From positions 47,401 to 111,400 of IMG/VR virus record IMGVR_UViG_3300021079_000001: DNA of 64,000 bases. One strand, 5' to 3'. The translations under genes and the position numbers were made by a program. Numbering within the stretch: position 1 is the first letter of the stretch; each line of letters opens with the position of its first letter. A model generated the notes under the pieces. It was not told where the DNA came from. It ran no database searches and was given only the letters and a program-made list of their open reading frames with translations. This DNA is from a virus. Positions 1-64,000 of the stretch are shown piece after piece.

Positions 1-1
1 A

Positions 2-3000
2 GAAGAAGCAGGTACTACGGAAGAAGCTAAGAGAGGTGATATAGAAAAGTATAAAAAGCTAAAGGTAGAACTTACAGGACAAGGTAAAACTTTTGAGATA
101 GAAGTTATAGGGGATAAAAGACCATTTTTACTCACTGTAGATATAGGAACTGGAAGGTTTACTCTTTGGGGAGATAAACAACCTGACGGAACATATAGAA
201 CTACACAAGATCTCCCCTCTGCTGAGGATGTACAAAAACTTGTAGATAAGTATATACCAAAGGAGTTATCAGATGCCCTGACAAAATGGAGTCAGGAGAG
301 AAACTCTGGTTCTTTAGAAACAAGACTTGATAGAGCAGATGTAGCAGAACAAGAAGTACTGAAACTTACAAAAAAACCTATAACTACAAATAGCTATGTA
401 CCACCATCTGCACCATTTCCTGATGCTAATCTGAGGACTATACAACCAGGTGAAGTAGCTGTACAAGATGCTGCTAAGAAAGAACAACTTGGGCAATTCC
501 TAAAAAGAGCATTACCACAACTTACTCTTCAGGAAAGTGATGATATTATCAGATTAGCAGGTAGACCTGAAGCATGGGGAATGACTAAAGGTAACCTCAT
601 TACACTTTATAAAAGTGCTCCTGAAGTAGCAGGATATCATGAATCATTCCATCCGGTTATAGATCTTCTTGCTACAAACAGAGAGAAGAAGGATATGTAT
701 AATGAGTTTAGAAATAGGAAGGGTGGTTTCTATGATTTGGAAAGTAGTAAGATGATCAGATATAAAGATGCTACTGATTTCCAGATTAATGACCAACTAT
801 CTGAAGAGTTTGGAAAATTCAAAGTCACTGGGCAGTTGATGGATGTAGCACCTATGAAGAAGAATTTCTTCCAGAGGCTGTGGAATGCATTGAAAGCATT
901 ATTCCATACACCTACTACTATACATGATATATTCCAGGCAGTAGAAAAAGGAGAGTTTGCTACAAGAGAACTTAGAGAATATAAAGGGACAGAAAACTTA
1001 TCAGCTATCAGGAGTCTGCAGGAGAAGGGTATATCAATGCAGACTATTAATACTACAGTAAGAGGTGTAGTGGGAATGGTAGGTGCCAGACTTAGGACAG
1101 AACCGGGTATATGGCAAAAGCTAAGGAAGGGTGAAATGACTGAAGATGATCTACTTAATCCTATAAAGGAAGAGCTTATCCGTACCAATTGGCATGATGT
1201 AGTTACTAACTGGGAAGATTTCCGTAAAGAGATCATAACTGTACTACATGCTAATGGTCTAAAATCAACTAAGGGTAAATTAGTAAAGGATGGTATCAAA
1301 AGCTCTGAAGATATTAAAGAGACGAGAGGGGAAGATGCTAACAACAAAGATTATGCTGTAGATAAATTAATGCTGGATTCTAAAGTTAATGCTGCAGCCG
1401 AAATAAGAGCGTTATACAATTTTAATATACACGCACAGTTTCCTCAAGATAGAAGGCATTCAAAGAGTAATAAACCATTACAGGAATATAATCCTGATAT
1501 GGAGTTACCACCAGCTATAAGAGAAACTAATGGTATGCCAAAAATGGTAGGAGATAATAAAGACTGGTATCTCACCATGTCAGCATTAGCTAATACTACA
1601 GGTCTGGAGAATATTAAAAAGAAGTTCAGAGAATTAGCTGCACAGAACCCTAATTTGGTACGTATATACAAAGCTGTATTCGGAGAAGAAGGGGCTCAGA
1701 TGACCATTGATCAGATCAAGTTGCAGAACTTATTTATAAAGACATTCAACAAGCAGAATATCAATGATATGATGACTGTTATTGAAGAGAATGGGAATGT
1801 CTTTGGTAATAATATTAATAAAAATGCTGCTGCTAGACAGAAAATAGGAGAGTTCTTATCTAATATCAGGGGAATGTACAATCCTGCCAAACCAAGTGAA
1901 AGTATTGTAGCAATAGATCGGTATGGTAATTACACTTTCAAAAAAGGCAGTGAACCTAAGTTATCTATAACTACTAATGCAGCACAAAATGAACGTAATG
2001 CTCTGCAGTTTCTAAAGAATATAGGATTTGAATTTCCTGAAAGTATATTCAAACGGTTAAAGAACCAGTCAGATAAAGAGAAAGTAGTAGGAGTTGCCAG
2101 TAAGATAGCAGGATTACTTCCTAAAATCTCCACTAAAGGCGGTGTATTCACTATGGAGTCTATGGATATACAAGGTCCTATTAATGAACTAGCCCGATTA
2201 TATGTAAAAGCTGCAGGTGATGATAAGTCTACTAACTACAGTAACATTAACAGTGAGTCTCAAAGTGCTTATACGGATTACAATAAAATAGCTGAAGTAG
2301 CTATTACTATTAACCAAGTTGGACATTGGGATCAATTACCTGATCACTACAAGACTGACCCATGGTGTCAAGAGTCTCAGTTAATGTCTAAAGGTGGTTT
2401 ATTGTTTCATGAAGATGGTAAGAAAAGAGATAATATGGATATTGTCCCTACTATTACCAGTGGCTTAAAAGTGGGTAACCGGGTAGTGACCAATGACCGG
2501 ATGAATATGGGTACACGTTTAGTACAAGGTATCAATATGAATGCTGAAGGTGTATTCTACAATATACTAAATGCAGATGCTAAAACTGAGTGGGGTCTAA
2601 ATATAGGTAATGGTAAGATGTATATATCTCCATCTACATATAGGATAAAGGCCGATAGAAATAAAAAAGTTAGCAAAATATTCAATGGTTACTTAAAAGC
2701 AGAGATAGAGACTATTAAAGATTTTGATAACCGTAGTCAATTCTCACAACTGAATAAGAAAGTAGGAGATACTGTTATAGGTAAACAGTTACGGTTCTTT
2801 AAGGATATGCTCCCTGAAGATATGGTCAAGAAGATAGAAGACTATGCTAACAGTGATAGTCCTATATCTACTTCCCAATTTGTAGAGTCTTTACCTGGTC
2901 TACAGGATGCTATAGAAGCACATATAGAAAAGCTGGTAAAATCCCAAAAAGAAGAACTGATAAAAGAAGGTGTTATAACTAACCACGAAAGTGGTATGTA

Positions 3001-6000
3001 TAACTTCTATGGGCTATCTTCAGATCATGTAGATAAAGAACTGCAGCTAGGTAAGAAACAAACAGAGGATGGTGTTACTGAAAGATTGTATAGTTCTGAA
3101 AACATTGATGATATCATTAGATTCAGAACACTTAACTACATGATTCATAATACTGAATTATTTAAAATGGTAGGAGGAGATCCTGGTATATGGACAGATA
3201 TAGCTAAAAGGTTTAAGTTATTCCAATCTGTTAAAGAGTTTACAGCTAATGGTACTAATACCGGCAGTTTAAGAGGAGTACAGGCAGACCATTACAACAA
3301 GGTGGGTGAACATCAGTTATTACCCGGACAAGCTGGATACACAGACTTTTCTGATACTTTGTATATACTTACTTATGCTGATGAGAAGAACATGCAGTCC
3401 TACAACCATGAACAACTTAATAAAGTTGCCGGTAGTGAGGAATACTCTAGCATGATTATCAACGATGGTCAATCTTATTTATCTCCTACAGCATATAGAC
3501 AACAGGGTATACGTAATGGTACATGGGATAATATTCCAGGGCAAGAAGATGCCTATCAGTATGATATGGCCAAATTCAGGCAAGATGCTGATAAAAGGTA
3601 TAAAGCAGGAGAAAGTAAGTTTGAAGGATTTCAATATACAGATGATGCTGCAGGTAAGTCATTGAGAACTGCAGATGAAAAATTAGTACAGAAAGGTGAC
3701 CCCGATATATATGGTTCTACATATATCAAGAAACCTATGGCTATAGGCAACTACGCATTAACTGATAGATTAACACCATACGCCATTAAGACCTCTTCAT
3801 TGGGACTTACCTGGGGTCTTGTAGAAGGTAAAATGCTAGAAGATAAATTCCTTTATATGTTAAAGGAAAATATAGGACATATGGGTTCTATTTCACAGTT
3901 GAAAATAGGTGGTCTTGTAGATCCACCTAGCCTATATAACAAGGAAGGTAAGTTTGGATTAACAGAGATGGATGCAAAGGCCCACAGGATGCCAATATCA
4001 TGGAGTGACTGGGGTATTATATCTGAAACAGCTGGTGAACACCATGAAGTAAGTATGGTAAGTCAAGCTAATAAACTGATTACACAGACATTATTCAGCA
4101 ATTCTACACCAGTCACTTTTAAAGGTACACCTGAAGATTGGTCAAGATTACCTGAAAATAAAAAACTAGAGAATGAACAATATCGTCAATATAAAGAGAT
4201 TAATAGTTCATTAAGTGCTTTATCTAAGAAAGGTGAAGAGGAGATAATGCATATAGCCGGACTAGTACAAGTAGCTGGAGGTTATAAGGTAGAACAACTG
4301 GGTAATATTGTTACATATATATCAGGTGAAGTAGCCAGAAGAGAACAAGCTGCTAATATTAAAGACGGGTTAGATGTAGAATATGATGAGAATACCGAGA
4401 CTGAAAAACTATTGAATCCTATAGAGTCATTGCCCAACTTCTCTCAGGTAAAGAATATTATCAATTCTCTAATAGATAAAAAGATAACCAGAAGAAAAGT
4501 TAATGGTGGCCAGAAAATAATAGTATCTGTAGTAGGATTTGAAAATAACGAAGATGGTATACGTAGAGATAAAGATACAGGTAAACTTATAGCAGACAGA
4601 TTAACATTCCATGAGTTAGTAGAAAATGGTAAAAAGGTTACCAGGATGCAGGTATTTATGCCAAACTTTATGAAGGCTAAGTTAGAAAAGAACTGGGCTG
4701 AAAAAGGTATAACACCACCATCTAAGAAGGCATTATTTAAATATCTGAGTTCTAAAGAAGGTAATGAATTATTAGTAGGTCTCGGTTTTCGTATACCTGT
4801 AGAAGGATTGAACTTCATGTCATCTTTTGAAATAGTTCCATTCCGAGAAGAAAATATTATTAAAGGTATAGAAGGTGAAATGTTTATGCCTTCTTCATAC
4901 GGAGATGCTATAGTAGTACCTGCAGAAATGTCTACTAAGGATAGCTCTGACTTTGACGTGGATAAGATATCTACATATCTACCTAATTTTTATACAGATG
5001 AAAAAGGATTGCCACGAATGTTCAAGTTTATTGATTATGATATTGCAGGTGATCATGATAAAGAACTTACAGCAATATGGGAACAGAAAAAACAGCTGTT
5101 GCCTGATAATATAGAAGATGCTGATGACTTATTTGAACAAGTATCAGAAGGTGTATCCGGTAAGACTATCCGTGAGTTATCAAGAATGGAAAAAGAGTTA
5201 GCTAAAAAGATAAAAGCTCTTGACCAATCATTAGAAGATTTCTTAAAGGAAAATAGAGGTAAATCTCCATATGATGTTAATAGCAAAGAAGCTATAGAAA
5301 ACAAGTTACAAATGGATATGGATGGTGTTCTTAGGCATCCTGATAACTTTGATCAGCTGGTGCATGTGAACAGTGCAGAACAAATGAAGAAGGCTACTAA
5401 AGATATCCAGAAGCTGAAAGAGAGTCAATTGCCTGATGACAAAAAGACACAATCCAGGGATAAGGATGATATCAATTATTCTGAAGTACTAGATCCTGTA
5501 TATGTATCACAACAACGTCAGGATATGTTGGATAGTAAGTATAGGATAGGTATAGGTGCACAGAATAATACTGGTCACTCTTTAGCTCAAAGTGCCAAGT
5601 ATCCTATAGTAGTAAGAGGTACTAAGTTAACAGAAAAAGATGCCGAATTAATACCAGTAGGTGCAGATGGTAAATTAGACTGGCAAATACATCTTCCCCA
5701 TAATGATGCTACTAAATTATGGTATGATAGAAACAGTAATACATGGAAAGATGCTGTAGCTACCTTATCTGGTAATAAAGTTAACAATCAATATATAGCA
5801 GAGTTACTTGCACAGTATATAGATGGTGCTGTTGATGGTCCTAAAGATCCATGGTTAATGAAAGTCTTCCCTTCACAAGATGCATTATCTACAGCAGTAT
5901 TTCTTACTCGTACAGGTGTACCTATTAATGATGTAGTATTGCTGATACACCAACCTGCAGTTCTTAAACTAATAGAAGAGCGTAATAAATACCAGACTCG

Positions 6001-8104
6001 TAGAAACCTTGATCCTAATGCCAGAGTACCTAGAAAAGAGGTAGTGAATAATGTAAGGAGTTTATATCCAGGTAATTGGATGCCTGTATCTGGTAACTTA
6101 GATAGGAATATCATGAAAGAGCAAGTGGCTCTGAGTGGTGCTAATAAAAAAGTTGATAATGCTTTCCAACAACAAGTGTTGACAGAATACTTAAAGTATG
6201 AGATGTATGCCAACCATGCTTTTAGAACACAAATAGGAACACCATATGATCTTATAAGTTCTCCAGATGCAGCTACTATGTATGCACAAAATAGAGCGTA
6301 TGAAAACTCTTTACAAAACAATGTAATATCCTCACCTATTAATATAGTAGAAGATAGTTTTCTAGCTGCTAGAAAGAAAAGTCTTAATGAAGCAGTAAAA
6401 ATGATAGGTGCTGTTATGGAAAGTTCTTCAGAAGCATTTATAAAACAAATTGAACCAATATGGAAAGCTCTTACTCATCCTGATGTAATAATGAAAAATG
6501 ATGACAGGATTGCATCTATGAATAAAGCCATTGTAAAATTCGTAGATTTTTTATCAAGTAGGTACCACATGCCTACAGGTATACCGATTGCTGATGGTAT
6601 AAAACAACTCATGATGAGTAATGCTATACCCAAGTTATTGAAAGAGGCACAGCTAAAACATCCTGATAATAAAGCTATACAAGCACTTAGTGTAGATATA
6701 CCTATATTCTCCAGGGACATGAAGAATGTGGTTATGTTCAAAAAACCAAAAGGTGCTGATGCTGATATGCTTACACAATACTTCAGAGAGTTTAGAGATT
6801 TTGGTCCTGAAGAGAAAAAGTTGTACGATAACCTTGTAATACTGGATAGACTACAATATGGTGCTACTGATAGGTTGAAAGCGTATGGCAAGTTCATACC
6901 TGCTGAAGATGCAGTTATTGCTCCTAAAGCTGGAATGAAAATGCTCAATGACATACCTTCAGCTGTACAGACATTTATAGAGACTAACCAATTCTATAAG
7001 AACGGTTGGAATGATGAAGAACTTGTACCATCTGTTAAGAAGTTTAATAGAAGTAAGAATATAGAAGGGTTAAAAAACAGAGTAGTTACACTAAAGAAAG
7101 GGAGTTGGGGTTCTACATCAGCGGCAGTTAAGATATGGGAATATATCAATCCGGATACAGGTAGGAAATACACAGATAGAGAAGTTGAAGAACTAGCACT
7201 AAAAGGGTTTAAACCTAAAACTGTACCTGAATTATACCGTAGAATAGAAAATAGTGAAGGAGAGCCTGTGATAATTAAAGATGCTAAAGGTGTAGAGTAC
7301 TACTCCTATAAACAGATTAATGCACTAGGAGATGGGCCTAACTTACAGGAATATTATGAAGATAATAGACCATCTGTACGTGATATGCATTTTAAAATAG
7401 AAGAAGAGGATAATAATAAAGTAAGATCAGCATTAGAAAAAGATGGATGGCAGATGGAAGAACCTGTAAAGAAAGAAGTGTTAGATGCTATGAAATCTCA
7501 ACAACCTGTAGTACCTTCACAGCGTATAACTAGTAGTAGAGTGAAACCTAACGAAAAGGGTGAGTATAATATATATGCAGGTACTGGAGAGAATGTAACA
7601 CTCTCTAATATGACTAATAGACCATTCACTATAGGAGGGTCTGAGTACAAGTCGGTTGAACAGTACTTCCAACTACAAAAGTATCAGATAGCTGGAGTAA
7701 TAGAACCTATAAGTGAGCAATACTCAGCACAAGTATACAAGAAGATAGGAGAGATGGCAGATGCTATAGATAAACCGAATATATCAGGATATGAAGCTAA
7801 GAAGCTAGGAGGCATTAGAATACCCAACAGTAAGTTCGATGAAGTATTCTGGGATAAGGAGGGTAAACAAGCTATGAAGACAGCTATGAAAGAGTCATTC
7901 AAGCAGAATCCAGAGTCACTCAGAGATCTACTGGCTACCGGGGATGCTAAGTTGACTCATACACAGGATAAAGGGAAATGGGGTGCTGAATTCCCTAGAC
8001 TACTGACCGAAGTACGTGATGAACTACGTAAGACAGAGAAACTACTAGAACCTTCGAACCTGAAGGAACAGAATAAAGCAGATGAATGGAAACCTAAGTG
8101 CTAA
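2..8104 (+). CDS. Virion RNA polymerase (crAss/phi14:2 gp66-like) with N-terminal zincin motif and C-terminal NADAR domain; 5'-truncated by window edge
   Basis: Frame +2 is open from base 2 into the 2507-aa ORF. RIP motif near 4789 and catalytic DFDVD at 4949-4963. YHESFH (HExxH) near 640. YbiA/NADAR-like C-terminus (LSN..SVEQYFQ..K..AKKLG..LLATGD..WG..L.EVR) at about 7570-8035. Confidence 0.88.
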   Translation, partial: EEAGTTEEAKRGDIEKYKKLKVELTGQGKTFEIEVIGDKRPFLLTVDIGTGRFTLWGDKQPDGTYRTTQDLPSAEDVQKLVDKYIPKELSDALTKWSQERNSGSLETRLDRADVAEQEVLKLTKKPITTNSYVPPSAPFPDANLRTIQPGEVAVQDAAKKEQLGQFLKRALPQLTLQESDDIIRLAGRPEAWGMTKGNLITLYKSAPEVAGYHESFHPVIDLLATNREKKDMYNEFRNRKGGFYDLESSKMIRYKDATDFQINDQLSEEFGKFKVTGQLMDVAPMKKNFFQRLWNALKALFHTPTTIHDIFQAVEKGEFATRELREYKGTENLSAIRSLQEKGISMQTINTTVRGVVGMVGARLRTEPGIWQKLRKGEMTEDDLLNPIKEELIRTNWHDVVTNWEDFRKEIITVLHANGLKSTKGKLVKDGIKSSEDIKETRGEDANNKDYAVDKLMLDSKVNAAAEIRALYNFNIHAQFPQDRRHSKSNKPLQEYNPDMELPPAIRETNGMPKMVGDNKDWYLTMSALANTTGLENIKKKFRELAAQNPNLVRIYKAVFGEEGAQMTIDQIKLQNLFIKTFNKQNINDMMTVIEENGNVFGNNINKNAAARQKIGEFLSNIRGMYNPAKPSESIVAIDRYGNYTFKKGSEPKLSITTNAAQNERNALQFLKNIGFEFPESIFKRLKNQSDKEKVVGVASKIAGLLPKISTKGGVFTMESMDIQGPINELARLYVKAAGDDKSTNYSNINSESQSAYTDYNKIAEVAITINQVGHWDQLPDHYKTDPWCQESQLMSKGGLLFHEDGKKRDNMDIVPTITSGLKVGNRVVTNDRMNMGTRLVQGINMNAEGVFYNILNADAKTEWGLNIGNGKMYISPSTYRIKADRNKKVSKIFNGYLKAEIETIKDFDNRSQFSQLNKKVGDTVIGKQLRFFKDMLPEDMVKKIEDYANSDSPISTSQFVESLPGLQDAIEAHIEKLVKSQKEELIKEGVITNHESGMYNFYGLSSDHVDKELQLGKKQTEDGVTERLYSSENIDDIIRFRTLNYMIHNTELFKMVGGDPGIWTDIAKRFKLFQSVKEFTANGTNTGSLRGVQADHYNKVGEHQLLPGQAGYTDFSDTLYILTYADEKNMQSYNHEQLNKVAGSEEYSSMIINDGQSYLSPTAYRQQGIRNGTWDNIPGQEDAYQYDMAKFRQDADKRYKAGESKFEGFQYTDDAAGKSLRTADEKLVQKGDPDIYGSTYIKKPMAIGNYALTDRLTPYAIKTSSLGLTWGLVEGKMLEDKFLYMLKENIGHMGSISQLKIGGLVDPPSLYNKEGKFGLTEMDAKAHRMPISWSDWGIISETAGEHHEVSMVSQANKLITQTLFSNSTPVTFKGTPEDWSRLPENKKLENEQYRQYKEINSSLSALSKKGEEEIMHIAGLVQVAGGYKVEQLGNIVTYISGEVARREQAANIKDGLDVEYDENTETEKLLNPIESLPNFSQVKNIINSLIDKKITRRKVNGGQKIIVSVVGFENNEDGIRRDKDTGKLIADRLTFHELVENGKKVTRMQVFMPNFMKAKLEKNWAEKGITPPSKKALFKYLSSKEGNELLVGLGFRIPVEGLNFMSSFEIVPFREENIIKGIEGEMFMPSSYGDAIVVPAEMSTKDSSDFDVDKISTYLPNFYTDEKGLPRMFKFIDYDIAGDHDKELTAIWEQKKQLLPDNIEDADDLFEQVSEGVSGKTIRELSRMEKELAKKIKALDQSLEDFLKENRGKSPYDVNSKEAIENKLQMDMDGVLRHPDNFDQLVHVNSAEQMKKATKDIQKLKESQLPDDKKTQSRDKDDINYSEVLDPVYVSQQRQDMLDSKYRIGIGAQNNTGHSLAQSAKYPIVVRGTKLTEKDAELIPVGADGKLDWQIHLPHNDATKLWYDRNSNTWKDAVATLSGNKVNNQYIAELLAQYIDGAVDGPKDPWLMKVFPSQDALSTAVFLTRTGVPINDVVLLIHQPAVLKLIEERNKYQTRRNLDPNARVPRKEVVNNVRSLYPGNWMPVSGNLDRNIMKEQVALSGANKKVDNAFQQQVLTEYLKYEMYANHAFRTQIGTPYDLISSPDAATMYAQNRAYENSLQNNVISSPINIVEDSFLAARKKSLNEAVKMIGAVMESSSEAFIKQIEPIWKALTHPDVIMKNDDRIASMNKAIVKFVDFLSSRYHMPTGIPIADGIKQLMMSNAIPKLLKEAQLKHPDNKAIQALSVDIPIFSRDMKNVVMFKKPKGADADMLTQYFREFRDFGPEEKKLYDNLVILDRLQYGATDRLKAYGKFIPAEDAVIAPKAGMKMLNDIPSAVQTFIETNQFYKNGWNDEELVPSVKKFNRSKNIEGLKNRVVTLKKGSWGSTSAAVKIWEYINPDTGRKYTDREVEELALKGFKPKTVPELYRRIENSEGEPVIIKDAKGVEYYSYKQINALGDGPNLQEYYEDNRPSVRDMHFKIEEEDNNKVRSALEKDGWQMEEPVKKEVLDAMKSQQPVVPSQRITSSRVKPNEKGEYNIYAGTGENVTLSNMTNRPFTIGGSEYKSVEQYFQLQKYQIAGVIEPISEQYSAQVYKKIGEMADAIDKPNISGYEAKKLGGIRIPNSKFDEVFWDKEGKQAMKTAMKESFKQNPESLRDLLATGDAKLTHTQDKGKWGAEFPRLLTEVRDELRKTEKLLEPSNLKEQNKADEWKPKC

Positions 8105-8107
8105 TAT

Positions 8108-8497
8108 ATGGACGGTACTAAGAACATACGAATAGAGTTCCTCGAACCCCATCAAATGAGGTATATTACCGTTGGTGACTATTTCGAAACTGATACTGAA
8201 ATCGTATTTCAGATAGTGAAACAGAATGACCCCCGTAAGAATCTACTAATAGCACTACATGAGTATATTGAGTACACACTATGCACTGATCGGGATATAA
8301 CAGAGCAGGAGATCATGGAATTTGATCTGCAATGGGAAAAGAATCACCCAACAGGGTTAGATGACGGTATAGAGCCCGGAGATGACCCCAAGGCACCATA
8401 TCGAAATGAGCACAGAATAGCAGAGAATTTCGAGAGACAACTGGCAGAGTACCTTGGAATAATATGGAAGGAATATGAAGACAACTTAATATACTAA
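8108..8497 (+). CDS. Small zincin-like protein (HExxE)
   Basis: LIALHEYIE plus downstream APYRNEH; tightly coupled to the ATP-grasp gene. Confidence 0.5.
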   Translation: MDGTKNIRIEFLEPHQMRYITVGDYFETDTEIVFQIVKQNDPRKNLLIALHEYIEYTLCTDRDITEQEIMEFDLQWEKNHPTGLDDGIEPGDDPKAPYRNEHRIAENFERQLAEYLGIIWKEYEDNLIY

Positions 8498-8498
8498 T

Positions 8499-9785
8499 AT
8501 GGCTAATCTCAAAGACAAAACACTGTTATATGTCTGTTCGGGTGGATTTTTTGAAACTGCTCTATCTTTGGCTGACTACTATAAGGAGGTACTATACTAT
8601 GTACAGTGGACATCAGGGTTCCCGGGTATGGATAAGTGCGTGGTAGGTAGTGAATATAAGAACGGCAAGGTACTGGATACATTCGATGGTAAACCACTAC
8701 GAAGAGTGTACGACATATATAGTCATCTGGAGGAAGTTGATATCATCATGTACTCTGATGTCTATGATGGTGAACAGGCAGAGTTCTTCAGGGGTCTGGG
8801 ATATCCTGTAGTATCAGCAGGTAAAGGAGCTGAACTGGAACTGGATAGGTGGAAGTGTAAGATGGAGTTCAAGGGAGCTGGAATGGATGTTAACCCTGCT
8901 AAGAGAGTAATAGGTATAGATGCACTCCGTGAAGAACTCATGAAGGTAAAGGACAGGTATGTAAAAATTTCCAGGTTCCGGAAACAGACTGAGACATTCC
9001 ACCATAATGAGTATATACTTACTGAACCATTGTTGAGCAAGATGGAGCACGAAATGGGTCCCATGAGTAAGATCATAGAGTTCATTATCGAAGAGCCTAT
9101 AGATGCTGTAGTAGAGGAAGGTTGTGATATGTACTCAGTCTCAGGTAAGTACCCTCAGATGCTACTAGCAGGTGTAGAGATCAAGGATACTGGATATGCT
9201 GGTATGATAATGCCCTATGATAAGTTATCCAAAGGAGTTAAAGAGACTAATGCACAGATATCTGGTATTCTCAAGAAGGTAAAGTATCAAGGATTCATCA
9301 GTACAGAAGTACGTACTACTAAGAGCAAGGAGCACTACCTTATAGATATGAGTTGCAGATTGCCTCAGCCACCTTCAGCACTGTATGGAGAGATGTTCGA
9401 TAACCTAGGTGATATAGTATGGGCACTAGGACAGAGAGAGGTCATAGATGTGAAACCAAAGGCTGTATACGGGTTATATTGTACTATATATAGTGAATGG
9501 TATCAAAAAGATCATCAGGCTATTTACTTTCCAGAAAAATACCGTAATAATGTTAAATTGTCTCAACCATTGAAAATAGACGGACAATACTATTGTCTAA
9601 ATTTCAATAACCATCCAGAATGTGGGTCAATAGTTACTGTAGGTGGTTCATTTGAGGATTGTAAGAAACAGATGGAAGAAATAGCCAAAGAAGTAAAAGG
9701 GTATGGGGTATCAGTGAAGACAGATAGTATAGATACTGCTATTGAGGAATTTGCTAAAATGATGAAAGGAAATGGCACTAAATAG
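8499..9785 (+). CDS. ATP-grasp ligase, distantly PurD-like
   Basis: AELELDRWKCK, YVKI, FIIEEPI, YLIDMSCRLPQPP segments follow the ATP-grasp/PurD pattern. Confidence 0.7.
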   Translation: MANLKDKTLLYVCSGGFFETALSLADYYKEVLYYVQWTSGFPGMDKCVVGSEYKNGKVLDTFDGKPLRRVYDIYSHLEEVDIIMYSDVYDGEQAEFFRGLGYPVVSAGKGAELELDRWKCKMEFKGAGMDVNPAKRVIGIDALREELMKVKDRYVKISRFRKQTETFHHNEYILTEPLLSKMEHEMGPMSKIIEFIIEEPIDAVVEEGCDMYSVSGKYPQMLLAGVEIKDTGYAGMIMPYDKLSKGVKETNAQISGILKKVKYQGFISTEVRTTKSKEHYLIDMSCRLPQPPSALYGEMFDNLGDIVWALGQREVIDVKPKAVYGLYCTIYSEWYQKDHQAIYFPEKYRNNVKLSQPLKIDGQYYCLNFNNHPECGSIVTVGGSFEDCKKQMEEIAKEVKGYGVSVKTDSIDTAIEEFAKMMKGNGTK

Positions 9786-10152
9786 TACTACAGTCAATGC
9801 GCAGATGTTCCAGAAACAACCTAAGAAGGAGGTTATGGGTCTACGTCAACTCTCCAGGGAATTGATGATGAGTGAGTATACTGTAGCTGAATATCCCGGG
9901 TTAGTGCTAAAGTTCCTACATGGAGGTATACTACAGGTAAAAGGAAAAGAAAGTACCCCACGTATATACCGGTATACCCTAGCCCATACTGAAGGGGTAT
10001 ACAGGATGACTACAGCCCCTCATCTGCTCAATGAACCCTGTACTATGGACATGAAGATAATGAAGAACCACATGACCCTCAGTAACACAGATGGTACAGA
10101 AATAATACATCTTAACAAAATTAAAATATGTGCATACGATAACTCAAAATAG
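9772..10152 (+). CDS. Hypothetical protein (target of adjacent homing endonuclease)
   Basis: Overlaps both neighbours; ends AYDNSK like the downstream endonuclease. Confidence 0.6.
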   Translation: MALNSTTVNAQMFQKQPKKEVMGLRQLSRELMMSEYTVAEYPGLVLKFLHGGILQVKGKESTPRIYRYTLAHTEGVYRMTTAPHLLNEPCTMDMKIMKNHMTLSNTDGTEIIHLNKIKICAYDNSK

Positions 10153-11125
10153 TTCTATAAGAAAGTTATCAGGAATATATAAGATAACCAATTCTATAAC
10201 TTTAGATTCTTACATAGGAAGTAGTACTACAATAGGTATTAGATGGGCTACTCATATACGAGAGGTAAAGTCTAATACACATGATAATGCCCATCTGCAA
10301 CGAGCAGTTAATAAATATGGAGTACAGAATTTTAAATTCGAAATACTTGCTACATGCCCCAATGAGTATCTATTCAGCCTAGAACAGTGGTTCATAGATA
10401 ACTTAAATCCGAGCTATAATATTGAACGTAATGTAAAGAAGTATATTACATGGAGTAAAACAGATGTACAAAAGAAAAATAGCACAACTATTGTACCGGA
10501 TCAAATAAATAAAGTTAGATATCTAGCAAAATCAGGAAGCAGTATTAGGGAAATAAGTAAGAATGTAAACATTAGTACAAGAAGTGTGTGTGATATTATA
10601 AATGCAAAAGGCAGATTCAAAGATTATACCCCTATTATAACAGGAAAGCTAAATAAAAAACTAAGTACTGCAGATAAAGAAAGTATAATAAAACTCTATA
10701 TAAATGAGGCTCATTCATACCAATCTATTGCTGACCTATATAAAGTCTCTAAGGCTACTATATTTTATATACTAAAGGATATAGACATTACTATTAAAAT
10801 GCAAGATCATGTATCTACATTAAATACTGCTATAGATGCAGTAAGAAAACAGGAAGTTGTTAAATTACTAAAAGGAGGAAAAGGCAATCATAAAAGTAGT
10901 AGAAGAAAAAAAGTATACCTCTATTATATTAATTCATATGATTTACTTGCTACCTTTGAATCTCAAGTAGAAGCTAGTAAAGTATTAGGTATTTCATCTT
11001 CTGGTATATCGCACAATATAAAAGGGTTAACTAAATTTATGACGTTATCAGGTAAAAGTATTATACAAGGTAAGGTCCAATTCACTGATAAGATACGAGT
11101 TAAAGCATACGATAATAGCAAGTAA
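10130..11125 (+). CDS. GIY-YIG homing endonuclease with HTH/NUMOD1-like tail
   Basis: SGIYKITN..SYIGSS..RW..H motif, LEQWFID..YN, FESQVEASKVLG; AT-rich. Confidence 0.9.
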   Translation: MHTITQNSSIRKLSGIYKITNSITLDSYIGSSTTIGIRWATHIREVKSNTHDNAHLQRAVNKYGVQNFKFEILATCPNEYLFSLEQWFIDNLNPSYNIERNVKKYITWSKTDVQKKNSTTIVPDQINKVRYLAKSGSSIREISKNVNISTRSVCDIINAKGRFKDYTPIITGKLNKKLSTADKESIIKLYINEAHSYQSIADLYKVSKATIFYILKDIDITIKMQDHVSTLNTAIDAVRKQEVVKLLKGGKGNHKSSRRKKVYLYYINSYDLLATFESQVEASKVLGISSSGISHNIKGLTKFMTLSGKSIIQGKVQFTDKIRVKAYDNSK

Positions 11126-11126
11126 C

Positions 11127-14100
11127 ATGGGAATAGCCAGAACTGAATGTGGATTAGTATTCACAACAGGTAAACAGATAACTAAGGTGTTAGCAGATAA
11201 TAGGGAGGAATCCAGGTTATTTAAGGACCTTGTGGAACGTGTTACTGATATGAAGTCAGAGGACAAGGAGAAACTCCGAGAAGGGTATAGTGAATGGAAA
11301 AAAGAAGGTAAGGTATTCGATCTGGATAATAACCGTAATCTGGCACACGCAATATGGGCACAGACATCATCAGAGAAGTTTAATGAACTCTATAAAGGGG
11401 AAAAAGATGCTAATGGAGAACCACTAGCTGACAAGGCACTGGAAGTTATACAAGGCGCAGATACTCATATGCCAGTAAAGGATAAGGCTGCAGTAGCAGG
11501 AGAACTAGTATTTCCTGTAGTAGATCGTGTAAAGGAACTGAGTGGTAAAGAGGTCAAAGTACTAGATAGAGAAGGTAATCATGCCAGAATAGAGGTACGT
11601 GGAGAAAGTAAGGAAGCACAGAGAATAATCAAGGAGATTAACAAGGAATACCCTGGAGTAGCTGCTGAAGGTAGGCCGGGTGTTATAACACTCAATATAC
11701 CAGATGTTGAAGTAACCAGAAAGTACAATCAGTATGCAGATCAATACAAAGAGTCTACAGCTGATACATTTTACCAAAAATCAAATGAGAAGACATTACC
11801 ATCAAAAGCTAATCCTGCTACAGTAGCTGAATATGAAGAGTTTTTAAAGAGAAAGGGTGTTCCTATAATTACTACAGGTATATTAGATAAAGATGGTAAA
11901 CCCATACCAGCTAAGAATGCTGTAGACCTTGCACAGAATCTTGTATATATAGTAGATGGGGAAAAACCTACAGCACTAGGAGAAGAGACATTTCACTATG
12001 GCTCTCGTATTATACAAGCTCATGATCCTAAGCTATGGAAAGAGATGATGAATCGTGTAGGGAACTATAAGCTCTACGGAGATATAGTAGACCTATACAA
12101 GAATGATAAAAAATATCAGAACCCAGATGGTAGTATCAATATCCCTAAGATGAAAGAGGAAACTATTGGTAGGTTACTGCATGAGCATTATGTACAGGAG
12201 AGAGAAGGGTTGACAGAAAAACCAGAATTATTAGAACAACTACAAGGATGGTGGAAGAAGTTTGTAGAAGGGTTGAAATCGTTTTTTTCAGGTACAGGAT
12301 ATGACCCATTCAGAAAAGCGGCTAAACAGTTTGCAAGAGATAGAGGTGCATTCAAAACAGATAGAAAAATACATGAAGCTGTACACAAGCTAACAGATCA
12401 ATCAGAGAAAGAGTCATATAGTAACTTCAAAGACAGGACAATATCCAGTCTAAAAGACATAGCATCTAAAGTAAAAGATAAGACAGTCGTAGTAACACAT
12501 GGTACTGTATTGGATATGGCTAGGTCATGGAAAGAAAACATGTATAACGATAATATATCTGAAGATAGTTATAACAAGAAAGAAACAGAGAATGGTCATG
12601 TATTAGAACTTCAAGTAGGTGATAAGACTTTGTATTTGGTAAGACATGGTGAATCTACTGCTAATGTATTGGAAGAACCCTCAACTGATGAAACGCCTTT
12701 AACTGGTAAAGGACAGGAAGATGCAGTAATGGCTGCACAAGAATTAAAAGAAAAAGGTGTAACAGAAGTACTTAATACAGATACAGAAAGAACAGATCAT
12801 ACAGCAGCTATTATTAGAAAAGAATTGCAAGGTGAAGACACCTTCTTACAGAAGAAAGAAGAGACAGGTGAAGAAAAAAGAGACAACGCTTTCGATAAAA
12901 TAACTGAAGTAGGTAGTAAAGTGGTAAGACCTACTGAGCCAGGTAAAAAATACACATATGCTGGTGCTGAAGTTCCTACCAGGGTACATGATAAAATAGC
13001 TGCTGAACAAAAGAAGAAAATGGGGAAAATGACATTCTCCAGTAAAGAAGAAGAAGAGAAGTATACTAAACATACAGAAAAGGCTATTCAATTAGGTACA
13101 GATATATCTTCAGATCTTGATCAAATTGTGTCTGAAGTAGTAGATAAGAGTACTGGTTTAAAAAGAGACAGAATAGAAGAAGATCATGGTTATATACCAA
13201 TAACAGATAAATATCAATCAGATATGGATAAAGCTGTAAATGGTTCTATCTATGATAATCTAAAATTGATGATAAGGGGATGGGATGAACCTAATAAAGC
13301 AGATATTCATAACCCTATACATCATAATGGTATACTAGACTTATATCCTGAAGGTACTAAGTTTATCTGGGATGTATCTTTATATGATCCTAATGCAGCA
13401 TTCCAAGGAAAGAGTGGTATGGCCGGTACACCTGACTTTATAGCTATTACTCCAGATGGTATTGCACATCTACATGACTGGAAATCAGTTGGTCGTACAG
13501 GAGAAATAAAAGGGTATACTAAAGAAGCCTACAACCTACAGATGAAAGCATATGCTAAGATGTTGAAAGATGCATATGGAGTGGAGGTACAGACAGCTCG
13601 TATGGATATTATGGGTGTTAAATGGGGAGAAGGTGATAGTGTAAAAGGTGTAAATATACACGGTATAGATCTTTCTATGTCAGCTGGTGAACTGTATAGA
13701 CCTTATCTGACTGATATACATAAAACAGGAGATAAGGTGATAGATGACTATGCAGATCGTCTTATAGGAATGCTCAATGCCTTACAGGCTAAGGATATGT
13801 CAGATGCAGAAAGGGTAACAAGAAGTAGAAGAGCTGCTGATTTAGAAAAAGCAATACTCAGATTACGTCTTGAAAAGTCATTTGCTCCTATTATGGAACA
13901 AGGTGATCAGTTTATTAAGTATGCTGATAGGGAACAAGCCAGAATAGCATCAAGTAACGTGGACTTCTCTAATATGGATATGAAGGAGTTCAGTAAAGAA
14001 GCTGGTAATCTTATTGTTCTAAAAGACAATCTGCAGATATATAAAGACCTTAGTAAGTTTAAAGGGTATATGCAAGATGCTGATAAACTACAGGCATTAG

Positions 14101-16910
14101 AACAGTTAATAACTAAAGCTGAGAATCTCTATAATAAACAGATAGAGATGAATATGAAAGTAGCTTCAGAATGGTTTAAAGATAAAACTATAGATGATAT
14201 AGCAAAAGCACAAAAACAATACGGGGCAATTGCAGGTACAGTAAGGGAAAGAAGTAATCAAGAACTAACTACTGTACAAGGTCTGCAGGATGTACTACAA
14301 AATCTGAGTAACCGTAGTCAGAATAGGATAAACGACACACTTTATGACTTTACTAATGATATTGGTACAGGTATATACGATGAAGTTAGCAAATGGGGTG
14401 ATGAAAAAAAGTTATGGAGTGTTATAGGTGCAAAAGATAAGAATAAATTGATTAGCCCATTTAAGTCAGAATTTTATGAAGAGTTAGATAAAGCTAAAGA
14501 AGCTAAAGATATTCAATGGGTAAAAGATCATACTGATAATAAAGCATTAGAAGATTATCTTAATAAGAAAAGAGAAAGTCAACTCAGAGATCTTTATGAA
14601 TATTATCATCTAGCATCTCAGGGTATGACAATGGATAAGCCATGGGAATGGGGTAGAGGTGTAGATACTAAACTGGAAGAATCGGTTGAAAGAATACTAA
14701 AATATACAGAACATGCAGGAAAAGAAGGTAATCAAAACTGGTACAGTAATGCCCATAAGTTTCCAAAGAAACTTAATGCAGATGGTTCTTATACTAAATG
14801 GGTAAGTGAAGAGATGAAAAACTTAGAACGTCCAGGAAATGCACCTGCTAAAAAGTTCTATGATTATATTCAAAAATGGAATAATCAGTTTGCTACATCT
14901 GGATACCTACAATGGGAAGGTGCTCGTACATTCTTACCACATGTACCTAAAGAAACTGTAACTAAAATATTCTCAGGAGGATTTAATATTAAAGATGGGT
15001 TATTGAGTCTATATACTAGTAAAGTGATAGAAGACAGAGATCCATTGAGAGATCCTCGTACAGGTGAAATTATTAATAGTCTACCTAAATCTTTTCAAAG
15101 TAGATTATCTGAAAAAGAAGTATCTAAAGATCTTATCAAAAACCAACTCCTTCACATAATGAAAGGAATAGAGTGGGAAGAAAAGAATGCTGTAGAGGAT
15201 ATAATATATCTACTGCAGGATATAGAACGATCTAAGGGTATGTTAGAGCCTACTCAAAAAGGAATGGTGACAGGTAAAGTAATAGGTATTGGAGAAAAGA
15301 CAGATAATGTGAAACTGCTTAACGACTTTATTGATATAGGATTTTACAATATACACGATCTCGGTAATGATGCCCAGTTTGGTAAAGTAAAAATGACTAG
15401 TGATGGAAAAGAGGTAAAAGCCTCCGGTAGCAAAATGTTAAGCACAGTTACAGGTGCGGGGTCAATGGCTATATTATCCTGGAAACCATCTATTATAGCA
15501 TTTCGTTCATTGGAGACTACTTTACAAGGTTTATATAATGCCAATAAGTATTTCTCAGCAAAAACTCAATTACAAGGTTTATATGACTTTATAGCATCTA
15601 GGGCATTTAAAGGAAGTAATGAACTTACAATAGGATTATTGAAATCATTCTTACCTGAAGAAGAACAACTACATATAGCTGCTAAAGGACTATCTCTTAA
15701 TAAATTGAATAATCTGAATGTACAAGAATTTCTGATGAAGGGAGTGAAGTCAGCGCATAATATAGTAGTATATAGTAACTTTTTTGCACACATGGAAAGT
15801 GCTATTGTTATAGATGGTAAGATACACAATGTACGGGAGTATTACAGATCTTTACCTGAGAGTGCTAATCGATATAAAGATATAACTAAATATGAAAAAG
15901 AGTTACCTACTAAATGTAAAGAACTACTAGATAAGTACGGTCTCATGAAATTTGCCAAGTATAATAAAGAAACAGGTAAAATGGACTATCCGGGACTTGA
16001 TCTTAACGATAGGTCAGTTGCTGCTTTTAAACAGCTTATACGTGTAACAGGAAGAGAGATGTCGGGTAATATTAGTCATGAAGATCAGTCTCGTATGAGA
16101 TCTAATGTATGGTGGAGACAAATGTTAATGTATAATAACTGGTTACCCAGACAATGGGATGTACGTGCAGGTAATTTAGCATATAACAAAGGTAAAGATT
16201 CATATGAATGGGGGCGTACTCGTGTATTTGCTCAAGTAGTATTTGCTGAAGGATTTTTACCTGCAGCTACTAAAATATTAAAGACACTGGTAGGTATGGA
16301 TGAGGTTACTCGTGGTACTGAAAAAGGGTTGGGACAACTACAAGAGATGTATAACAAAACTGTAGAAGATCAGTTAAAAAAAGGCGTAGAACTAAAAATG
16401 ACAAAAGAAGAGTTCTATGATCTAGTAAGGGATAAAGTAAAGAACCAAGTAAGAGAATTTCAAGTAGTATTAGCTGTATGTGCTGCATATTGGGGACTTA
16501 TGGCAATGTTGCCTAAGAAAGGTGATGATGATTATGAAGAAACAGTTGCTCAATTTGGATTATTAAAGAAAACTATGTTGAAAGCTAAAGAGGCTATGAC
16601 TTCTTATTACAATCCTTCTTCTTTTCTTGAGTTTGGAGGTGGTACTAAGTTCCCTGTAGTTAGTTATATTAAAGATGCTGTAACTGCTACTGAAAGTACA
16701 TTAGGTGCTGTATGGGGTATGTCTGCATCAGCAGCAGGATGGGATGAGTATGGCGATAATATAATACACAAGGATCATGTTATTAAAGATTGGGGAAAGC
16801 TGTTTCCTATAATAAGAGCAGGAGAACAGGAAATATTACCTATATTGGATAAAGATATGGCTGATTATCTTGGTATAAAATCTTATCAAGGTCAAGCATT
16901 TTCTAAATAA
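11127..16910 (+). CDS. Giant internal virion/ejection protein with degenerate zincin, permuted histidine phosphatase and PD-(D/E)XK nuclease domains
   Basis: 1927 aa next to vRNAP; GEETFH; VVVTHG then LVRHGES (12405-12830); GTPDF..HDWKS..LQMKAY (about 13300-13640). Confidence 0.7.
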   Translation: MGIARTECGLVFTTGKQITKVLADNREESRLFKDLVERVTDMKSEDKEKLREGYSEWKKEGKVFDLDNNRNLAHAIWAQTSSEKFNELYKGEKDANGEPLADKALEVIQGADTHMPVKDKAAVAGELVFPVVDRVKELSGKEVKVLDREGNHARIEVRGESKEAQRIIKEINKEYPGVAAEGRPGVITLNIPDVEVTRKYNQYADQYKESTADTFYQKSNEKTLPSKANPATVAEYEEFLKRKGVPIITTGILDKDGKPIPAKNAVDLAQNLVYIVDGEKPTALGEETFHYGSRIIQAHDPKLWKEMMNRVGNYKLYGDIVDLYKNDKKYQNPDGSINIPKMKEETIGRLLHEHYVQEREGLTEKPELLEQLQGWWKKFVEGLKSFFSGTGYDPFRKAAKQFARDRGAFKTDRKIHEAVHKLTDQSEKESYSNFKDRTISSLKDIASKVKDKTVVVTHGTVLDMARSWKENMYNDNISEDSYNKKETENGHVLELQVGDKTLYLVRHGESTANVLEEPSTDETPLTGKGQEDAVMAAQELKEKGVTEVLNTDTERTDHTAAIIRKELQGEDTFLQKKEETGEEKRDNAFDKITEVGSKVVRPTEPGKKYTYAGAEVPTRVHDKIAAEQKKKMGKMTFSSKEEEEKYTKHTEKAIQLGTDISSDLDQIVSEVVDKSTGLKRDRIEEDHGYIPITDKYQSDMDKAVNGSIYDNLKLMIRGWDEPNKADIHNPIHHNGILDLYPEGTKFIWDVSLYDPNAAFQGKSGMAGTPDFIAITPDGIAHLHDWKSVGRTGEIKGYTKEAYNLQMKAYAKMLKDAYGVEVQTARMDIMGVKWGEGDSVKGVNIHGIDLSMSAGELYRPYLTDIHKTGDKVIDDYADRLIGMLNALQAKDMSDAERVTRSRRAADLEKAILRLRLEKSFAPIMEQGDQFIKYADREQARIASSNVDFSNMDMKEFSKEAGNLIVLKDNLQIYKDLSKFKGYMQDADKLQALEQLITKAENLYNKQIEMNMKVASEWFKDKTIDDIAKAQKQYGAIAGTVRERSNQELTTVQGLQDVLQNLSNRSQNRINDTLYDFTNDIGTGIYDEVSKWGDEKKLWSVIGAKDKNKLISPFKSEFYEELDKAKEAKDIQWVKDHTDNKALEDYLNKKRESQLRDLYEYYHLASQGMTMDKPWEWGRGVDTKLEESVERILKYTEHAGKEGNQNWYSNAHKFPKKLNADGSYTKWVSEEMKNLERPGNAPAKKFYDYIQKWNNQFATSGYLQWEGARTFLPHVPKETVTKIFSGGFNIKDGLLSLYTSKVIEDRDPLRDPRTGEIINSLPKSFQSRLSEKEVSKDLIKNQLLHIMKGIEWEEKNAVEDIIYLLQDIERSKGMLEPTQKGMVTGKVIGIGEKTDNVKLLNDFIDIGFYNIHDLGNDAQFGKVKMTSDGKEVKASGSKMLSTVTGAGSMAILSWKPSIIAFRSLETTLQGLYNANKYFSAKTQLQGLYDFIASRAFKGSNELTIGLLKSFLPEEEQLHIAAKGLSLNKLNNLNVQEFLMKGVKSAHNIVVYSNFFAHMESAIVIDGKIHNVREYYRSLPESANRYKDITKYEKELPTKCKELLDKYGLMKFAKYNKETGKMDYPGLDLNDRSVAAFKQLIRVTGREMSGNISHEDQSRMRSNVWWRQMLMYNNWLPRQWDVRAGNLAYNKGKDSYEWGRTRVFAQVVFAEGFLPAATKILKTLVGMDEVTRGTEKGLGQLQEMYNKTVEDQLKKGVELKMTKEEFYDLVRDKVKNQVREFQVVLAVCAAYWGLMAMLPKKGDDDYEETVAQFGLLKKTMLKAKEAMTSYYNPSSFLEFGGGTKFPVVSYIKDAVTATESTLGAVWGMSASAAGWDEYGDNIIHKDHVIKDWGKLFPIIRAGEQEILPILDKDMADYLGIKSYQGQAFSK

Positions 16911-16967
16911 TGACCTATATAGGTTACTAAATTAACTACATACTGAGTGTAACTAAGAATAACTGTA

Positions 16968-16975
16968 TACATTTG
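16968..16975 (+). promoter_or_regulatory. Bacteroidota -7 promoter element TACATTTG
   Basis: Matches TAnnTTTG; intergenic, upstream of structural block. Confidence 0.5.
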
Positions 16976-17038
16976 TACTGTTAGCTTCGTTATACTCTTT
17001 CTTTTATGAGTATTTCACATTCTAAATGTTAAGGCTAT

Positions 17039-17455
17039 ATGATACAACCAGGTACCCAATTCGGTAAGAGAGGTAGAGTAACTACCAGATCATCTTCAGA
17101 AGAGTCTAAATGGCTTGAACTGATAGTAATGGCTATGAATAATGAGGGTGGACAGCTCTCAGCTATATTAGCAGCACTAGTAAGTTCACCTACTCCATAC
17201 AATACAGCAGCACAGGCTATAATGGTCACTACAGACAGTCCCATTACCTATACTGCAGGTAGTATACATTCCATATCATTTCAGGTTATTAGTGGTAATA
17301 TGTATGTGTCTATGGATGGTGGATTTACTACTATTAAATATCCTGCAGGTAGTAATATTAATCTACAGGCTGATAGCTTATTCAACACCGATATATCATT
17401 CACTATACCGGGTACTAGAACTAATACTACGCTCATACAAACAACTGCTATATAA
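17039..17455 (+). CDS. Putative virion/tail protein
   Basis: Beta-rich, S/T/G-rich; coupled to fibre gene. Confidence 0.5.
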   Translation: MIQPGTQFGKRGRVTTRSSSEESKWLELIVMAMNNEGGQLSAILAALVSSPTPYNTAAQAIMVTTDSPITYTAGSIHSISFQVISGNMYVSMDGGFTTIKYPAGSNINLQADSLFNTDISFTIPGTRTNTTLIQTTAI

Positions 17456-18651
17456 TGGCATACACTAATTCTATATATATTCCACCTACTATATCTATAG
17501 AAGATATGCAAGTAGATACGTCTGGTGGCGATGTAACTATAAATGATGGTGTAAGAGGGTTGTATTATGATCCTGCAACTATAGTTGCCGTTGCTACTAT
17601 TACAATGATGGCAAACCCTGTAGATGGGCAAGAAATTATCATACCTTTTGGAGGAACTATAACATCAGGCACTGTAATTACTTCTGTTACATTTTCACCT
17701 AATACAGGACAAACTATTGTATATACACCTTTTTCTTTTGGTATTAACGCAGGTGATACTTTAATGTGTAAGTATAAATATAATACATTACAATGGTATA
17801 TATCTTTAGTTACAGATGGATCTAACATACCAACATTAGATGAAGTGTTAACAGTCGGTAATACATCTGCAAACTATATTCAAATAGTAAGTGGAACTAA
17901 TTCAAATACAATTGAAAATAATAAAACAACTATATCAGATGCTTCTTATGGACTTAGATTAGATACCAATAGTTTATTATTTAGTCAAGTTGGTGCAGCA
18001 GCACAAGGCGTACTTAGTTCAGCAGCAATGACTGCAAGTGCATCATGGTCTTGGGTATTACCTGATAAAAGTGGTACTATTGCAACAACTGGTGATATAC
18101 CATCACAAGCTACTATAAGAGCTTATATAAGTGGGGCATCAGGAGTTTCTTATAATAATACAACTGGTGTGGCTTCCATAAATGAAGGTTATATTAATCA
18201 ATGGACTATTGTTCAGAGATTTAATGCGGGATTGAATTGTAATTATGCTTCTTTTATACCTGCTGCACCAGCTTCTGGTTTTGAACTATTTACAAATGCA
18301 AGTAATGACCTAGCTTGGAAAAACCCAGATACATATACAAGGTCAATAAAAAGTACCCTAACTGCTGATAGAAATTATACATTACCAAATAGTAGTGGTA
18401 CAATAGCCTTGGTAAGTAATATTCCTGTTATAGTAATGGGGTTATATACTACTACAGCAGGAGCATTAGATACTTCGTTTGTGTTTGCACATGGACTTGG
18501 TTATACTCCCACACATGTTAATGTTACTGCTAAAACAGCGGGAGCTGCATTACCTTATTATGTAACTTGGGATGGTACTAATATAACTGTAACCACATTG
18601 TCAGCACCGGGGATTGTGTCGGTCTCCTATAGTTGGGAAAGCATTAAATAG
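17455..18651 (+). CDS. Putative tail fibre/spike protein
   Basis: PTLDEVLTVGN, repeated LPD/NxSGTIA, C-terminal FAHGLGYTP module. Confidence 0.65.
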   Translation: MAYTNSIYIPPTISIEDMQVDTSGGDVTINDGVRGLYYDPATIVAVATITMMANPVDGQEIIIPFGGTITSGTVITSVTFSPNTGQTIVYTPFSFGINAGDTLMCKYKYNTLQWYISLVTDGSNIPTLDEVLTVGNTSANYIQIVSGTNSNTIENNKTTISDASYGLRLDTNSLLFSQVGAAAQGVLSSAAMTASASWSWVLPDKSGTIATTGDIPSQATIRAYISGASGVSYNNTTGVASINEGYINQWTIVQRFNAGLNCNYASFIPAAPASGFELFTNASNDLAWKNPDTYTRSIKSTLTADRNYTLPNSSGTIALVSNIPVIVMGLYTTTAGALDTSFVFAHGLGYTPTHVNVTAKTAGAALPYYVTWDGTNITVTTLSAPGIVSVSYSWESIK

Positions 18652-18657
18652 TAATAG

Positions 18658-18960
18658 ATGAACTTAAAAGACTTCAACATATTACCAGTATTCAAGGACG
18701 GAGCACTATCACTGTTCAGTGATGGAAAGTTCTCAATGAAAAGGCTATTAGCATTCATATTCGGAATAGCTATACTGTGGATGACTCGTCACCTACTTTA
18801 CAATGTGATACCGAAAGACAACCAGATGGTATTCATGCACTGTTTCGATATCATAGCAGGACTCATTGGTACATTACTGGTAGCAGCTACTGTAAAGGAT
18901 GCGTATGTACAGAAGGGAACTACCACTACAACAGATACTAAGATAGAAGATAATAAATAA
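18658..18960 (+). CDS. Holin-like two-TM membrane protein
   Basis: GKFSMKRLLAF followed by two hydrophobic helices; polar Thr-rich tail. Confidence 0.55.
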   Translation: MNLKDFNILPVFKDGALSLFSDGKFSMKRLLAFIFGIAILWMTRHLLYNVIPKDNQMVFMHCFDIIAGLIGTLLVAATVKDAYVQKGTTTTTDTKIEDNK

Positions 18961-18988
18961 CATTCATAAACAATTAAACACTAATAAC

Positions 18989-19366
18989 ATGACACGTTCA
19001 TTTTCAGACAGTCCAGCATTTCAGCCACAGAACTTCCTTGACTTCATAACTGTTACTAACCTGGCATCTGGTGGTGCTATTGGTACAGCTATTGCTACTG
19101 TAGATCAGTATCAGGGGGCGTATATCAGTCAGACTACTGCTGGTCAGACACTTTCATTACCAGCAACTACAGGAAGTACTCCTAAGAGCTTCTGGATAGT
19201 GAATACCGGTAGTGTATCATTCACAATAGGGCAAAAAGTAGTGTTCCCTGGTACATCGTTGATGGCTATATTCTCTGGTATTTCTATCCCTAACCAGGGT
19301 AAGGTATGGGTGTATGGAGCAGCTTCAGCAACAATAACTACAACTACGACTACCACAGCACCATAA
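18989..19366 (+). CDS. Putative virion decoration protein with poly-Thr tail
   Basis: Beta-rich small protein ending ATITTTTTTAP. Confidence 0.5.
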   Translation: MTRSFSDSPAFQPQNFLDFITVTNLASGGAIGTAIATVDQYQGAYISQTTAGQTLSLPATTGSTPKSFWIVNTGSVSFTIGQKVVFPGTSLMAIFSGISIPNQGKVWVYGAASATITTTTTTTAP

Positions 19367-19370
19367 TTAA

Positions 19371-19415
19371 TTTGGTAGTTTCGTAGTAATAGTGTAAATT
19401 TACAGAAACTACCAA
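19371..19415 (+). promoter_or_regulatory. 11-bp hairpin abutting HNH start codon, with embedded promoter
   Basis: TTGGTAGTTTC (19372-82) pairs with GAAACTACCAA (19405-15); TTTG-N20-TAAATTTA inside. Confidence 0.6.
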
Positions 19416-19416
19416 T

Positions 19417-20235
19417 ATGTCTACAACAAGACAACAGGCTCCTGTAGTAGAGGGAAGAAGAGTCTGTAAAGAGTGTAAAGAAAACAAATTAATAGACGAG
19501 TATTACAGCAGACACAACTGTATATCTCAGACATGTATAAGTTGTTTTAATATAAAAAGAAAAGCAGCATATAGGTTAAAAAAGGAAGAGCAGGGTATAG
19601 AGTTAAGGAATTTGAAAGTGAAAAAATGCCTATCCTGTGGTGTAGAAAAAGAAAGAACTATAGATAACTATACAACAAGAGGTAGAAATTTCTCTAATAT
19701 TTGCAGAGCATGTACCGATGATGTATTCGAATCTATAAAACAGAATAAAATAAATAAGGGACCCTTACCAGAGAGTAGTACAAGACTGTGTACTAGATGT
19801 ATGGAAGACAAATTAATAGGAGAATTCTATTATTCTGTATCGCATCAAGTATATAGAGATCCTTGTAAAAAGTGTTGGGGATTGAAGTACTATAATAGTG
19901 AAAAAAGAAAAAACTGGTCGAGTGGTAATGTGAATAGAGCAACACGATTATTATCCTCTTATAGGGTATTTGATATAAAGAGGGGATTGGAGTACGGATT
20001 GAGTAAAGAGTATATAAATGATCAGCTTCAAAAGAGTTGCACATACTGTGGGTATCCTGCTACAGGACTAGATAGAATAGATAACACAAAAGGTCATACA
20101 GATGAAAACTGTATACCATGTTGTTGGGAGTGTAATACAGCCAGGATGAGCAACTTCACAGTAGATGAGATGAGAATAATAGGAAGAGGAATAAAAGAAG
20201 TAAAAGACAACAGGTACAAGACAACGACAGTATAA
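19417..20235 (+). CDS. HNH endonuclease with tandem CxxC zinc fingers
   Basis: Three CxxC..CxxC repeats plus CTYCG..GLDRIDNTKGH..NCIPCCWECN. Confidence 0.85.
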   Translation: MSTTRQQAPVVEGRRVCKECKENKLIDEYYSRHNCISQTCISCFNIKRKAAYRLKKEEQGIELRNLKVKKCLSCGVEKERTIDNYTTRGRNFSNICRACTDDVFESIKQNKINKGPLPESSTRLCTRCMEDKLIGEFYYSVSHQVYRDPCKKCWGLKYYNSEKRKNWSSGNVNRATRLLSSYRVFDIKRGLEYGLSKEYINDQLQKSCTYCGYPATGLDRIDNTKGHTDENCIPCCWECNTARMSNFTVDEMRIIGRGIKEVKDNRYKTTTV

Positions 20236-20269
20236 CATACTCATTATCAACTAATTACAACTACATATT

Positions 20270-21304
20270 GTGAAGGAACTAGTAACAGTGGTATCTGTAC
20301 CACATGATCTATACTGGGTAGCTGAGATAGAGGTACAATGTGCCAATTTTCAACGACTGGGATATACCGGTGCATATCATGTACTGGTACTTGTAGAGGG
20401 GGAATTTCCTTATAAGTGGTATTGGGGTCAACTTGCTAAGAGGTATCCATGGGCCAGCTTCTTCTTCTATAGAGAGGATCATATCAAGAACCTGATAGCC
20501 ATATATCCACCGGTACAGAGGGTTAGATGTCTGAAAAGGCATTGGACTGAGCACCCTGAACTGCAAGAGAAGGTGATACTGTATATAGATGGTGATGTAT
20601 TATTTACCAGGTTACCTGATTTCTCTGAGTATATGGATGATGATATCTGCTACCTATCTAAGACGGAGTACATATCAGCAGAGTACTTTGCTAGTAAGGT
20701 GAAGGACATATACCCATTCAAGAAGAAGGAATATGCCCAAGAAGATGTACTAGGAGACCTCTGTAGGATAGTAGGTATAGATAAACAGGTAGCAATAGAT
20801 AACCAGGATAATACCGGTGGTTGTCAATATCTACTGAAGGACATTGATCTTAAATTCTGGGAAGATGTTGAAAAGAATTGTATAGAACTCCGATTACGTA
20901 CTGTTAATTTCAATGCACAATACTTTAGTAGTGAGGATAAGGGATTTCAGTCATGGGCTATAGGAGATATGTGTGGACTACTCTGGAACCTATGGAAACG
21001 GGGTAAAGAGACCAGATGCCCGGAGTATATGAATTTTGCATGGTCTACTAATCCTATAGCAGAATATGATAATAACATATTCCTTCACAATGCCGGTGTA
21101 AATGCTAAAGTGATGGAGATAGATGGTAAGAACATTCGAATGTTCTATAAGTCGGATATCCGGTTCCGTACTAGTTCATTAACATGGTTCGATATTAATC
21201 CAGATAGCTGGAGAGTAAGTGACAAATATTGCAGCTACATGTATCTACAGGAAATACTTAGTATTAAGAACCCTGTATGCATTACAAAGAGCATAAATTA
21301 CTAA
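20270..21304 (+). CDS. GT-A fold glycosyltransferase (peptidyl O-glycosyltransferase-like)
   Basis: VILYIDGDVLF DxD motif, YPP..R, W...DM, HNAG. Confidence 0.7.
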   Translation: MKELVTVVSVPHDLYWVAEIEVQCANFQRLGYTGAYHVLVLVEGEFPYKWYWGQLAKRYPWASFFFYREDHIKNLIAIYPPVQRVRCLKRHWTEHPELQEKVILYIDGDVLFTRLPDFSEYMDDDICYLSKTEYISAEYFASKVKDIYPFKKKEYAQEDVLGDLCRIVGIDKQVAIDNQDNTGGCQYLLKDIDLKFWEDVEKNCIELRLRTVNFNAQYFSSEDKGFQSWAIGDMCGLLWNLWKRGKETRCPEYMNFAWSTNPIAEYDNNIFLHNAGVNAKVMEIDGKNIRMFYKSDIRFRTSSLTWFDINPDSWRVSDKYCSYMYLQEILSIKNPVCITKSINY

Positions 21305-21306
21305 CA

Positions 21307-21453
21307 ATGACTAGTGGAGGAATATATACAATAACTAATACTATAAATGGTAAAATGTATGTAGGATACACTACTAATTACAAGATTACAAAACAAATTA
21401 AAATCTATGCAAAATGGCTAATCAGAATTATAACAAACTTGTGGCGTGGATGA
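21307..21453 (+). pseudogene. Truncated GIY-YIG endonuclease remnant
   Basis: MTSGGIYTITNTINGKMYVGYTTN then breaks off at an ATTACAA-G-ATTACAA microrepeat; 48 codons. Confidence 0.75.
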
Positions 21454-21926
21454 AGTTCACAGGAGAAGGCTTTATGATAGGCGGTACCAACACATGGAGG
21501 CCGATTGGCGTTATACCTAGAGACGGATACTGGAGACAGATACCAGGAGATCTTAGCTCATTATGCTGCGGTGTAGGTAGTAGTTTGCTTATAGTGCAGA
21601 ACAATAGCACTAACAGTAATAATCCAGGAGCTACTGTAACATCATTAACTACTGCAGATGGTGCTATACAGTGGACCGGTACTATAGCTCAATCTGGTGG
21701 TATGCATGTATTTGTCATTCCTAATGGATATGATGAGACTTTTACACTTACCATAGGTATGGTAGGTACTCATGATGGTGTGGATATTGCAACATCTACT
21801 ATAGTAGGTTCCGGTACAATATCAGCAGCTACTCCTAGCTTCCTTAACAGTGGTACAGTATCTGCAGTATTTAATACCAGTGCTACACCAGCATCACAAT
21901 ATCTTGTAGTATTATCAGACGACTAA
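21414..21926 (+). CDS. Putative virion structural protein
   Basis: S/T/G-rich beta protein in structural block. Confidence 0.5.
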   Translation: MANQNYNKLVAWMKFTGEGFMIGGTNTWRPIGVIPRDGYWRQIPGDLSSLCCGVGSSLLIVQNNSTNSNNPGATVTSLTTADGAIQWTGTIAQSGGMHVFVIPNGYDETFTLTIGMVGTHDGVDIATSTIVGSGTISAATPSFLNSGTVSAVFNTSATPASQYLVVLSDD

Positions 21927-21940
21927 TATAACTACATAAT

Positions 21941-22261
21941 ATGTTATTACTTGACATTACCGTGAGTACTCCCATTATTGTATTAGTTATAGGGGCTATC
22001 ATTACAGTGTTTCTGACTCTTACGAAATTCGTATGGAACATAGTAGAAGGAAAGCACAATGAGGCCATGAAGAGATTGGATAGGATAGTAGATGAGCAGA
22101 AGGTTATTGAACAGGACCTGAAACCCCTTACAATGAAAATAGCTGAACATACTATAGAGATACAGACTATTCGAGATAAACTCCATGATCAGGAAGGTTG
22201 GCTAACAGCACATGGTAATCAACTGCAGCTTATTAATAAAACCCTCAGAACAGCATCATGA
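21941..22261 (+). CDS. Holin-like TM + coiled-coil protein
   Basis: N-terminal TM, heptad C-terminus. Confidence 0.5.
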   Translation: MLLLDITVSTPIIVLVIGAIITVFLTLTKFVWNIVEGKHNEAMKRLDRIVDEQKVIEQDLKPLTMKIAEHTIEIQTIRDKLHDQEGWLTAHGNQLQLINKTLRTAS

Positions 22262-22659
22262 CAATAGAACAAGGTATACAGGATATTAAGAACTCCCACA
22301 ATAAGTTGTGGTACATAGTTATTGTACTGGCTATATTGATAGGGATCTTGTTATTCAGATTATTCTATGGTGGTACTGATCCTGTTATAGTACGGGATGA
22401 TATCAAGGTACGTAACTCTCTGGATAGTCTCCGCATATGGACACAGCAACAGTATGATGTACAACAATACAATGAACTACGATATCATCAGGATTCTATT
22501 AGAATAGCTGGTATGGCATCTGCAGTAGCTAGGGTACCAGGTATATTACAGACCATTAATAATAAAAGAGATGCGCAACTACATACTATTGATAACATGT
22601 CTGCTGATCAGCAATTTATGCTATTCTCAGAGTGGTTATCCCAGGCAGATAGTCTATAA
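22258..22659 (+). CDS. Spanin-like inner membrane protein
   Basis: N-terminal TM, helical body, overlaps next gene by 89 nt. Confidence 0.5.
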   Translation: MTIEQGIQDIKNSHNKLWYIVIVLAILIGILLFRLFYGGTDPVIVRDDIKVRNSLDSLRIWTQQQYDVQQYNELRYHQDSIRIAGMASAVARVPGILQTINNKRDAQLHTIDNMSADQQFMLFSEWLSQADSL

Positions 22660-23005
22660 TAAGGATACAGTAGTACTCATTACTGTACACCAGGAGAAGA
22701 TGCTGAACAGGGCCCATGAGACATGGTTAGCCTGTGCACAGGGGAATGACTCACTATTAACAGCTATTGATAGTTGTGCAGCATCTTATATATTATTTGA
22801 CAGTGCTACCCAGGCACTTCGTAATGAAATTGCATCACTTTATTTCCTTAGTAGTCACCAGGTAGCAGTTATAGATACGCTGCAGGGGGTTATTAAGGAT
22901 CAGAAGAGGTACATACAGCAGCTCAGAGTACACAGGGGTCTTATGGGAGTATTGGATGGGGTATTAGTTGCAGTTATAGGGTACTTATTGATTACACATG
23001 GATAG
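22571..23005 (+). CDS. Spanin-like partner (signal peptide, coiled coil, C-terminal TM)
   Basis: MRNYILLITCLLISNLCYSQ signal; C-terminal hydrophobic helix. Confidence 0.5.
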   Translation: MRNYILLITCLLISNLCYSQSGYPRQIVYNKDTVVLITVHQEKMLNRAHETWLACAQGNDSLLTAIDSCAASYILFDSATQALRNEIASLYFLSSHQVAVIDTLQGVIKDQKRYIQQLRVHRGLMGVLDGVLVAVIGYLLITHG

Positions 23006-23318
23006 GATACGATATGTAGGTCCCTCACGTCTTACTGATAATGAGCTGCATCTGCTACAAGAGATTGTTACTATAGTTGAATACACTGACCCAGGCTTCA
23101 TTATATCTATCTGTAAAAACCCAGAGAATATTATAGCTCATATCACACCGTCTTCACAGGATTTTCGACAGGGAATTATTGATAACTTACTGTATGTTAA
23201 CAAGGTACTGAAAGTGCGTATACACTTCTCTAGTAGCCTTGGTATATCCCGTATTATTTCTTTTACTGTCAATTTGGATATCACAGTATCTGATGTATCT
23301 TTGCCTTTACATAATTAA
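22998..23318 (+). CDS. Hypothetical protein
   Basis: Overlapping operon ORF. Confidence 0.55.
   Translation: MDRIRYVGPSRLTDNELHLLQEIVTIVEYTDPGFIISICKNPENIIAHITPSSQDFRQGIIDNLLYVNKVLKVRIHFSSSLGISRIISFTVNLDITVSDVSLPLHN
23273..23303 (+). promoter_or_regulatory. Consensus Bacteroidota primary-sigma promoter
   Basis: TTTG-N19-TATCTTTG upstream of 23325. Confidence 0.75.
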
Positions 23319-23324
23319 CTACAT

Positions 23325-23582
23325 ATGAGCAATTTAAAGGCAGGTACCAAGTACCAATGGGCTGAGGATGCAGTATTTACACTGACCTCTAAGGAGTTTA
23401 GCACCTTGTATAATGGATTAACTAACATTGTAGCATCTCCGGTATTCCAACAGCAGATGCAGAAGGGTACAGCTATTATCCAGTTGCACCAACTGATGAA
23501 TGGTATGTTGGATGCTGCAGTAGGAACCGGTATAGCATATGAGGCTACGGAGTCGGTAGTTACTGCTGATGTACCTGCTTAG
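23325..23582 (+). CDS. Hypothetical protein
   Basis: Own promoter; last + strand gene, stop overlaps convergent gene stop. Confidence 0.6.
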   Translation: MSNLKAGTKYQWAEDAVFTLTSKEFSTLYNGLTNIVASPVFQQQMQKGTAIIQLHQLMNGMLDAAVGTGIAYEATESVVTADVPA

Positions 23583-23764
23583 TTCTTTCTTACCTTAGAT
23601 TGATTATCATCTACCCACAGGGGATCTGTCATGGATACTGCTACTGACCAATAGTCTTTGCATTGGTTAAGCATGTCCATGACAGTATACTCATCATACA
23701 CCCTTATCTGAGTATCTGTATAACCTATTGGCATATGGGCATTGAGTATCTGTTCATTGGTCAT
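23579..23764 (-). CDS. Small hypothetical protein
   Basis: ATGA overlap with upstream nuclease. Confidence 0.5.
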   Translation of the reverse strand: MTNEQILNAHMPIGYTDTQIRVYDEYTVMDMLNQCKDYWSVAVSMTDPLWVDDNQSKVRKN

Positions 23765-24516
23765 ACTGGTTGCTTTATATCTTTGAATATTCTGTCTACT
23801 GCCAATTCCAGATAGGGTACCTTGATGGGTGTGACACTTTCTACTATATACTGGTCATTCTTATCTACCAACATTACCGGGTATCCTATACCATCATAGT
23901 GGGATACTTTCATTTTCACATGCTCTATTACTAATGAATCTACTACCATATGTGGGTTATGGTACTGCAGCATCTTTGCATATAGTGATAGTTGGAGACT
24001 ATAGTGGTTGAGGTTATGATCCTCTAGTGAGAATAATGGTCCCAACATCTTCTTGCCTCTGAATGACTTGCTCTTTATCTCTTTACTGGTTTTATAGTCT
24101 CTTATTATTATCTTATTACCACGCACTTCCAGATAATCTATCTGACCTGCTATTTTGTATTCTGGGTGGTATACTATGAACTCCGGGTATATACCATTCT
24201 GTAGTTCCTGTGGCAGTGACATTTTCACACCATCTACTATTGGACATTGTATACCCTCTACCAGTTCATCCTCACGTAACTTGTGGTACCATGTTCCGAG
24301 TGTAGTTGATCTATCTCTTTCATCCTGCCATATCTTACGTACTTCTGCAGGTACCATACCATACCATTTTCCATCCTCCCGTAATACACAACTCTCTGAT
24401 GCTCTTATCTCATTGAACTTCTCCTTGTATTCCCCCAATAATGTAGTGATACTGGTATATTGTACACCAGCATCATCTACATATTTGTGGTCTTTTTCTG
24501 TGAATGCTACATGCAT
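23761..24516 (-). CDS. PD-(D/E)XK exonuclease (Cas4-like)
   Basis: GTWYH, PEF, IAGQIDYL..RDYKT, YSLQLSLY. Confidence 0.85.
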   Translation of the reverse strand: MHVAFTEKDHKYVDDAGVQYTSITTLLGEYKEKFNEIRASESCVLREDGKWYGMVPAEVRKIWQDERDRSTTLGTWYHKLREDELVEGIQCPIVDGVKMSLPQELQNGIYPEFIVYHPEYKIAGQIDYLEVRGNKIIIRDYKTSKEIKSKSFRGKKMLGPLFSLEDHNLNHYSLQLSLYAKMLQYHNPHMVVDSLVIEHVKMKVSHYDGIGYPVMLVDKNDQYIVESVTPIKVPYLELAVDRIFKDIKQPV

Positions 24517-24520
24517 ACCA

Positions 24521-24552
24521 CGAAGGTACTACACATATTAGTATTATACAAG
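24521..24552 (-). promoter_or_regulatory. Bacteroidota-type promoter
   Basis: CTTG-N20-TACCTTCG immediately before start codon. Confidence 0.55.
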
Positions 24553-24735
24553 TTGTTGCTTAACTTTGTATATCTTTTCTTTATCTTCCCACTTTTCCAC
24601 CTCACACGCACATGCATCTATTACATGTATTGCATACCTTTTCATTAGACTACGTACCATTTCCGGAGTCCATTCTAATACTCCACTATTCAGGTAGTCT
24701 ATATACTCTACCATAGTTGATGCTGTACTTATCAT
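24544..24735 (-). CDS. Small protein, YA..vID..vKqqL paralogue family
   Basis: Similar to 29580, 43254, 43493, 44779. Confidence 0.55.
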   Translation of the reverse strand: MISTASTMVEYIDYLNSGVLEWTPEMVRSLMKRYAIHVIDACACEVEKWEDKEKIYKVKQQLV

Positions 24736-25103
24736 TTCTTACTATTTAGTAGTTCCAGTGCGAATGTGAATGCAGCTACTTCAGCATCTGTACGGCATTT
24801 GTACCACTCAGTCCCTTGTAGTGTTCCTATACCATAGTTCCAGCCACTATCTTCTGTCCAGTGGATGCTGATATATATACCTTCTTTATCGAGTATATCG
24901 TACATCATTCTGGGTGCAGCACCTATACTATTCTGTACTATACTGTCTACAGGTACTGCGCTCATTATCTCTGGTGATAGCTTACCACTCTTGTTGAGCT
25001 CTGTTAATATCTGTTCTTTTATCTTGATGTACGCCTTTGGGTACTGTGTCTTGATGTCTATCATAATGTTTTGTCTTTTACTTTCTGTTTCCATTCCTCC
25101 CAT
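24732..25103 (-). CDS. Hypothetical protein
   Basis: C-terminal R..AE..A...A motif common in phage ORFs. Confidence 0.55.
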   Translation of the reverse strand: MGGMETESKRQNIMIDIKTQYPKAYIKIKEQILTELNKSGKLSPEIMSAVPVDSIVQNSIGAAPRMMYDILDKEGIYISIHWTEDSGWNYGIGTLQGTEWYKCRTDAEVAAFTFALELLNSKK

Positions 25104-25248
25104 GTTAGGGAACGTTCTTCCATGTCCTTCTTTATCTCTTCGAATAGTTTTGCAGTTAGTCTAGGATCTCCTGCTATACTGTCTAATAGTTCCTCTATGA
25201 ACTTTTTCGGTTCTTTTGTTATCATATTCTACATTGTTATGGTGCCTA

Positions 25249-25827
25249 CTACTGTATTTTAGTTTTTTCTTCTTGTTCTATTAGTGCAATAATCAATGTT
25301 TCTTTATTGAGATCTGGTATTGGCCACACTTCTCCATCTGCAATAGGTTGACCTTCTTTATAATTATTACAATATACCAGTACATTTTCATCCCTATTTA
25401 CTATCCTATATTGTGGGCTAAGTATTTGTTCTGTATTACCCCATTGATCTACCCTTGTTATATACATCATGTAACAACTTATCAATTTGCTGCTAAAGTC
25501 TCCATATTTTCCCTGCAGAAATAGCTCAAAGTCATGTTCATAATCTTGTGGTATTTTTAATACAGCTACATGATAACCTTCATCATGATTATACACATCT
25601 ACCAACACTTGCATGTCATTATATTCACTCATTAAATCATGGAACATATCTTGTTGATTATCTTCCGGATGAAATAGTAATGACAATGTGATATATGAAG
25701 AATCTGCAGGTCTACTGCTATCTCGTAGATAGCATTGTATAAATCCTCCCATTTTTAGGTATGAAGGTGCTATTCCATATATGTCTAATAACATCTTACC
25801 ACTTGTATTCATTTCTTGTTTGCTCAT
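25249..25827 (-). CDS. Hypothetical protein
   Basis: 192 aa globular-looking ORF. Confidence 0.6.
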   Translation of the reverse strand: MSKQEMNTSGKMLLDIYGIAPSYLKMGGFIQCYLRDSSRPADSSYITLSLLFHPEDNQQDMFHDLMSEYNDMQVLVDVYNHDEGYHVAVLKIPQDYEHDFELFLQGKYGDFSSKLISCYMMYITRVDQWGNTEQILSPQYRIVNRDENVLVYCNNYKEGQPIADGEVWPIPDLNKETLIIALIEQEEKTKIQ

Positions 25828-25995
25828 ATTTATTTCTAGTTTATTAGTTACTTACTCTACCTCTGATTATTTTACATAGCAATGCATCATACTTGACCAG
25901 TATTTGCTTCAACTCTGTAATTTGGGCTACTGTTGCATTGTCTATTTCTTCCATGTCCGGTAGTACTACTGTACGTACTAGTGATTTGTTGTCTG

Positions 25996-26433
25996 TCATA
26001 CTCCGAATTGTTTGTGTGCTTGTTCTGTTCTCTCTATTACCTTGTCTCCTGGATTACTGTCTACGTTCGAGTGACACTGCCAACAGAGCATCATCAGATT
26101 ACTGTACTCATACTTCAGGTGTTCATACCTGTCCAACCCTTTGGGAAGGAGGTGGTGGTGATACAGTGACTTGTTCTCTCCCCATATACCTTCACCACAC
26201 TGCTCACATCTATGGGGCTTTTTCTGCCAATGTTCCTCGAACAGTGCCCACATTCTCATTGTGTCTTCTTTGTTCTGCTGTATCTCCTCTGGAGTCTTTG
26301 GTCGGCTCTTCAGTTTGCTGCCTCTGGTGAGCCTCCCAGTACCCTTGCTGAGTGGTTTACCCTTCTTCAGTGTTCCTGTTCTCTGTAATGGAGTCTTCCT
26401 AGATAGTGCCATTCTGTTGTATATATGCGCCAT
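25996..26433 (-). CDS. NinG-like HNH/zinc protein with basic N-terminus
   Basis: RKTPLQR, CEQCG, HHHLLPK..N...LCWQCH. Confidence 0.7.
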   Translation of the reverse strand: MAHIYNRMALSRKTPLQRTGTLKKGKPLSKGTGRLTRGSKLKSRPKTPEEIQQNKEDTMRMWALFEEHWQKKPHRCEQCGEGIWGENKSLYHHHLLPKGLDRYEHLKYEYSNLMMLCWQCHSNVDSNPGDKVIERTEQAHKQFGV

Positions 26434-27229
26434 TATTGATACTGCGTTGTACCTTCATAGCCAGTTCCTGTATGGTTATCTCTCTGGTCTGTATCTTCCA
26501 TATATCTGCTAGTATCTGTTCCAGTGTGTTGTATACATCGAACTCTCTCATGTCATGTTGTATAGCTTCATCTGCAGGTACTTTCTCCAATAATTCCTTT
26601 CCTAGTTCACTGATATCTACTAGTGGTATGGAGAATTTCCACTCATCAGTTGATTGTACATTACCCATATCTCGGAGCCCTTCCAACTTACTCATATCTG
26701 CTGAACCTGTCATACTGGTAGCTGCTTTGATGAACTTGTCTGTTATTTCCTTCTCTAGTTGGCCGCTGACTTCTGGTACATTCCTCTCTCGTATCTTCTC
26801 TATCTGTTCCTGTAGCAGATCACCACCAACACTCAGGTTACTCACTACTGTATCTACTATAGCATCTGGTACTGGTAGTTGTACTGGTGTAGCATTCTCT
26901 GCTGGCATTGTACCATCTCTCTTCATCTCTGCTACTTTCCTGATCATTGCCTGTGCTACTGTGTCTGGTACTGGTTCATCTACTAGTTGTACTATAGTAT
27001 TATTTGGATACCACACATTATTCTTTCTATCCTCACTGACACATACATATCCAGCTTGTGGTACATCTTCTTCTGTCATCACAGGTCCACCATTCCAGAA
27101 TGTCCCTACCTGTCCATCTATGTAGAACCTTTCCATTCCATGTATATCTCTCAGCTTCACTAACCTCTTTCCCTGCTCATCTGCGTAGTCACTGTTGGAC
27201 TTGTCTGTGTATTCTATACTGTCATTCAT
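26399..27229 (-). CDS. Hypothetical protein
   Basis: 276 aa ORF coupled to neighbours. Confidence 0.55.
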   Translation of the reverse strand: MNDSIEYTDKSNSDYADEQGKRLVKLRDIHGMERFYIDGQVGTFWNGGPVMTEEDVPQAGYVCVSEDRKNNVWYPNNTIVQLVDEPVPDTVAQAMIRKVAEMKRDGTMPAENATPVQLPVPDAIVDTVVSNLSVGGDLLQEQIEKIRERNVPEVSGQLEKEITDKFIKAATSMTGSADMSKLEGLRDMGNVQSTDEWKFSIPLVDISELGKELLEKVPADEAIQHDMREFDVYNTLEQILADIWKIQTREITIQELAMKVQRSINNGAYIQQNGTI

Positions 27230-27485
27230 CTGTTTTCTGTATTAGTTGTTCAAATTGATTACCATGTATCAATGGCTTTTCTTCGTTGTCCTCATAGTGC
27301 TCTTTACTAGATAAATGGTAAAACCCGCATAGAGGGCACATGTATACGTAACTGGTTTCCCTATATGTTCTACGTCTATGAGCACCATTCTGTAGATATT
27401 GGAGATTGGTATATGCCTCTTTCTTCGTATACATCGGCTTACCAATACTACACTTGTGCCTCTCTAGATCTACCCATGGGTCCAT
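27222..27485 (-). CDS. Small zinc-finger protein
   Basis: C..GK..Y...EA and YMCPLCGFYHLSS. Confidence 0.6.
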   Translation of the reverse strand: MDPWVDLERHKCSIGKPMYTKKEAYTNLQYLQNGAHRRRTYRETSYVYMCPLCGFYHLSSKEHYEDNEEKPLIHGNQFEQLIQKTDE

Positions 27486-27486
27486 A

Positions 27487-28518
27487 TCATTGTTTTGTCT
27501 CTGGTTGTAACTTCGATATTACTATACCCTGTATATCAATATATAGGTCCTCATTATCTCGCATAAATTGCAATAGATTATCAAATCCCTGTGCTACTTT
27601 CTGGTCATTGTAACTGTACCAACTACCCGATCTCTCGAATATTCCTAGTTCCTCAGCCATATTCACTGTCTCTTTGAACTTATCTATACCCTCACCGAAC
27701 AATATATCGAATTTGTGCTCTCTATATGGTGGGAACATTTTGTTCTTGATTGTTTTGAACTTTGTCTCATTACCGGGCTTCAATTCTCCATCTGGGGCTT
27801 TGATTAATGTTTTACTGACTTGTGCTCTAACATCTGCTGTAAATTTCAAACAATGTCCTCCCTGGGTAGTAGTAGGGTCTCCAAACATTTGCCCTATTTT
27901 TTCTCTATACTGACTAACTACTATTATAGCACAATTGTTGTTATGGGCTGCTATTTTCAATTTCGGGTAACTAGTGCTATTCAATGATGCTTTCTTGCCT
28001 ATCTTGGATTGTTCTCCCACTGCAGCCTCCATCACTATTTTCGGTATTAGCCCACTATCACTGTCTAGTACACATAGAGCTATTTCTCCTGTATTGATCA
28101 ATTCCTCTGCTATATTGAAACCTTCTTCACCATATGATGGCTGATTCAGTAGTAATGCATCTGTATCTACTCCTAATTTCCGGAAGTAATTCATATCTAC
28201 AGCATGTTCACTATCTATGCAAAGTACTTTCTTATCTGGATATGCTTTCTGACAATTAGCTATTAATGTTCCACATAGTGTTGATTTTCCAGTACCTTCC
28301 CACCCCATGAATTCATACATTTTGCCTAGAACTATACCACCTACACCTAAAACTACATAATCCATACCGAGAGAACCTGTACTGATTACATTGTATATAC
28401 CACTTTCTTTCTTTCCCATAGATATAACAGAACCTGCACCATATGCCTTGTTCAATCTACTCATTGTTTCCTCTAACTTTGATAACTTTTCTTCTCCTTC
28501 TTTTTTTACCTTGGCCAT
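27487..28518 (-). CDS. recA: RecA recombinase
   Basis: ISTGS, GWEGTGKST, IDSEHA, QYREKIGQMFGDPTTTQGG, GSWYSY. Confidence 0.97.
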   Translation of the reverse strand: MAKVKKEGEEKLSKLEETMSRLNKAYGAGSVISMGKKESGIYNVISTGSLGMDYVVLGVGGIVLGKMYEFMGWEGTGKSTLCGTLIANCQKAYPDKKVLCIDSEHAVDMNYFRKLGVDTDALLLNQPSYGEEGFNIAEELINTGEIALCVLDSDSGLIPKIVMEAAVGEQSKIGKKASLNSTSYPKLKIAAHNNNCAIIVVSQYREKIGQMFGDPTTTQGGHCLKFTADVRAQVSKTLIKAPDGELKPGNETKFKTIKNKMFPPYREHKFDILFGEGIDKFKETVNMAEELGIFERSGSWYSYNDQKVAQGFDNLLQFMRDNEDLYIDIQGIVISKLQPETKQ

Positions 28519-28521
28519 ATT

Positions 28522-28977
28522 CTATTGTTGTTGTGTGATTTTATTTGCTCTGTTCTCCTGGTATAGTCGTAGTATCTCTTGCTTACAATGGTCAGAAAAT
28601 GCTTTGTATTTGGCTCTATAGGTTCTGTCTACTTTGCAATAGTCTTTCAGTTTCTGCAGTGAGTAGCCTACTGTAGTGTGGTCCTTATCTCCTAGTATCT
28701 GCGCTATTTCTTCGAATGTGATCTTGTATATTCTCATTACACCTGCTATCATACGTCTGGCATCTACCAGATCTGTTTTCCTGGATTTGCTAGTTATCTG
28801 CTGTACTGGTATCTCTATGTACTCTGCTGCTATCTGTAATACATTCTTCCTGCATATGGATTTACATCTGGACGGTTGTATTTTCCCCTGCTCCATACAC
28901 TTGAGAGCTACACCTGTACGTATTCTATATTCCTTGCAGTAAAATGCTCTCAACTCACTACGTTCTTCTGTTGTCAT
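28522..28977 (-). CDS. DnaA C-terminal (domain IV) HTH-like protein
   Basis: SKSRKTDLVDARR..TFEEIAQILGDKDHTTVGY. Confidence 0.8.
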   Translation of the reverse strand: MTTEERSELRAFYCKEYRIRTGVALKCMEQGKIQPSRCKSICRKNVLQIAAEYIEIPVQQITSKSRKTDLVDARRMIAGVMRIYKITFEEIAQILGDKDHTTVGYSLQKLKDYCKVDRTYRAKYKAFSDHCKQEILRLYQENRANKITQQQ

Positions 28978-29202
28978 CTACTCTATTTTGCTGTGTTCAT
29001 ACACCCATACCATACTATCAGTTCTATTTGTATATAACAGTATCTGTATAGTACTATCTTGTACTGCATCATTCTCCTGTAGCCGTATCAGGGCCTTCTC
29101 CAGTGTGTTCATCCTGCAGTGTTCATTCCATTGACTGATAGCTGTGAGTAGTGACAATGTTCCTACTACTATCAGTACTTTGATTATCCAGTGGTGCTTC
29201 AT
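28978..29202 (-). CDS. Small membrane protein
   Basis: N-terminal TM. Confidence 0.5.
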   Translation of the reverse strand: MKHHWIIKVLIVVGTLSLLTAISQWNEHCRMNTLEKALIRLQENDAVQDSTIQILLYTNRTDSMVWVYEHSKIE

Positions 29203-29224
29203 ATTGTGTGTGTTTGTTGTTTAT

Positions 29225-29428
29225 TTATTCCTTCACTAGTTCTATTTCCATATTCCAGTGTGCTCCCCACATTGTTCTACCATTCTCATCGTACATATCT
29301 CTATGTGTTTGTCCGGGTTCTATGTACCATATACTCCTTTCATCTACATCTCTAGTCTCCATGTGCCACACCTCATTCTGGTTGTGGATAGTGAACCTCT
29401 GACCGTCTTCTACATCTTTGGGTGTCAT
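29225..29428 (-). CDS. Hypothetical protein
   Basis: ORF in operon. Confidence 0.5.
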   Translation of the reverse strand: MTPKDVEDGQRFTIHNQNEVWHMETRDVDERSIWYIEPGQTHRDMYDENGRTMWGAHWNMEIELVKE

Positions 29429-29579
29429 ACTATCTCATTGATTGTTCTTGGATATTTGTATAGTTCACAGTTCAGGTATAGAGCATCATCCAGTGTACTT
29501 GCTACCAACTCATGTAGTTCTGCATCTGCTCTCTCATGTGCATCTGCTATCTGCTTGTACAGTTCTTTTACTCTCTGTA

Positions 29580-29825
29580 TCATAGTTGTTGCTTTACTCG
29601 TTCTATAGATTCTCTATCTACATGTATACTTTCATCATCATCTACTTCATACCATGTGAGTGATACCTGCTGTTTTCCTCCATATCCATGTTTATCTATC
29701 ATGATATTCGCCTTCATAGCACACTCATCTATTATCTCCTCTGCCCATGCTTTCAGTATTGGCTCATATGAACCTTTGTGAGCACCATACCGCATACTCT
29801 TGATTACTTTTTCTATTGATTTCAT
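29580..29825 (-). CDS. Small protein, paralogue family
   Basis: WAEEIIDECA..DRESIERVKQQL. Confidence 0.55.
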   Translation of the reverse strand: MKSIEKVIKSMRYGAHKGSYEPILKAWAEEIIDECAMKANIMIDKHGYGGKQQVSLTWYEVDDDESIHVDRESIERVKQQL

Positions 29826-29834
29826 ATTTATCTA

Positions 29835-30101
29835 CTATTTTACCAGTTTCACACTATATACCCAACATTGTTCTACTTTCTGAGTCTTTGTTATTTTTCT
29901 CCACCAGTTTACTAATTTCCATCTGGAATATGCTATACTTATTTTCTGTTGTGGCTCATCTGATAACACTTGCAGTTTGACACCACAGTCTACTATATCT
30001 CCGGTAGTGAGTTCTTTCTTATTCATATCTAACTGGAATGGTTGTCCATCTATTCCTATACCTACTTTCATTTTCTTTTTCATATCATTCTGTTTCTTCA
30101 T
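29835..30101 (-). CDS. Hypothetical protein
   Basis: ORF in operon. Confidence 0.5.
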   Translation of the reverse strand: MKKQNDMKKKMKVGIGIDGQPFQLDMNKKELTTGDIVDCGVKLQVLSDEPQQKISIAYSRWKLVNWWRKITKTQKVEQCWVYSVKLVK

Positions 30102-30132
30102 TGTCTGTTTGTTGTTCTTTTTACCTTGTTAT

Positions 30133-31242
30133 CTATATCCGTGACCCATAGTCTAGTCGTAACTGTATATATCCATTGTTCTTCCATACATCATATGGAG
30201 TACTCCAGTCACCGGTACTGATGTGCCATGCAATTTCCTGCAGTAGTGTATCTACTCCCTTGTACCTCTTTCCACGCAGTCTGAACCCCCTTCCTGCCCT
30301 CTCTATATCATCCATGGATAGTTGCAGGATCGTAGGTGCTGAGAACCCCTGTGTATCACAGAATATGAACTCCATGGGTTTTATCACATACTCTCCTAAC
30401 CCACTTTCCTTTGCCCAGTACATAACTGCTTGACAGTACATCCATGCCTGGATATAGTACCCGAACTTCACATATGCATACTCCGGATTCTCATTATCCC
30501 ATGATGTTTTCCAGTCATATGTACATATCTCCTTCTTATCGTGATGAATTATCAGCTTATCGACCATGCTCTTGCATTCTACACCATCTATCATGAACAT
30601 GATCGGCCATTCATTGTAGACTTCCATATCATGAGATTCCTGCATATTGGCTATACTGGCTGTATACGGATGCTCTTTGATTTTCTGTACTATCTTCTCT
30701 GCTGTCTCTATATTACCTACACTGACTATCTGCTTACCCACACACTCTATCTTCTCCTTGTACCATTGTTCTGGAGTAACTCCCTTCTTGTCTGTAGTGG
30801 TGAATAGTGCAATGATCTGTTCCAGGTTCTTTCCTACGAACTTCACTTCTTTCATGTTATAGTCATACTTCACACTATTGACTGCATCTGTGAACAATGT
30901 TTCGAACTTGTCTTTCTGCACACCATCACTAATGGATTTCAGTGCTCTACTGTACAGGGCCTCACATAATTCCAGCATCTGTCCTGTAGGTTCCGGTGCA
31001 CTAGCTATATGGAATTTCTCATCGAATGATTGTGGGAGAGAGAGTAGCAGATGCACCATACTACCCATGATTGTGGCTATTGTTTCCTTTTCCCTTCTTG
31101 GTTCCCCCAGTACATATTCCTGATAGAATTTCCTCCTGTCAGTGTCGAATGTTTTGATGCTACTGTAGCTGAGTCGATCTTTGATTGCTCTGTAGTGGTT
31201 CTCTGATATTCTGCTATCTGTAACTTTCTTACCTATGTTCAT
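30133..31242 (-). CDS. PD-(D/E)XK exonuclease (RecE/ExoVIII-like)
   Basis: LSYSSIK, GSMVH, CKSMVDKL..YDWKTS, YYIQAWMY. Confidence 0.85.
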   Translation of the reverse strand: MNIGKKVTDSRISENHYRAIKDRLSYSSIKTFDTDRRKFYQEYVLGEPRREKETIATIMGSMVHLLLSLPQSFDEKFHIASAPEPTGQMLELCEALYSRALKSISDGVQKDKFETLFTDAVNSVKYDYNMKEVKFVGKNLEQIIALFTTTDKKGVTPEQWYKEKIECVGKQIVSVGNIETAEKIVQKIKEHPYTASIANMQESHDMEVYNEWPIMFMIDGVECKSMVDKLIIHHDKKEICTYDWKTSWDNENPEYAYVKFGYYIQAWMYCQAVMYWAKESGLGEYVIKPMEFIFCDTQGFSAPTILQLSMDDIERAGRGFRLRGKRYKGVDTLLQEIAWHISTGDWSTPYDVWKNNGYIQLRLDYGSRI

Positions 31243-31778
31243 TGTATGTTCTTTTTGGTTCTTGGTTTCCGTGGTGTACTCCTCATCTTCTCTTTGTGCT
31301 CATTGTACAGGTGTCTATCAGTATCATACCTGTACAGACTACCGTTGATGTTGTTGTTGTACGTTCTATTCTCTAGCACATTGTACTGGAATTGGTACTT
31401 CAGTTCGAGGTATGTGGCATTCTTCTTGCTGTAGCACCATTCCAGCACTTGTCTAGTGAATTGTTCCGGATACTGTTTCTGGTCCTCTATGAGCTCTTTG
31501 CAGCTTCCCCAGTACTCTGGCCAGTTGCTCTGTTTCACTGTAGTCTCGTATGTCTTCCTGGTACCACTTGCTTTTTTTGCTCGTACTCCTATCTTCTTTC
31601 GTCTGGTACTGGTGAGCATCTTCTTACCTATATATACCTGTACCTGATGACCTTTCATATCATCCCACCACATACGGGTTATCTTGTACACCATAGCTAC
31701 TGCCCATTCCGGTACTACTTCTGGTGTTATCCATTCACCACACCATGTCCATGGTACTTCTTGCCTAGTACTTTCCAT
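31239..31778 (-). CDS. Seg-like GIY-YIG endonuclease
   Basis: VYKIT..YIGKK..YWGS..FTRQVL..E...Q..YNNNING. Confidence 0.8.
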   Translation of the reverse strand: MESTRQEVPWTWCGEWITPEVVPEWAVAMVYKITRMWWDDMKGHQVQVYIGKKMLTSTRRKKIGVRAKKASGTRKTYETTVKQSNWPEYWGSCKELIEDQKQYPEQFTRQVLEWCYSKKNATYLELKYQFQYNVLENRTYNNNINGSLYRYDTDRHLYNEHKEKMRSTPRKPRTKKNIQ

Positions 31779-32028
31779 CTTTCTGTAGGTTTATCGCTGT
31801 TTCTATATCCTGTTGTTTCACCTTCACTACCTTCTTCAGTAACACTTCACTGTATCTGCTGGAGAGTACCTGTAGTACTTCTTTCGTGATACCTGCATAC
31901 TCTTCTACACTGGCAGGAGGTTCACCCATCTTGACTTCATGAAGGTACTTCACTATCTCCATAGCCAACTGAGTGAACACTCCTGTCTTCATCATTTTGA
32001 TCTTCTTCTTTGCTTCTACTGGTGTCAT
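31765..32028 (-). CDS. Hypothetical protein
   Basis: ORF in operon. Confidence 0.5.
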   Translation of the reverse strand: MTPVEAKKKIKMMKTGVFTQLAMEIVKYLHEVKMGEPPASVEEYAGITKEVLQVLSSRYSEVLLKKVVKVKQQDIETAINLQKDGKY

Positions 32029-32032
32029 ATTA

Positions 32033-32980
32033 TTACCATTTTCCTTCTGGAAACAGTTCTGCAGGTTTTTTGGTATGTACCTCTTTCATACAATGCTCCA
32101 TACATGTATCACATATCATCTCTGTTTCATCTATTATTTTGTATTCATTACATCCCCAACAGTGGTCCATATACTTGTCTCCAGTTTCTGTCCACTTGTA
32201 TTCTCCATATCCTGCATATCGGTCATTGTAATCACGATCTATTTCATATCGGTCATTGACTCTTTCCAGTATATGCAGTACCATCTTCTTACACCTTTCA
32301 TAGTCTTCCAGCACAATATACTCATTTTCTGAGTGAGGGTTGTAGTATCCGCATTCTATGTTGGCACATGCTACCTGGAGACCGTTACACACTAATTGAT
32401 ATACATCTGTAAACATACCACTCACTGTGGCATACCCATAAGTATCTATAATAGGCCCTACAGCTTCCTCAAATGCCTCATCGAACATGATCTCACCGTA
32501 TATCTCCTGTACAAACCCTGAGTTACCTTTTCTGTCACACTGAAGTACATAGTTACAATTATCAAACCATTCCATATCTGCCTCTTGTGAGCCTAAGCCA
32601 CCCACTTCTTCATCACGAAAGAATGCAACTTTCAATACATCTAACTGCATCAATGCCTGAAGACATATTGCTATACCGCACTTGTCATCTCCACCTATAC
32701 CTGTAGCTTTTCCTTTTCCTTTATCATACGCAAACACACGATCTTCCATCTGCACTACTTTGTAGTCTTTCTTGGCTATAATCCTATGTACTGTGTCTGT
32801 ATGTGATACTATGCAGTTGTATGCATCTGCTACACCCTTTGTCACGTATATATTCCCATTGTCTTCATGCACTACACACCCGGGTATAGTTTTCACTATT
32901 CCCCGGATGGTCTTGTGCATTTCTTTACTGTTGTATGTTTCTGATTGTGTCCACAGTATCTGTTCTAGTATTTTATCCAT
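32033..32980 (-). CDS. M20/M28 zinc peptidase
   Basis: SHTDTVH, GGDDKCG, DEEVGG, DRKG, GYYNPH. Confidence 0.9.
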   Translation of the reverse strand: MDKILEQILWTQSETYNSKEMHKTIRGIVKTIPGCVVHEDNGNIYVTKGVADAYNCIVSHTDTVHRIIAKKDYKVVQMEDRVFAYDKGKGKATGIGGDDKCGIAICLQALMQLDVLKVAFFRDEEVGGLGSQEADMEWFDNCNYVLQCDRKGNSGFVQEIYGEIMFDEAFEEAVGPIIDTYGYATVSGMFTDVYQLVCNGLQVACANIECGYYNPHSENEYIVLEDYERCKKMVLHILERVNDRYEIDRDYNDRYAGYGEYKWTETGDKYMDHCWGCNEYKIIDETEMICDTCMEHCMKEVHTKKPAELFPEGKW

Positions 32981-34434
32981 TACATTTCCAGTATTAGTTG
33001 GTTATCGGCTATCACTATTTCATTACCTTCTGCTATACAGGCTTCCAGATTTGTCTGTGCTACACTATTTCCACTGTATAACGGTACTGTATCTTCTGTT
33101 AGGAACCATGTATCAACATACACACACTTAGTACAACAATCTTTCTTCCAGTATATGTTATCCCCATAACTGCTGTCCATTTCTACTATCTCTCTGCTAT
33201 CTTCATGAGTTCTGTCACCATCATACAACTCTACTGACTCACTTTCCAGTATATACTCATCTGTCAGACTATCCAGAACGCAGTCATCTTGCCTATTGTA
33301 GTATGTACCATTAATGCACTCATAGTTATCCAGATCATCATCATGCACCCATCCATCTTGTGTCTTATTAGCATTGTTTTCATGACACCATTTGCCATTT
33401 TCCAATCTCTGAGCATCCCTTCTCCTGATATAATTGTCTGTATAGTCATCTAGCACTGCATTGTCACGATGAACATTACCATATCCTTCTATATACTCTG
33501 CATCCCCTTCATCTATATACTCCTCATTTTCCTCATCCCAACATTCATTATCGTGATTATCTTCTTGCTGCTCCCAACTTCCTGATGTACTTCTGAGCTC
33601 CTTGTCATTGTATCCACTATCATTAGATATCTTGCCAGTATCACTTAGATAACACAATGTATCTACATATGGATATTCATCGAACTCGTACTCATCCAGT
33701 TCTACTATCAGTGTTCTACTGCAGGATTCTCCATTTCTCACTATATGACCATCTACATCATTTGAATGTACTTTCTTGTACATCCAACCTTTCTCCTCTG
33801 CATAGTTCTCAAACATCTTCTGGTGAGCATCTGTAGCATACACCCTGTCCATGAACATTCCTTTGTTGGTATTCCATACAAGAGCTCTACCTACAGTATT
33901 GTTTTCACAGTCTATCATCACCAGCATAGATATCTTGTCTGGATTCTTTACGTATATATCCAGATATCTCTCACAATTTTCATACCTCATACAACTATCC
34001 CCCAGTTGTCCGAGAGTATATAGTTTGCTGTGATTTTCCTCATTATACCTGTATCTGATATCCTTTCCTGTCACTTTTATGAACTGTACCTGACAATCTT
34101 CATCATTGATCTTATCTGCTTTTATCAGATTACTGAACAATTCAAAGTCTGTATCTTTCAGCTCTAGTGTGTCTATATGTGTACTATCTATCAACTTTCT
34201 TGCTAACTTCCCTGCTCTTGATATCTGCCTGTTCTCTCTCTTCCAATCTCCATTGTCATTCACTGTATGCTCTTTACCTGCTGGAAGGAACGATATCATA
34301 TCTCCTCTACGTGCTATATAATTTGCAAACTCTGTAGTTGTGTATGTATCCTGCAGCAATATATTCGCTATCTTACTTTTGCTCCTATTTACCTCGAAGA
34401 ACCTCTTGAACGATTCTGCTATTATTAGTCCCAT
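32980..34434 (-). CDS. Phage protein with SCM/GRALVW domain and acidic C-terminal repeats
   Basis: GDSCMRY, GRALVW, FMDRVY, YPYVDT; repeated D.V.D..D.YI units. Confidence 0.65.
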   Translation of the reverse strand: MGLIIAESFKRFFEVNRSKSKIANILLQDTYTTTEFANYIARRGDMISFLPAGKEHTVNDNGDWKRENRQISRAGKLARKLIDSTHIDTLELKDTDFELFSNLIKADKINDEDCQVQFIKVTGKDIRYRYNEENHSKLYTLGQLGDSCMRYENCERYLDIYVKNPDKISMLVMIDCENNTVGRALVWNTNKGMFMDRVYATDAHQKMFENYAEEKGWMYKKVHSNDVDGHIVRNGESCSRTLIVELDEYEFDEYPYVDTLCYLSDTGKISNDSGYNDKELRSTSGSWEQQEDNHDNECWDEENEEYIDEGDAEYIEGYGNVHRDNAVLDDYTDNYIRRRDAQRLENGKWCHENNANKTQDGWVHDDDLDNYECINGTYYNRQDDCVLDSLTDEYILESESVELYDGDRTHEDSREIVEMDSSYGDNIYWKKDCCTKCVYVDTWFLTEDTVPLYSGNSVAQTNLEACIAEGNEIVIADNQLILEM

Positions 34435-34441
34435 ACTACTG

Positions 34442-34588
34442 TTATTTATTTAGTAACTCATCATCTGTAGGTTCATACACTTCCAGCTCTTCTTCATCGA
34501 ATTCTACCGGTATATCCACTATCTGATCATCCCATATCATTTCACCTTCCTTCACTATATCCTTGGTGGTAAGTTTCTTTTTGCTCAT
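34442..34588 (-). CDS. Small acidic protein (48 aa, below ORF-track cutoff)
   Basis: MSKKKLTTKDIVKEGEMIWDDQIVDIPVEFDEEELEVYEPTDDELLNK fills the gap. Confidence 0.55.
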   Translation of the reverse strand: MSKKKLTTKDIVKEGEMIWDDQIVDIPVEFDEEELEVYEPTDDELLNK

Positions 34589-34592
34589 CTCT

Positions 34593-34943
34593 CTACAGAT
34601 TGTCTCGCCAACTTTTCAATGTTGTTTCTATTATTGTCCCTTTGATGATCATACCGGGAACTTCCGGAGAATCCCACTGCTGGTATACTACTATACTGCC
34701 ATCCTCTGCTATCTCTATCTGTGCTACTGTGTACTCATCTGGCCAGTGTATCTCATCCCATTCACGTTCTCCACTACGAAATTGCTCTATATCACTCTGC
34801 AGGTCATCGAGTATCTCTAGCTGTGCTGCTCTTTCACTCTCGAATACCTGTGGGAGTGTCTGTTCTCCTTCTACTGTTCTCCACACTAGTTCTGGTGAAC
34901 CTATCGTCTCCGAGAGCACTGCATATCCCTTTATTGTTTCCAT
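34593..34943 (-). CDS. Acidic hypothetical protein
   Basis: ORF in operon. Confidence 0.55.
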   Translation of the reverse strand: METIKGYAVLSETIGSPELVWRTVEGEQTLPQVFESERAAQLEILDDLQSDIEQFRSGEREWDEIHWPDEYTVAQIEIAEDGSIVVYQQWDSPEVPGMIIKGTIIETTLKSWRDNL

Positions 34944-34946
34944 ATG

Positions 34947-35771
34947 TTATCGTTTTTGTTGCCATGGTAATTCACCAATGGTCTGATTCTCATCTACTGT
35001 ACTCCAAGGTACTTTTTCATCCTTGTTTTCGTTCTTTTTTCTCACCCATCTAATCTCATTCTGATACCCACTACTATTGTTAGCTGCCAGTATTCTGTTA
35101 CAAAATGAGAACATTCCATCTGATTTCCAGGGCCTATTGTATTGTACAGCTGTCTGTGGATCTTCTACTTTCAGTACATGATGTAACATTGGTGCGATAT
35201 ACTTCTCCAGTTTACCAGCTTGTAATCCTATCAGTACAATAGGTAATCCTCTGTAGTACTGGTTGATTATTTCCTCTATAATGTACTTCCACATGGGTTC
35301 CCATAATTGTGCATGTATTTCCGGTTTCTGGGTTTCAACTGTCAAACTACTACCTATCAGTAATACATGTTCCTGAGTTAGCAGATAGCTGAGATCTAGT
35401 GATAGGTCATTATCTGGATCAAACCCATAGTCCTTCTCATACGCCTGGTACCAGTTGTATAGTACAGGTTGATCATACTTCACATTTGAACTGTCATATG
35501 GAATGCCATTGGCTATGATTTTCCCCTGTAATTTGTTTGCATATGGCCCACCTGTAATCACTATTGCTTTCAACTTGTTCCTGTTACAGAGGGCAAATGA
35601 TTTGAATAATTCGCTACTAGCTGGATAAACCTCTTTGTTAGCTGCAGTAGTTGCTTTCAATGTGCCTATTATAGAATCCCATGCTGTTGACTCAATAAAT
35701 GGAGCTATGAGTTCGAGCCAGGTACCAAATTGTGCTTGTAGTTTACCCCTGTTTGCATCTGTAATTGTCAT
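34947..35771 (-). CDS. Family-1 uracil-DNA glycosylase homologue, catalytically degenerate
   Basis: VYP..LF..F, LKAIVITGGPY, ANGI, VLLIGSSLTV, H...W, F..CN..L; GQDPY, LLN and HPS motifs altered. Confidence 0.75.
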   Translation of the reverse strand: MTITDANRGKLQAQFGTWLELIAPFIESTAWDSIIGTLKATTAANKEVYPASSELFKSFALCNRNKLKAIVITGGPYANKLQGKIIANGIPYDSSNVKYDQPVLYNWYQAYEKDYGFDPDNDLSLDLSYLLTQEHVLLIGSSLTVETQKPEIHAQLWEPMWKYIIEEIINQYYRGLPIVLIGLQAGKLEKYIAPMLHHVLKVEDPQTAVQYNRPWKSDGMFSFCNRILAANNSSGYQNEIRWVRKKNENKDEKVPWSTVDENQTIGELPWQQKR

Positions 35772-36073
35772 AGCTCTTGTTCTTTTATTGCCTCTCTGTA
35801 TTCATTACACGCTGTAGATAGATGATATATTGACCACTCATCTGCACTGATAACAGCGTCATAGAGTTTCTTAGCTATATTCTTCCACTTATCTGCTTCA
35901 GGGTTCGATATCTTCCAACTTCCTATACATAGTACCATATTCTTCATCCATAGTCTTTCTGATGCATAACCTTGTCTGATATCATTTTCTATCTCTTCGG
36001 TATCTATAGTATCTCCGGTATGGTTGTCATACTCTACAGTATGTCCTAGTACTGTCATTGTTCCATTGCTCAT
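35768..36073 (-). CDS. Hypothetical protein
   Basis: ORF in operon. Confidence 0.5.
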   Translation of the reverse strand: MSNGTMTVLGHTVEYDNHTGDTIDTEEIENDIRQGYASERLWMKNMVLCIGSWKISNPEADKWKNIAKKLYDAVISADEWSIYHLSTACNEYREAIKEQEL

Positions 36074-36097
36074 ATCTCTATTCCTTGTTACCTGTGA

Positions 36098-36301
36098 TCA
36101 ATTACCTGTGACAGTATATTCCTTGTCGAATCTCTGACATAGTTCTGTTTCTAGTTCCAGATTGTTCATTTCCTGGTATCCTACATGGCCCTGTATCAGT
36201 ATATCTACCAGATAGCATGGTTCTCCTCTCCCCTGTAGTTCTTGACGTATATCATCTATATCATCTTGTACTATCTTGTCTATTGCTTTCTTGCGTGTCA
36301 T
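36098..36301 (-). CDS. Hypothetical protein
   Basis: ORF in operon. Confidence 0.5.
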   Translation of the reverse strand: MTRKKAIDKIVQDDIDDIRQELQGRGEPCYLVDILIQGHVGYQEMNNLELETELCQRFDKEYTVTGN

Positions 36302-36305
36302 ACTA

Positions 36306-36623
36306 CTACTGTTTACCTGTGATCAATTTGATTGCCTGTACTACTATTGGATGTAACTTCTCTATATCACATGTCAGCAGTGTATTTTCTAGTTTGTCTC
36401 TGGTGCGTCTCAGTTCTTTTTTCCTCTCATCATCCCCTCCCAATATTGCTAGTGGGTCTTCTGATATCTCCATACGTATCTCGAACATTGCTCTTTTCAC
36501 TATGGGTATCAGCCACGTCCAGTCACTATCATATTCCATATCTGACAGTTGTTTGGGGCCATCTCGTAGTTCCATTTCCTCATATTTTTCATAGTACATC
36601 CAGTATCCATCTGGCTTCTTCAC
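36306..36623 (-). CDS. Hypothetical protein (Y..DW.WL.P motif)
   Basis: YDSDWTWLIPIV; start uncertain. Confidence 0.55.
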   Translation of the reverse strand: MKKPDGYWMYYEKYEEMELRDGPKQLSDMEYDSDWTWLIPIVKRAMFEIRMEISEDPLAILGGDDERKKELRRTRDKLENTLLTCDIEKLHPIVVQAIKLITGKQ

Positions 36624-36733
36624 ATTCTTCTCTGAACTCTGCTATCAGGTTGCTATCACCTTCTAGTACCTCTAACTCATATACAGTAATATATCCCATA
36701 ATTTGTTTGTTTGTATTGTTTTTCTATCTGCAG

Positions 36734-36942
36734 CATATAGCAGATATATCCAGTATACCACAGCAGCTAGTAATTTCCTCCAGTATACCATATAGCCTAT
36801 CCCATCATCAGCAATTTGATTGTCAACCTCCTACAGAATCTAACCAGTATTATCTGCTGATATGTATAGTTGTCTACTCATGTACCTGGATAATTCATTG
36901 TGTCTGCTTGTGTCTGCTTGTATCTGGATATATCTGTATATG
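36734..36942 (-). ncRNA. Candidate structured RNA (long closing stem)
   Basis: CAGATATATCCAG (36741-53) / CTGGATATATCTG (36924-36) inverted repeat enclosing further stems; no convincing ORF. Confidence 0.4.
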
Positions 36943-36949
36943 AACTTGT

Positions 36950-37636
36950 CTAGTTCTTGCTGATTGTTGGTTTATATTTCCAGGTATACCCACCTGTACT
37001 TTTTATCTTTCCTTTACATGCATTACTTACTCCACTTCTATGCAATTTTAATTCACTACATGCGATAGCAGCACTTTCCCATTCTTTTATCTTTATACCG
37101 CCTATAGTCATCTGTATAACAGGTCGTATTAACCCTCGTTCTTGTTTTGTTCGATAACTCTTTTGATATTCTTCTTTAGTTCTTTTATAACCTTTTAAAC
37201 CTTGGGATATTCTATCTTTATGTTCTTGGGTTATAACTTGTAATTTTCTAGCTGCTCTTATTTTCTCTTTACTTTCTTTGGAATGTTCAGACACCCCATA
37301 TTCTCCGGTCCCTCTTAAATTGTACCCTATTTTATTATTATGAGTATTAAGTAACTTACACCAGTAATTTTCTCTAGCTTTTAATTCGCTTTTTGAACAG
37401 AGTTCTATTCTTTCAAACTTAAACATCTGTTCACCGTACAAATCCCATGCAGATTGTAGATGAGGGTTTCTATGATAACCATATCTCAACTTCTTCTTAT
37501 GGCTATCCCATCTTTTATTAAAGTGATTTGCATAACCTATATACACTTTATTATTCACTTTACAGGTTATACTATAGATACCGGTCTTATCAACATTCTT
37601 ACTAAAGAACTTTTCCTGTATATATACTTCTCTCAT
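36950..37636 (-). CDS. GIY-YIG homing endonuclease with NUMOD3/NUMOD1
   Basis: TGIYSIT..VYIG..RW..H; HSKESKEKI; start moved to MREVY after structured leader. Confidence 0.9.
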   Translation of the reverse strand: MREVYIQEKFFSKNVDKTGIYSITCKVNNKVYIGYANHFNKRWDSHKKKLRYGYHRNPHLQSAWDLYGEQMFKFERIELCSKSELKARENYWCKLLNTHNNKIGYNLRGTGEYGVSEHSKESKEKIRAARKLQVITQEHKDRISQGLKGYKRTKEEYQKSYRTKQERGLIRPVIQMTIGGIKIKEWESAAIACSELKLHRSGVSNACKGKIKSTGGYTWKYKPTISKN

Positions 37637-37741
37637 AACAAAAATTTGGCCTGTAGAACTTTCACTGCGGTAACAGATCCAGCTCAACAGGCCATGAATT
37701 TCTTTGTATAGTTGTTACCGCAACTTATCTATACAAAGGTA
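37637..37741 (-). promoter_or_regulatory. Promoter + kissing-loop leader A
   Basis: TACCTTTG; AGTTG-CGGTAA-CAACT; long hairpin TGGCCTGT..TTACCG..ACAGGCCA. Confidence 0.7.
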
Positions 37742-37752
37742 CTAACTTTTCC

Positions 37753-38886
37753 TTAGTTTTTACTAATTATCTTATCGAAACTTTTCATTTTCGGGAGAAT
37801 TTCAAATGCATCTGATTCTATCTCGAATTGCATATCAGGACTCATTTTCTGACTTTCACGGGTAATTGCATTATATACACCAAACGCACTATTATCCCCA
37901 TCTTTCAGAAAATAACGAAGTATATTCTGTCGATATTGCTCTGGTATATTTATTGCATTTGACACATTCTCGATAATAGCTACCTCATTTTCAATCAATA
38001 TATCTTTTGCCCTCTGTAGTTTTGTAGTAAGTTGCCCCAAATATTCTTTGCTCAGATAAAGTTTTACACTATCATGGATTTGTGACATTATTAATTCATA
38101 ATTCTTATTGATAGTATTACCAGACCATTCTACTATACCGTCATTCATTACTCCACCTAGATGGACTTTACGGAATCTAGCCATTCTATCGTGCATTCCA
38201 TTCTTACATTTCAGTATTTGAGCACGAGCTGATATTTCAAAACCTGAAAGACCCACCTCACTATTACTGATTACCAGTCCTGATATGATACCATTACCAG
38301 TAACTGCATTTGCTCTATCTGCCAGATATCCATCCAATAACTCCGTTGCTTCTATATGTATCTGTGGTGCCACTACGTGGAGATACATTCTCTTATCTGT
38401 AACTTCTGCTTTCACTATTTCCACGTCTATACCTGCATTCCTGATTGCTTCCAGTGCTGCTATCAGTACATCATAGTTGTCCAGTATATTGTATTTGTTA
38501 CTCAACATTGCTCTACATATGTTCTCTGTTCCCTCTTCTCCATAGTTGAATGTCCGTAACAAGTACTTGGTCTGTTCCTTCTTGCTCAACCACATATTGA
38601 TATTACTGGCCAGTAGTTCTGGGTATGTAGTTCTCAACTTTCTATAGTACGCTGCTGGTATTTCTAACTTCTGTCCTATCTGGTCATGTGCCAGGTCTGA
38701 TATACTATATTCACTATCCAATACATGTAGCAGACCACTAACTGCATCATATCGTATATGTCCAGATGGTACTACTAGATCTTGTTTCACTTTCTTTTGT
38801 TTCTCCAATACTTCTACCAGACCCTGCAATGGAGACCTGTCTTGTCTATCCAGTATTTCCTGTGCTCGTTCTATTGCTGTATTCAT
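37753..38886 (-). CDS. DUF932-like protein
   Basis: AHDQIG..IP..YY, RAMLSNKY..DNYD, ISNSEVG, CKNG, H.G; start moved to MNTAIE. Confidence 0.75.
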   Translation of the reverse strand: MNTAIERAQEILDRQDRSPLQGLVEVLEKQKKVKQDLVVPSGHIRYDAVSGLLHVLDSEYSISDLAHDQIGQKLEIPAAYYRKLRTTYPELLASNINMWLSKKEQTKYLLRTFNYGEEGTENICRAMLSNKYNILDNYDVLIAALEAIRNAGIDVEIVKAEVTDKRMYLHVVAPQIHIEATELLDGYLADRANAVTGNGIISGLVISNSEVGLSGFEISARAQILKCKNGMHDRMARFRKVHLGGVMNDGIVEWSGNTINKNYELIMSQIHDSVKLYLSKEYLGQLTTKLQRAKDILIENEVAIIENVSNAINIPEQYRQNILRYFLKDGDNSAFGVYNAITRESQKMSPDMQFEIESDAFEILPKMKSFDKIISKN

Positions 38887-38911
38887 TGTTGTTCGCTTTG
38901 AGTATTGTGAC

Positions 38912-39034
38912 CTATTCTTGTTCATGGTGATTCTCTCTATATTGTTCTATAAACTCTTCCTTTGCTTGTTTCAGGCCATCTGCTATAACTTCTCTATACC
39001 AGGTACCTGATTTCTCTGCATGTTCTTGTGTCAT
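38912..39034 (-). pseudogene. Displaced 3' fragment of gene 39800-39985
   Basis: MTQEHAEKSGTWYREVIADGLKQAKEEFIEQYRENHHEQE aligns ungapped, 19/39 identical, to that gene's C-terminus. Confidence 0.75.
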
Positions 39035-39657
39035 ATTTCATTGTCTTTTATGTGTTTCCAAGTTCTGTTATATAGTATACAATCCAATGTAGGTTTCTTT
39101 ATATTGTATACTTTCATTATTTCCATTCTATTTTTTCCTTCTTTGTGCATTTTTCTCATTCCTATTACATCACGATCTGTCCATATAGATGTAGCTGACT
39201 TTTCTCCTCTGGGTCTATTGCTATAGTTTCGAAATGGAAATGTCCTACAGGCATGCTGCATATTTTCAGAATGTGTACACCACTCCAGATTCTCTACACG
39301 ATTATTGTCTCTTACCTTATCTATGTGATTGATTTCTGGTTTGTTCTCCGGATTCGGTATAAATGCTATAGCAACAAGTCTATGTACTCTATAATTTGAC
39401 TGCTTATCGTTTTTCGTTAGTGGTAGATACTTATATCCATCTGCATCTATAAGACGTAATAATCTACCTTCTCTTATATGTATGAGAGGCTTGTCAGGAT
39501 TCCATCTATTTCGTCTTGTTACAGTTCTGGTTAGTGACCTAACTCTACCTTGATTGGATACTTCATAGAATTTCTCATATCCAGTTACCGGTTTCCATAT
39601 TTCAACAGCATCGGAGACTGTATTCATCTCTCCGTTTTCTATTCTGCAATTTTCCAT
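39031..39657 (-). CDS. NUMOD4-HNH homing endonuclease
   Basis: EIWKPVTGYE..YEVSNQGRVRS; VHRLVA..INHID..NN...NLEWCT..EN..H. Confidence 0.92.
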   Translation of the reverse strand: MENCRIENGEMNTVSDAVEIWKPVTGYEKFYEVSNQGRVRSLTRTVTRRNRWNPDKPLIHIREGRLLRLIDADGYKYLPLTKNDKQSNYRVHRLVAIAFIPNPENKPEINHIDKVRDNNRVENLEWCTHSENMQHACRTFPFRNYSNRPRGEKSATSIWTDRDVIGMRKMHKEGKNRMEIMKVYNIKKPTLDCILYNRTWKHIKDNEI

Positions 39658-39792
39658 AACGTAACATGCACTACATACACAGAAGGCTCATCACCGATAC
39701 CATAGAGGTATGATGCATCTGTGCTGTAGTGCGTATTGTTGAATGGTTATTGACTATGTACATGGTATTCGGTAATGAGCAGTACGAAGGTA
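39658..39792 (-). promoter_or_regulatory. Promoter + structured leader B
   Basis: TACCTTCG; leader 39762-80 complementary to 39686-703 in hairpin 39668-39732. Confidence 0.65.
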
Positions 39793-39799
39793 CGAAATT

Positions 39800-39985
39800 C
39801 TATTCAGATTCTATATGATTTTCATGGTAGATTTCTATGAATTTATCCTTTGCAGATTTGTAATCATCGGCTTCTATTACTCTCCAATATCCCCCAGAAT
39901 CTTTTGCTTGCTCTTCTGAATTGTAGGTCACAACTTTCCCCTGATATCTGTTGTAGCCTAATATGTAGTTCTTTGTTTCTTTCAT
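39800..39985 (-). CDS. Small hypothetical protein (HEG target)
   Basis: C-terminus duplicated beyond the HNH gene. Confidence 0.65.
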   Translation of the reverse strand: MKETKNYILGYNRYQGKVVTYNSEEQAKDSGGYWRVIEADDYKSAKDKFIEIYHENHIESE

Positions 39986-39992
39986 TGTGTAT

Positions 39993-41006
39993 CTATATTA
40001 TCTGTTTGTTCTTGAAGTGCTCTACGATCTGTTCCTTCATACCAGCTGCATACATCTCTGCCCAGTCCTTGTAGGGGCTGTAGTTGTCTGGTACATTCAC
40101 ATGTCTCATCCATGGGTGTTTCTCATTGACTCTTCTGGATGCCTGTTTCCCCGGACTATCACTATCATATGATATCCACACCTGTCTACCCTGTAGTATC
40201 TGTAGTAGATCATCTGTCCATGCACTAATGGATTCATTCTGCACTGATATGAGCCCTATAGTATCTGGTAGTATCTGCTCGAGAGTACATCTATCCTTGC
40301 GGCTTTTGCATACAACTACCTTCTCATGACCATTCAATCTGTCTAGCCCTTCTACAACTCGTGTACTGATATTACTTGCTGGCCATTTTTCTCCCTTTCC
40401 TCTCATTGGATAGTACAGCTTGAACTTATCCTCATCTGGTGTACTACCTGGATATCTATAGCAATAGCACAACTCTCCATCATATATAGGTTGCCGTACT
40501 CTATTCAGGTACCATTCTCGAACTGGATATATCTGTTCTCTATCCAGTTGCTCTCTATTGATACCAAACTGCTGCCAGTATCCGAGTGTTCTATCAGACC
40601 ACCTGACAGCAGTAACTTGTATCAGTGCAGCCTTTTTAACAGTGGGAACCCTATCAGAATTGCCTGGAATTACCCTTTTACCCATATCCTGTCCAGATAC
40701 ATCTATCAGGCCCATGTCAGTGGCTATACGAGTGAGAGTCTTGTCATAACTATCCCCATACATCTTCATCACCAGATGGAACACATTACCTCTCTCTTCT
40801 GTTGCAAAATCCTTCCACAATATTGTTCCATCTGATTCGAATATACTCCAACTACCTTCATGTTTATCTGTGCGAATAGGACTTTTCATTTTCCCATGTA
40901 GCACTATATCTGATACGTATTGGGTGTATATCTGCATGACCGATAATCTATCTAGTAACCACTCTGCTGTGATATTCACAACTTCTTTGCGTTTCACCAG
41001 ATTCAT
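39993..41006 (-). CDS. DNA primase (crAss-like, TOPRIM)
   Basis: SPIRTD, WKDFA..GN, CKSRKD, YDSDSPG, KDWAE. Confidence 0.85.
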   Translation of the reverse strand: MNLVKRKEVVNITAEWLLDRLSVMQIYTQYVSDIVLHGKMKSPIRTDKHEGSWSIFESDGTILWKDFATEERGNVFHLVMKMYGDSYDKTLTRIATDMGLIDVSGQDMGKRVIPGNSDRVPTVKKAALIQVTAVRWSDRTLGYWQQFGINREQLDREQIYPVREWYLNRVRQPIYDGELCYCYRYPGSTPDEDKFKLYYPMRGKGEKWPASNISTRVVEGLDRLNGHEKVVVCKSRKDRCTLEQILPDTIGLISVQNESISAWTDDLLQILQGRQVWISYDSDSPGKQASRRVNEKHPWMRHVNVPDNYSPYKDWAEMYAAGMKEQIVEHFKNKQII

Positions 41007-41029
41007 ATCATCAGTTTGTAACTTGTTAC

Positions 41030-41284
41030 CTATTCTTTTCTGCGAAATTCATCTATCAGTATCATATATGAGCTATACAGGTTGAACATCAGTGTACTCC
41101 ATCTGTCTCTGATCTCTTTCACTATTGTTCTCTCACCTGTTATTGGGTCTACTGCCCATCCAATCTGATATAGATCTTGCTCTGGTATTCCATTTGTTTC
41201 TTTCTTCCAATCCTCAGTAGCCAAACACTTCGCTAGTCCTTCACAATCAATTTCACTATATTCTACCTGTTGTCCGTTCTCCAT
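41030..41284 (-). CDS. Hypothetical protein
   Basis: ORF in operon. Confidence 0.5.
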   Translation of the reverse strand: MENGQQVEYSEIDCEGLAKCLATEDWKKETNGIPEQDLYQIGWAVDPITGERTIVKEIRDRWSTLMFNLYSSYMILIDEFRRKE

Positions 41285-41307
41285 TCTGTTGTATTTGTTG
41301 TTATCTA

Positions 41308-41994
41308 TTATAGTGCCTGTATTGACTGTATTGCTTCACCCTTGGCCGTATCTATAGCTTTCTGCATCTGGATCAGTATTTCCCTAGCACTCTTGCTAAG
41401 AGCCTCTGGTAGCTCTATATCTGCTATTGCATTATCTACATACTCTATCAGTGTTATTTTCTCTTTCATAGCTGCAACTAGATCCTTTGTATCTACCTTA
41501 CCTGTACTTCTCACTGTAGTAGTACGAGGTGTCCTGGATTTCTTTCCATCTGCTGATAGGGATAATGGTTTTGTTACCGAGTCTATCAGTTGTTGCCTTT
41601 CTGCTATCTGTGTTGTATCTTCTATCATATCTGTTTGTTTGTTGGTTATCTGTTCTGCTATGGTAGTGAGTGTATTAGCTACTTCATTCGGTGTCATTGT
41701 ATCCACACCTATCTGGACATTTGCTGCTATCTGGTCACCTTCTACTGGCGGATTCAATTGTATCCAGTTCTCTATTTGTTCTACTACATAGTCACTTTCA
41801 TCTAGGGTAACTCGTGGATCTTTGTCCAGTGTTTTCTGTATTGTATTTACATCTGCTCCACTATTCCATAATTTCACTATATCTGCTACTACTTCCTTGT
41901 TCAGGTCATCTATATAGAATACTACACTATCATCGCTAATTAGTGATACTGCCTGGTCACCATTCTCGGAAATATACTGCCATTGTTTGTTCAT
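41308..41994 (-). CDS. Hypothetical protein
   Basis: Start moved to MNKQ past RNA rod. Confidence 0.55.
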   Translation of the reverse strand: MNKQWQYISENGDQAVSLISDDSVVFYIDDLNKEVVADIVKLWNSGADVNTIQKTLDKDPRVTLDESDYVVEQIENWIQLNPPVEGDQIAANVQIGVDTMTPNEVANTLTTIAEQITNKQTDMIEDTTQIAERQQLIDSVTKPLSLSADGKKSRTPRTTTVRSTGKVDTKDLVAAMKEKITLIEYVDNAIADIELPEALSKSAREILIQMQKAIDTAKGEAIQSIQAL

Positions 41995-42018
41995 ATCTAT
42001 TCTATTTGTTTGTTTGTC

Positions 42019-42104
42019 AGAGTATATGAGAGTAGTACTGCTCACAGATTCACAATCTATAGATTACTGCCCTGGATCTTGCAATACTACATCTCTTCTA
42101 CTCC
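42019..42104 (-). other. Intergenic RNA rod/hairpin
   Basis: GAGTA..GAGA.GTAGTATTGC pairs with GCAGTACTAC.TCTC..TACTC on minus strand. Confidence 0.5.
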
Positions 42105-42115
42105 TTGGTTGTGAA

Positions 42116-43048
42116 CTAGTAATCTGTATCTGCTATTATATCTGTTGCTGGTATGAAGGTATTGTTAGTTGATTGCTGGAATGTGGCTGCATCAAACTCT
42201 GTCAGTAATCCCATTGTATAACTGCCTTTACAACCATGCTCTACATCTGTAATTTGCTTGTGCCATTTTTCTAGTCCACCTTTCCAATTACCTGTACTAA
42301 CAGCACTATTAACAACCTGCATAGTAGGTGAATAACGGCTACCATCTTTTACCTGCCGACCTAGTATTTCTGGCCAGAATTTCTGTTGGTGTACCAATTG
42401 ACCATCCTTTTCTTTTGTTTGTACATATGCCAGTATCACTATCTCACCTGTTAGAGAATCTTCCTTTGACAGTTTCAACAATGCACGATATTCATCTGTA
42501 ATATACTTATCTACATTGCGAAATAGTTTCTTAGAGTCAAATAGTATATTGGTAGCTGGATCAGAAAACTTCACATTGGATAACCAGGGTTTCAGGAATT
42601 TGTACCAGTCTGCCTCACCAGAGAGCCCTTGCCTAACTATTTTGTCTGCTGTATTCTCCTTGGATTTGAAATCCTGGAAATGTGTGAACCAATCCTGTAG
42701 GTTCTCTAGACTATCTGCACTACCGTTATCTCCAGTCTGAGATACGAACTGCAGTTTTTTCGATGTTGGCCATATCATCAGTTTGTCTGTGATATAGTAT
42801 GGTATACGGAATTTCTGACCAGTGAACTCACTACTAGTAATTTCTACCCATGGTACTATCTGTATCTGTTCATCACCATCTTTCGATTTTCCCTCATACT
42901 CCAATTCCTTCTTCTCTGGATCTACAGTACTATTGTACATTTCTGCAACTGCTGCCCTATCTGGATTAATAGCAATGACCTTTGCCGAGAATATGCCAGT
43001 GAATAATTTACCACCACTTCCTGTATTTGTTTGTTTCACTAATTCCAT
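42116..43048 (-). CDS. Putative single-stranded DNA-binding protein
   Basis: LFTG..KVIAINP N-terminus, acidic/aromatic tail (ADTDY), near Sak4-like ATPase. Confidence 0.55.
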   Translation of the reverse strand: MELVKQTNTGSGGKLFTGIFSAKVIAINPDRAAVAEMYNSTVDPEKKELEYEGKSKDGDEQIQIVPWVEITSSEFTGQKFRIPYYITDKLMIWPTSKKLQFVSQTGDNGSADSLENLQDWFTHFQDFKSKENTADKIVRQGLSGEADWYKFLKPWLSNVKFSDPATNILFDSKKLFRNVDKYITDEYRALLKLSKEDSLTGEIVILAYVQTKEKDGQLVHQQKFWPEILGRQVKDGSRYSPTMQVVNSAVSTGNWKGGLEKWHKQITDVEHGCKGSYTMGLLTEFDAATFQQSTNNTFIPATDIIADTDY

Positions 43049-43071
43049 GTGTCTATTTGTTTTGTTGTTTG

Positions 43072-43257
43072 TTATTTGTAAATTGACTTTTCTATGTGTT
43101 TATCGAATTCTTCTCTGCTAATTACTTTCACTTTGCTATGTTTACATAACCATACTATATATGAGAATACCTCGTCTGTACTGACAGTATCACTCTTTCC
43201 TTTCATTGTATCACGTATCATCTTACCTATATCTGTACGTATTAGTGATTGACTCAT
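43072..43257 (-). CDS. Hypothetical protein
   Basis: ORF in operon. Confidence 0.5.
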   Translation of the reverse strand: MSQSLIRTDIGKMIRDTMKGKSDTVSTDEVFSYIVWLCKHSKVKVISREEFDKHIEKSIYK

Positions 43258-43496
43258 ATGGATTTCATTACTGTTATTATTGAATTTCTGTCTATTTCAT
43301 GTATTTTCACCGTTGCCATCATACTCACGTTGTCATCATATTCACATACTGCTTTACCTGCACATTCTATCACTATACTCTTCCCATATGTACGTAATAG
43401 TAGGGCCAGTGTTTTCGGTGATATTGCATACATATTATCACCTGTTTTGGGTTCTCCTAGCATTTCTTGTATATACTGTTCTGCTGTCTGTATCAT
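43254..43496 (-). CDS. Small protein, paralogue family
   Basis: TAE..YGK.IVIECA..DRNSI. Confidence 0.55.
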   Translation of the reverse strand: MIQTAEQYIQEMLGEPKTGDNMYAISPKTLALLLRTYGKSIVIECAGKAVCEYDDNVSMMATVKIHEIDRNSIITVMKSI

Positions 43497-43714
43497 TGTA
43501 ATTCCTGTTTGAATTTCTCGAATGTATCATAACTATATTCAGCAGTACCATCTTCATCATCTACATATATCATATCTGGCCTAGAGAGTATATGGTCTAT
43601 AACCCCCTTGGCATATTCTCGCATAGCTGCATATACAATACTATCTGTCCATACACCATCTGATTGGTCATGTGCGTATAATAGTCCCATTGCTACTTCT
43701 TTTGCTGTTCTCAT
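43493..43714 (-). CDS. Small protein, paralogue family
   Basis: MRTAKE..MREYAKGVID..KQELQ. Confidence 0.55.
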   Translation of the reverse strand: MRTAKEVAMGLLYAHDQSDGVWTDSIVYAAMREYAKGVIDHILSRPDMIYVDDEDGTAEYSYDTFEKFKQELQ

Positions 43715-43718
43715 ATAT

Positions 43719-44558
43719 CTACTTCTTGTCAGGTGAGATGAAAATTTTGCCCCAGTTTAATGGCCCAGAAAATCCTGTCAAATGTGTAGCACGTACACCA
43801 CCTAATTGTTGGTCATTACCCTTAAATGAAATCATGAATGTACCATCTTCATTCCACACATTAGCAGTTCCGTCCACAAGTCGGGGAAGTATATCGCGCG
43901 TTTTTCCAACCAGGGCTAAATCCTTGATCATTACCTGTTCCTTGTTCTTCTCGGCTATCATCTTATCGGCCACATGGCACACGAATATAGTACATATCTT
44001 TCCCAGATTCTTCAATGCCTCAAATATGTCCAATATAGCAGTCCTACTGTACTGATAGCCAAAACCGTTCGGGAGAGATAATACACTCTGATAATTTGGA
44101 TCAGATGGTGGTAGCATAATTGATTTCTTTGTATTTGGATCTATAACTATCTGCCCTTGGTCATCTGTAACCCGATTGAAATTCTTACCAGCTACACTAT
44201 GCATATATGAAAATGTTCCTACAGCCTCAGCATCAATGTCTAACTGTGAAATAGTATCTATAATTACATAGTCATATGGATATCCTGCTTCTCTGATAGT
44301 CTTTGCTAGTTCTTTTAACCACTTGAATCGGGATACTGGCCCATATGCAGATGGTGGCAGCATTACATTCGCTGTAACAAACTCTGCCCCATCTTCTACA
44401 TCTATCAATAAATGGTTCGGTAATTGACTACATGCAGTTGTCTTACCCGATTTCTCTTTCCCATATATTAGTAGGTTTCTCGGATTCACTGCAGTTGCTT
44501 TTCTTGGTGCTGTAGGTAGAACGATACCTCCTTTCTTTTCTTCTTTGTTTGTTTCCAT
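43719..44558 (-). CDS. Sak4-like AAA ATPase
   Basis: YGKEKSGKTT, LIDVEDG, IIDTIS, FVCH, G.R..HL. Confidence 0.8.
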   Translation of the reverse strand: METNKEEKKGGIVLPTAPRKATAVNPRNLLIYGKEKSGKTTACSQLPNHLLIDVEDGAEFVTANVMLPPSAYGPVSRFKWLKELAKTIREAGYPYDYVIIDTISQLDIDAEAVGTFSYMHSVAGKNFNRVTDDQGQIVIDPNTKKSIMLPPSDPNYQSVLSLPNGFGYQYSRTAILDIFEALKNLGKICTIFVCHVADKMIAEKNKEQVMIKDLALVGKTRDILPRLVDGTANVWNEDGTFMISFKGNDQQLGGVRATHLTGFSGPLNWGKIFISPDKK

Positions 44559-44569
44559 ATGTTGTTTGT

Positions 44570-44776
44570 TTACTTGTTCTTCTTGTCTGTAATGGCTATG
44601 AATGTTTTCCATCGTTCTGCATCTAGCTCATACTCTTCCTGTGCAGCTTTGTATCCGGCTTTCCATGCTCTATATACCTCATTCTCGTTGTACCCATCAG
44701 AGAGTTCGGGAGTCATCCAGTTCTCTGCTTGCTGTATATGAGCCCAACAGGCTGCTTCTATTTCTTGTTCTGTCAT
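44570..44776 (-). CDS. Hypothetical protein
   Basis: AWKAGYKAA motif. Confidence 0.5.
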   Translation of the reverse strand: MTEQEIEAACWAHIQQAENWMTPELSDGYNENEVYRAWKAGYKAAQEEYELDAERWKTFIAITDKKNK

Positions 44777-44778
44777 GG

Positions 44779-44997
44779 TTATTGTAATTCATTTTTCAGT
44801 GTTTCTACTATTTCATCCATATCACTATAGTCCCTATCTGATACTACACTAATAGTTAACCTATCCCGTAGTTCGTCTATAGCTTCTCTGGCATACCGGT
44901 GACATATTTCTGACATCTCAGCATTTCCTATATCTTCCGAATATTTCACATGCATTTCTTTGAACACTTCCTGTGTAATTTCTATCACTGATCTCAT
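44779..44997 (-). CDS. Small protein, paralogue family
   Basis: RYAREAID..LKNELQ. Confidence 0.55.
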   Translation of the reverse strand: MRSVIEITQEVFKEMHVKYSEDIGNAEMSEICHRYAREAIDELRDRLTISVVSDRDYSDMDEIVETLKNELQ

Positions 44998-45218
44998 ATC
45001 TGCTCTGTTTTACTGTCTATGTACTGCTGATACAGTTGCTCCCGAGTGTTAGTTTCTTGTTCGAATGTAGAGCATTTTGTAGTTACCCATTCCAGTACTG
45101 CTATACACTCTTGCCTGGAGTACTTTTCCATATATATTTCAATACTTTCTGTCATTCCATGCTTCTCGGAGATATTCCATAATAGCTTATCCTCTCTTAT
45201 TATCTGTTCTGCTGTCAT
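44994..45218 (-). CDS. Hypothetical protein
   Basis: ATGA overlap with HNH stop (MTAEQII). Confidence 0.55.
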   Translation of the reverse strand: MTAEQIIREDKLLWNISEKHGMTESIEIYMEKYSRQECIAVLEWVTTKCSTFEQETNTREQLYQQYIDSKTEQI

Positions 45219-45979
45219 TCTGTTACTGCTTTTACCTCGTTCATAATACGTTGTCTGGCATTTCTTTTCTTTCTGTAATTGTTTGCACATAATCTACAAT
45301 ATGAGTAGAGACCATCTCCTTTTCTATTTTTTCGACTATGTTTATTGAATTGATCATACAATTTATTTTCACTACACATTCTACATTTTTTGTAGCCTTC
45401 TTTTGGTAAACTGCTTATATAATCTTCATACTCTTTCAACTTTTCAGAGGTCAATACATTCAATCTTGCAAATTCCCCATGGTATTTCAATGCCATTTCA
45501 TTGTATACTACAGCAGCTTCTACTTCTAATTTGCAATTCTTTCTATATGTTACATTATTACAATCTAACTCAGCTACCCAATAACTATATTTTTCACGAT
45601 TCTTTTGTAATGATACACCTTTGTATATGGAAGTAACTTTATCGCTGATTTTTCTTTCACTATTAGCTATATTTTGCCCATTAGTAGCTACTCTCAGATT
45701 ACTTCTCTGATTGTTCAGTGTATTTCTGTCTATATGATCTCCGAATAATTTGGAATCAGTTATAGACAGTATCATTCTATGCATTCGAATAGTTGTATAT
45801 TTTTGTTTACCTTCAAGGTACTCTTTACAGCCACGTCTAGTAACATATATAGCCTCTGTATGATGGTGCTTATAACCACTCCAATTATACTGATTCAACC
45901 ATTCGTAGTCTTCATCATCTACCATTGCATAATTCTCAATAACTGAACCATGTTTTCCACCTAACCATATTTCTTTCAT
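45215..45979 (-). CDS. HNH-AP2 homing endonuclease with C-terminal zinc finger
   Basis: VDDEDY, MHR, DHIDRNTLNNQRSNLR, SIYKGV..AA..YN..A...HGEFA. Confidence 0.92.
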   Translation of the reverse strand: MKEIWLGGKHGSVIENYAMVDDEDYEWLNQYNWSGYKHHHTEAIYVTRRGCKEYLEGKQKYTTIRMHRMILSITDSKLFGDHIDRNTLNNQRSNLRVATNGQNIANSERKISDKVTSIYKGVSLQKNREKYSYWVAELDCNNVTYRKNCKLEVEAAVVYNEMALKYHGEFARLNVLTSEKLKEYEDYISSLPKEGYKKCRMCSENKLYDQFNKHSRKNRKGDGLYSYCRLCANNYRKKRNARQRIMNEVKAVTE

Positions 45980-46088
45980 TCCTATAGACTATTATGGCCT
46001 ACCAGAACTAACTGTATGGTACACAGCTTTGTCCTAATAGGCCAATATCTTGATAACGGGTACCATCCGTTTTGTCTATACAAATGTC
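45980..46088 (-). promoter_or_regulatory. Promoter + kissing-loop leader C
   Basis: GACATTTG; AACGG-ATGGTAC-CCGTT; hairpin TGGCCT..GTACCAT..AGGCCA. Confidence 0.7.
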
Positions 46089-46121
46089 GTACATTTCACT
46101 GGGATTTCCAACTATTTGGTT

Positions 46122-47330
46122 CTACTTTTCTTGTATTATCCTATCTCTATTTGAAGGAAATCCCTGGAAGGGTTTGCTCATTATCTGTTTCTCTTCCCGT
46201 TCTATCTCTGTAGGTAGGAAGTAGCGACCAGTGGTTATCTCCCCATATATAGCATTGTCTATAGGACTCTCTACTGTGATACGGGGCATAGTCTTCAATA
46301 TTCCATATGTTGGGTGCATAGCTATTGGCCATTGTATATTCTCACCATCGAAGTTGTTCTTCAGCATATGTAGTGACCGGTAATAGGTACGTAACTTCTT
46401 GTCTCGTAACTTCTGTAGATCATATCCATTGTGGTCTGCCCTTTCCCCTGCAGGTATATGTGGATATGGGTTGAACATTGCTAATACTATATCTGCTGAT
46501 TTCTGAGTCTGTGAGCTATCTGCGAAGTCACTGAGTTTCGGTACCAGATCCCCTACCAACTTCCGTCTACTGGTATCTGATATAGCCCTGTTCAAGTGCT
46601 GTACTATGATTGGAGAGAATCCGTATATATCTCTAGCTTCATACATAGTTCTATTGAACTTGTCTACTAGTCCTTTTTCTTTCAGGTCCTTCTCCTGATC
46701 CAGTACACTTGCATTGTCCCCTACTATCAGTACTATATGGTTGGGGTGATGTGGTTTGTACTCCCTCTTTGCCAGTATATTGTCCATACTGGTATCTGAC
46801 CTATCCTTGTCTATTATAGTACCGTGTTTCCTGGCGAATGCTTCTATATACTTGCTGATACCTGTAGGGTTGTGACTTCCTTGGAATGCTATCAGTAGAT
46901 CATCCTTCTCCCACTCATCTAGTATTTCACTGTACTTTTCCAACAGAGCATATTCCTCATCAGATAGCTGTTCATTCACCTTTCTACCCAGTATCCGTTT
47001 CGGATGTATCTCTCTACCTGTTTCTTCATATATCTTTCTGGAGATCCAGCGGCTACTGTATGCCGTCATACGCCTTTCCATCAGGAACGATATCACAGAT
47101 AACTTCATCCCTACCGGTTTGTGTTTCAGGTACCATTCTATAGGATCTATGATGAATGTAGTCTGTGCGAGAGTTGTCTTACCTGCAGTAGGCTCTCCAC
47201 CTATCAACACCATAGTACTCTTGCCTATCTCCATATAGTCACATACCCTATCTAGATTTATCGGTATAGTGCCTCCACCTGGTGCTCTACCAGCTTTGAT
47301 CTCTTCTAATAGGTCCTGTCTGAGGCTCAT
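46122..47330 (-). CDS. Replicative DnaB-like (SF4) helicase
   Basis: GGEPTAGKT, FLME, QHLNR, SDFADS..ADIV, LKN. Confidence 0.85.
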   Translation of the reverse strand: MSLRQDLLEEIKAGRAPGGGTIPINLDRVCDYMEIGKSTMVLIGGEPTAGKTTLAQTTFIIDPIEWYLKHKPVGMKLSVISFLMERRMTAYSSRWISRKIYEETGREIHPKRILGRKVNEQLSDEEYALLEKYSEILDEWEKDDLLIAFQGSHNPTGISKYIEAFARKHGTIIDKDRSDTSMDNILAKREYKPHHPNHIVLIVGDNASVLDQEKDLKEKGLVDKFNRTMYEARDIYGFSPIIVQHLNRAISDTSRRKLVGDLVPKLSDFADSSQTQKSADIVLAMFNPYPHIPAGERADHNGYDLQKLRDKKLRTYYRSLHMLKNNFDGENIQWPIAMHPTYGILKTMPRITVESPIDNAIYGEITTGRYFLPTEIEREEKQIMSKPFQGFPSNRDRIIQEK

Positions 47331-47334
47331 AGTT

Positions 47335-47922
47335 CTATTGCTTGTTTGCTAACTTGTTCATTGCTATTTGACGTATTTGCCATACCAGTTGCTCACTATT
47401 CCATTTCTGTATTGTCCGAGGAGCTTCTAATCTACCATCTATCAGTATCTGTAATTCCCGGTAACTGAACATTGGTTTGTTATCCGCTATGTATATATTC
47501 AATACATCAGCATTCTTCCAGTATTGATAATTGTCTACATCGTATGAGATACATTCTGGGCATGGTTCTATGGTTTCTGTTGTCCAGTCATTCACATTCA
47601 GCCTTTCCAACCATATACTGTCTCCCTGATATACTTGTACACCATCCATAGTAGACATCAGCCATTTCTTTTTCTCACTATCATTCCTCGTACCTTCCTG
47701 CTGTAGTATATTGTGTATAGTATCTGCTACTGCCGGTGTCACTATATAGCATACACCATCTATCTGCATATCTACCTTTTCCTGTACTGGTTCTTGTTGC
47801 TGATCCCATAACCCCTGTTCCTGTAGGTACTGTATGATTTCATCTATACATTGTCCATCTGATTTTCTACCATTATCTTGTACTATACTGCGGATAACGG
47901 CTGCTAACTTTGTTGTTTCCAT
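47335..47922 (-). CDS. Hypothetical protein with T.DG...GD domain
   Basis: LMSTMDGVQVYQGD, shared with 53826-54950. Confidence 0.55.
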   Translation of the reverse strand: METTKLAAVIRSIVQDNGRKSDGQCIDEIIQYLQEQGLWDQQQEPVQEKVDMQIDGVCYIVTPAVADTIHNILQQEGTRNDSEKKKWLMSTMDGVQVYQGDSIWLERLNVNDWTTETIEPCPECISYDVDNYQYWKNADVLNIYIADNKPMFSYRELQILIDGRLEAPRTIQKWNSEQLVWQIRQIAMNKLANKQ

Positions 47923-47924
47923 AT

Positions 47925-48482
47925 TTATGCACAGTTGTTATTAGTTTCTGTATATTCTTCCTCTTCTTCAGTACCTATCATAGCCTCATAACGGGCCTGT
48001 CTGATCCACACTTCGAGACTTGGAAGGTACTGCATACCATTATTACCACTCTCATAGCTCTCTTCCTTGACCATCTGTATCTGTTTCCTTACTGCTCCTA
48101 GTATCTGGTCATGTGTTACACTACCTACAGCTACTGCTTTTAGATATAACATCTCACACACTTGGTAGTTAGCACGTAACACTCTAGAACTTTTCCAACT
48201 TATTCCTCTGTAGGAAAATGATGCACTAGATGGATATGCATCCCAAATGGTTTGAAATTTACTATCTACTACTATTGGTTTCTTTTTCTCTTTGACTGTA
48301 CCTGTATCTACCAGATATTCATCTAATTTCAAACTCATCAATATACCACTAATAGTACCTACGGTAACTGCTCTGGTTGTTTTTCCATTGACCAATGTAG
48401 TTACATCCAGAGAACCTTCATTCTTCAATTTCTCTGCTATATATTGCATCAATTTGGCAAAATCACTATTTGTTATTTGCAT
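47925..48482 (-). CDS. Replication initiator/helicase-loader-like protein
   Basis: FQTIWDAYP and ..SLEVWI.Q.RYE motifs; upstream of helicase. Confidence 0.55.
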   Translation of the reverse strand: MQITNSDFAKLMQYIAEKLKNEGSLDVTTLVNGKTTRAVTVGTISGILMSLKLDEYLVDTGTVKEKKKPIVVDSKFQTIWDAYPSSASFSYRGISWKSSRVLRANYQVCEMLYLKAVAVGSVTHDQILGAVRKQIQMVKEESYESGNNGMQYLPSLEVWIRQARYEAMIGTEEEEEYTETNNNCA

Positions 48483-48798
48483 CTGTAATTTGATTTGTTG
48501 TAGAAGAAATTGGGTACACAATGTACATAATTTCTCCCACAATTGCTAGTAAATTATTGCATATTTTTCACTATTATCTGAACCATAAATACCTAATCAG
48601 TGCTATACCAGTACATATCACTATAGCTAGTACGAACCACCTGGTAAATGGGTCTCTATTGTCTTCATCTGTTGTACTATCGAATGTATTCATTATACCT
48701 AATTGGATGTTTGTTTGATCGAGAGTATGTCTAATTTGTTTGTCATATTGTTTGATTTTGTTGTACTAGAATAATTCAATAATCCCTCGCTCTCTAAT

Positions 48799-50769
48799 CT
48801 AATGGCTCCAACACTTTGCTATTTCTGCTGATGCTCTCAATTTGACTCTGGAGAAGTACAAAGCACCTGCATCTTCCATTGCCTTTACCAGTGCTTCTTT
48901 AACTGTTTGTTCCATATTCTCCGGACATTCTACTAGGTATTGATCATGGATAAACGATACTATGAATACCTTACCTAATAGATTATTCTCCCTTATCCAT
49001 TTGTAGAAGTAGATACCAGCTATCTTGGAAATAGAAGCGGCCTGACCTTGTATAGGGAAGTTATATGCCTTTCTACTTATCTCTCCCTTGATGCTGAAGT
49101 ACTCCCGAACTTTTGTTTTCATTAACTGAAAATGGTAATCTTCTGGATTACTCTCTTTCATCAATCTGTACTTTTCCCAGAAATTCCTATCGAATTCTCT
49201 GTGTAGCTCTCTGTACCTGGTATGGTTGTGGATATATGATTTCCTTTTGTTTCTAGTGTCTATCAGTATATAGCCATCTCTGAGTGCCTGGTCTTCACAT
49301 TTTTTGTAATGACTCTTCAACTCTTTGAATGCCTCGAAGTACAATTGATAGAACCTGTCACCTTCTTCCTGAGATATTTTCAGGTTATCTGCGACTGTCT
49401 TACCTACACCACCGAATGATACAGTAAACCCACCTACTTTCGCATTCTGTCTAAGAGCAGTATGGTGTTCTTTTACTTCTTCCATGGTTTTTCCCTGTAA
49501 TTCTGGATATATCTTCAATGCATTATAGCTATGGAAATCTGTGAATCCATTATCGAAAAACTCTAGTAGTCCTGGCTCCAGTGACTTGTTGGTGAGTACT
49601 ACTATTTCCATACTACTATAATCAGCATCTACTATACTATTACCTGGTGCAGATACGAAACAATTACGGGTCTGTGTATTATTGGGGAGATTCTGCAGAT
49701 TAATGTACTCCTCTTTTGTATCCTTGTTTTTTCCACCACAACTTGTTCTACCAGTATCCATTATCTGAGTGAATTGTGTATACACTCTTCCGGTAGATGG
49801 ATGTATCTGGTTGATAAAACTCTGGCCATATGTGCCTACTACTTTTTGTAGTTCTTTGTAGTGCAGATAGTCTTTGATAAATGGAAATTGTTCCTGATAT
49901 TTCTCTATGCTTTTGGCACTTGCTGACTGTTTCCTAACCCCTTTTACAGTTTCCCAACAGTCTATACCCAATTCTGTAAATAGCTTGATAACCTGCGCAG
50001 GAGAGTCCCAGTTGATTCTTGTAGTTAGCTCTGGATTGAATAGGTCCATCTGATAATTGATGTACTTCTTCATATCTTGTGAAAATATGAGATTATCCAT
50101 TAACTTTCTGGCATTTTGGAGCAACTGCTTATCCTTTTCCATCTTTAACTTCCATGCATCTGTATCTAACCGAATACCACAGAACTCTATATATGCTAAT
50201 ACCAGTACATAGTCATTCTCCAGATTGATGCATTTTACAAGGTCTTTCTCGTATGCTTCTATCAGTTGATTTTTCCGTAATGCATGTAGATACTTCACAT
50301 CATCTGCAGCGTACTGAATCACTTCTCCCTGTACAGCTTTATCTACTATACCTTTTCTCACTGATTTATCCAGGTCTACATCTAGCCTTTTCTTGGCTAC
50401 AATGTTCAATGCCTTTCTATGATATGCATCCCCACAGTACATGACACACTCTGCTAGGAATGTATCATATACTTTTGTGGGGAATATACCCGCCTTGTAT
50501 AAGAACTTCACATCGAACTTCATGTTGTGAGCTATGAGCCCCTTTGTCTCTAACAGTAGCTTGAATGACTGCAGATGTACTGGATGGATTACAAACTGAT
50601 TATCGGCATCTCCTAACTGGAAACATTTGATATCATTGTCCATAAAGTGGAGTCCATTTGTCTCTGTATCAATAGCTATCCATTCATGATCCTGTAAGTA
50701 ATCTATACAGCTGTTCACATTACACTGCAGGAACTGTCCATCTGTAAATCCAATTACATATATACTCAT
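48799..50769 (-). CDS. polA: DNA polymerase family A with 3'-5' exonuclease
   Basis: DTET, HNMKFD, YAADD; TGR.S, NLQNLP, DYSSME, R..AK, NFPIQG, IHD. Confidence 0.95.
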   Translation of the reverse strand: MSIYVIGFTDGQFLQCNVNSCIDYLQDHEWIAIDTETNGLHFMDNDIKCFQLGDADNQFVIHPVHLQSFKLLLETKGLIAHNMKFDVKFLYKAGIFPTKVYDTFLAECVMYCGDAYHRKALNIVAKKRLDVDLDKSVRKGIVDKAVQGEVIQYAADDVKYLHALRKNQLIEAYEKDLVKCINLENDYVLVLAYIEFCGIRLDTDAWKLKMEKDKQLLQNARKLMDNLIFSQDMKKYINYQMDLFNPELTTRINWDSPAQVIKLFTELGIDCWETVKGVRKQSASAKSIEKYQEQFPFIKDYLHYKELQKVVGTYGQSFINQIHPSTGRVYTQFTQIMDTGRTSCGGKNKDTKEEYINLQNLPNNTQTRNCFVSAPGNSIVDADYSSMEIVVLTNKSLEPGLLEFFDNGFTDFHSYNALKIYPELQGKTMEEVKEHHTALRQNAKVGGFTVSFGGVGKTVADNLKISQEEGDRFYQLYFEAFKELKSHYKKCEDQALRDGYILIDTRNKRKSYIHNHTRYRELHREFDRNFWEKYRLMKESNPEDYHFQLMKTKVREYFSIKGEISRKAYNFPIQGQAASISKIAGIYFYKWIRENNLLGKVFIVSFIHDQYLVECPENMEQTVKEALVKAMEDAGALYFSRVKLRASAEIAKCWSH

Positions 50770-50793
50770 TCTATTATCTGTTTTATTTGTATA

Positions 50794-51102
50794 TTATCCG
50801 TTCAACTCTTGTTGTAATGTTATTATCTTTTCCTGGGTATTTGCATTGCTCTTTTTCAGGTACTCCAATTGTTCTGCTATTTTCACCTTTTTCAACACTT
50901 CTGCGTCTTCTATTGTGAATACTATATAATCTCCATACCCTACTTCTTTCCACAGTCCTTTATCACCCATATAGAAAGTAGCAAGTACTTCTCCACCATA
51001 TGACCCCTCTTTCTGCACCTGGAATGCTGTTGTTTCCTTGATAGCTTCATATGTTACATACCATGCTTGTTTTACTTCGATATTAGTTGTTTGATTTTCC
51101 AT
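50794..51102 (-). CDS. Hypothetical protein
   Basis: ORF with coiled C-terminus. Confidence 0.5.
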   Translation of the reverse strand: MENQTTNIEVKQAWYVTYEAIKETTAFQVQKEGSYGGEVLATFYMGDKGLWKEVGYGDYIVFTIEDAEVLKKVKIAEQLEYLKKSNANTQEKIITLQQELNG

Positions 51103-51103
51103 A

Positions 51104-51295
51104 TTATTGTTTGTTTGCTTGTTGATTAGTTATTTGTTCTTTATTTATTTTCCTATTCTTACTTACTGCTCGTACACAATAGAGTATAGTATTACCTATT
51201 GATTCCAGTATACAACTAACTAGTAGTATCACAAATGCCATACAGCATATGGTCATTGCCCAATGGTCTGACATTGTTTGTAGTGCTTCTTTCAT
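51104..51295 (-). CDS. Small membrane protein
   Basis: TM helix. Confidence 0.45.
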   Translation of the reverse strand: MKEALQTMSDHWAMTICCMAFVILLVSCILESIGNTILYCVRAVSKNRKINKEQITNQQANKQ

Positions 51296-51298
51296 AAA

Positions 51299-51490
51299 CT
51301 ATTCTTTTATTGCTTGTGCTGGTATGATTTCTACACAATCTACCCAGTTTTTTCCTCCTATTTGGACGGTTGGATGCTGCCTGGTTTCTACTGCCCCAGA
51401 GAATAGGGACAGTAACATGAGCTTCTCTATTTCTGTTTCCGGGGATACATACATAGTTGTAGATCCATTTTGTGTCATGATTATTTTCAT
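51299..51490 (-). CDS. Hypothetical protein
   Basis: ORF in operon. Confidence 0.5.
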   Translation of the reverse strand: MKIIMTQNGSTTMYVSPETEIEKLMLLSLFSGAVETRQHPTVQIGGKNWVDCVEIIPAQAIKE

Positions 51491-51624
51491 CGTATATGTT
51501 GTTTGATACAGTTTCTAATTGGATATATTATACTACGAAATAGCCCTCCATCATATCCGAAATAAAGTATCAGATGCAATATACATATACCAAATAATAT
51601 TGCTGTGATTATATCTTTCATTGT

Positions 51625-51807
51625 TTATTTGATTTTCATTCCTCCGAGATCCATTTCAAAATCTTCTGCATCTAACCCCGTATCATCTGGTGCATTGTAT
51701 GGTAATTCGCCTATTTGTCCAATATAGTGTTTATACCCACTAGTAGATCTATTCCTATCATTATCTAGTATTTTAACTTTTTTGCCTATTATTTTTTCTC
51801 TATTCAT
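51625..51807 (-). CDS. Hypothetical protein
   Basis: GKKVKI..YIGQIG SH3-like start, possibly truncated. Confidence 0.4.
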   Translation of the reverse strand: MNREKIIGKKVKILDNDRNRSTSGYKHYIGQIGELPYNAPDDTGLDAEDFEMDLGGMKIK

Positions 51808-51878
51808 ATATTTGATTATTGCAGTAGTCTATCTGAACTGTGTCTATCAGTCAATGATATTATACTGGTGTGAGTTGA

Positions 51879-52205
51879 TTATTTGAATTCTTTATCATTT
51901 ACTAATACCCGCACACCCTTGGAGAACATCAGATTATCTATCAGTTTACCACTTCTCTGATAATTGTCCATCAGTTGAATCTGGGCTTGTTCTCTCATCT
52001 GTTTTCTGATACCTGCTATTTCAGCTAGTATCTGTTGTTTCCGTTGTTCGCTATAATTCCAGTTCAATCGGTTACCTTGTATATAATTAGCTACTACATC
52101 TGCAGTTGCTTTCTTGTGCTCTGGCACATGTGCTTGGACAGTTGACATATCTAATGTACTGCCTGCCAGTATCAATACTGCACCTAATTTGGTTGATTGT
52201 TTCAT
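51879..52205 (-). CDS. Hypothetical protein
   Basis: A/C-rich leader. Confidence 0.55.
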   Translation of the reverse strand: MKQSTKLGAVLILAGSTLDMSTVQAHVPEHKKATADVVANYIQGNRLNWNYSEQRKQQILAEIAGIRKQMREQAQIQLMDNYQRSGKLIDNLMFSKGVRVLVNDKEFK

Positions 52206-52243
52206 TTGATTTGATTGTTTGTATTGTGTGAATTAAATTGTTG

Positions 52244-52645
52244 CTATTTATCTAGTGGATTACCATATATACCATTCATGAAATCTTCATCATGTTCTTC
52301 TACCCATTCCCGGTATCCTTTGTGTATATAACTACTTTTGTCTATTGGCCATGTTTTCTCTACATGTGGACGTTCTACCTCTTCATGTACTTCATGTATA
52401 TGGCATTCTATCTCTTGCTGTAGTGCGTAATATTTGTTCATCCATTCTTTACCTTTTCTAAGAGTATTATCTATATCTATACGCAATTTCCATTCTGAGT
52501 CTGATAATCTCTCTACTTCTTCTATATGTCTCTGTAACATTTCTTTGTATCTATTCTCAGCTCTCCAATACCCAATTATATATGAGAGACCTATCAGTAT
52601 ACCTGCTACTATTGTACTCAATATGCTTACCTGTTCTGTTGTCAT
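52244..52645 (-). CDS. Membrane-anchored coiled-coil protein
   Basis: N-terminal TM. Confidence 0.55.
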   Translation of the reverse strand: MTTEQVSILSTIVAGILIGLSYIIGYWRAENRYKEMLQRHIEEVERLSDSEWKLRIDIDNTLRKGKEWMNKYYALQQEIECHIHEVHEEVERPHVEKTWPIDKSSYIHKGYREWVEEHDEDFMNGIYGNPLDK

Positions 52646-52851
52646 ATAATTCGTTTGTTGTGTAGTTCCTGTAATAGTTCTATCTTGGCCCCATATACTG
52701 TCCTGGTATGCTGTTCTATGGCAGATGGGTCTATATTACCCATTACCTTTTCTATACCTGCTACTGTCTCTCCATTTCCCCCTATGAGGTGCGCATACTT
52801 CCATAACCAGAGTGGAAGAATATATTCATCTGTCTGTGTATCTGTTGTCAT
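52642..52851 (-). CDS. Hypothetical protein
   Basis: ORF in operon. Confidence 0.5.
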   Translation of the reverse strand: MTTDTQTDEYILPLWLWKYAHLIGGNGETVAGIEKVMGNIDPSAIEQHTRTVYGAKIELLQELHNKRII

Positions 52852-52852
52852 A

Positions 52853-53035
52853 TTATTGCTCTTTATTTTTCTGGTTCATGTATTGTTGTGTCTTCTTAAC
52901 TACTATTGGTGGGCTACTTTCATCTATAGGGTACTGGTATGCTTTTTTCTTCGGTTTTCCTGGCATGAATGTATCTTTCCCTTTCCTTGGATTATTGGGG
53001 TAATTGCTGCTGATATCGTCTGTATATTTTGCCAT
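52853..53035 (-). CDS. Small basic protein
   Basis: ORF in operon. Confidence 0.45.
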   Translation of the reverse strand: MAKYTDDISSNYPNNPRKGKDTFMPGKPKKKAYQYPIDESSPPIVVKKTQQYMNQKNKEQ

Positions 53036-53480
53036 AGAGTTGTATTATTTCTGTGATATACTTTTCGTGTAATTCTCTTGTATATAATAACATACCTGCT
53101 TTTGTGATATACATCTTGTATGGCTGACTATACTTCAGGTATCGATGTATCAATCCATGATCTTTTGAAGATAGTTCTATAGTGTCTTTCCAATGTTCCT
53201 CATTATATGACCAGTGATGCATTATATTACCAGGAGATTTCTTTATATGACCTGCTGCATAATGGGCTCCTTTCTTTTCTGGATATTTTGCATAGAACTC
53301 GGTTTTCAGTTCTTGCTTCCTCTTTTTCTCCGGTTTTTTCATTGAGACATTACCTGTATGATATTTGTCCACCCTTTCCTGCTTTGTACATTCTTTACAA
53401 CGTGGTCTACATTTACCAGATGGTTTCTTATAGAACTCATCATTTTCCTTTTCTACTTTACATTTTGCACAGACTTTCAT
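52992..53480 (-). CDS. Zinc-finger HNH-like endonuclease
   Basis: CAKC..EFY..CKEC; HHWSY....L...H..IH. Confidence 0.75.
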   Translation of the reverse strand: MKVCAKCKVEKENDEFYKKPSGKCRPRCKECTKQERVDKYHTGNVSMKKPEKKRKQELKTEFYAKYPEKKGAHYAAGHIKKSPGNIMHHWSYNEEHWKDTIELSSKDHGLIHRYLKYSQPYKMYITKAGMLLYTRELHEKYITEIIQLYGKIYRRYQQQLPQ

Positions 53481-53584
53481 ATAATGAACAATCCCAGTGA
53501 GAGCTTTGGACTGCCATCCTCGGCCCTTACTGGGATATCAATATCTATGATCACTGTGGCAGCAGTAGTATCTTCACAAATCTA
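53481..53584 (-). promoter_or_regulatory. Promoter + kissing-loop leader D
   Basis: TAGATTTG; ACTG-CTGCCA-CAGT; hairpin ATCCCAGT..GGA-TGGCAG-TCC..ACTGGGAT. Confidence 0.7.
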
Positions 53585-53825
53585 CTACCTATATTCGATA
53601 TTTTCAACAGTCTATATAACATATTTGTTTCACTAATCTATCCATTGCCACCCAGCAGTAGTTGGAGAGATGGTCTGTACTATTTCCTGTATCTGTTCTT
53701 GCATATGGTTGGTTTGTAATTGGTTCAACTAATATTTTACTGATATACAGATACCAGAGCTATTACACTCCAGTATCTATTCTATCAGCTTATTCACACA
53801 CATACACGGTCAATCAAACCTGTAA

Positions 53826-54950
53826 TCACTTTATACTCTCTTTTACATTCTTGCGTATCTGGATACACTCTTTCAGCAGATCTATTTGTTCCTGTGTCAA
53901 CAATACCTGCATTAGTGGTGCTGGTTTTTCTGGGCTCTTCTTACTGCTATCTATATACTGTTGTCTCTTTTTTGTAGATGCCCAGTATTTGTAGTTTATT
54001 GTATTCGGATTGTACAGACTATCAGGATCATCAGATCCTGTGCCTCCAGTACTCGTTTCTAACCAGTACAGTATTAGATGTTGCTTTCTGTATACATTTA
54101 TATCATCCTCTGTTACGAACAGCAGTTTCTTCTCTGTAGGAGCACCCACTTTCTTACAGTTTTCTATACCCACACCATGTGTACGGAACTGCTTGGTCTT
54201 TATCAACAGGTTGTTCTTATCATTGACCATGAACCCTTCTACCTGTATTAGTGTATCCTTCATATGTGTACACTCTGCAGTGATCCAATCACCTATGGTT
54301 ATCTCTTCAGATGTTGGTGTTGCTTTGACTGTACCTATCTCCCATATACCTTTACCAAAACCTTGTAACCATACTGATATATTCCATATACCACCAATAT
54401 CTTCACATACCTTTTTGATGTTTCGTAACTTTGTTATCTGCCATGTAGGTTCTACTGGTACTGGTACAGCAACTGCATATGGTATATGTGTCTTGAATGA
54501 TTTGCCATTGCAGCAGAGATATATATGTTCACTATTATCTATATTGAACTTTTCTATCACCATTTCTCCCAATGCAGGGTTCATCATATGCATGTACTTG
54601 TCACCTACAGTCCATATACTGGAGTCACTACTGCGAGATACTTGCCATATAGTGTCTCCTCGTTTTTTGCTGAATGATTTCAATGACCAACCTGATACTT
54701 TTGCATACTGGGGATCAATTTGCCTATACTCACCATCAGCGCATAGCTGATATATGGTATCGGTACTAGTTTTCCACTGCAGTATTGTATACTCTGGTTC
54801 TTCCTCTTCTGTAATGAGTTCCCAATCATCTCCAGCTTCTATTATCCATGCTGGTATGGGTGTATGATTGTTCTCTACTCTGTAATAATTACTATCTTCC
54901 ATCAAAGTAGCTATTTTGCTTCTGACTTTGTGTTTGTATTTCTTTTCCAT
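53826..54950 (-). CDS. Repeat-domain hypothetical protein
   Basis: Two I..V.......T(V/I)GD repeats plus LFVTED domain. Confidence 0.6.
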   Translation of the reverse strand: MEKKYKHKVRSKIATLMEDSNYYRVENNHTPIPAWIIEAGDDWELITEEEEPEYTILQWKTSTDTIYQLCADGEYRQIDPQYAKVSGWSLKSFSKKRGDTIWQVSRSSDSSIWTVGDKYMHMMNPALGEMVIEKFNIDNSEHIYLCCNGKSFKTHIPYAVAVPVPVEPTWQITKLRNIKKVCEDIGGIWNISVWLQGFGKGIWEIGTVKATPTSEEITIGDWITAECTHMKDTLIQVEGFMVNDKNNLLIKTKQFRTHGVGIENCKKVGAPTEKKLLFVTEDDINVYRKQHLILYWLETSTGGTGSDDPDSLYNPNTINYKYWASTKKRQQYIDSSKKSPEKPAPLMQVLLTQEQIDLLKECIQIRKNVKESIK

Positions 54951-54985
54951 TTGATTGTGTTTGTATATTGTGTGAATAATTTGTT

Positions 54986-55321
54986 TTATTGGTACCAGCT
55001 AACATCGGCAGGTGTACATGATATATCATACCCAACTAGTCCTACCCATCTGGAACCATCATCGGCTATATATCCTGACCATTTCCTGACTTCTTTTTGT
55101 TCTATGGGTATGTAGCAGCCCCACTGAATAGCTACACCAGATGATAATAGCCAGTCTCTATATGGTTCATCATGCTTTTTCACCCATCCCCAGGTTTTTC
55201 CCCGATATTTCCCTGTAGTGATTTCACAACTATCTACACTCACATAACCAGAGAGATCCATCGGTTCTACCTTCTTCTCTACTGGTTTCTGTGTGGGTAT
55301 AACTTTTCTGGATAATTGCAT
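54986..55321 (-). CDS. Hypothetical protein with GKYRG..Y..WL motif
   Basis: TGKYRGKTW..DEPYRDWL resembles ExoX C-terminal/DUF3820-type motif. Confidence 0.55.
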   Translation of the reverse strand: MQLSRKVIPTQKPVEKKVEPMDLSGYVSVDSCEITTGKYRGKTWGWVKKHDEPYRDWLLSSGVAIQWGCYIPIEQKEVRKWSGYIADDGSRWVGLVGYDISCTPADVSWYQ

Positions 55322-55515
55322 TATCGGATAACAATAAATTGTCCAACATATAGACCATTGATCAATTTTCTCTCTAACCGTACTATCCTGTATCTGGTAA
55401 GTAGATTGATCAGTGCTATCTGTAATTGTGCTGCAGTACGAGCCATAAATGATATTACTCTTTGTACTCTATCTGCGAACCGTATATACTTCGTGGTGTT
55501 CTTGCTCTTTTTCAT
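55321..55515 (-). CDS. Small basic protein
   Basis: Start at MKKSK after A/C-rich leader. Confidence 0.5.
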   Translation of the reverse strand: MKKSKNTTKYIRFADRVQRVISFMARTAAQLQIALINLLTRYRIVRLERKLINGLYVGQFIVIR

Positions 55516-55651
55516 GATTGATTGTTTTTGATTCGTGAATTGATATTGATACTTACACACTTCCTTCAGGATCAACGTAAACCCTATAGAGTTGCCCAAC
55601 AGAGCACTTTAATGCTGTTGAGCTACTTAGATACTCTGCAGAGGTAACAAC

Positions 55652-55891
55652 TTATTGCCATTGGTATTTTGCTTCCGGAATCAGTTCTTCCAGTTTGAAT
55701 TCCCGGCTATACACTTTCCATTCTGGATGGTCTTTCTGTATCTCAGACAGCAGATGGTGGGCTTTCCGATACTCAGACTGTTGTAAACCATAATCTGACC
55801 AATAAGGCACATGAACTGTATCATCTGCATAGTTGGAGACATGCTCAACAACTGTATTACCTGTTTCGTCTTTGACTAATAATGCATACAT
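55652..55891 (-). CDS. Hypothetical protein
   Basis: Start at MYALL after A/C-rich leader. Confidence 0.55.
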   Translation of the reverse strand: MYALLVKDETGNTVVEHVSNYADDTVHVPYWSDYGLQQSEYRKAHHLLSEIQKDHPEWKVYSREFKLEELIPEAKYQWQ

Positions 55892-55918
55892 AATTGATTG
55901 ATTTTGATTTGTGAATAA

Positions 55919-55967
55919 TGGCACCTGTAGACAATAACGAATTGTACTCTATCCTCTACTACAGATG
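55919..55967 (-). ncRNA. tRNA-like minihelix T3 ending in GCCA
   Basis: CATCTGTAG..ACAA-TTCGTTA-TTGT-CTACAGGT-G-CCA. Confidence 0.5.
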
Positions 55968-55985
55968 AATGAACAATAACTATTA

Positions 55986-56252
55986 CTACTCCATATCAGG
56001 TTCATATCCAATATCCTCCGATAGCTGAGATAATAGGTCTATTTCACTGGGTATCTCTACTACAGTGAATGATATATCCAATATATATCTCTGCCCTGTG
56101 ATAGTACCATCTACCGAATCTACTTCATACAGCATACCTGTAGACTTTACAGCATATATGTATCGCGTTTTCTCATCTGCAGGATTTGTACATTTGGTAC
56201 TCCACTCTGTAAGCATTACTGCATCTGGATACTCTTGTATATTCGTTTTCAT
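55986..56252 (-). CDS. Acidic hypothetical protein
   Basis: ORF in operon. Confidence 0.5.
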   Translation of the reverse strand: MKTNIQEYPDAVMLTEWSTKCTNPADEKTRYIYAVKSTGMLYEVDSVDGTITGQRYILDISFTVVEIPSEIDLLSQLSEDIGYEPDME

Positions 56253-56320
56253 ACTATTGTACCAGATACACTGGCATATTTGACTGTGTGAACAATAACT
56301 AATAACAACTAACTACTACA

Positions 56321-56842
56321 CTACTTCTTGATTTTCTCATCTTGTGTGATATCCCGGAATATTGTCAGCAACTCACAGTTGAGTGCTTTTTTCTTCCTGG
56401 CTATATATGGATTCAGCATGTATATCTTCTGTACATGACCAGTTGGCGCACATACACAATAGCTGAGTATGTTCTTCTTGACCATTCTACGTACCATCTC
56501 ATAGAACTTATTCTTGTCCATCTGGAGTGCTGCTGAGAGTGTATCAGATGAATGTGGCTTATAGTTGGCCGAACATATTACCGAACAATCACCAATAACC
56601 ATATTACCTATCTGGAATACTCTACTCACATCAGTTCTATTCAATGTACGTAACAGGTACTCAACAGCATCAGACGAGAATACCACATAGTTATCTGTAT
56701 CTATTCTGAAATGGTCAGTGGGTTTCTGCATCTTTGCTGTATTCCCATCTGATTCATCCAGCATTGTCTTGCCTGTGCTGATATGTTCATACTCATCCAT
56801 AGGGATATTACTTTCTGTAACCAATTTCTTTACCAGTTGCAT
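56321..56842 (-). CDS. RepL-like winged-helix DNA-binding protein
   Basis: HTH LSAALQMDK..FY..V..MVKKNIL and YMLNPYIA; own TATATTGC promoter-like element. Confidence 0.6.
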   Translation of the reverse strand: MQLVKKLVTESNIPMDEYEHISTGKTMLDESDGNTAKMQKPTDHFRIDTDNYVVFSSDAVEYLLRTLNRTDVSRVFQIGNMVIGDCSVICSANYKPHSSDTLSAALQMDKNKFYEMVRRMVKKNILSYCVCAPTGHVQKIYMLNPYIARKKKALNCELLTIFRDITQDEKIKK

Positions 56843-57069
56843 ATGTGTATAATTTGAGTGCAATATACACAATACTATCCACATCTGGATACTTTTGGGC
56901 AGATTTGTATCCATAATTGGATACTATTGGTAACTGAACAAATGCAGTACCAATATAGCATACAGGTATATTCTGGCACATCTGGCTTTATTGTTATTAC
57001 CTGTTATTCCTGTATATGCTATTCTATTACCAGTACACTATTCTCTACCGGTAGTATATAGTATATACA

Positions 57070-57162
57070 TGTAGCATCAACAGCAGGATTATCCATGGAG
57101 TATAGAGGATTCTGATACACCTCTCGCCGGTTTCATTCCATTTACCTACTGCTGACACTACA
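57070..57162 (-). ncRNA. Candidate structured RNA (18-bp GU-rich closing stem)
   Basis: TGTAGTGTCAGCAGTAGG / CCTGCTGTTGATGCTACA with inner ATGGA/TCCAT and AGAGG/CCTCT stems. Confidence 0.5.
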
Positions 57163-57246
57163 GGTACTACACTGCATATATGAATGAATGAATCTGCAGA
57201 TAAAACACATACACAACCAACTGTTGTATAGAGGTGTTGATATGGA

Positions 57247-57474
57247 TTAGTCTTCGAAGTATCCTATTGTAGGAGGAGTACCTATACGTGCACATGCCTG
57301 TATCTCTGTTCTTACCATATTCATACGTAACCGGATAATATTGAGGAGCATCTGGCCAGATTTCATATCTTTAGATTTTCCCCATTCAGTTGCATAATGT
57401 TCCCGTAAGTTAGCTACATCTTTTTTACATGCCTGTATCTCAGCATAGTCACTTAGTTGTTTCAGTTGTCCCAT
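57247..57474 (-). CDS. Hypothetical protein
   Basis: Overlaps upstream Zn-finger gene. Confidence 0.5.
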   Translation of the reverse strand: MGQLKQLSDYAEIQACKKDVANLREHYATEWGKSKDMKSGQMLLNIIRLRMNMVRTEIQACARIGTPPTIGYFED

Positions 57475-58246
57475 ATAGTTGTTGTTTTAGTTGTTTGAAC
57501 TCTCTGTATAATTTGACAGATTCTCTTTTTAACTCTATTATCTCAGGTGTTATATTATTAGTCGGTATACCTATAGTTTCTCGTATCAATGTTTTCACAT
57601 AGGAATCAGTTATCTCTGCACTTCTTTTCAATCCATAATCTTTGAGGTATGCTCTCAACTCAGGACTATCTGCTCTCAATTTTCTCATTTTTTCTGTACA
57701 GCATCCTGTGCAATATGATTCATATGTATTACTTTGTTTTCTATAACCAAAGTTCTCTTTACGATCTTTACTTTCCTTACATCCAAGGCATATTCGATTA
57801 TTTCCCTGATCCCGATCATTCAGCCATTGTCTGTATCGCTTTATTTGATTACGTCTTTCTTCTATTTGTTCAAGGGTTAGATTATCTACTACTGTTCTCA
57901 TTGTTTGTGCTATATAATCAGGAGCAAGTGCTTGTCTCTTTGCTTTTGCTGCTTGGGCTGGAGTTACTCTCTTTACATCTCCGTAGTCATACTTTCTTGA
58001 ACTAAGAGACATCTGATCAATATATGCAGATTTATACTCTTCTAGTGTATTCACTTCAAGTTCTTTCATTCTCCTGGCACGTATCTTATCTGTCCTTTGT
58101 TTGCCATTACATTTCTTACATACAGATCGGAATGATATAGAATCCTTCTTCAGATACCCAACACCTGCTTTAGTTACTTTGGTATACCAGTGTTCATGAG
58201 TTAGTGGAAATTCTACATGGCAATACCCACATATTTTAGTTCTCAT
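57449..58246 (-). CDS. Tandem zinc-finger protein with duplicated helical module
   Basis: Two CxxC..CxxC units each followed by a D/S-Y-I/V..T.E.IE..R..K.YR module. Confidence 0.6.
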   Translation of the reverse strand: MRTKICGYCHVEFPLTHEHWYTKVTKAGVGYLKKDSISFRSVCKKCNGKQRTDKIRARRMKELEVNTLEEYKSAYIDQMSLSSRKYDYGDVKRVTPAQAAKAKRQALAPDYIAQTMRTVVDNLTLEQIEERRNQIKRYRQWLNDRDQGNNRICLGCKESKDRKENFGYRKQSNTYESYCTGCCTEKMRKLRADSPELRAYLKDYGLKRSAEITDSYVKTLIRETIGIPTNNITPEIIELKRESVKLYREFKQLKQQLYGTTETTK

Positions 58247-58271
58247 ATAGTATAGTTTTGAGTGTAATTGG

Positions 58272-58310
58272 AAAAACATCTACAGATACCAATACGATAC
58301 CTGTAGATGT
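58272..58310 (-). terminator. Intrinsic terminator
   Basis: 15-bp stem ACATCTACAGGTATC/GGTATCTGTAGATGT then T-run. Confidence 0.65.
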
Positions 58311-58509
58311 CAGTAGAACGATTTACAGAAGAGCTGCTACTGGTTATCACGATACTCTGTGATAGCATCTATCAACTCACTGATGGAGCATACCTGAAGT
58401 ACACATCCATTATCGAGGATTAACATAATATCTACAGACGAGGAACTACCCTGCTGTAGACCAAACTTACTTCCTGTAGAGACAAGGCTGAAAGGTAACC
58501 TAAGTGAAC

Positions 58510-58752
58510 TTAATGAGTTAGATGACAGTTACTATCTCTATATACTGTATCTCCTACTCTCAGATAGTTATATAGTTGATATGTAATACTTATCTGTTTG
58601 AAAGTATCACATACTATTATATACTCATCAGATCTCTTTGGGCCTGAGTCTATATACTTTTTCTGCACAACGCATCTAACTACCTCACAGTCATATCTAC
58701 AACAACCTGGCAGTAAGTATACTATCATCAACAGAACTACTAACTTTTTCAT
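58510..58752 (-). CDS. Putative lipoprotein
   Basis: MKKLVVLLMIVYLLPGC lipobox; Y..LRVGDTV. Confidence 0.65.
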   Translation of the reverse strand: MKKLVVLLMIVYLLPGCCRYDCEVVRCVVQKKYIDSGPKRSDEYIIVCDTFKQISITYQLYNYLRVGDTVYRDSNCHLTH

Positions 58753-58922
58753 ACATCTCCAGATAACTGGCTTTTAAAACTTTGTGAACTTAAACTTCTT
58801 CTCTTATCATTGCTTGCGCATAGACATATCCACTATCCTTTATGCCGTTTATTCACTATAACGGAGCATCTGTTGCATCTTGCTTGACCTCATCCACACC
58901 ACCTACCTATACTACTATCTTC

Positions 58923-59261
58923 TTACCTGTACTCTTCATCCTGATCTACATAGCCAACTTCTTCAGAGACATACCTGAGACCATCAACAACAGGCCACTC
59001 TATCTCCTCTATATTAGCAGCATCATCTATCCATGTACCAATAGCTGGTAATGTCCGTAGATGGGCTATATCTGCCTGTAGTTCGGAGATAACAACTTGT
59101 TGCTCCTCTGCATACTCATTATACTCCAGCATAGCCTGATGTCTATCAGAGAGGCACTCAAAGTCCTCAGATGACAGTCTACCTGGATAATAGTCATGCA
59201 ACTGTTGCTCAATAGTAGCTATCTGAGCCTGTAACTCAACAATCTTCTGTGAATTTGTCAT
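58923..59261 (-). CDS. Acidic coiled-coil early protein
   Basis: ORF. Confidence 0.55.
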   Translation of the reverse strand: MTNSQKIVELQAQIATIEQQLHDYYPGRLSSEDFECLSDRHQAMLEYNEYAEEQQVVISELQADIAHLRTLPAIGTWIDDAANIEEIEWPVVDGLRYVSEEVGYVDQDEEYR

Positions 59262-59294
59262 AATAACTGTGATCGCATTAGAGCTAAATCAACA

Positions 59295-59340
59295 TAGTAA
59301 CCTGCAGAGGAATCGAACCTCTATACAACCATTACAGATC
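59295..59340 (-). ncRNA. tRNA-like minihelix T1
   Basis: GATCTGT-AATGGTTGTAT-AGAGG-TTCGATT-CCTCT-GCAGGTT-A-CTA: 7-bp acceptor + 5-bp T arm, no anticodon arm. Confidence 0.65.
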
Positions 59341-59343
59341 AAT

Positions 59344-59409
59344 AAAAAAATAACATAGCTAGAGATACTCTCCATTAAGGTTGCCCGAAAGCCCACCACT
59401 ATGTTATTT
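59344..59409 (-). other. Three-way-junction RNA followed by U-tract (terminator-like)
   Basis: AAATAACATAG/CTATGTTATTT stem enclosing a UUCG hairpin and a GAGA-GUA-UCUC hairpin. Confidence 0.5.
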
Positions 59410-59740
59410 ATACATAAGCATTAATAAATGCTTCTTGTATTAGCTTAAAACATCTAGTATTTCTAAGCTCATCTGCAGGATGAATATAGTCCATGGCATA
59501 TTCTTGCCATTTACCATGCCATACCAAAATTTTGAAGGCATCAAAGTTACCCTTAGAATTTACCTCAATAGTATCAGCCATGTCATGAATAATAGCTATA
59601 GGAACATTACCAATAAGAGTTTTCTTATTGTATTCCTGATCACAACTACATTCAACCATATAATGGCCACATACAGAACATATTGGTTCATCTGGGTTAT
59701 TATGGATCATAATAGAATAGCCACTATAGTAGGCCCACAC
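59408..59740 (-). CDS. Hypothetical early protein
   Basis: CSVCGH..C motif; start uncertain. Confidence 0.5.
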   Translation of the reverse strand: MWAYYSGYSIMIHNNPDEPICSVCGHYMVECSCDQEYNKKTLIGNVPIAIIHDMADTIEVNSKGNFDAFKILVWHGKWQEYAMDYIHPADELRNTRCFKLIQEAFINAYV

Positions 59741-59768
59741 TATATAAATGAATTAAACAACAATACTA

Positions 59769-59816
59769 TACCCTACTACCGGAATCGAACCAGTATCTAA
59801 CCATTATAGACAGGTA
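59769..59816 (-). ncRNA. tRNA-like minihelix T2
   Basis: TCTAT-AATGGTTAGAT-ACTGG-TTCGATT-CCGGT-AGTAGG; same linker and T-loop as T1, different stems. Confidence 0.55.
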
Positions 59817-59819
59817 ACA

Positions 59820-60029
59820 CTACACACTACTAACCAACGGAACATCCGACCAGTACCATTCGTTAATACCATTCAACACCTCTACATAAGGAACCTTAAC
59901 AGTGTCAGAGTAAAGTGATATAACGATAAGGTCCTCACCGGCATCTAACCTACTATCCAGATCAGGAAAGTTACCAATGTGCTTAACAACACTACCCGTA
60001 CTCATACTTATTATTAGATACATACACAA
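59820..60029 (-). CDS. Hypothetical early protein
   Basis: ORF; VISLYSDTVKVP. Confidence 0.5.
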   Translation of the reverse strand: MCMYLIISMSTGSVVKHIGNFPDLDSRLDAGEDLIVISLYSDTVKVPYVEVLNGINEWYWSDVPLVSSV

Positions 60030-60186
60030 CCCAATAGGGTATTTATATTGTGAATTGAATAGAATGACTATGTATGACCTTGTAGTTCAGACCCTGTATA
60101 CATGAGCACTTAGGTCATTAAGGTGAGAATATACGGTGTAACGGGTATGTATTGGTACTTCTCCCACATAACACACCACTCAAAAT

Positions 60187-60479
60187 CAGTTATACATAAC
60201 AACTATCTGTTATAGATGGTAGTGTAAAATGACCTCAGACGTAAAAAGTTGTCTCCACCCTAGTGGGAAAATGACACCACAAGAAGATAGATGAATAACC
60301 ACTATGTATAACTGCACATGAACATACACATAGACTACTGAAGTAGTATATGAATACTACTGACTATCAATAGCTTAGGTATATCAATGTAATGTAATAG
60401 GAATGGAATAGTATCTCACATTCACACCCACCTACTGGTGCTAAGTCTAATGACAAAAGGAATGAATATGAGATACTAT
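60187..60479 (-). ncRNA. Two candidate structured RNAs (60187-60314, 60408-60479)
   Basis: 12-bp and 18-bp closing stems with branched tops in about 500 nt lacking ORFs. Confidence 0.45.
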
Positions 60480-60501
60480 ACTAATGGCTGAGAAGAGATG
60501 G

Positions 60502-60529
60502 AAAAAGGGGGACGATGTTCTGTCCCCCT
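60502..60529 (-). terminator. Intrinsic terminator
   Basis: AGGGGGAC-AGAACATC-GTCCCCCT followed by T-run, just after stop at 60537. Confidence 0.8.
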
Positions 60530-60536
60530 GTGCAGG

Positions 60537-60863
60537 TTATGCAGCTGCTTCCATTTCAGCAGCAGTCAACCTTGCAATTGGCCGTATTGTTACAGCTGTC
60601 TTAGGTTTAGCTGCAACGGCTACTGCATTTGCATCTTCAGCTGTAGGTGCATTGATAGGTTTCCAATTCGGGTCATTAAGGAACACCGCCTTACCTGACT
60701 TAGTAATCAGGTAGCCATGTGTTTCCAAGTGAGCACATATCTGCTGCTCTGTCATACCATTACTACCCATGATGGCGTAGTTGTTCAGTGACCAATCGCA
60801 TGAGTCACCGAAGCTGTGAGCCCTTACTGTCATTACCTGTCCATTAATTGTTACTTGTGCCAT
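60537..60863 (-). CDS. First leftward early gene, hypothetical
   Basis: Start MAQVT; Ala-rich tail; followed by terminator. Confidence 0.6.
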   Translation of the reverse strand: MAQVTINGQVMTVRAHSFGDSCDWSLNNYAIMGSNGMTEQQICAHLETHGYLITKSGKAVFLNDPNWKPINAPTAEDANAVAVAAKPKTAVTIRPIARLTAAEMEAAA

Positions 60864-60903
60864 GTTATATATGTTTTTGAGATTAAGAATTCCTATTACC
60901 ACT

Positions 60904-61019
60904 GGCGGGGTATAGGCATATCAAATGTGAAGGCGGGGTGGTTTAACTAGACTGGTTACCTTACTAACACACGTATAAGATTTCCGATATACAGGTTACC
61001 CATATAACACACGTATAAG
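60904..61019. repeat. Direct repeats at strand switch
   Basis: GGCGGGGT at 60904 and 60932; GGTTACC-N4-TAACACACGTATAAG at 60954 and 60994. Confidence 0.75.
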
Positions 61020-61169
61020 TACCCGGTATAAAATAGGATAGAGTATAATGCAATTCAATATATAAATAGGTACCCGGGGTTTCTTATGCAGTCTCTATAC
61101 CAGGGGGATAGTTATATGGAAGTACCTGTAGGTTGTTTAACACCTATATGTATCTTACTGCAGGGGGTG

Positions 61170-61201
61170 TTTGTGTATCTGGAAATATTGTATTACCTTT
61201 G
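61170..61201 (+). promoter_or_regulatory. Consensus Bacteroidota promoter
   Basis: TTTG-N20-TACCTTTG, ATG at 61206. Confidence 0.75.
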
Positions 61202-61205
61202 TGCT

Positions 61206-61415
61206 ATGGGAACGAAATGGATGATCGAGAATATTATCAATGGATATCCTGAATGGATGACTGGAAACCATGAATGGAGTACTGATGTACATAAATGTCT
61301 GCAGTTCGATACAAAAGAAGATGCTACTGCATACATGCTCAATACAGATTATGTTGCCTCTATAACTGAGCACATGTTCATGTCACCACTATCTACTGTA
61401 GAGAATCAGAACTAA
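61206..61415 (+). CDS. Hypothetical protein
   Basis: W.TD....QF.TKEDA..ITEH; start after promoter. Confidence 0.6.
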   Translation: MGTKWMIENIINGYPEWMTGNHEWSTDVHKCLQFDTKEDATAYMLNTDYVASITEHMFMSPLSTVENQN

Positions 61416-61489
61416 TGAACTCACCTACTTCCATACCTATACTGGTCTATACAGATACCAATGATATCATATTCCAGGCACAGGAATAG

Positions 61490-62179
61490 TCACCTACGTC
61501 TGATGCCGTACCTATTCATTATACCGGATATCTGGTAGTCCATATGGTAGTAATGCTTCTTATTCAACCGGATCATAGTGAGTCCCCAACGAGTACAGAA
61601 CTCGTTCTTCATCTGGTCCCTGGCTAACTGTTCTGGGGTATAGTGCCAATTTTCTCCATCATATTCTATAACAAGTGCCAGTGCCGGTATGTAGAAGTCA
61701 ACCCGACCATGTTTCCCTGAAGGTAGTGGCATACCATAAAATGACACCTCACGGAACCACTCTACCGGGAATTCATTGAGGGCATCGGCTACTTTCTGTT
61801 CTGCTGGTGATATTGGGTTACCTGCTATCAATGGATCTATATACCAACGTAATGCATCTTCCCTGCTAATGTACACACCTGACGTAGTATCGTATTGTGC
61901 TACACACATAGTAGTATCTGGTATTGTTGATAGTATACCGTTAGTGTTCCACATTCGTTTTTTGGGTACATATTCTGCTGTAGGAACCTTTACTGGCCAT
62001 TGGCCTATATCTCCAATGTCATCTATAGTCTCTGTAGGATCATAGGAAGATTTAGCTGGAGGATGTACATGATGGTCGTGAGTACTGTTACTCGATGCCC
62101 ATATTATGAACGCTATAACCCCTACTACTATCAATATACCCATAGATGCAAAGCTAACGAATCCAGTTAGGTTATGCAA
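61490..62179 (-). CDS. Membrane-anchored DUF559/Vsr-like endonuclease
   Basis: N-terminal TM; SPAEQ, RVDFY..VIEYDGENWH..RD..KN. Confidence 0.75.
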   Translation of the reverse strand: MHNLTGFVSFASMGILIVVGVIAFIIWASSNSTHDHHVHPPAKSSYDPTETIDDIGDIGQWPVKVPTAEYVPKKRMWNTNGILSTIPDTTMCVAQYDTTSGVYISREDALRWYIDPLIAGNPISPAEQKVADALNEFPVEWFREVSFYGMPLPSGKHGRVDFYIPALALVIEYDGENWHYTPEQLARDQMKNEFCTRWGLTMIRLNKKHYYHMDYQISGIMNRYGIRRR

Positions 62180-62231
62180 GTTATTACAATAACATTAATG
62201 TGGCGAATAACTAACTACCTAACTAACTTCG

Positions 62232-62501
62232 ATGTACCTTGCACTCATAATACAACTACATATGAAGTACTACTGGATACTCTATACCAGAATAGGAGAA
62301 CGACAATACACAGAAGGTGTATTGGATGAGCATCCCTTTATGTATCAGGCACGAACTGGAATGGGTATTCTGACTATACACAACTGGAAACGGATCACAG
62401 TGGAGGAATATAACCTATGGCAGGAACTTCATAATGATGGGTATGGGATATACGTAGCTGGAGTAGATCCTTACCCACATTCAGAACACACAATGGACTA
62501 A
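62232..62501 (+). CDS. Hypothetical protein
   Basis: Likely start MKYYW at 62262. Confidence 0.55.
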   Translation: MYLALIIQLHMKYYWILYTRIGERQYTEGVLDEHPFMYQARTGMGILTIHNWKRITVEEYNLWQELHNDGYGIYVAGVDPYPHSEHTMD

Positions 62502-62515
62502 ACAACTAACAATAT

Positions 62516-63250
62516 ATGAAGAAGTTACATAAGAAAGATGTAGAGAATATCCATAGTATAATGGAAGAGAAAGGATATATAGGACACCTACATGGTTGTA
62601 TATTAGGTGCTGATATAGTGGATGGAAACTTCCAGACATCTGCATTTGGAGAATCTAAGTTATGGTATAGAGTATCTGATAATGCAGAGATAGTTACAAT
62701 ACTGCTATCAGAGTTCAATGCAGATAATATCCTAACAATAACAACTAACAACATGCAGAAGACAAAGACAGTAACATTCCCAGTACCAGCAGATGGTAAA
62801 GTGAAAATAGGAGATGATACATTCACGGCAGCTCCCGGAGTAACTGAATATAAGATGGAAGTACCTGTGGAGGAACAGAAGAAGTTCCCGATACAGGTAA
62901 TGGGAGACAGGGTTATGGTACTACTGATCCATGAGATGGGTGAGGATGACATAGAGCAACTCGCTGATGGTACAGCAGTATACAAGAAGAAGGGATCGGA
63001 TATACTGCTACCGGATAGTGTGAAGAAGTCACTGGATCAACTCAAGGCACAGGAACCACAGAAGCTGGTACAAGGCCTGGTAATGAGTGTAGGTCAACTA
63101 TCTACAACATCATCGGCTATGATAGGCAACCTCTATAATGAGGGCGACACTGTATGGTGCTTCCCTAATACCTTCGATGCTAAGATGATGGTAGACGGTG
63201 TAGAGTATACTATATATAAGGAGAAGGCTATAGTAGCTAAGGACATATGA
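62516..63250 (+). CDS. groES: GroES-like co-chaperonin with N-terminal extension
   Basis: QVMGDRVMV, ILLPD, GLVMSVG, EGDTV, VDGVEYTIYKEKAIVA. Confidence 0.65.
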   Translation: MKKLHKKDVENIHSIMEEKGYIGHLHGCILGADIVDGNFQTSAFGESKLWYRVSDNAEIVTILLSEFNADNILTITTNNMQKTKTVTFPVPADGKVKIGDDTFTAAPGVTEYKMEVPVEEQKKFPIQVMGDRVMVLLIHEMGEDDIEQLADGTAVYKKKGSDILLPDSVKKSLDQLKAQEPQKLVQGLVMSVGQLSTTSSAMIGNLYNEGDTVWCFPNTFDAKMMVDGVEYTIYKEKAIVAKDI

Positions 63251-63945
63251 CATTCGAGATATACTGCGGCCTGTACAATGAGGAGTGGCTCATACCTAAG
63301 ATGGTACAATGGTACCGTGAGAAACTGAAAGGCCATGAGGTAGAATTCATTATATATGATAATGAGAGTACTGATGATACTGCACAGATAGCTAGGGACT
63401 TGGGATGCCTGGTATATCCTCATATTACAGGTGGAGAGATGCGAGAGGATGAGGGGCTCAAGTTAGTTAATCAGGCCTGGAAGTTATCTACAGCAGACTA
63501 TGCTATAGTAATATGCACTGATGAGTTCATTGACATTGATCCCAATCAGTTGAGAGGATGTACTGTAGTAAAGTGCTTCGGATACAATATGGTAGGAGAT
63601 GGCAGTGTAGGTATCATGGATATGGTAGAAGGTGTGAGAGCAGAGGCACAGGATAAGTGCTGTATATTCTCACCGAAGGACATACGGGGAATGAACTATG
63701 GTCCTGGTATGCATTCCTGCTCTCCTACAGGGAATGTAATATGGAATAACTACCGTCCTATGATGTACCATATGAATATGATATCAAAGGAGTGGATGGT
63801 ATTTCGATATAGAAGAGGTAGGGAACGGTTAAGTGACTATAATAAGAAGCAAGGCTACGGGGCCCATTATGATGAGAATGACCAGGCTGTTGAACAACTA
63901 TGGGAACATGCATGGGGATTACGGGAACAAGTTAGAATAATATGA
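63247..63945 (+). CDS. Glycosyltransferase family 2
   Basis: YNEE..IP, IIYDNESTDDT..IA, CTDEFI. Confidence 0.85.
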   Translation: MTFEIYCGLYNEEWLIPKMVQWYREKLKGHEVEFIIYDNESTDDTAQIARDLGCLVYPHITGGEMREDEGLKLVNQAWKLSTADYAIVICTDEFIDIDPNQLRGCTVVKCFGYNMVGDGSVGIMDMVEGVRAEAQDKCCIFSPKDIRGMNYGPGMHSCSPTGNVIWNNYRPMMYHMNMISKEWMVFRYRRGRERLSDYNKKQGYGAHYDENDQAVEQLWEHAWGLREQVRII

Positions 63946-64000
63946 CACACACATTCGAGTTCATAGCCAACCTGCATGATGGTAGACAGGTACACATGCA

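Follow-up and report, generated by a model that had tools for sequence, protein, structure and literature searches.

The expression of a homing endonuclease must allow the gene to spread and yet spare the carrier phage, a balance that to our knowledge is known only for a few genes of T-even phages. Homing-endonuclease genes of these phages are held down by promoter-plus-hairpin arrangements (PMC2988022): in the case of I-TevI, I-TevII, I-TevIII, segB and mobE of Aeh1, a single hairpin sequesters the Shine-Dalgarno sequence, and does so on read-through RNA only (PMC2988022). A hairpin of very high stability has been described for seg43(25) of Aeromonas phage 25; it lies immediately upstream of the ribosome binding site and does not cover it (PMC2988022). 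The leaders analysed here, three intergenic regions (E1, E2 and E3) of ~105 bases each from the 111.4-kb genome of a lake-water crAss-like phage, stand directly 5' of three unrelated homing-endonuclease genes. They resemble the T-even systems in placing structured RNA directly 5' of the nuclease ORF and beside a late or host-type promoter (putative in our case), in serving both GIY-YIG and HNH genes and in their presumed purpose, namely that a selfish nuclease is expressed at a low level or late. They differ in that two hairpins are joined by a covarying loop-loop helix, no Shine-Dalgarno sequence is involved, no consistent difference separates read-through RNA from RNA with its own start, and one homologous module is common to several nuclease families and phages. 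With seg43(25) they share a stable hairpin that stops just short of the initiation region of a free-standing nuclease gene, the function being putative in both, whereas seg43(25) is without a second hairpin, a kissing contact or reported cross-gene conservation.

All genes at these loci lie on the minus strand and the leaders are read on that strand; coordinates refer to the window, the stretch of 64,000 nucleotides that was analysed. E1 (37637-37741), E2 (45980-46088) and E3 (53481-53584) exhibit the same layout ending before a nuclease AUG, as the sequence-only reading had maintained: a TAnnTTTG-type box is followed by a 4-bp hairpin (H1), an A/U-rich spacer of 12-18 nt and a three-part hairpin (H2, with helices P2a, P2b and P2c) whose apical loop L2 is exactly reverse-complementary to L1, the loop of H1, and the AUG is reached after an A/U-rich linker of 11-16 nt. 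In E1, motif search places the promoter-like box (TAnnTTTG, then T-nnn-GAYA) at 37726..37741; H1 occupies 37711..37724 with L1 at 37715-37720 (RNAfold, covariation), and H2 occupies 37648..37693 (RNAfold, complementary-loop search, covariation), being composed of P2a (37687-37693/37648-37654), P2b with its central G.U (37681-37685/37656-37660), a 4x4 internal loop, P2c (37674-37676/37665-37667) and L2 (37668-37673). The linker (37637..37647) reaches the AUG (37634-37636) of HEG-1, a GIY-YIG homing endonuclease of 228 aa with an I-HmuI NUMOD-like part (36950..37636, start at 37636). E2 carries its box, with GA in place of TA and then TTTG-T-nnn-GAYA, at 46073..46088, H1 at 46056..46070 with a 7-nt L1 at 46060-46066 (RNAfold, complementary-loop search), H2 with the same three helices and central P2b G.U at 45996..46043 (L2 at 46016-46022) and a linker at 45980..45995, which is predicted to pair with the box region in read-through RNA; it precedes HEG-2, an HNH endonuclease (AP2-type, phrog_99) of 254 aa (45215..45979, start at 45979). 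In E3 the box (TAnnTTTG-T-nnn-GAYA) lies at 53569..53584, H1 at 53553..53566 (L1 at 53557-53562), H2, again with P2a, P2b with central G.U and P2c, at 53493..53534 (L2 at 53511-53516) and the A/U-rich linker at 53481..53492, before HEG-3 (52992..53480, start at 53480), a protein of 162 aa with a CxxC...CxxC motif and an HNH-like motif; HEG-3 gives a weak endonuclease match and its Atlas model resembles viral HNH clusters (TM 0.61-0.67). The U-rich stretch past H2 is also compatible with a terminator tail. The exact loop complementarity that had been read from the letters (CGGTAA/TTACCG, ATGGTAC/GTACCAT and CTGCCA/TGGCAG) holds over 6, 7 and 6 nt, and the TGGCCT/AGGCCA stem base noted for two elements is that of E1 and E2. 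The supposedly fixed geometry is roughly borne out, with 47/44/46 nt between loop starts and 31/36/30 nt from the end of L2 to the AUG, and the proposed distance from box to L1 came out near, L1 beginning 17-18 nt past the first T of TTTG.

RNAfold predicts both H1 and H2 in E1, E2 and E3, with z = -3.9, -7.3 and -4.0 against dinucleotide shuffles. Pairs of hairpins whose loops are complementary throughout were sought across the entire 111.4-kb genome, which gave 13 matches, compared with ~5 in shuffles; six of them are E1-E3 on both strands and the rest are at chance level. For covariation we aligned five copies, E1, E2 and E3 plus two from a 52-kb phage: 96.7% of the cells pair and 20 of the 25 pairs have changed on both sides, including five of the six kissing pairs, a level reached by none of 500 shuffles, while slid controls collapse. 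The four unpaired cells are loop positions of E2 misplaced by the alignment, as by eye all seven E2 kissing pairs are Watson-Crick. Covariation in all helices and in the kissing helix thus upholds the earlier proposal of a selected RNA structure with a loop-loop tertiary contact; the loop complementarity, whose loss in homologues was to count against that proposal, is retained through compensatory changes over the five copies. The central G.U of P2b, the middle helix, is invariant across the five copies, which identifies the structured strand as the sense RNA. This same feature bears on the explanation that the nested inverted repeats serve as a DNA-level signal (be it as operator, as cruciform or as a site of recombination at the cassette edge): the leader does mark the 5' edge of similarity between cassettes and I-TevI is known to bind an operator overlapping its own promoter (PMC2988022), but the opposite strand would have A.C mismatches in place of the invariant G.U and of the other G.U pairs, the stems differ while the loops stay complementary, unlike in an inverted duplication, and the loop sequences differ in every copy and hence offer no common protein site. 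We regard such a signal as hardly credible.

Fully complementary loop-loop complexes are formed by ColE1 RNA I/RNA II and by TAR-TAR*, as intermolecular antisense contacts controlling replication. The new leaders are similar in that all 6-7 loop nucleotides are in Watson-Crick pairs and the loop sequence is free provided that it remains complementary; here, however, the contact is intramolecular and lies within an mRNA leader. The kissing helices are of uniform strength (-5.6 to -9.2 kcal/mol, 3-4 GC pairs each). As for the suggestion that element-specific loop codes avoid cross-talk, the loops do differ between elements, but those of E1 and E2 can cross-pair at ~ -4.5 kcal/mol, compared with -5.6 and -7.6 for the cognate pairs, so that the data hint only weakly at such avoidance. 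Three-way-junction RNAs organised by loop-loop contacts, such as the purine riboswitch (L2-L3) and the hammerhead (stem I/II loops), likewise hold two adjacent hairpins parallel, and the closing helix of E2, formed by the box region and the region before the AUG, gives the same topology; yet among the leaders neither a junction or core nor the closing helix is conserved, and Rfam models do not match.

RNAs associated with nuclease genes have precedents in the HEARO/IscB omega RNA and in the lariat-capping ribozyme found before I-DirI. The leaders could by analogy be trans-acting or catalytic, whether as a cofactor or guide of the nuclease, as a kissing-complex protein platform or as a ribozyme releasing the nuclease mRNA from an operon transcript by self-cleavage, and both the tight linkage of RNA and nuclease genes and the tandem G.A pairs that the 4x4 internal loop is able to form in three of the five copies could be cited for this. 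Even so, the partner nucleases belong to unrelated families, each with its own DNA-binding domains, and searches of E1 and E2 relaxed to E 10 yielded no match to a ribozyme or omega-RNA model. Moreover, the unpaired nucleotides are not conserved among the copies, leaving no candidate active site or pocket. The self-cleaving families (hammerhead, twister, pistol, hatchet, HDV-like) were rejected on the same grounds, with no Rfam match of E1 or E2 at E 10 and no conserved unpaired core. HEARO resembles the present case in that an HNH nuclease gene of a mobile element has a genetically linked structured RNA, but that RNA is large and guides a RuvC-HNH protein; we obtained no match to it, and the partners in our case are classical protein-guided homing endonucleases. 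We found nothing in support of the RNA cofactor or self-cleavage role that had been raised as an option, and consider any such activity highly improbable.

A covariance model was built from E1 and one copy of the unrelated 52-kb phage. It finds E3 (47.9 bits, E 2e-7) and E2 (25.5 bits, E 0.02), and its only other matches in the window and 12 further loci are weak opposite-strand ones on E1 and on the 52-kb-phage copy (E 0.5-1); when the whole genome was searched with the same model only E1 and E3 scored, E2 lying under the cutoff of that search. The 52-kb phage holds two copies (126.9 and 77.1 bits), before an HNH gene and a GIY-YIG gene; they are 72% alike, yet are followed by different nuclease families. 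We define the family (models R1-R3) by the box, H1, the spacer, a three-part H2 with central G.U, fully complementary L1/L2 and an end 10-16 nt before a nuclease AUG, all of which are present in E1, E2, E3 and both 52-kb-phage copies. Two weak members, L086/L087 (counted once) and L024, score 25-40 bits without the P2b/P2c detail, and the narrow family is thus small, comprising two phages plus these two. Weaker members and analogues stand before other HNH-AP2 genes. A pattern scan of IMG/VR revealed no further copies, and a metagenome scan no family member among the matches listed (80 loci). Rfam 15 gave no match at gathering threshold over the whole window, in agreement with the statement that this is not a named RNA family, and at E up to 10 the E1 and E2 leaders returned only sub-threshold microRNA and frameshift noise; the leader looks undescribed. 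Its association with nuclease genes is exclusive: all five copies and the two weak members end at the AUG of a nuclease ORF, and one leader type does precede unrelated families (GIY-YIG, HNH-AP2 and small HNH-like), as had been claimed. Identity between copies amounts to 44-72% from box to AUG and to 25-42% in the flanks; because similarity ends at the box and at the AUG, the leader is a discrete module. A group I intron with a homing-endonuclease ORF was rejected as the setting, since the upstream gene looks complete at two of the three cassettes (phrog_1362 covered over 4-383 of 391; a DnaB-like protein covered to position 377 of 403), and no intron model had a match in the whole window; the gene upstream of E3 has no family match.

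The TAnnTTTG box is exact in four of the five copies. The claim of a -7 promoter box stands for E1 and E3, while E2 is one base off. The window has fewer sites of the motif than expected (33, compared with 57 +/- 8.5), and the extended box is confined to E1-E3 on the minus strand of the 111-kb genome, with one plus-strand match inside HEG-2 (window position 45604). Elsewhere in the genome, three plus-strand ORF starts are preceded at 15-71 nt by plain TAnnTTTGT boxes. A -33 element was not found by eye. From its sequence, the box is plausibly a promoter of the host (Bacteroidota) type.

Predicted start-site accessibility, a measure that rests on nearest-neighbour folding of weak A-U pairs, places E1 at the 0th percentile (lowest) of 84 genes, E3 at the 5th and E2 at the 43rd, with a neighbouring NUMOD4-HNH gene at the 7th. 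A T4-type control hairpin, in which the start is covered on read-through RNA only, was rejected: the partition function gives an unpaired probability of positions -18..+10 in E2 of 0.38-0.43 in read-through RNA compared with 0.62 in box-initiated RNA, but in the four other copies this value is unchanged or lower, the difference being predicted for E2 alone. The reading that we favour, with middling confidence and on modelled folds, is that of a cis-acting leader which would restrain nuclease expression at the level of translation, each leader forming the 5' portion of a self-contained cassette for the expression of a homing endonuclease. The Bacteroidota TAnnTTTG promoter box would be followed by an RNA leader of ~90 nt, in which the small 5'-proximal H1 and the long H2 would pair through their 6-7 nt loops to give a single compact kissing-loop fold, and the base of this fold, 11-16 nt from the AUG, would sit at the edge of the ribosome landing site. 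In a host that initiates without Shine-Dalgarno pairing, this compact fold together with weak A-U pairing of the linker would keep initiation low, and nuclease synthesis would consequently be sparing, with a late onset being probable in view of the kind of promoter. That the box is an active promoter, that the leader restrains expression and that it does so at translation are the parts that we infer, and this reading gives no reason for a kissing contact over a plain hairpin.

Restraint could also be exerted on transcription, with H2 and its U-rich tail as an intrinsic terminator between box and nuclease ORF. Most transcripts, whether from the box or from upstream genes, would then end as an H1-spacer-H2 RNA of ~85-95 nt and the nuclease would be expressed through read-through only, the kissing contact tuning terminator folding or stabilising the terminated RNA. 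Most copies do have 7-9 U among the 12 nt past H2, the analogues L041, L065, L086 and L024 exhibit a U run directly after the stem and then a Shine-Dalgarno-like GGAG, the GIY-YIG gene of crAss001 likewise lies behind a hairpin and a T10 run (L002), and the T4 mobE and segF terminators lower nuclease transcript levels (PMC2988022). However, while L041, L065 and L086 combine a G+C-rich stem with a U run within 0-2 nt as in an intrinsic terminator, E1, E2 and the G001 HNH copy either lack such a run or have it displaced, two or three A or mixed sequence separating it from the stem. Furthermore, the tail scores low (computed by hand), a consensus terminator scan calls no H2, a strong terminator would exert polarity on the genes that follow in the same-strand replication operon and terminator function is not obviously changed by kissing; attenuation appears fairly unlikely.

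The predicted accessibility of the start sites, lower rather than higher than in other genes, speaks against a positive element. 5'-terminal hairpins are established mRNA stabilisers, as in the ompA and aprE leaders, and H1 and the locked fold might shield the nuclease mRNA from 5'-end-dependent decay and also prevent mispairing of the start region with sequence at the landing site, affording context-independent expression. If transcription starts at the conserved GA ~6 nt past TTTG, H1 would lie 3-8 nt from the 5' end, and the accompaniment of different ORFs at different sites and the uniform strength of the kissing helix would suit such a role, but a plain hairpin would suffice for 5' protection; we consider it unlikely. 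Very doubtful, taken as a whole, is the proposal that the leader is a mobile expression adaptor moving between homing-endonuclease families and unrelated phages, with a sequence-free, strength-tuned kissing helix read by a shape-recognising factor (RNA polymerase, the ribosome or a protein like Rop), which would set the timing of nuclease synthesis or yield a stable small RNA for homing or carrier-genome immunity.

Our findings add a conserved RNA fold, backed by covariation and common to GIY-YIG and HNH genes, which includes a rare intramolecular and fully paired kissing helix, in phages that have Bacteroidota-type boxes and presumed hosts in which translation would start independently of Shine-Dalgarno pairing. 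Judged from sequence, the leader looks like a portable module by which selfish nuclease genes are controlled. Should this action be confirmed, such genes would carry a portable regulatory RNA, which would also provide a compact, sequence-programmable leader for controlling the expression of genes in Bacteroidota, and metagenomes could be screened with it for free-standing homing cassettes.

The three stretches singled out by the sequence-only reading (37637–37741, 45980–46088 and 53481–53584; E1, E2 and E3 hereafter) lie in a part of the window, from about 23.7 to 63 kb, in which all genes are on the minus strand, and they are therefore 5′ leaders on that strand. E1 precedes a GIY-YIG/NUMOD endonuclease gene (36950–37636), E2 an HNH endonuclease gene of the AP2-linked phrog_99 type (45215–45979; HEG-2) and E3 the gene of a 162-aa protein (52992–53480) in which two CxxC pairs accompany an HNH-like motif and whose Atlas model is similar to viral HNH clusters (TM 0.61–0.67). 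The genes upstream of two of these cassettes, encoding a phrog_1362 protein and a DnaB-like helicase, look complete and no intron model matches: we therefore rejected a group I intron reading and regard the nuclease genes as free-standing homing endonuclease genes, not as ORFs of introns. No family match was obtained for the 374-aa gene preceding the E3 cassette. Between this gene and the E3 box lies an unusually long non-coding gap of 241 nt (53585–53825, minus strand) with at least one further inverted repeat near 53740–53770, and 326 nt without a long ORF (36624–36949, minus strand) follow the stop of the GIY-YIG gene. The window itself takes up the right-hand 64 kb of a virus record that is complete at 111.4 kb and bears terminal repeats; the plus strand of the window encodes giant virion proteins of the crAss-like phage type. 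A lake-water DNA metagenome is the sole public holder of the stretch; one lake-water DNA run contains part of it as short low-depth contigs, none of which bridges a cassette. Contigs from a lake-water metagenome run match the E3 nuclease gene (53062–53410) at roughly 93–95% identity with many transitions, and one of them diverges completely left of 53062, so that in a related strain the 3′ end or surroundings of this gene may differ.

Each leader comprises the same parts in identical order: a Bacteroidota -7 promoter-type box (TAnnTTTG, extended by T-nnn-GAYA, with E2 one base off); a hairpin, H1, with a 4-bp stem and a loop (L1) of 6–7 nt; an A/U-rich spacer of 12–18 nt; a second hairpin, H2, of stacked helices P2a (6–7 bp), P2b (5 bp) and P2c (3–4 bp), which are separated by a 1–2 nt bulge and a 3–4 nt symmetric internal loop; and an A/U-rich linker of 11–16 nt reaching the AUG. 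In every copy the loop of H2 (L2) is the exact reverse complement of L1, with the complementarity ending at the loop edges in most, and the spacings between these elements that had been claimed are correct to within a base or two. RNAfold recovers both hairpins in the three window leaders (z-scores of -3.9, -7.3 and -4.0), and when the whole genome was scanned mechanically for hairpin pairs whose loops are fully complementary, E1–E3 were found, the remaining matches being about as numerous as in shuffled sequence. A fourth homing endonuclease gene, of NUMOD4-HNH type (39031–39657), has a leader that is structured differently: two long complementary segment pairs are interleaved as A5′-B5′-A3′-B3′ (39658–39795, minus strand), which allows a pseudoknot with long stems or, instead, two hairpins that exclude each other, the second of which adjoins the AUG (RNAfold z-score -2.3; start-site accessibility ranking at the 7th percentile among genes of the genome). 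In the plus-strand block, downstream of the first giant ORF, a GIY-YIG/HTH gene (10130–11125) with several helix-turn-helix/NUMOD1-like domains overlaps the preceding ORF and is without a kissing-loop leader.

Covariation could be assessed through a complete, unrelated 52-kb IMG/VR phage, which encodes an HNH homologue (43% identity) with the same upstream layout and another loop pair. A first covariance model built from two sequences alone, E1 and this HNH leader, recovered E3 (47.9 bits, E 2e-7) and E2 (25.5 bits, E 0.02). Apart from the copies, it matched the window and the searched loci only weakly, on the opposite strand of two of those same copies (E 0.5–1), and in a whole-genome search E1 and E3 alone scored. 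The 52-kb phage holds a second copy (77 bits), which stands before a GIY-YIG/NUMOD3 gene downstream of the primase-helicase. When the five copies were placed in a model-guided alignment with the kissing helix entered as a pseudoknot, standard pairs occupied 96.7% of cells and both-side changes were found in 20 of 25 pairs, including five of the six kissing pairs; the observed pairing values were reached by none of 500 shuffles, and when the partners were shifted by one to three columns, pairing fell to 32–53%. The unpaired cells are E2 loop positions only, as the alignment misplaces its 7-nt loops; by eye, all seven E2 kissing pairs are Watson-Crick. The central P2b pair is G.U in all five copies; read from the opposite strand, this and the other G.U pairs would become A.C mismatches, which assigns the structure to the sense RNA. 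Furthermore, the H1 and P2c stems are unlike each other within each copy, and hence the loop complementarity is not a by-product of inverted duplication. The kissing-loop observation is thus confirmed, and is in fact stronger than could be known from the window, because independent copies in another phage covary fully in the kissing helix; the further claim of a selected tertiary RNA module in a self-contained nuclease cassette is supported.

Pairwise identity inside the box-to-AUG stretch is 44–72%, with the flanks (60 nt on either side, ahead of the box and beyond the AUG) at a background of 25–42%. The two copies from the 52-kb phage are the most alike of all (72%), yet they precede HNH and GIY-YIG genes respectively, and the GIY-YIG leader E1 was successfully paired with an HNH leader in the first model: such likeness across nuclease types indicates that the leader is not co-evolving with one nuclease family, and it behaves as a unit combined with different ORFs. 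A search with the 390-aa neighbour protein for close relatives of the window's phage that might show nuclease-free alleles found none. Phages related to the 52-kb phage (primase-helicase identity 44%) carry neither leader nor nuclease gene downstream and are too distant for synteny, and so the cassette borders are drawn solely from copy-to-copy comparison.

The box motif TAnnTTTG is clearly rarer than expected on the two strands of the window (33 sites, where dinucleotide shuffles have 57 ± 8.5 and never fewer than 33), as would be the case if the host polymerase reads the motif; the shortage suggests that spurious promoters for the host polymerase are selected against in this phage. Plain TAnnTTTGT boxes occur 15–71 nt upstream of three plus-strand ORF starts elsewhere in the genome, and the extended box with GAYA is found on the minus strand in the three leaders only, with one plus-strand match inside HEG-2. 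Were the conserved GA, about 6 nt past TTTG, the start of transcription, the nuclease mRNA would have H1 at 3–8 nt from its 5′ end.

The narrow leader family is rare. The sequence-only reading had not recognised it as a named RNA family, and it is absent from Rfam, which gave no match at gathering or permissive thresholds. A covariance model of the leader, R2, found no match at E 0.1 in whole-contig scans of 50 further viral contigs and no convincing candidate among 100 loci surrounding related nuclease genes; a degenerate DNA pattern scan of IMG/VR returned 37 stretches, of which the real ones were the two known copies only, the same type of scan over a sample of metagenome contigs gave no member among the 80 loci listed, a result of little weight, and blastn of two leaders against GenBank phages gave chance fragments only. 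A GIY-YIG homologue was found at 56% identity. In crAss-like GenBank phages whose GIY-YIG genes are related (cr1_1, cr125_1, Kolpuevirus), leaders are short or absent. In Bacteroides phage crAss001 a G+C-rich hairpin followed by ten T (about 1385–1425 of locus L002) lies upstream of a GIY-YIG endonuclease gene, about 17 nt before its ATG; it is terminator-like and lacks a kissing partner.

With filters off, R2 aligned at full length to the leaders of HNH-AP2 genes at loci L086/L087 and L024 (25–26 bits, the level at which E2 first surfaced), and in a third model built with these included L087 scored 39.9 bits. A model-free search of 98 nuclease loci for two hairpins with complementary loops gave nine matches within the 120 nt preceding the ORF, where 1.8 would be predicted from the remainder of these loci (Poisson P about 1e-4), with L024, L029, L041, L046, L065 and L086 as the convincing cases. 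These carry a U run directly behind the H2 stem, often followed by a GGAG-type ribosome site, and a promoter-like motif of another type before H1, such as an extended -10; ahead of the L065 analogue the sequence resembles a T7-like promoter, a likeness that other copies in that contig do not bear out. From this excess and these cases it follows that the theme of promoter-like box, H1, kissing H2 and nuclease AUG recurs beyond the narrow family, with which its kinship is putative.

Transcription attenuation, the main rival to a role in restraining nuclease synthesis, would make use of the U-rich tail that follows H2 in nearly all copies, and the broader analogues do have a textbook terminator tail; we nevertheless consider it doubtful, as E1, E2 and one of the two leaders in the 52-kb phage have a displaced U run or none at all and a consensus terminator scan calls none of those copies. 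A protective or insulating 5′ structure appears slightly more doubtful still. Roles as a nuclease cofactor, as a ribozyme or at the DNA level are unlikely, because conservation does not extend to the unpaired nucleotides, and because the partner nucleases, which are unrelated proteins, bring DNA-binding domains of their own.

For cis-acting restraint on nuclease synthesis we see about an even chance, which makes it the likeliest function. The leader is a compact, locked fold with its base 11–16 nt from the AUG, and the predicted accessibility of positions -18 to +10 ranks at the 0th (E1), 5th (E3) and 43rd (E2) percentile among 84 genes of this phage; these ranks are joined by the precedent of T-even nuclease genes, in which promoter-plus-hairpin arrangements, terminators and autorepression keep expression low or delay it (PMC2988022). 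A T4-like two-state switch found no support: in T4 the inhibitory structure is present on the read-through RNA alone, whereas here a difference between read-through and box-initiated RNA is predicted in E2 only. The idea that element-specific loops avoid cross-talk is weakly supported, for those of E1 and E2 can cross-pair at about -4.5 kcal/mol. Kissing helix strength is uniform in all 11 cases examined (-5.6 to -9.2 kcal/mol, with three to four G-C pairs), and the upkeep of such a helix is accounted for by none of these readings. Restraint of nuclease expression, as originally proposed, is plausible, and the leader, no description of which was found in the literature searched, adds a new structural variant to the regulatory leaders known from phage homing-endonuclease genes.
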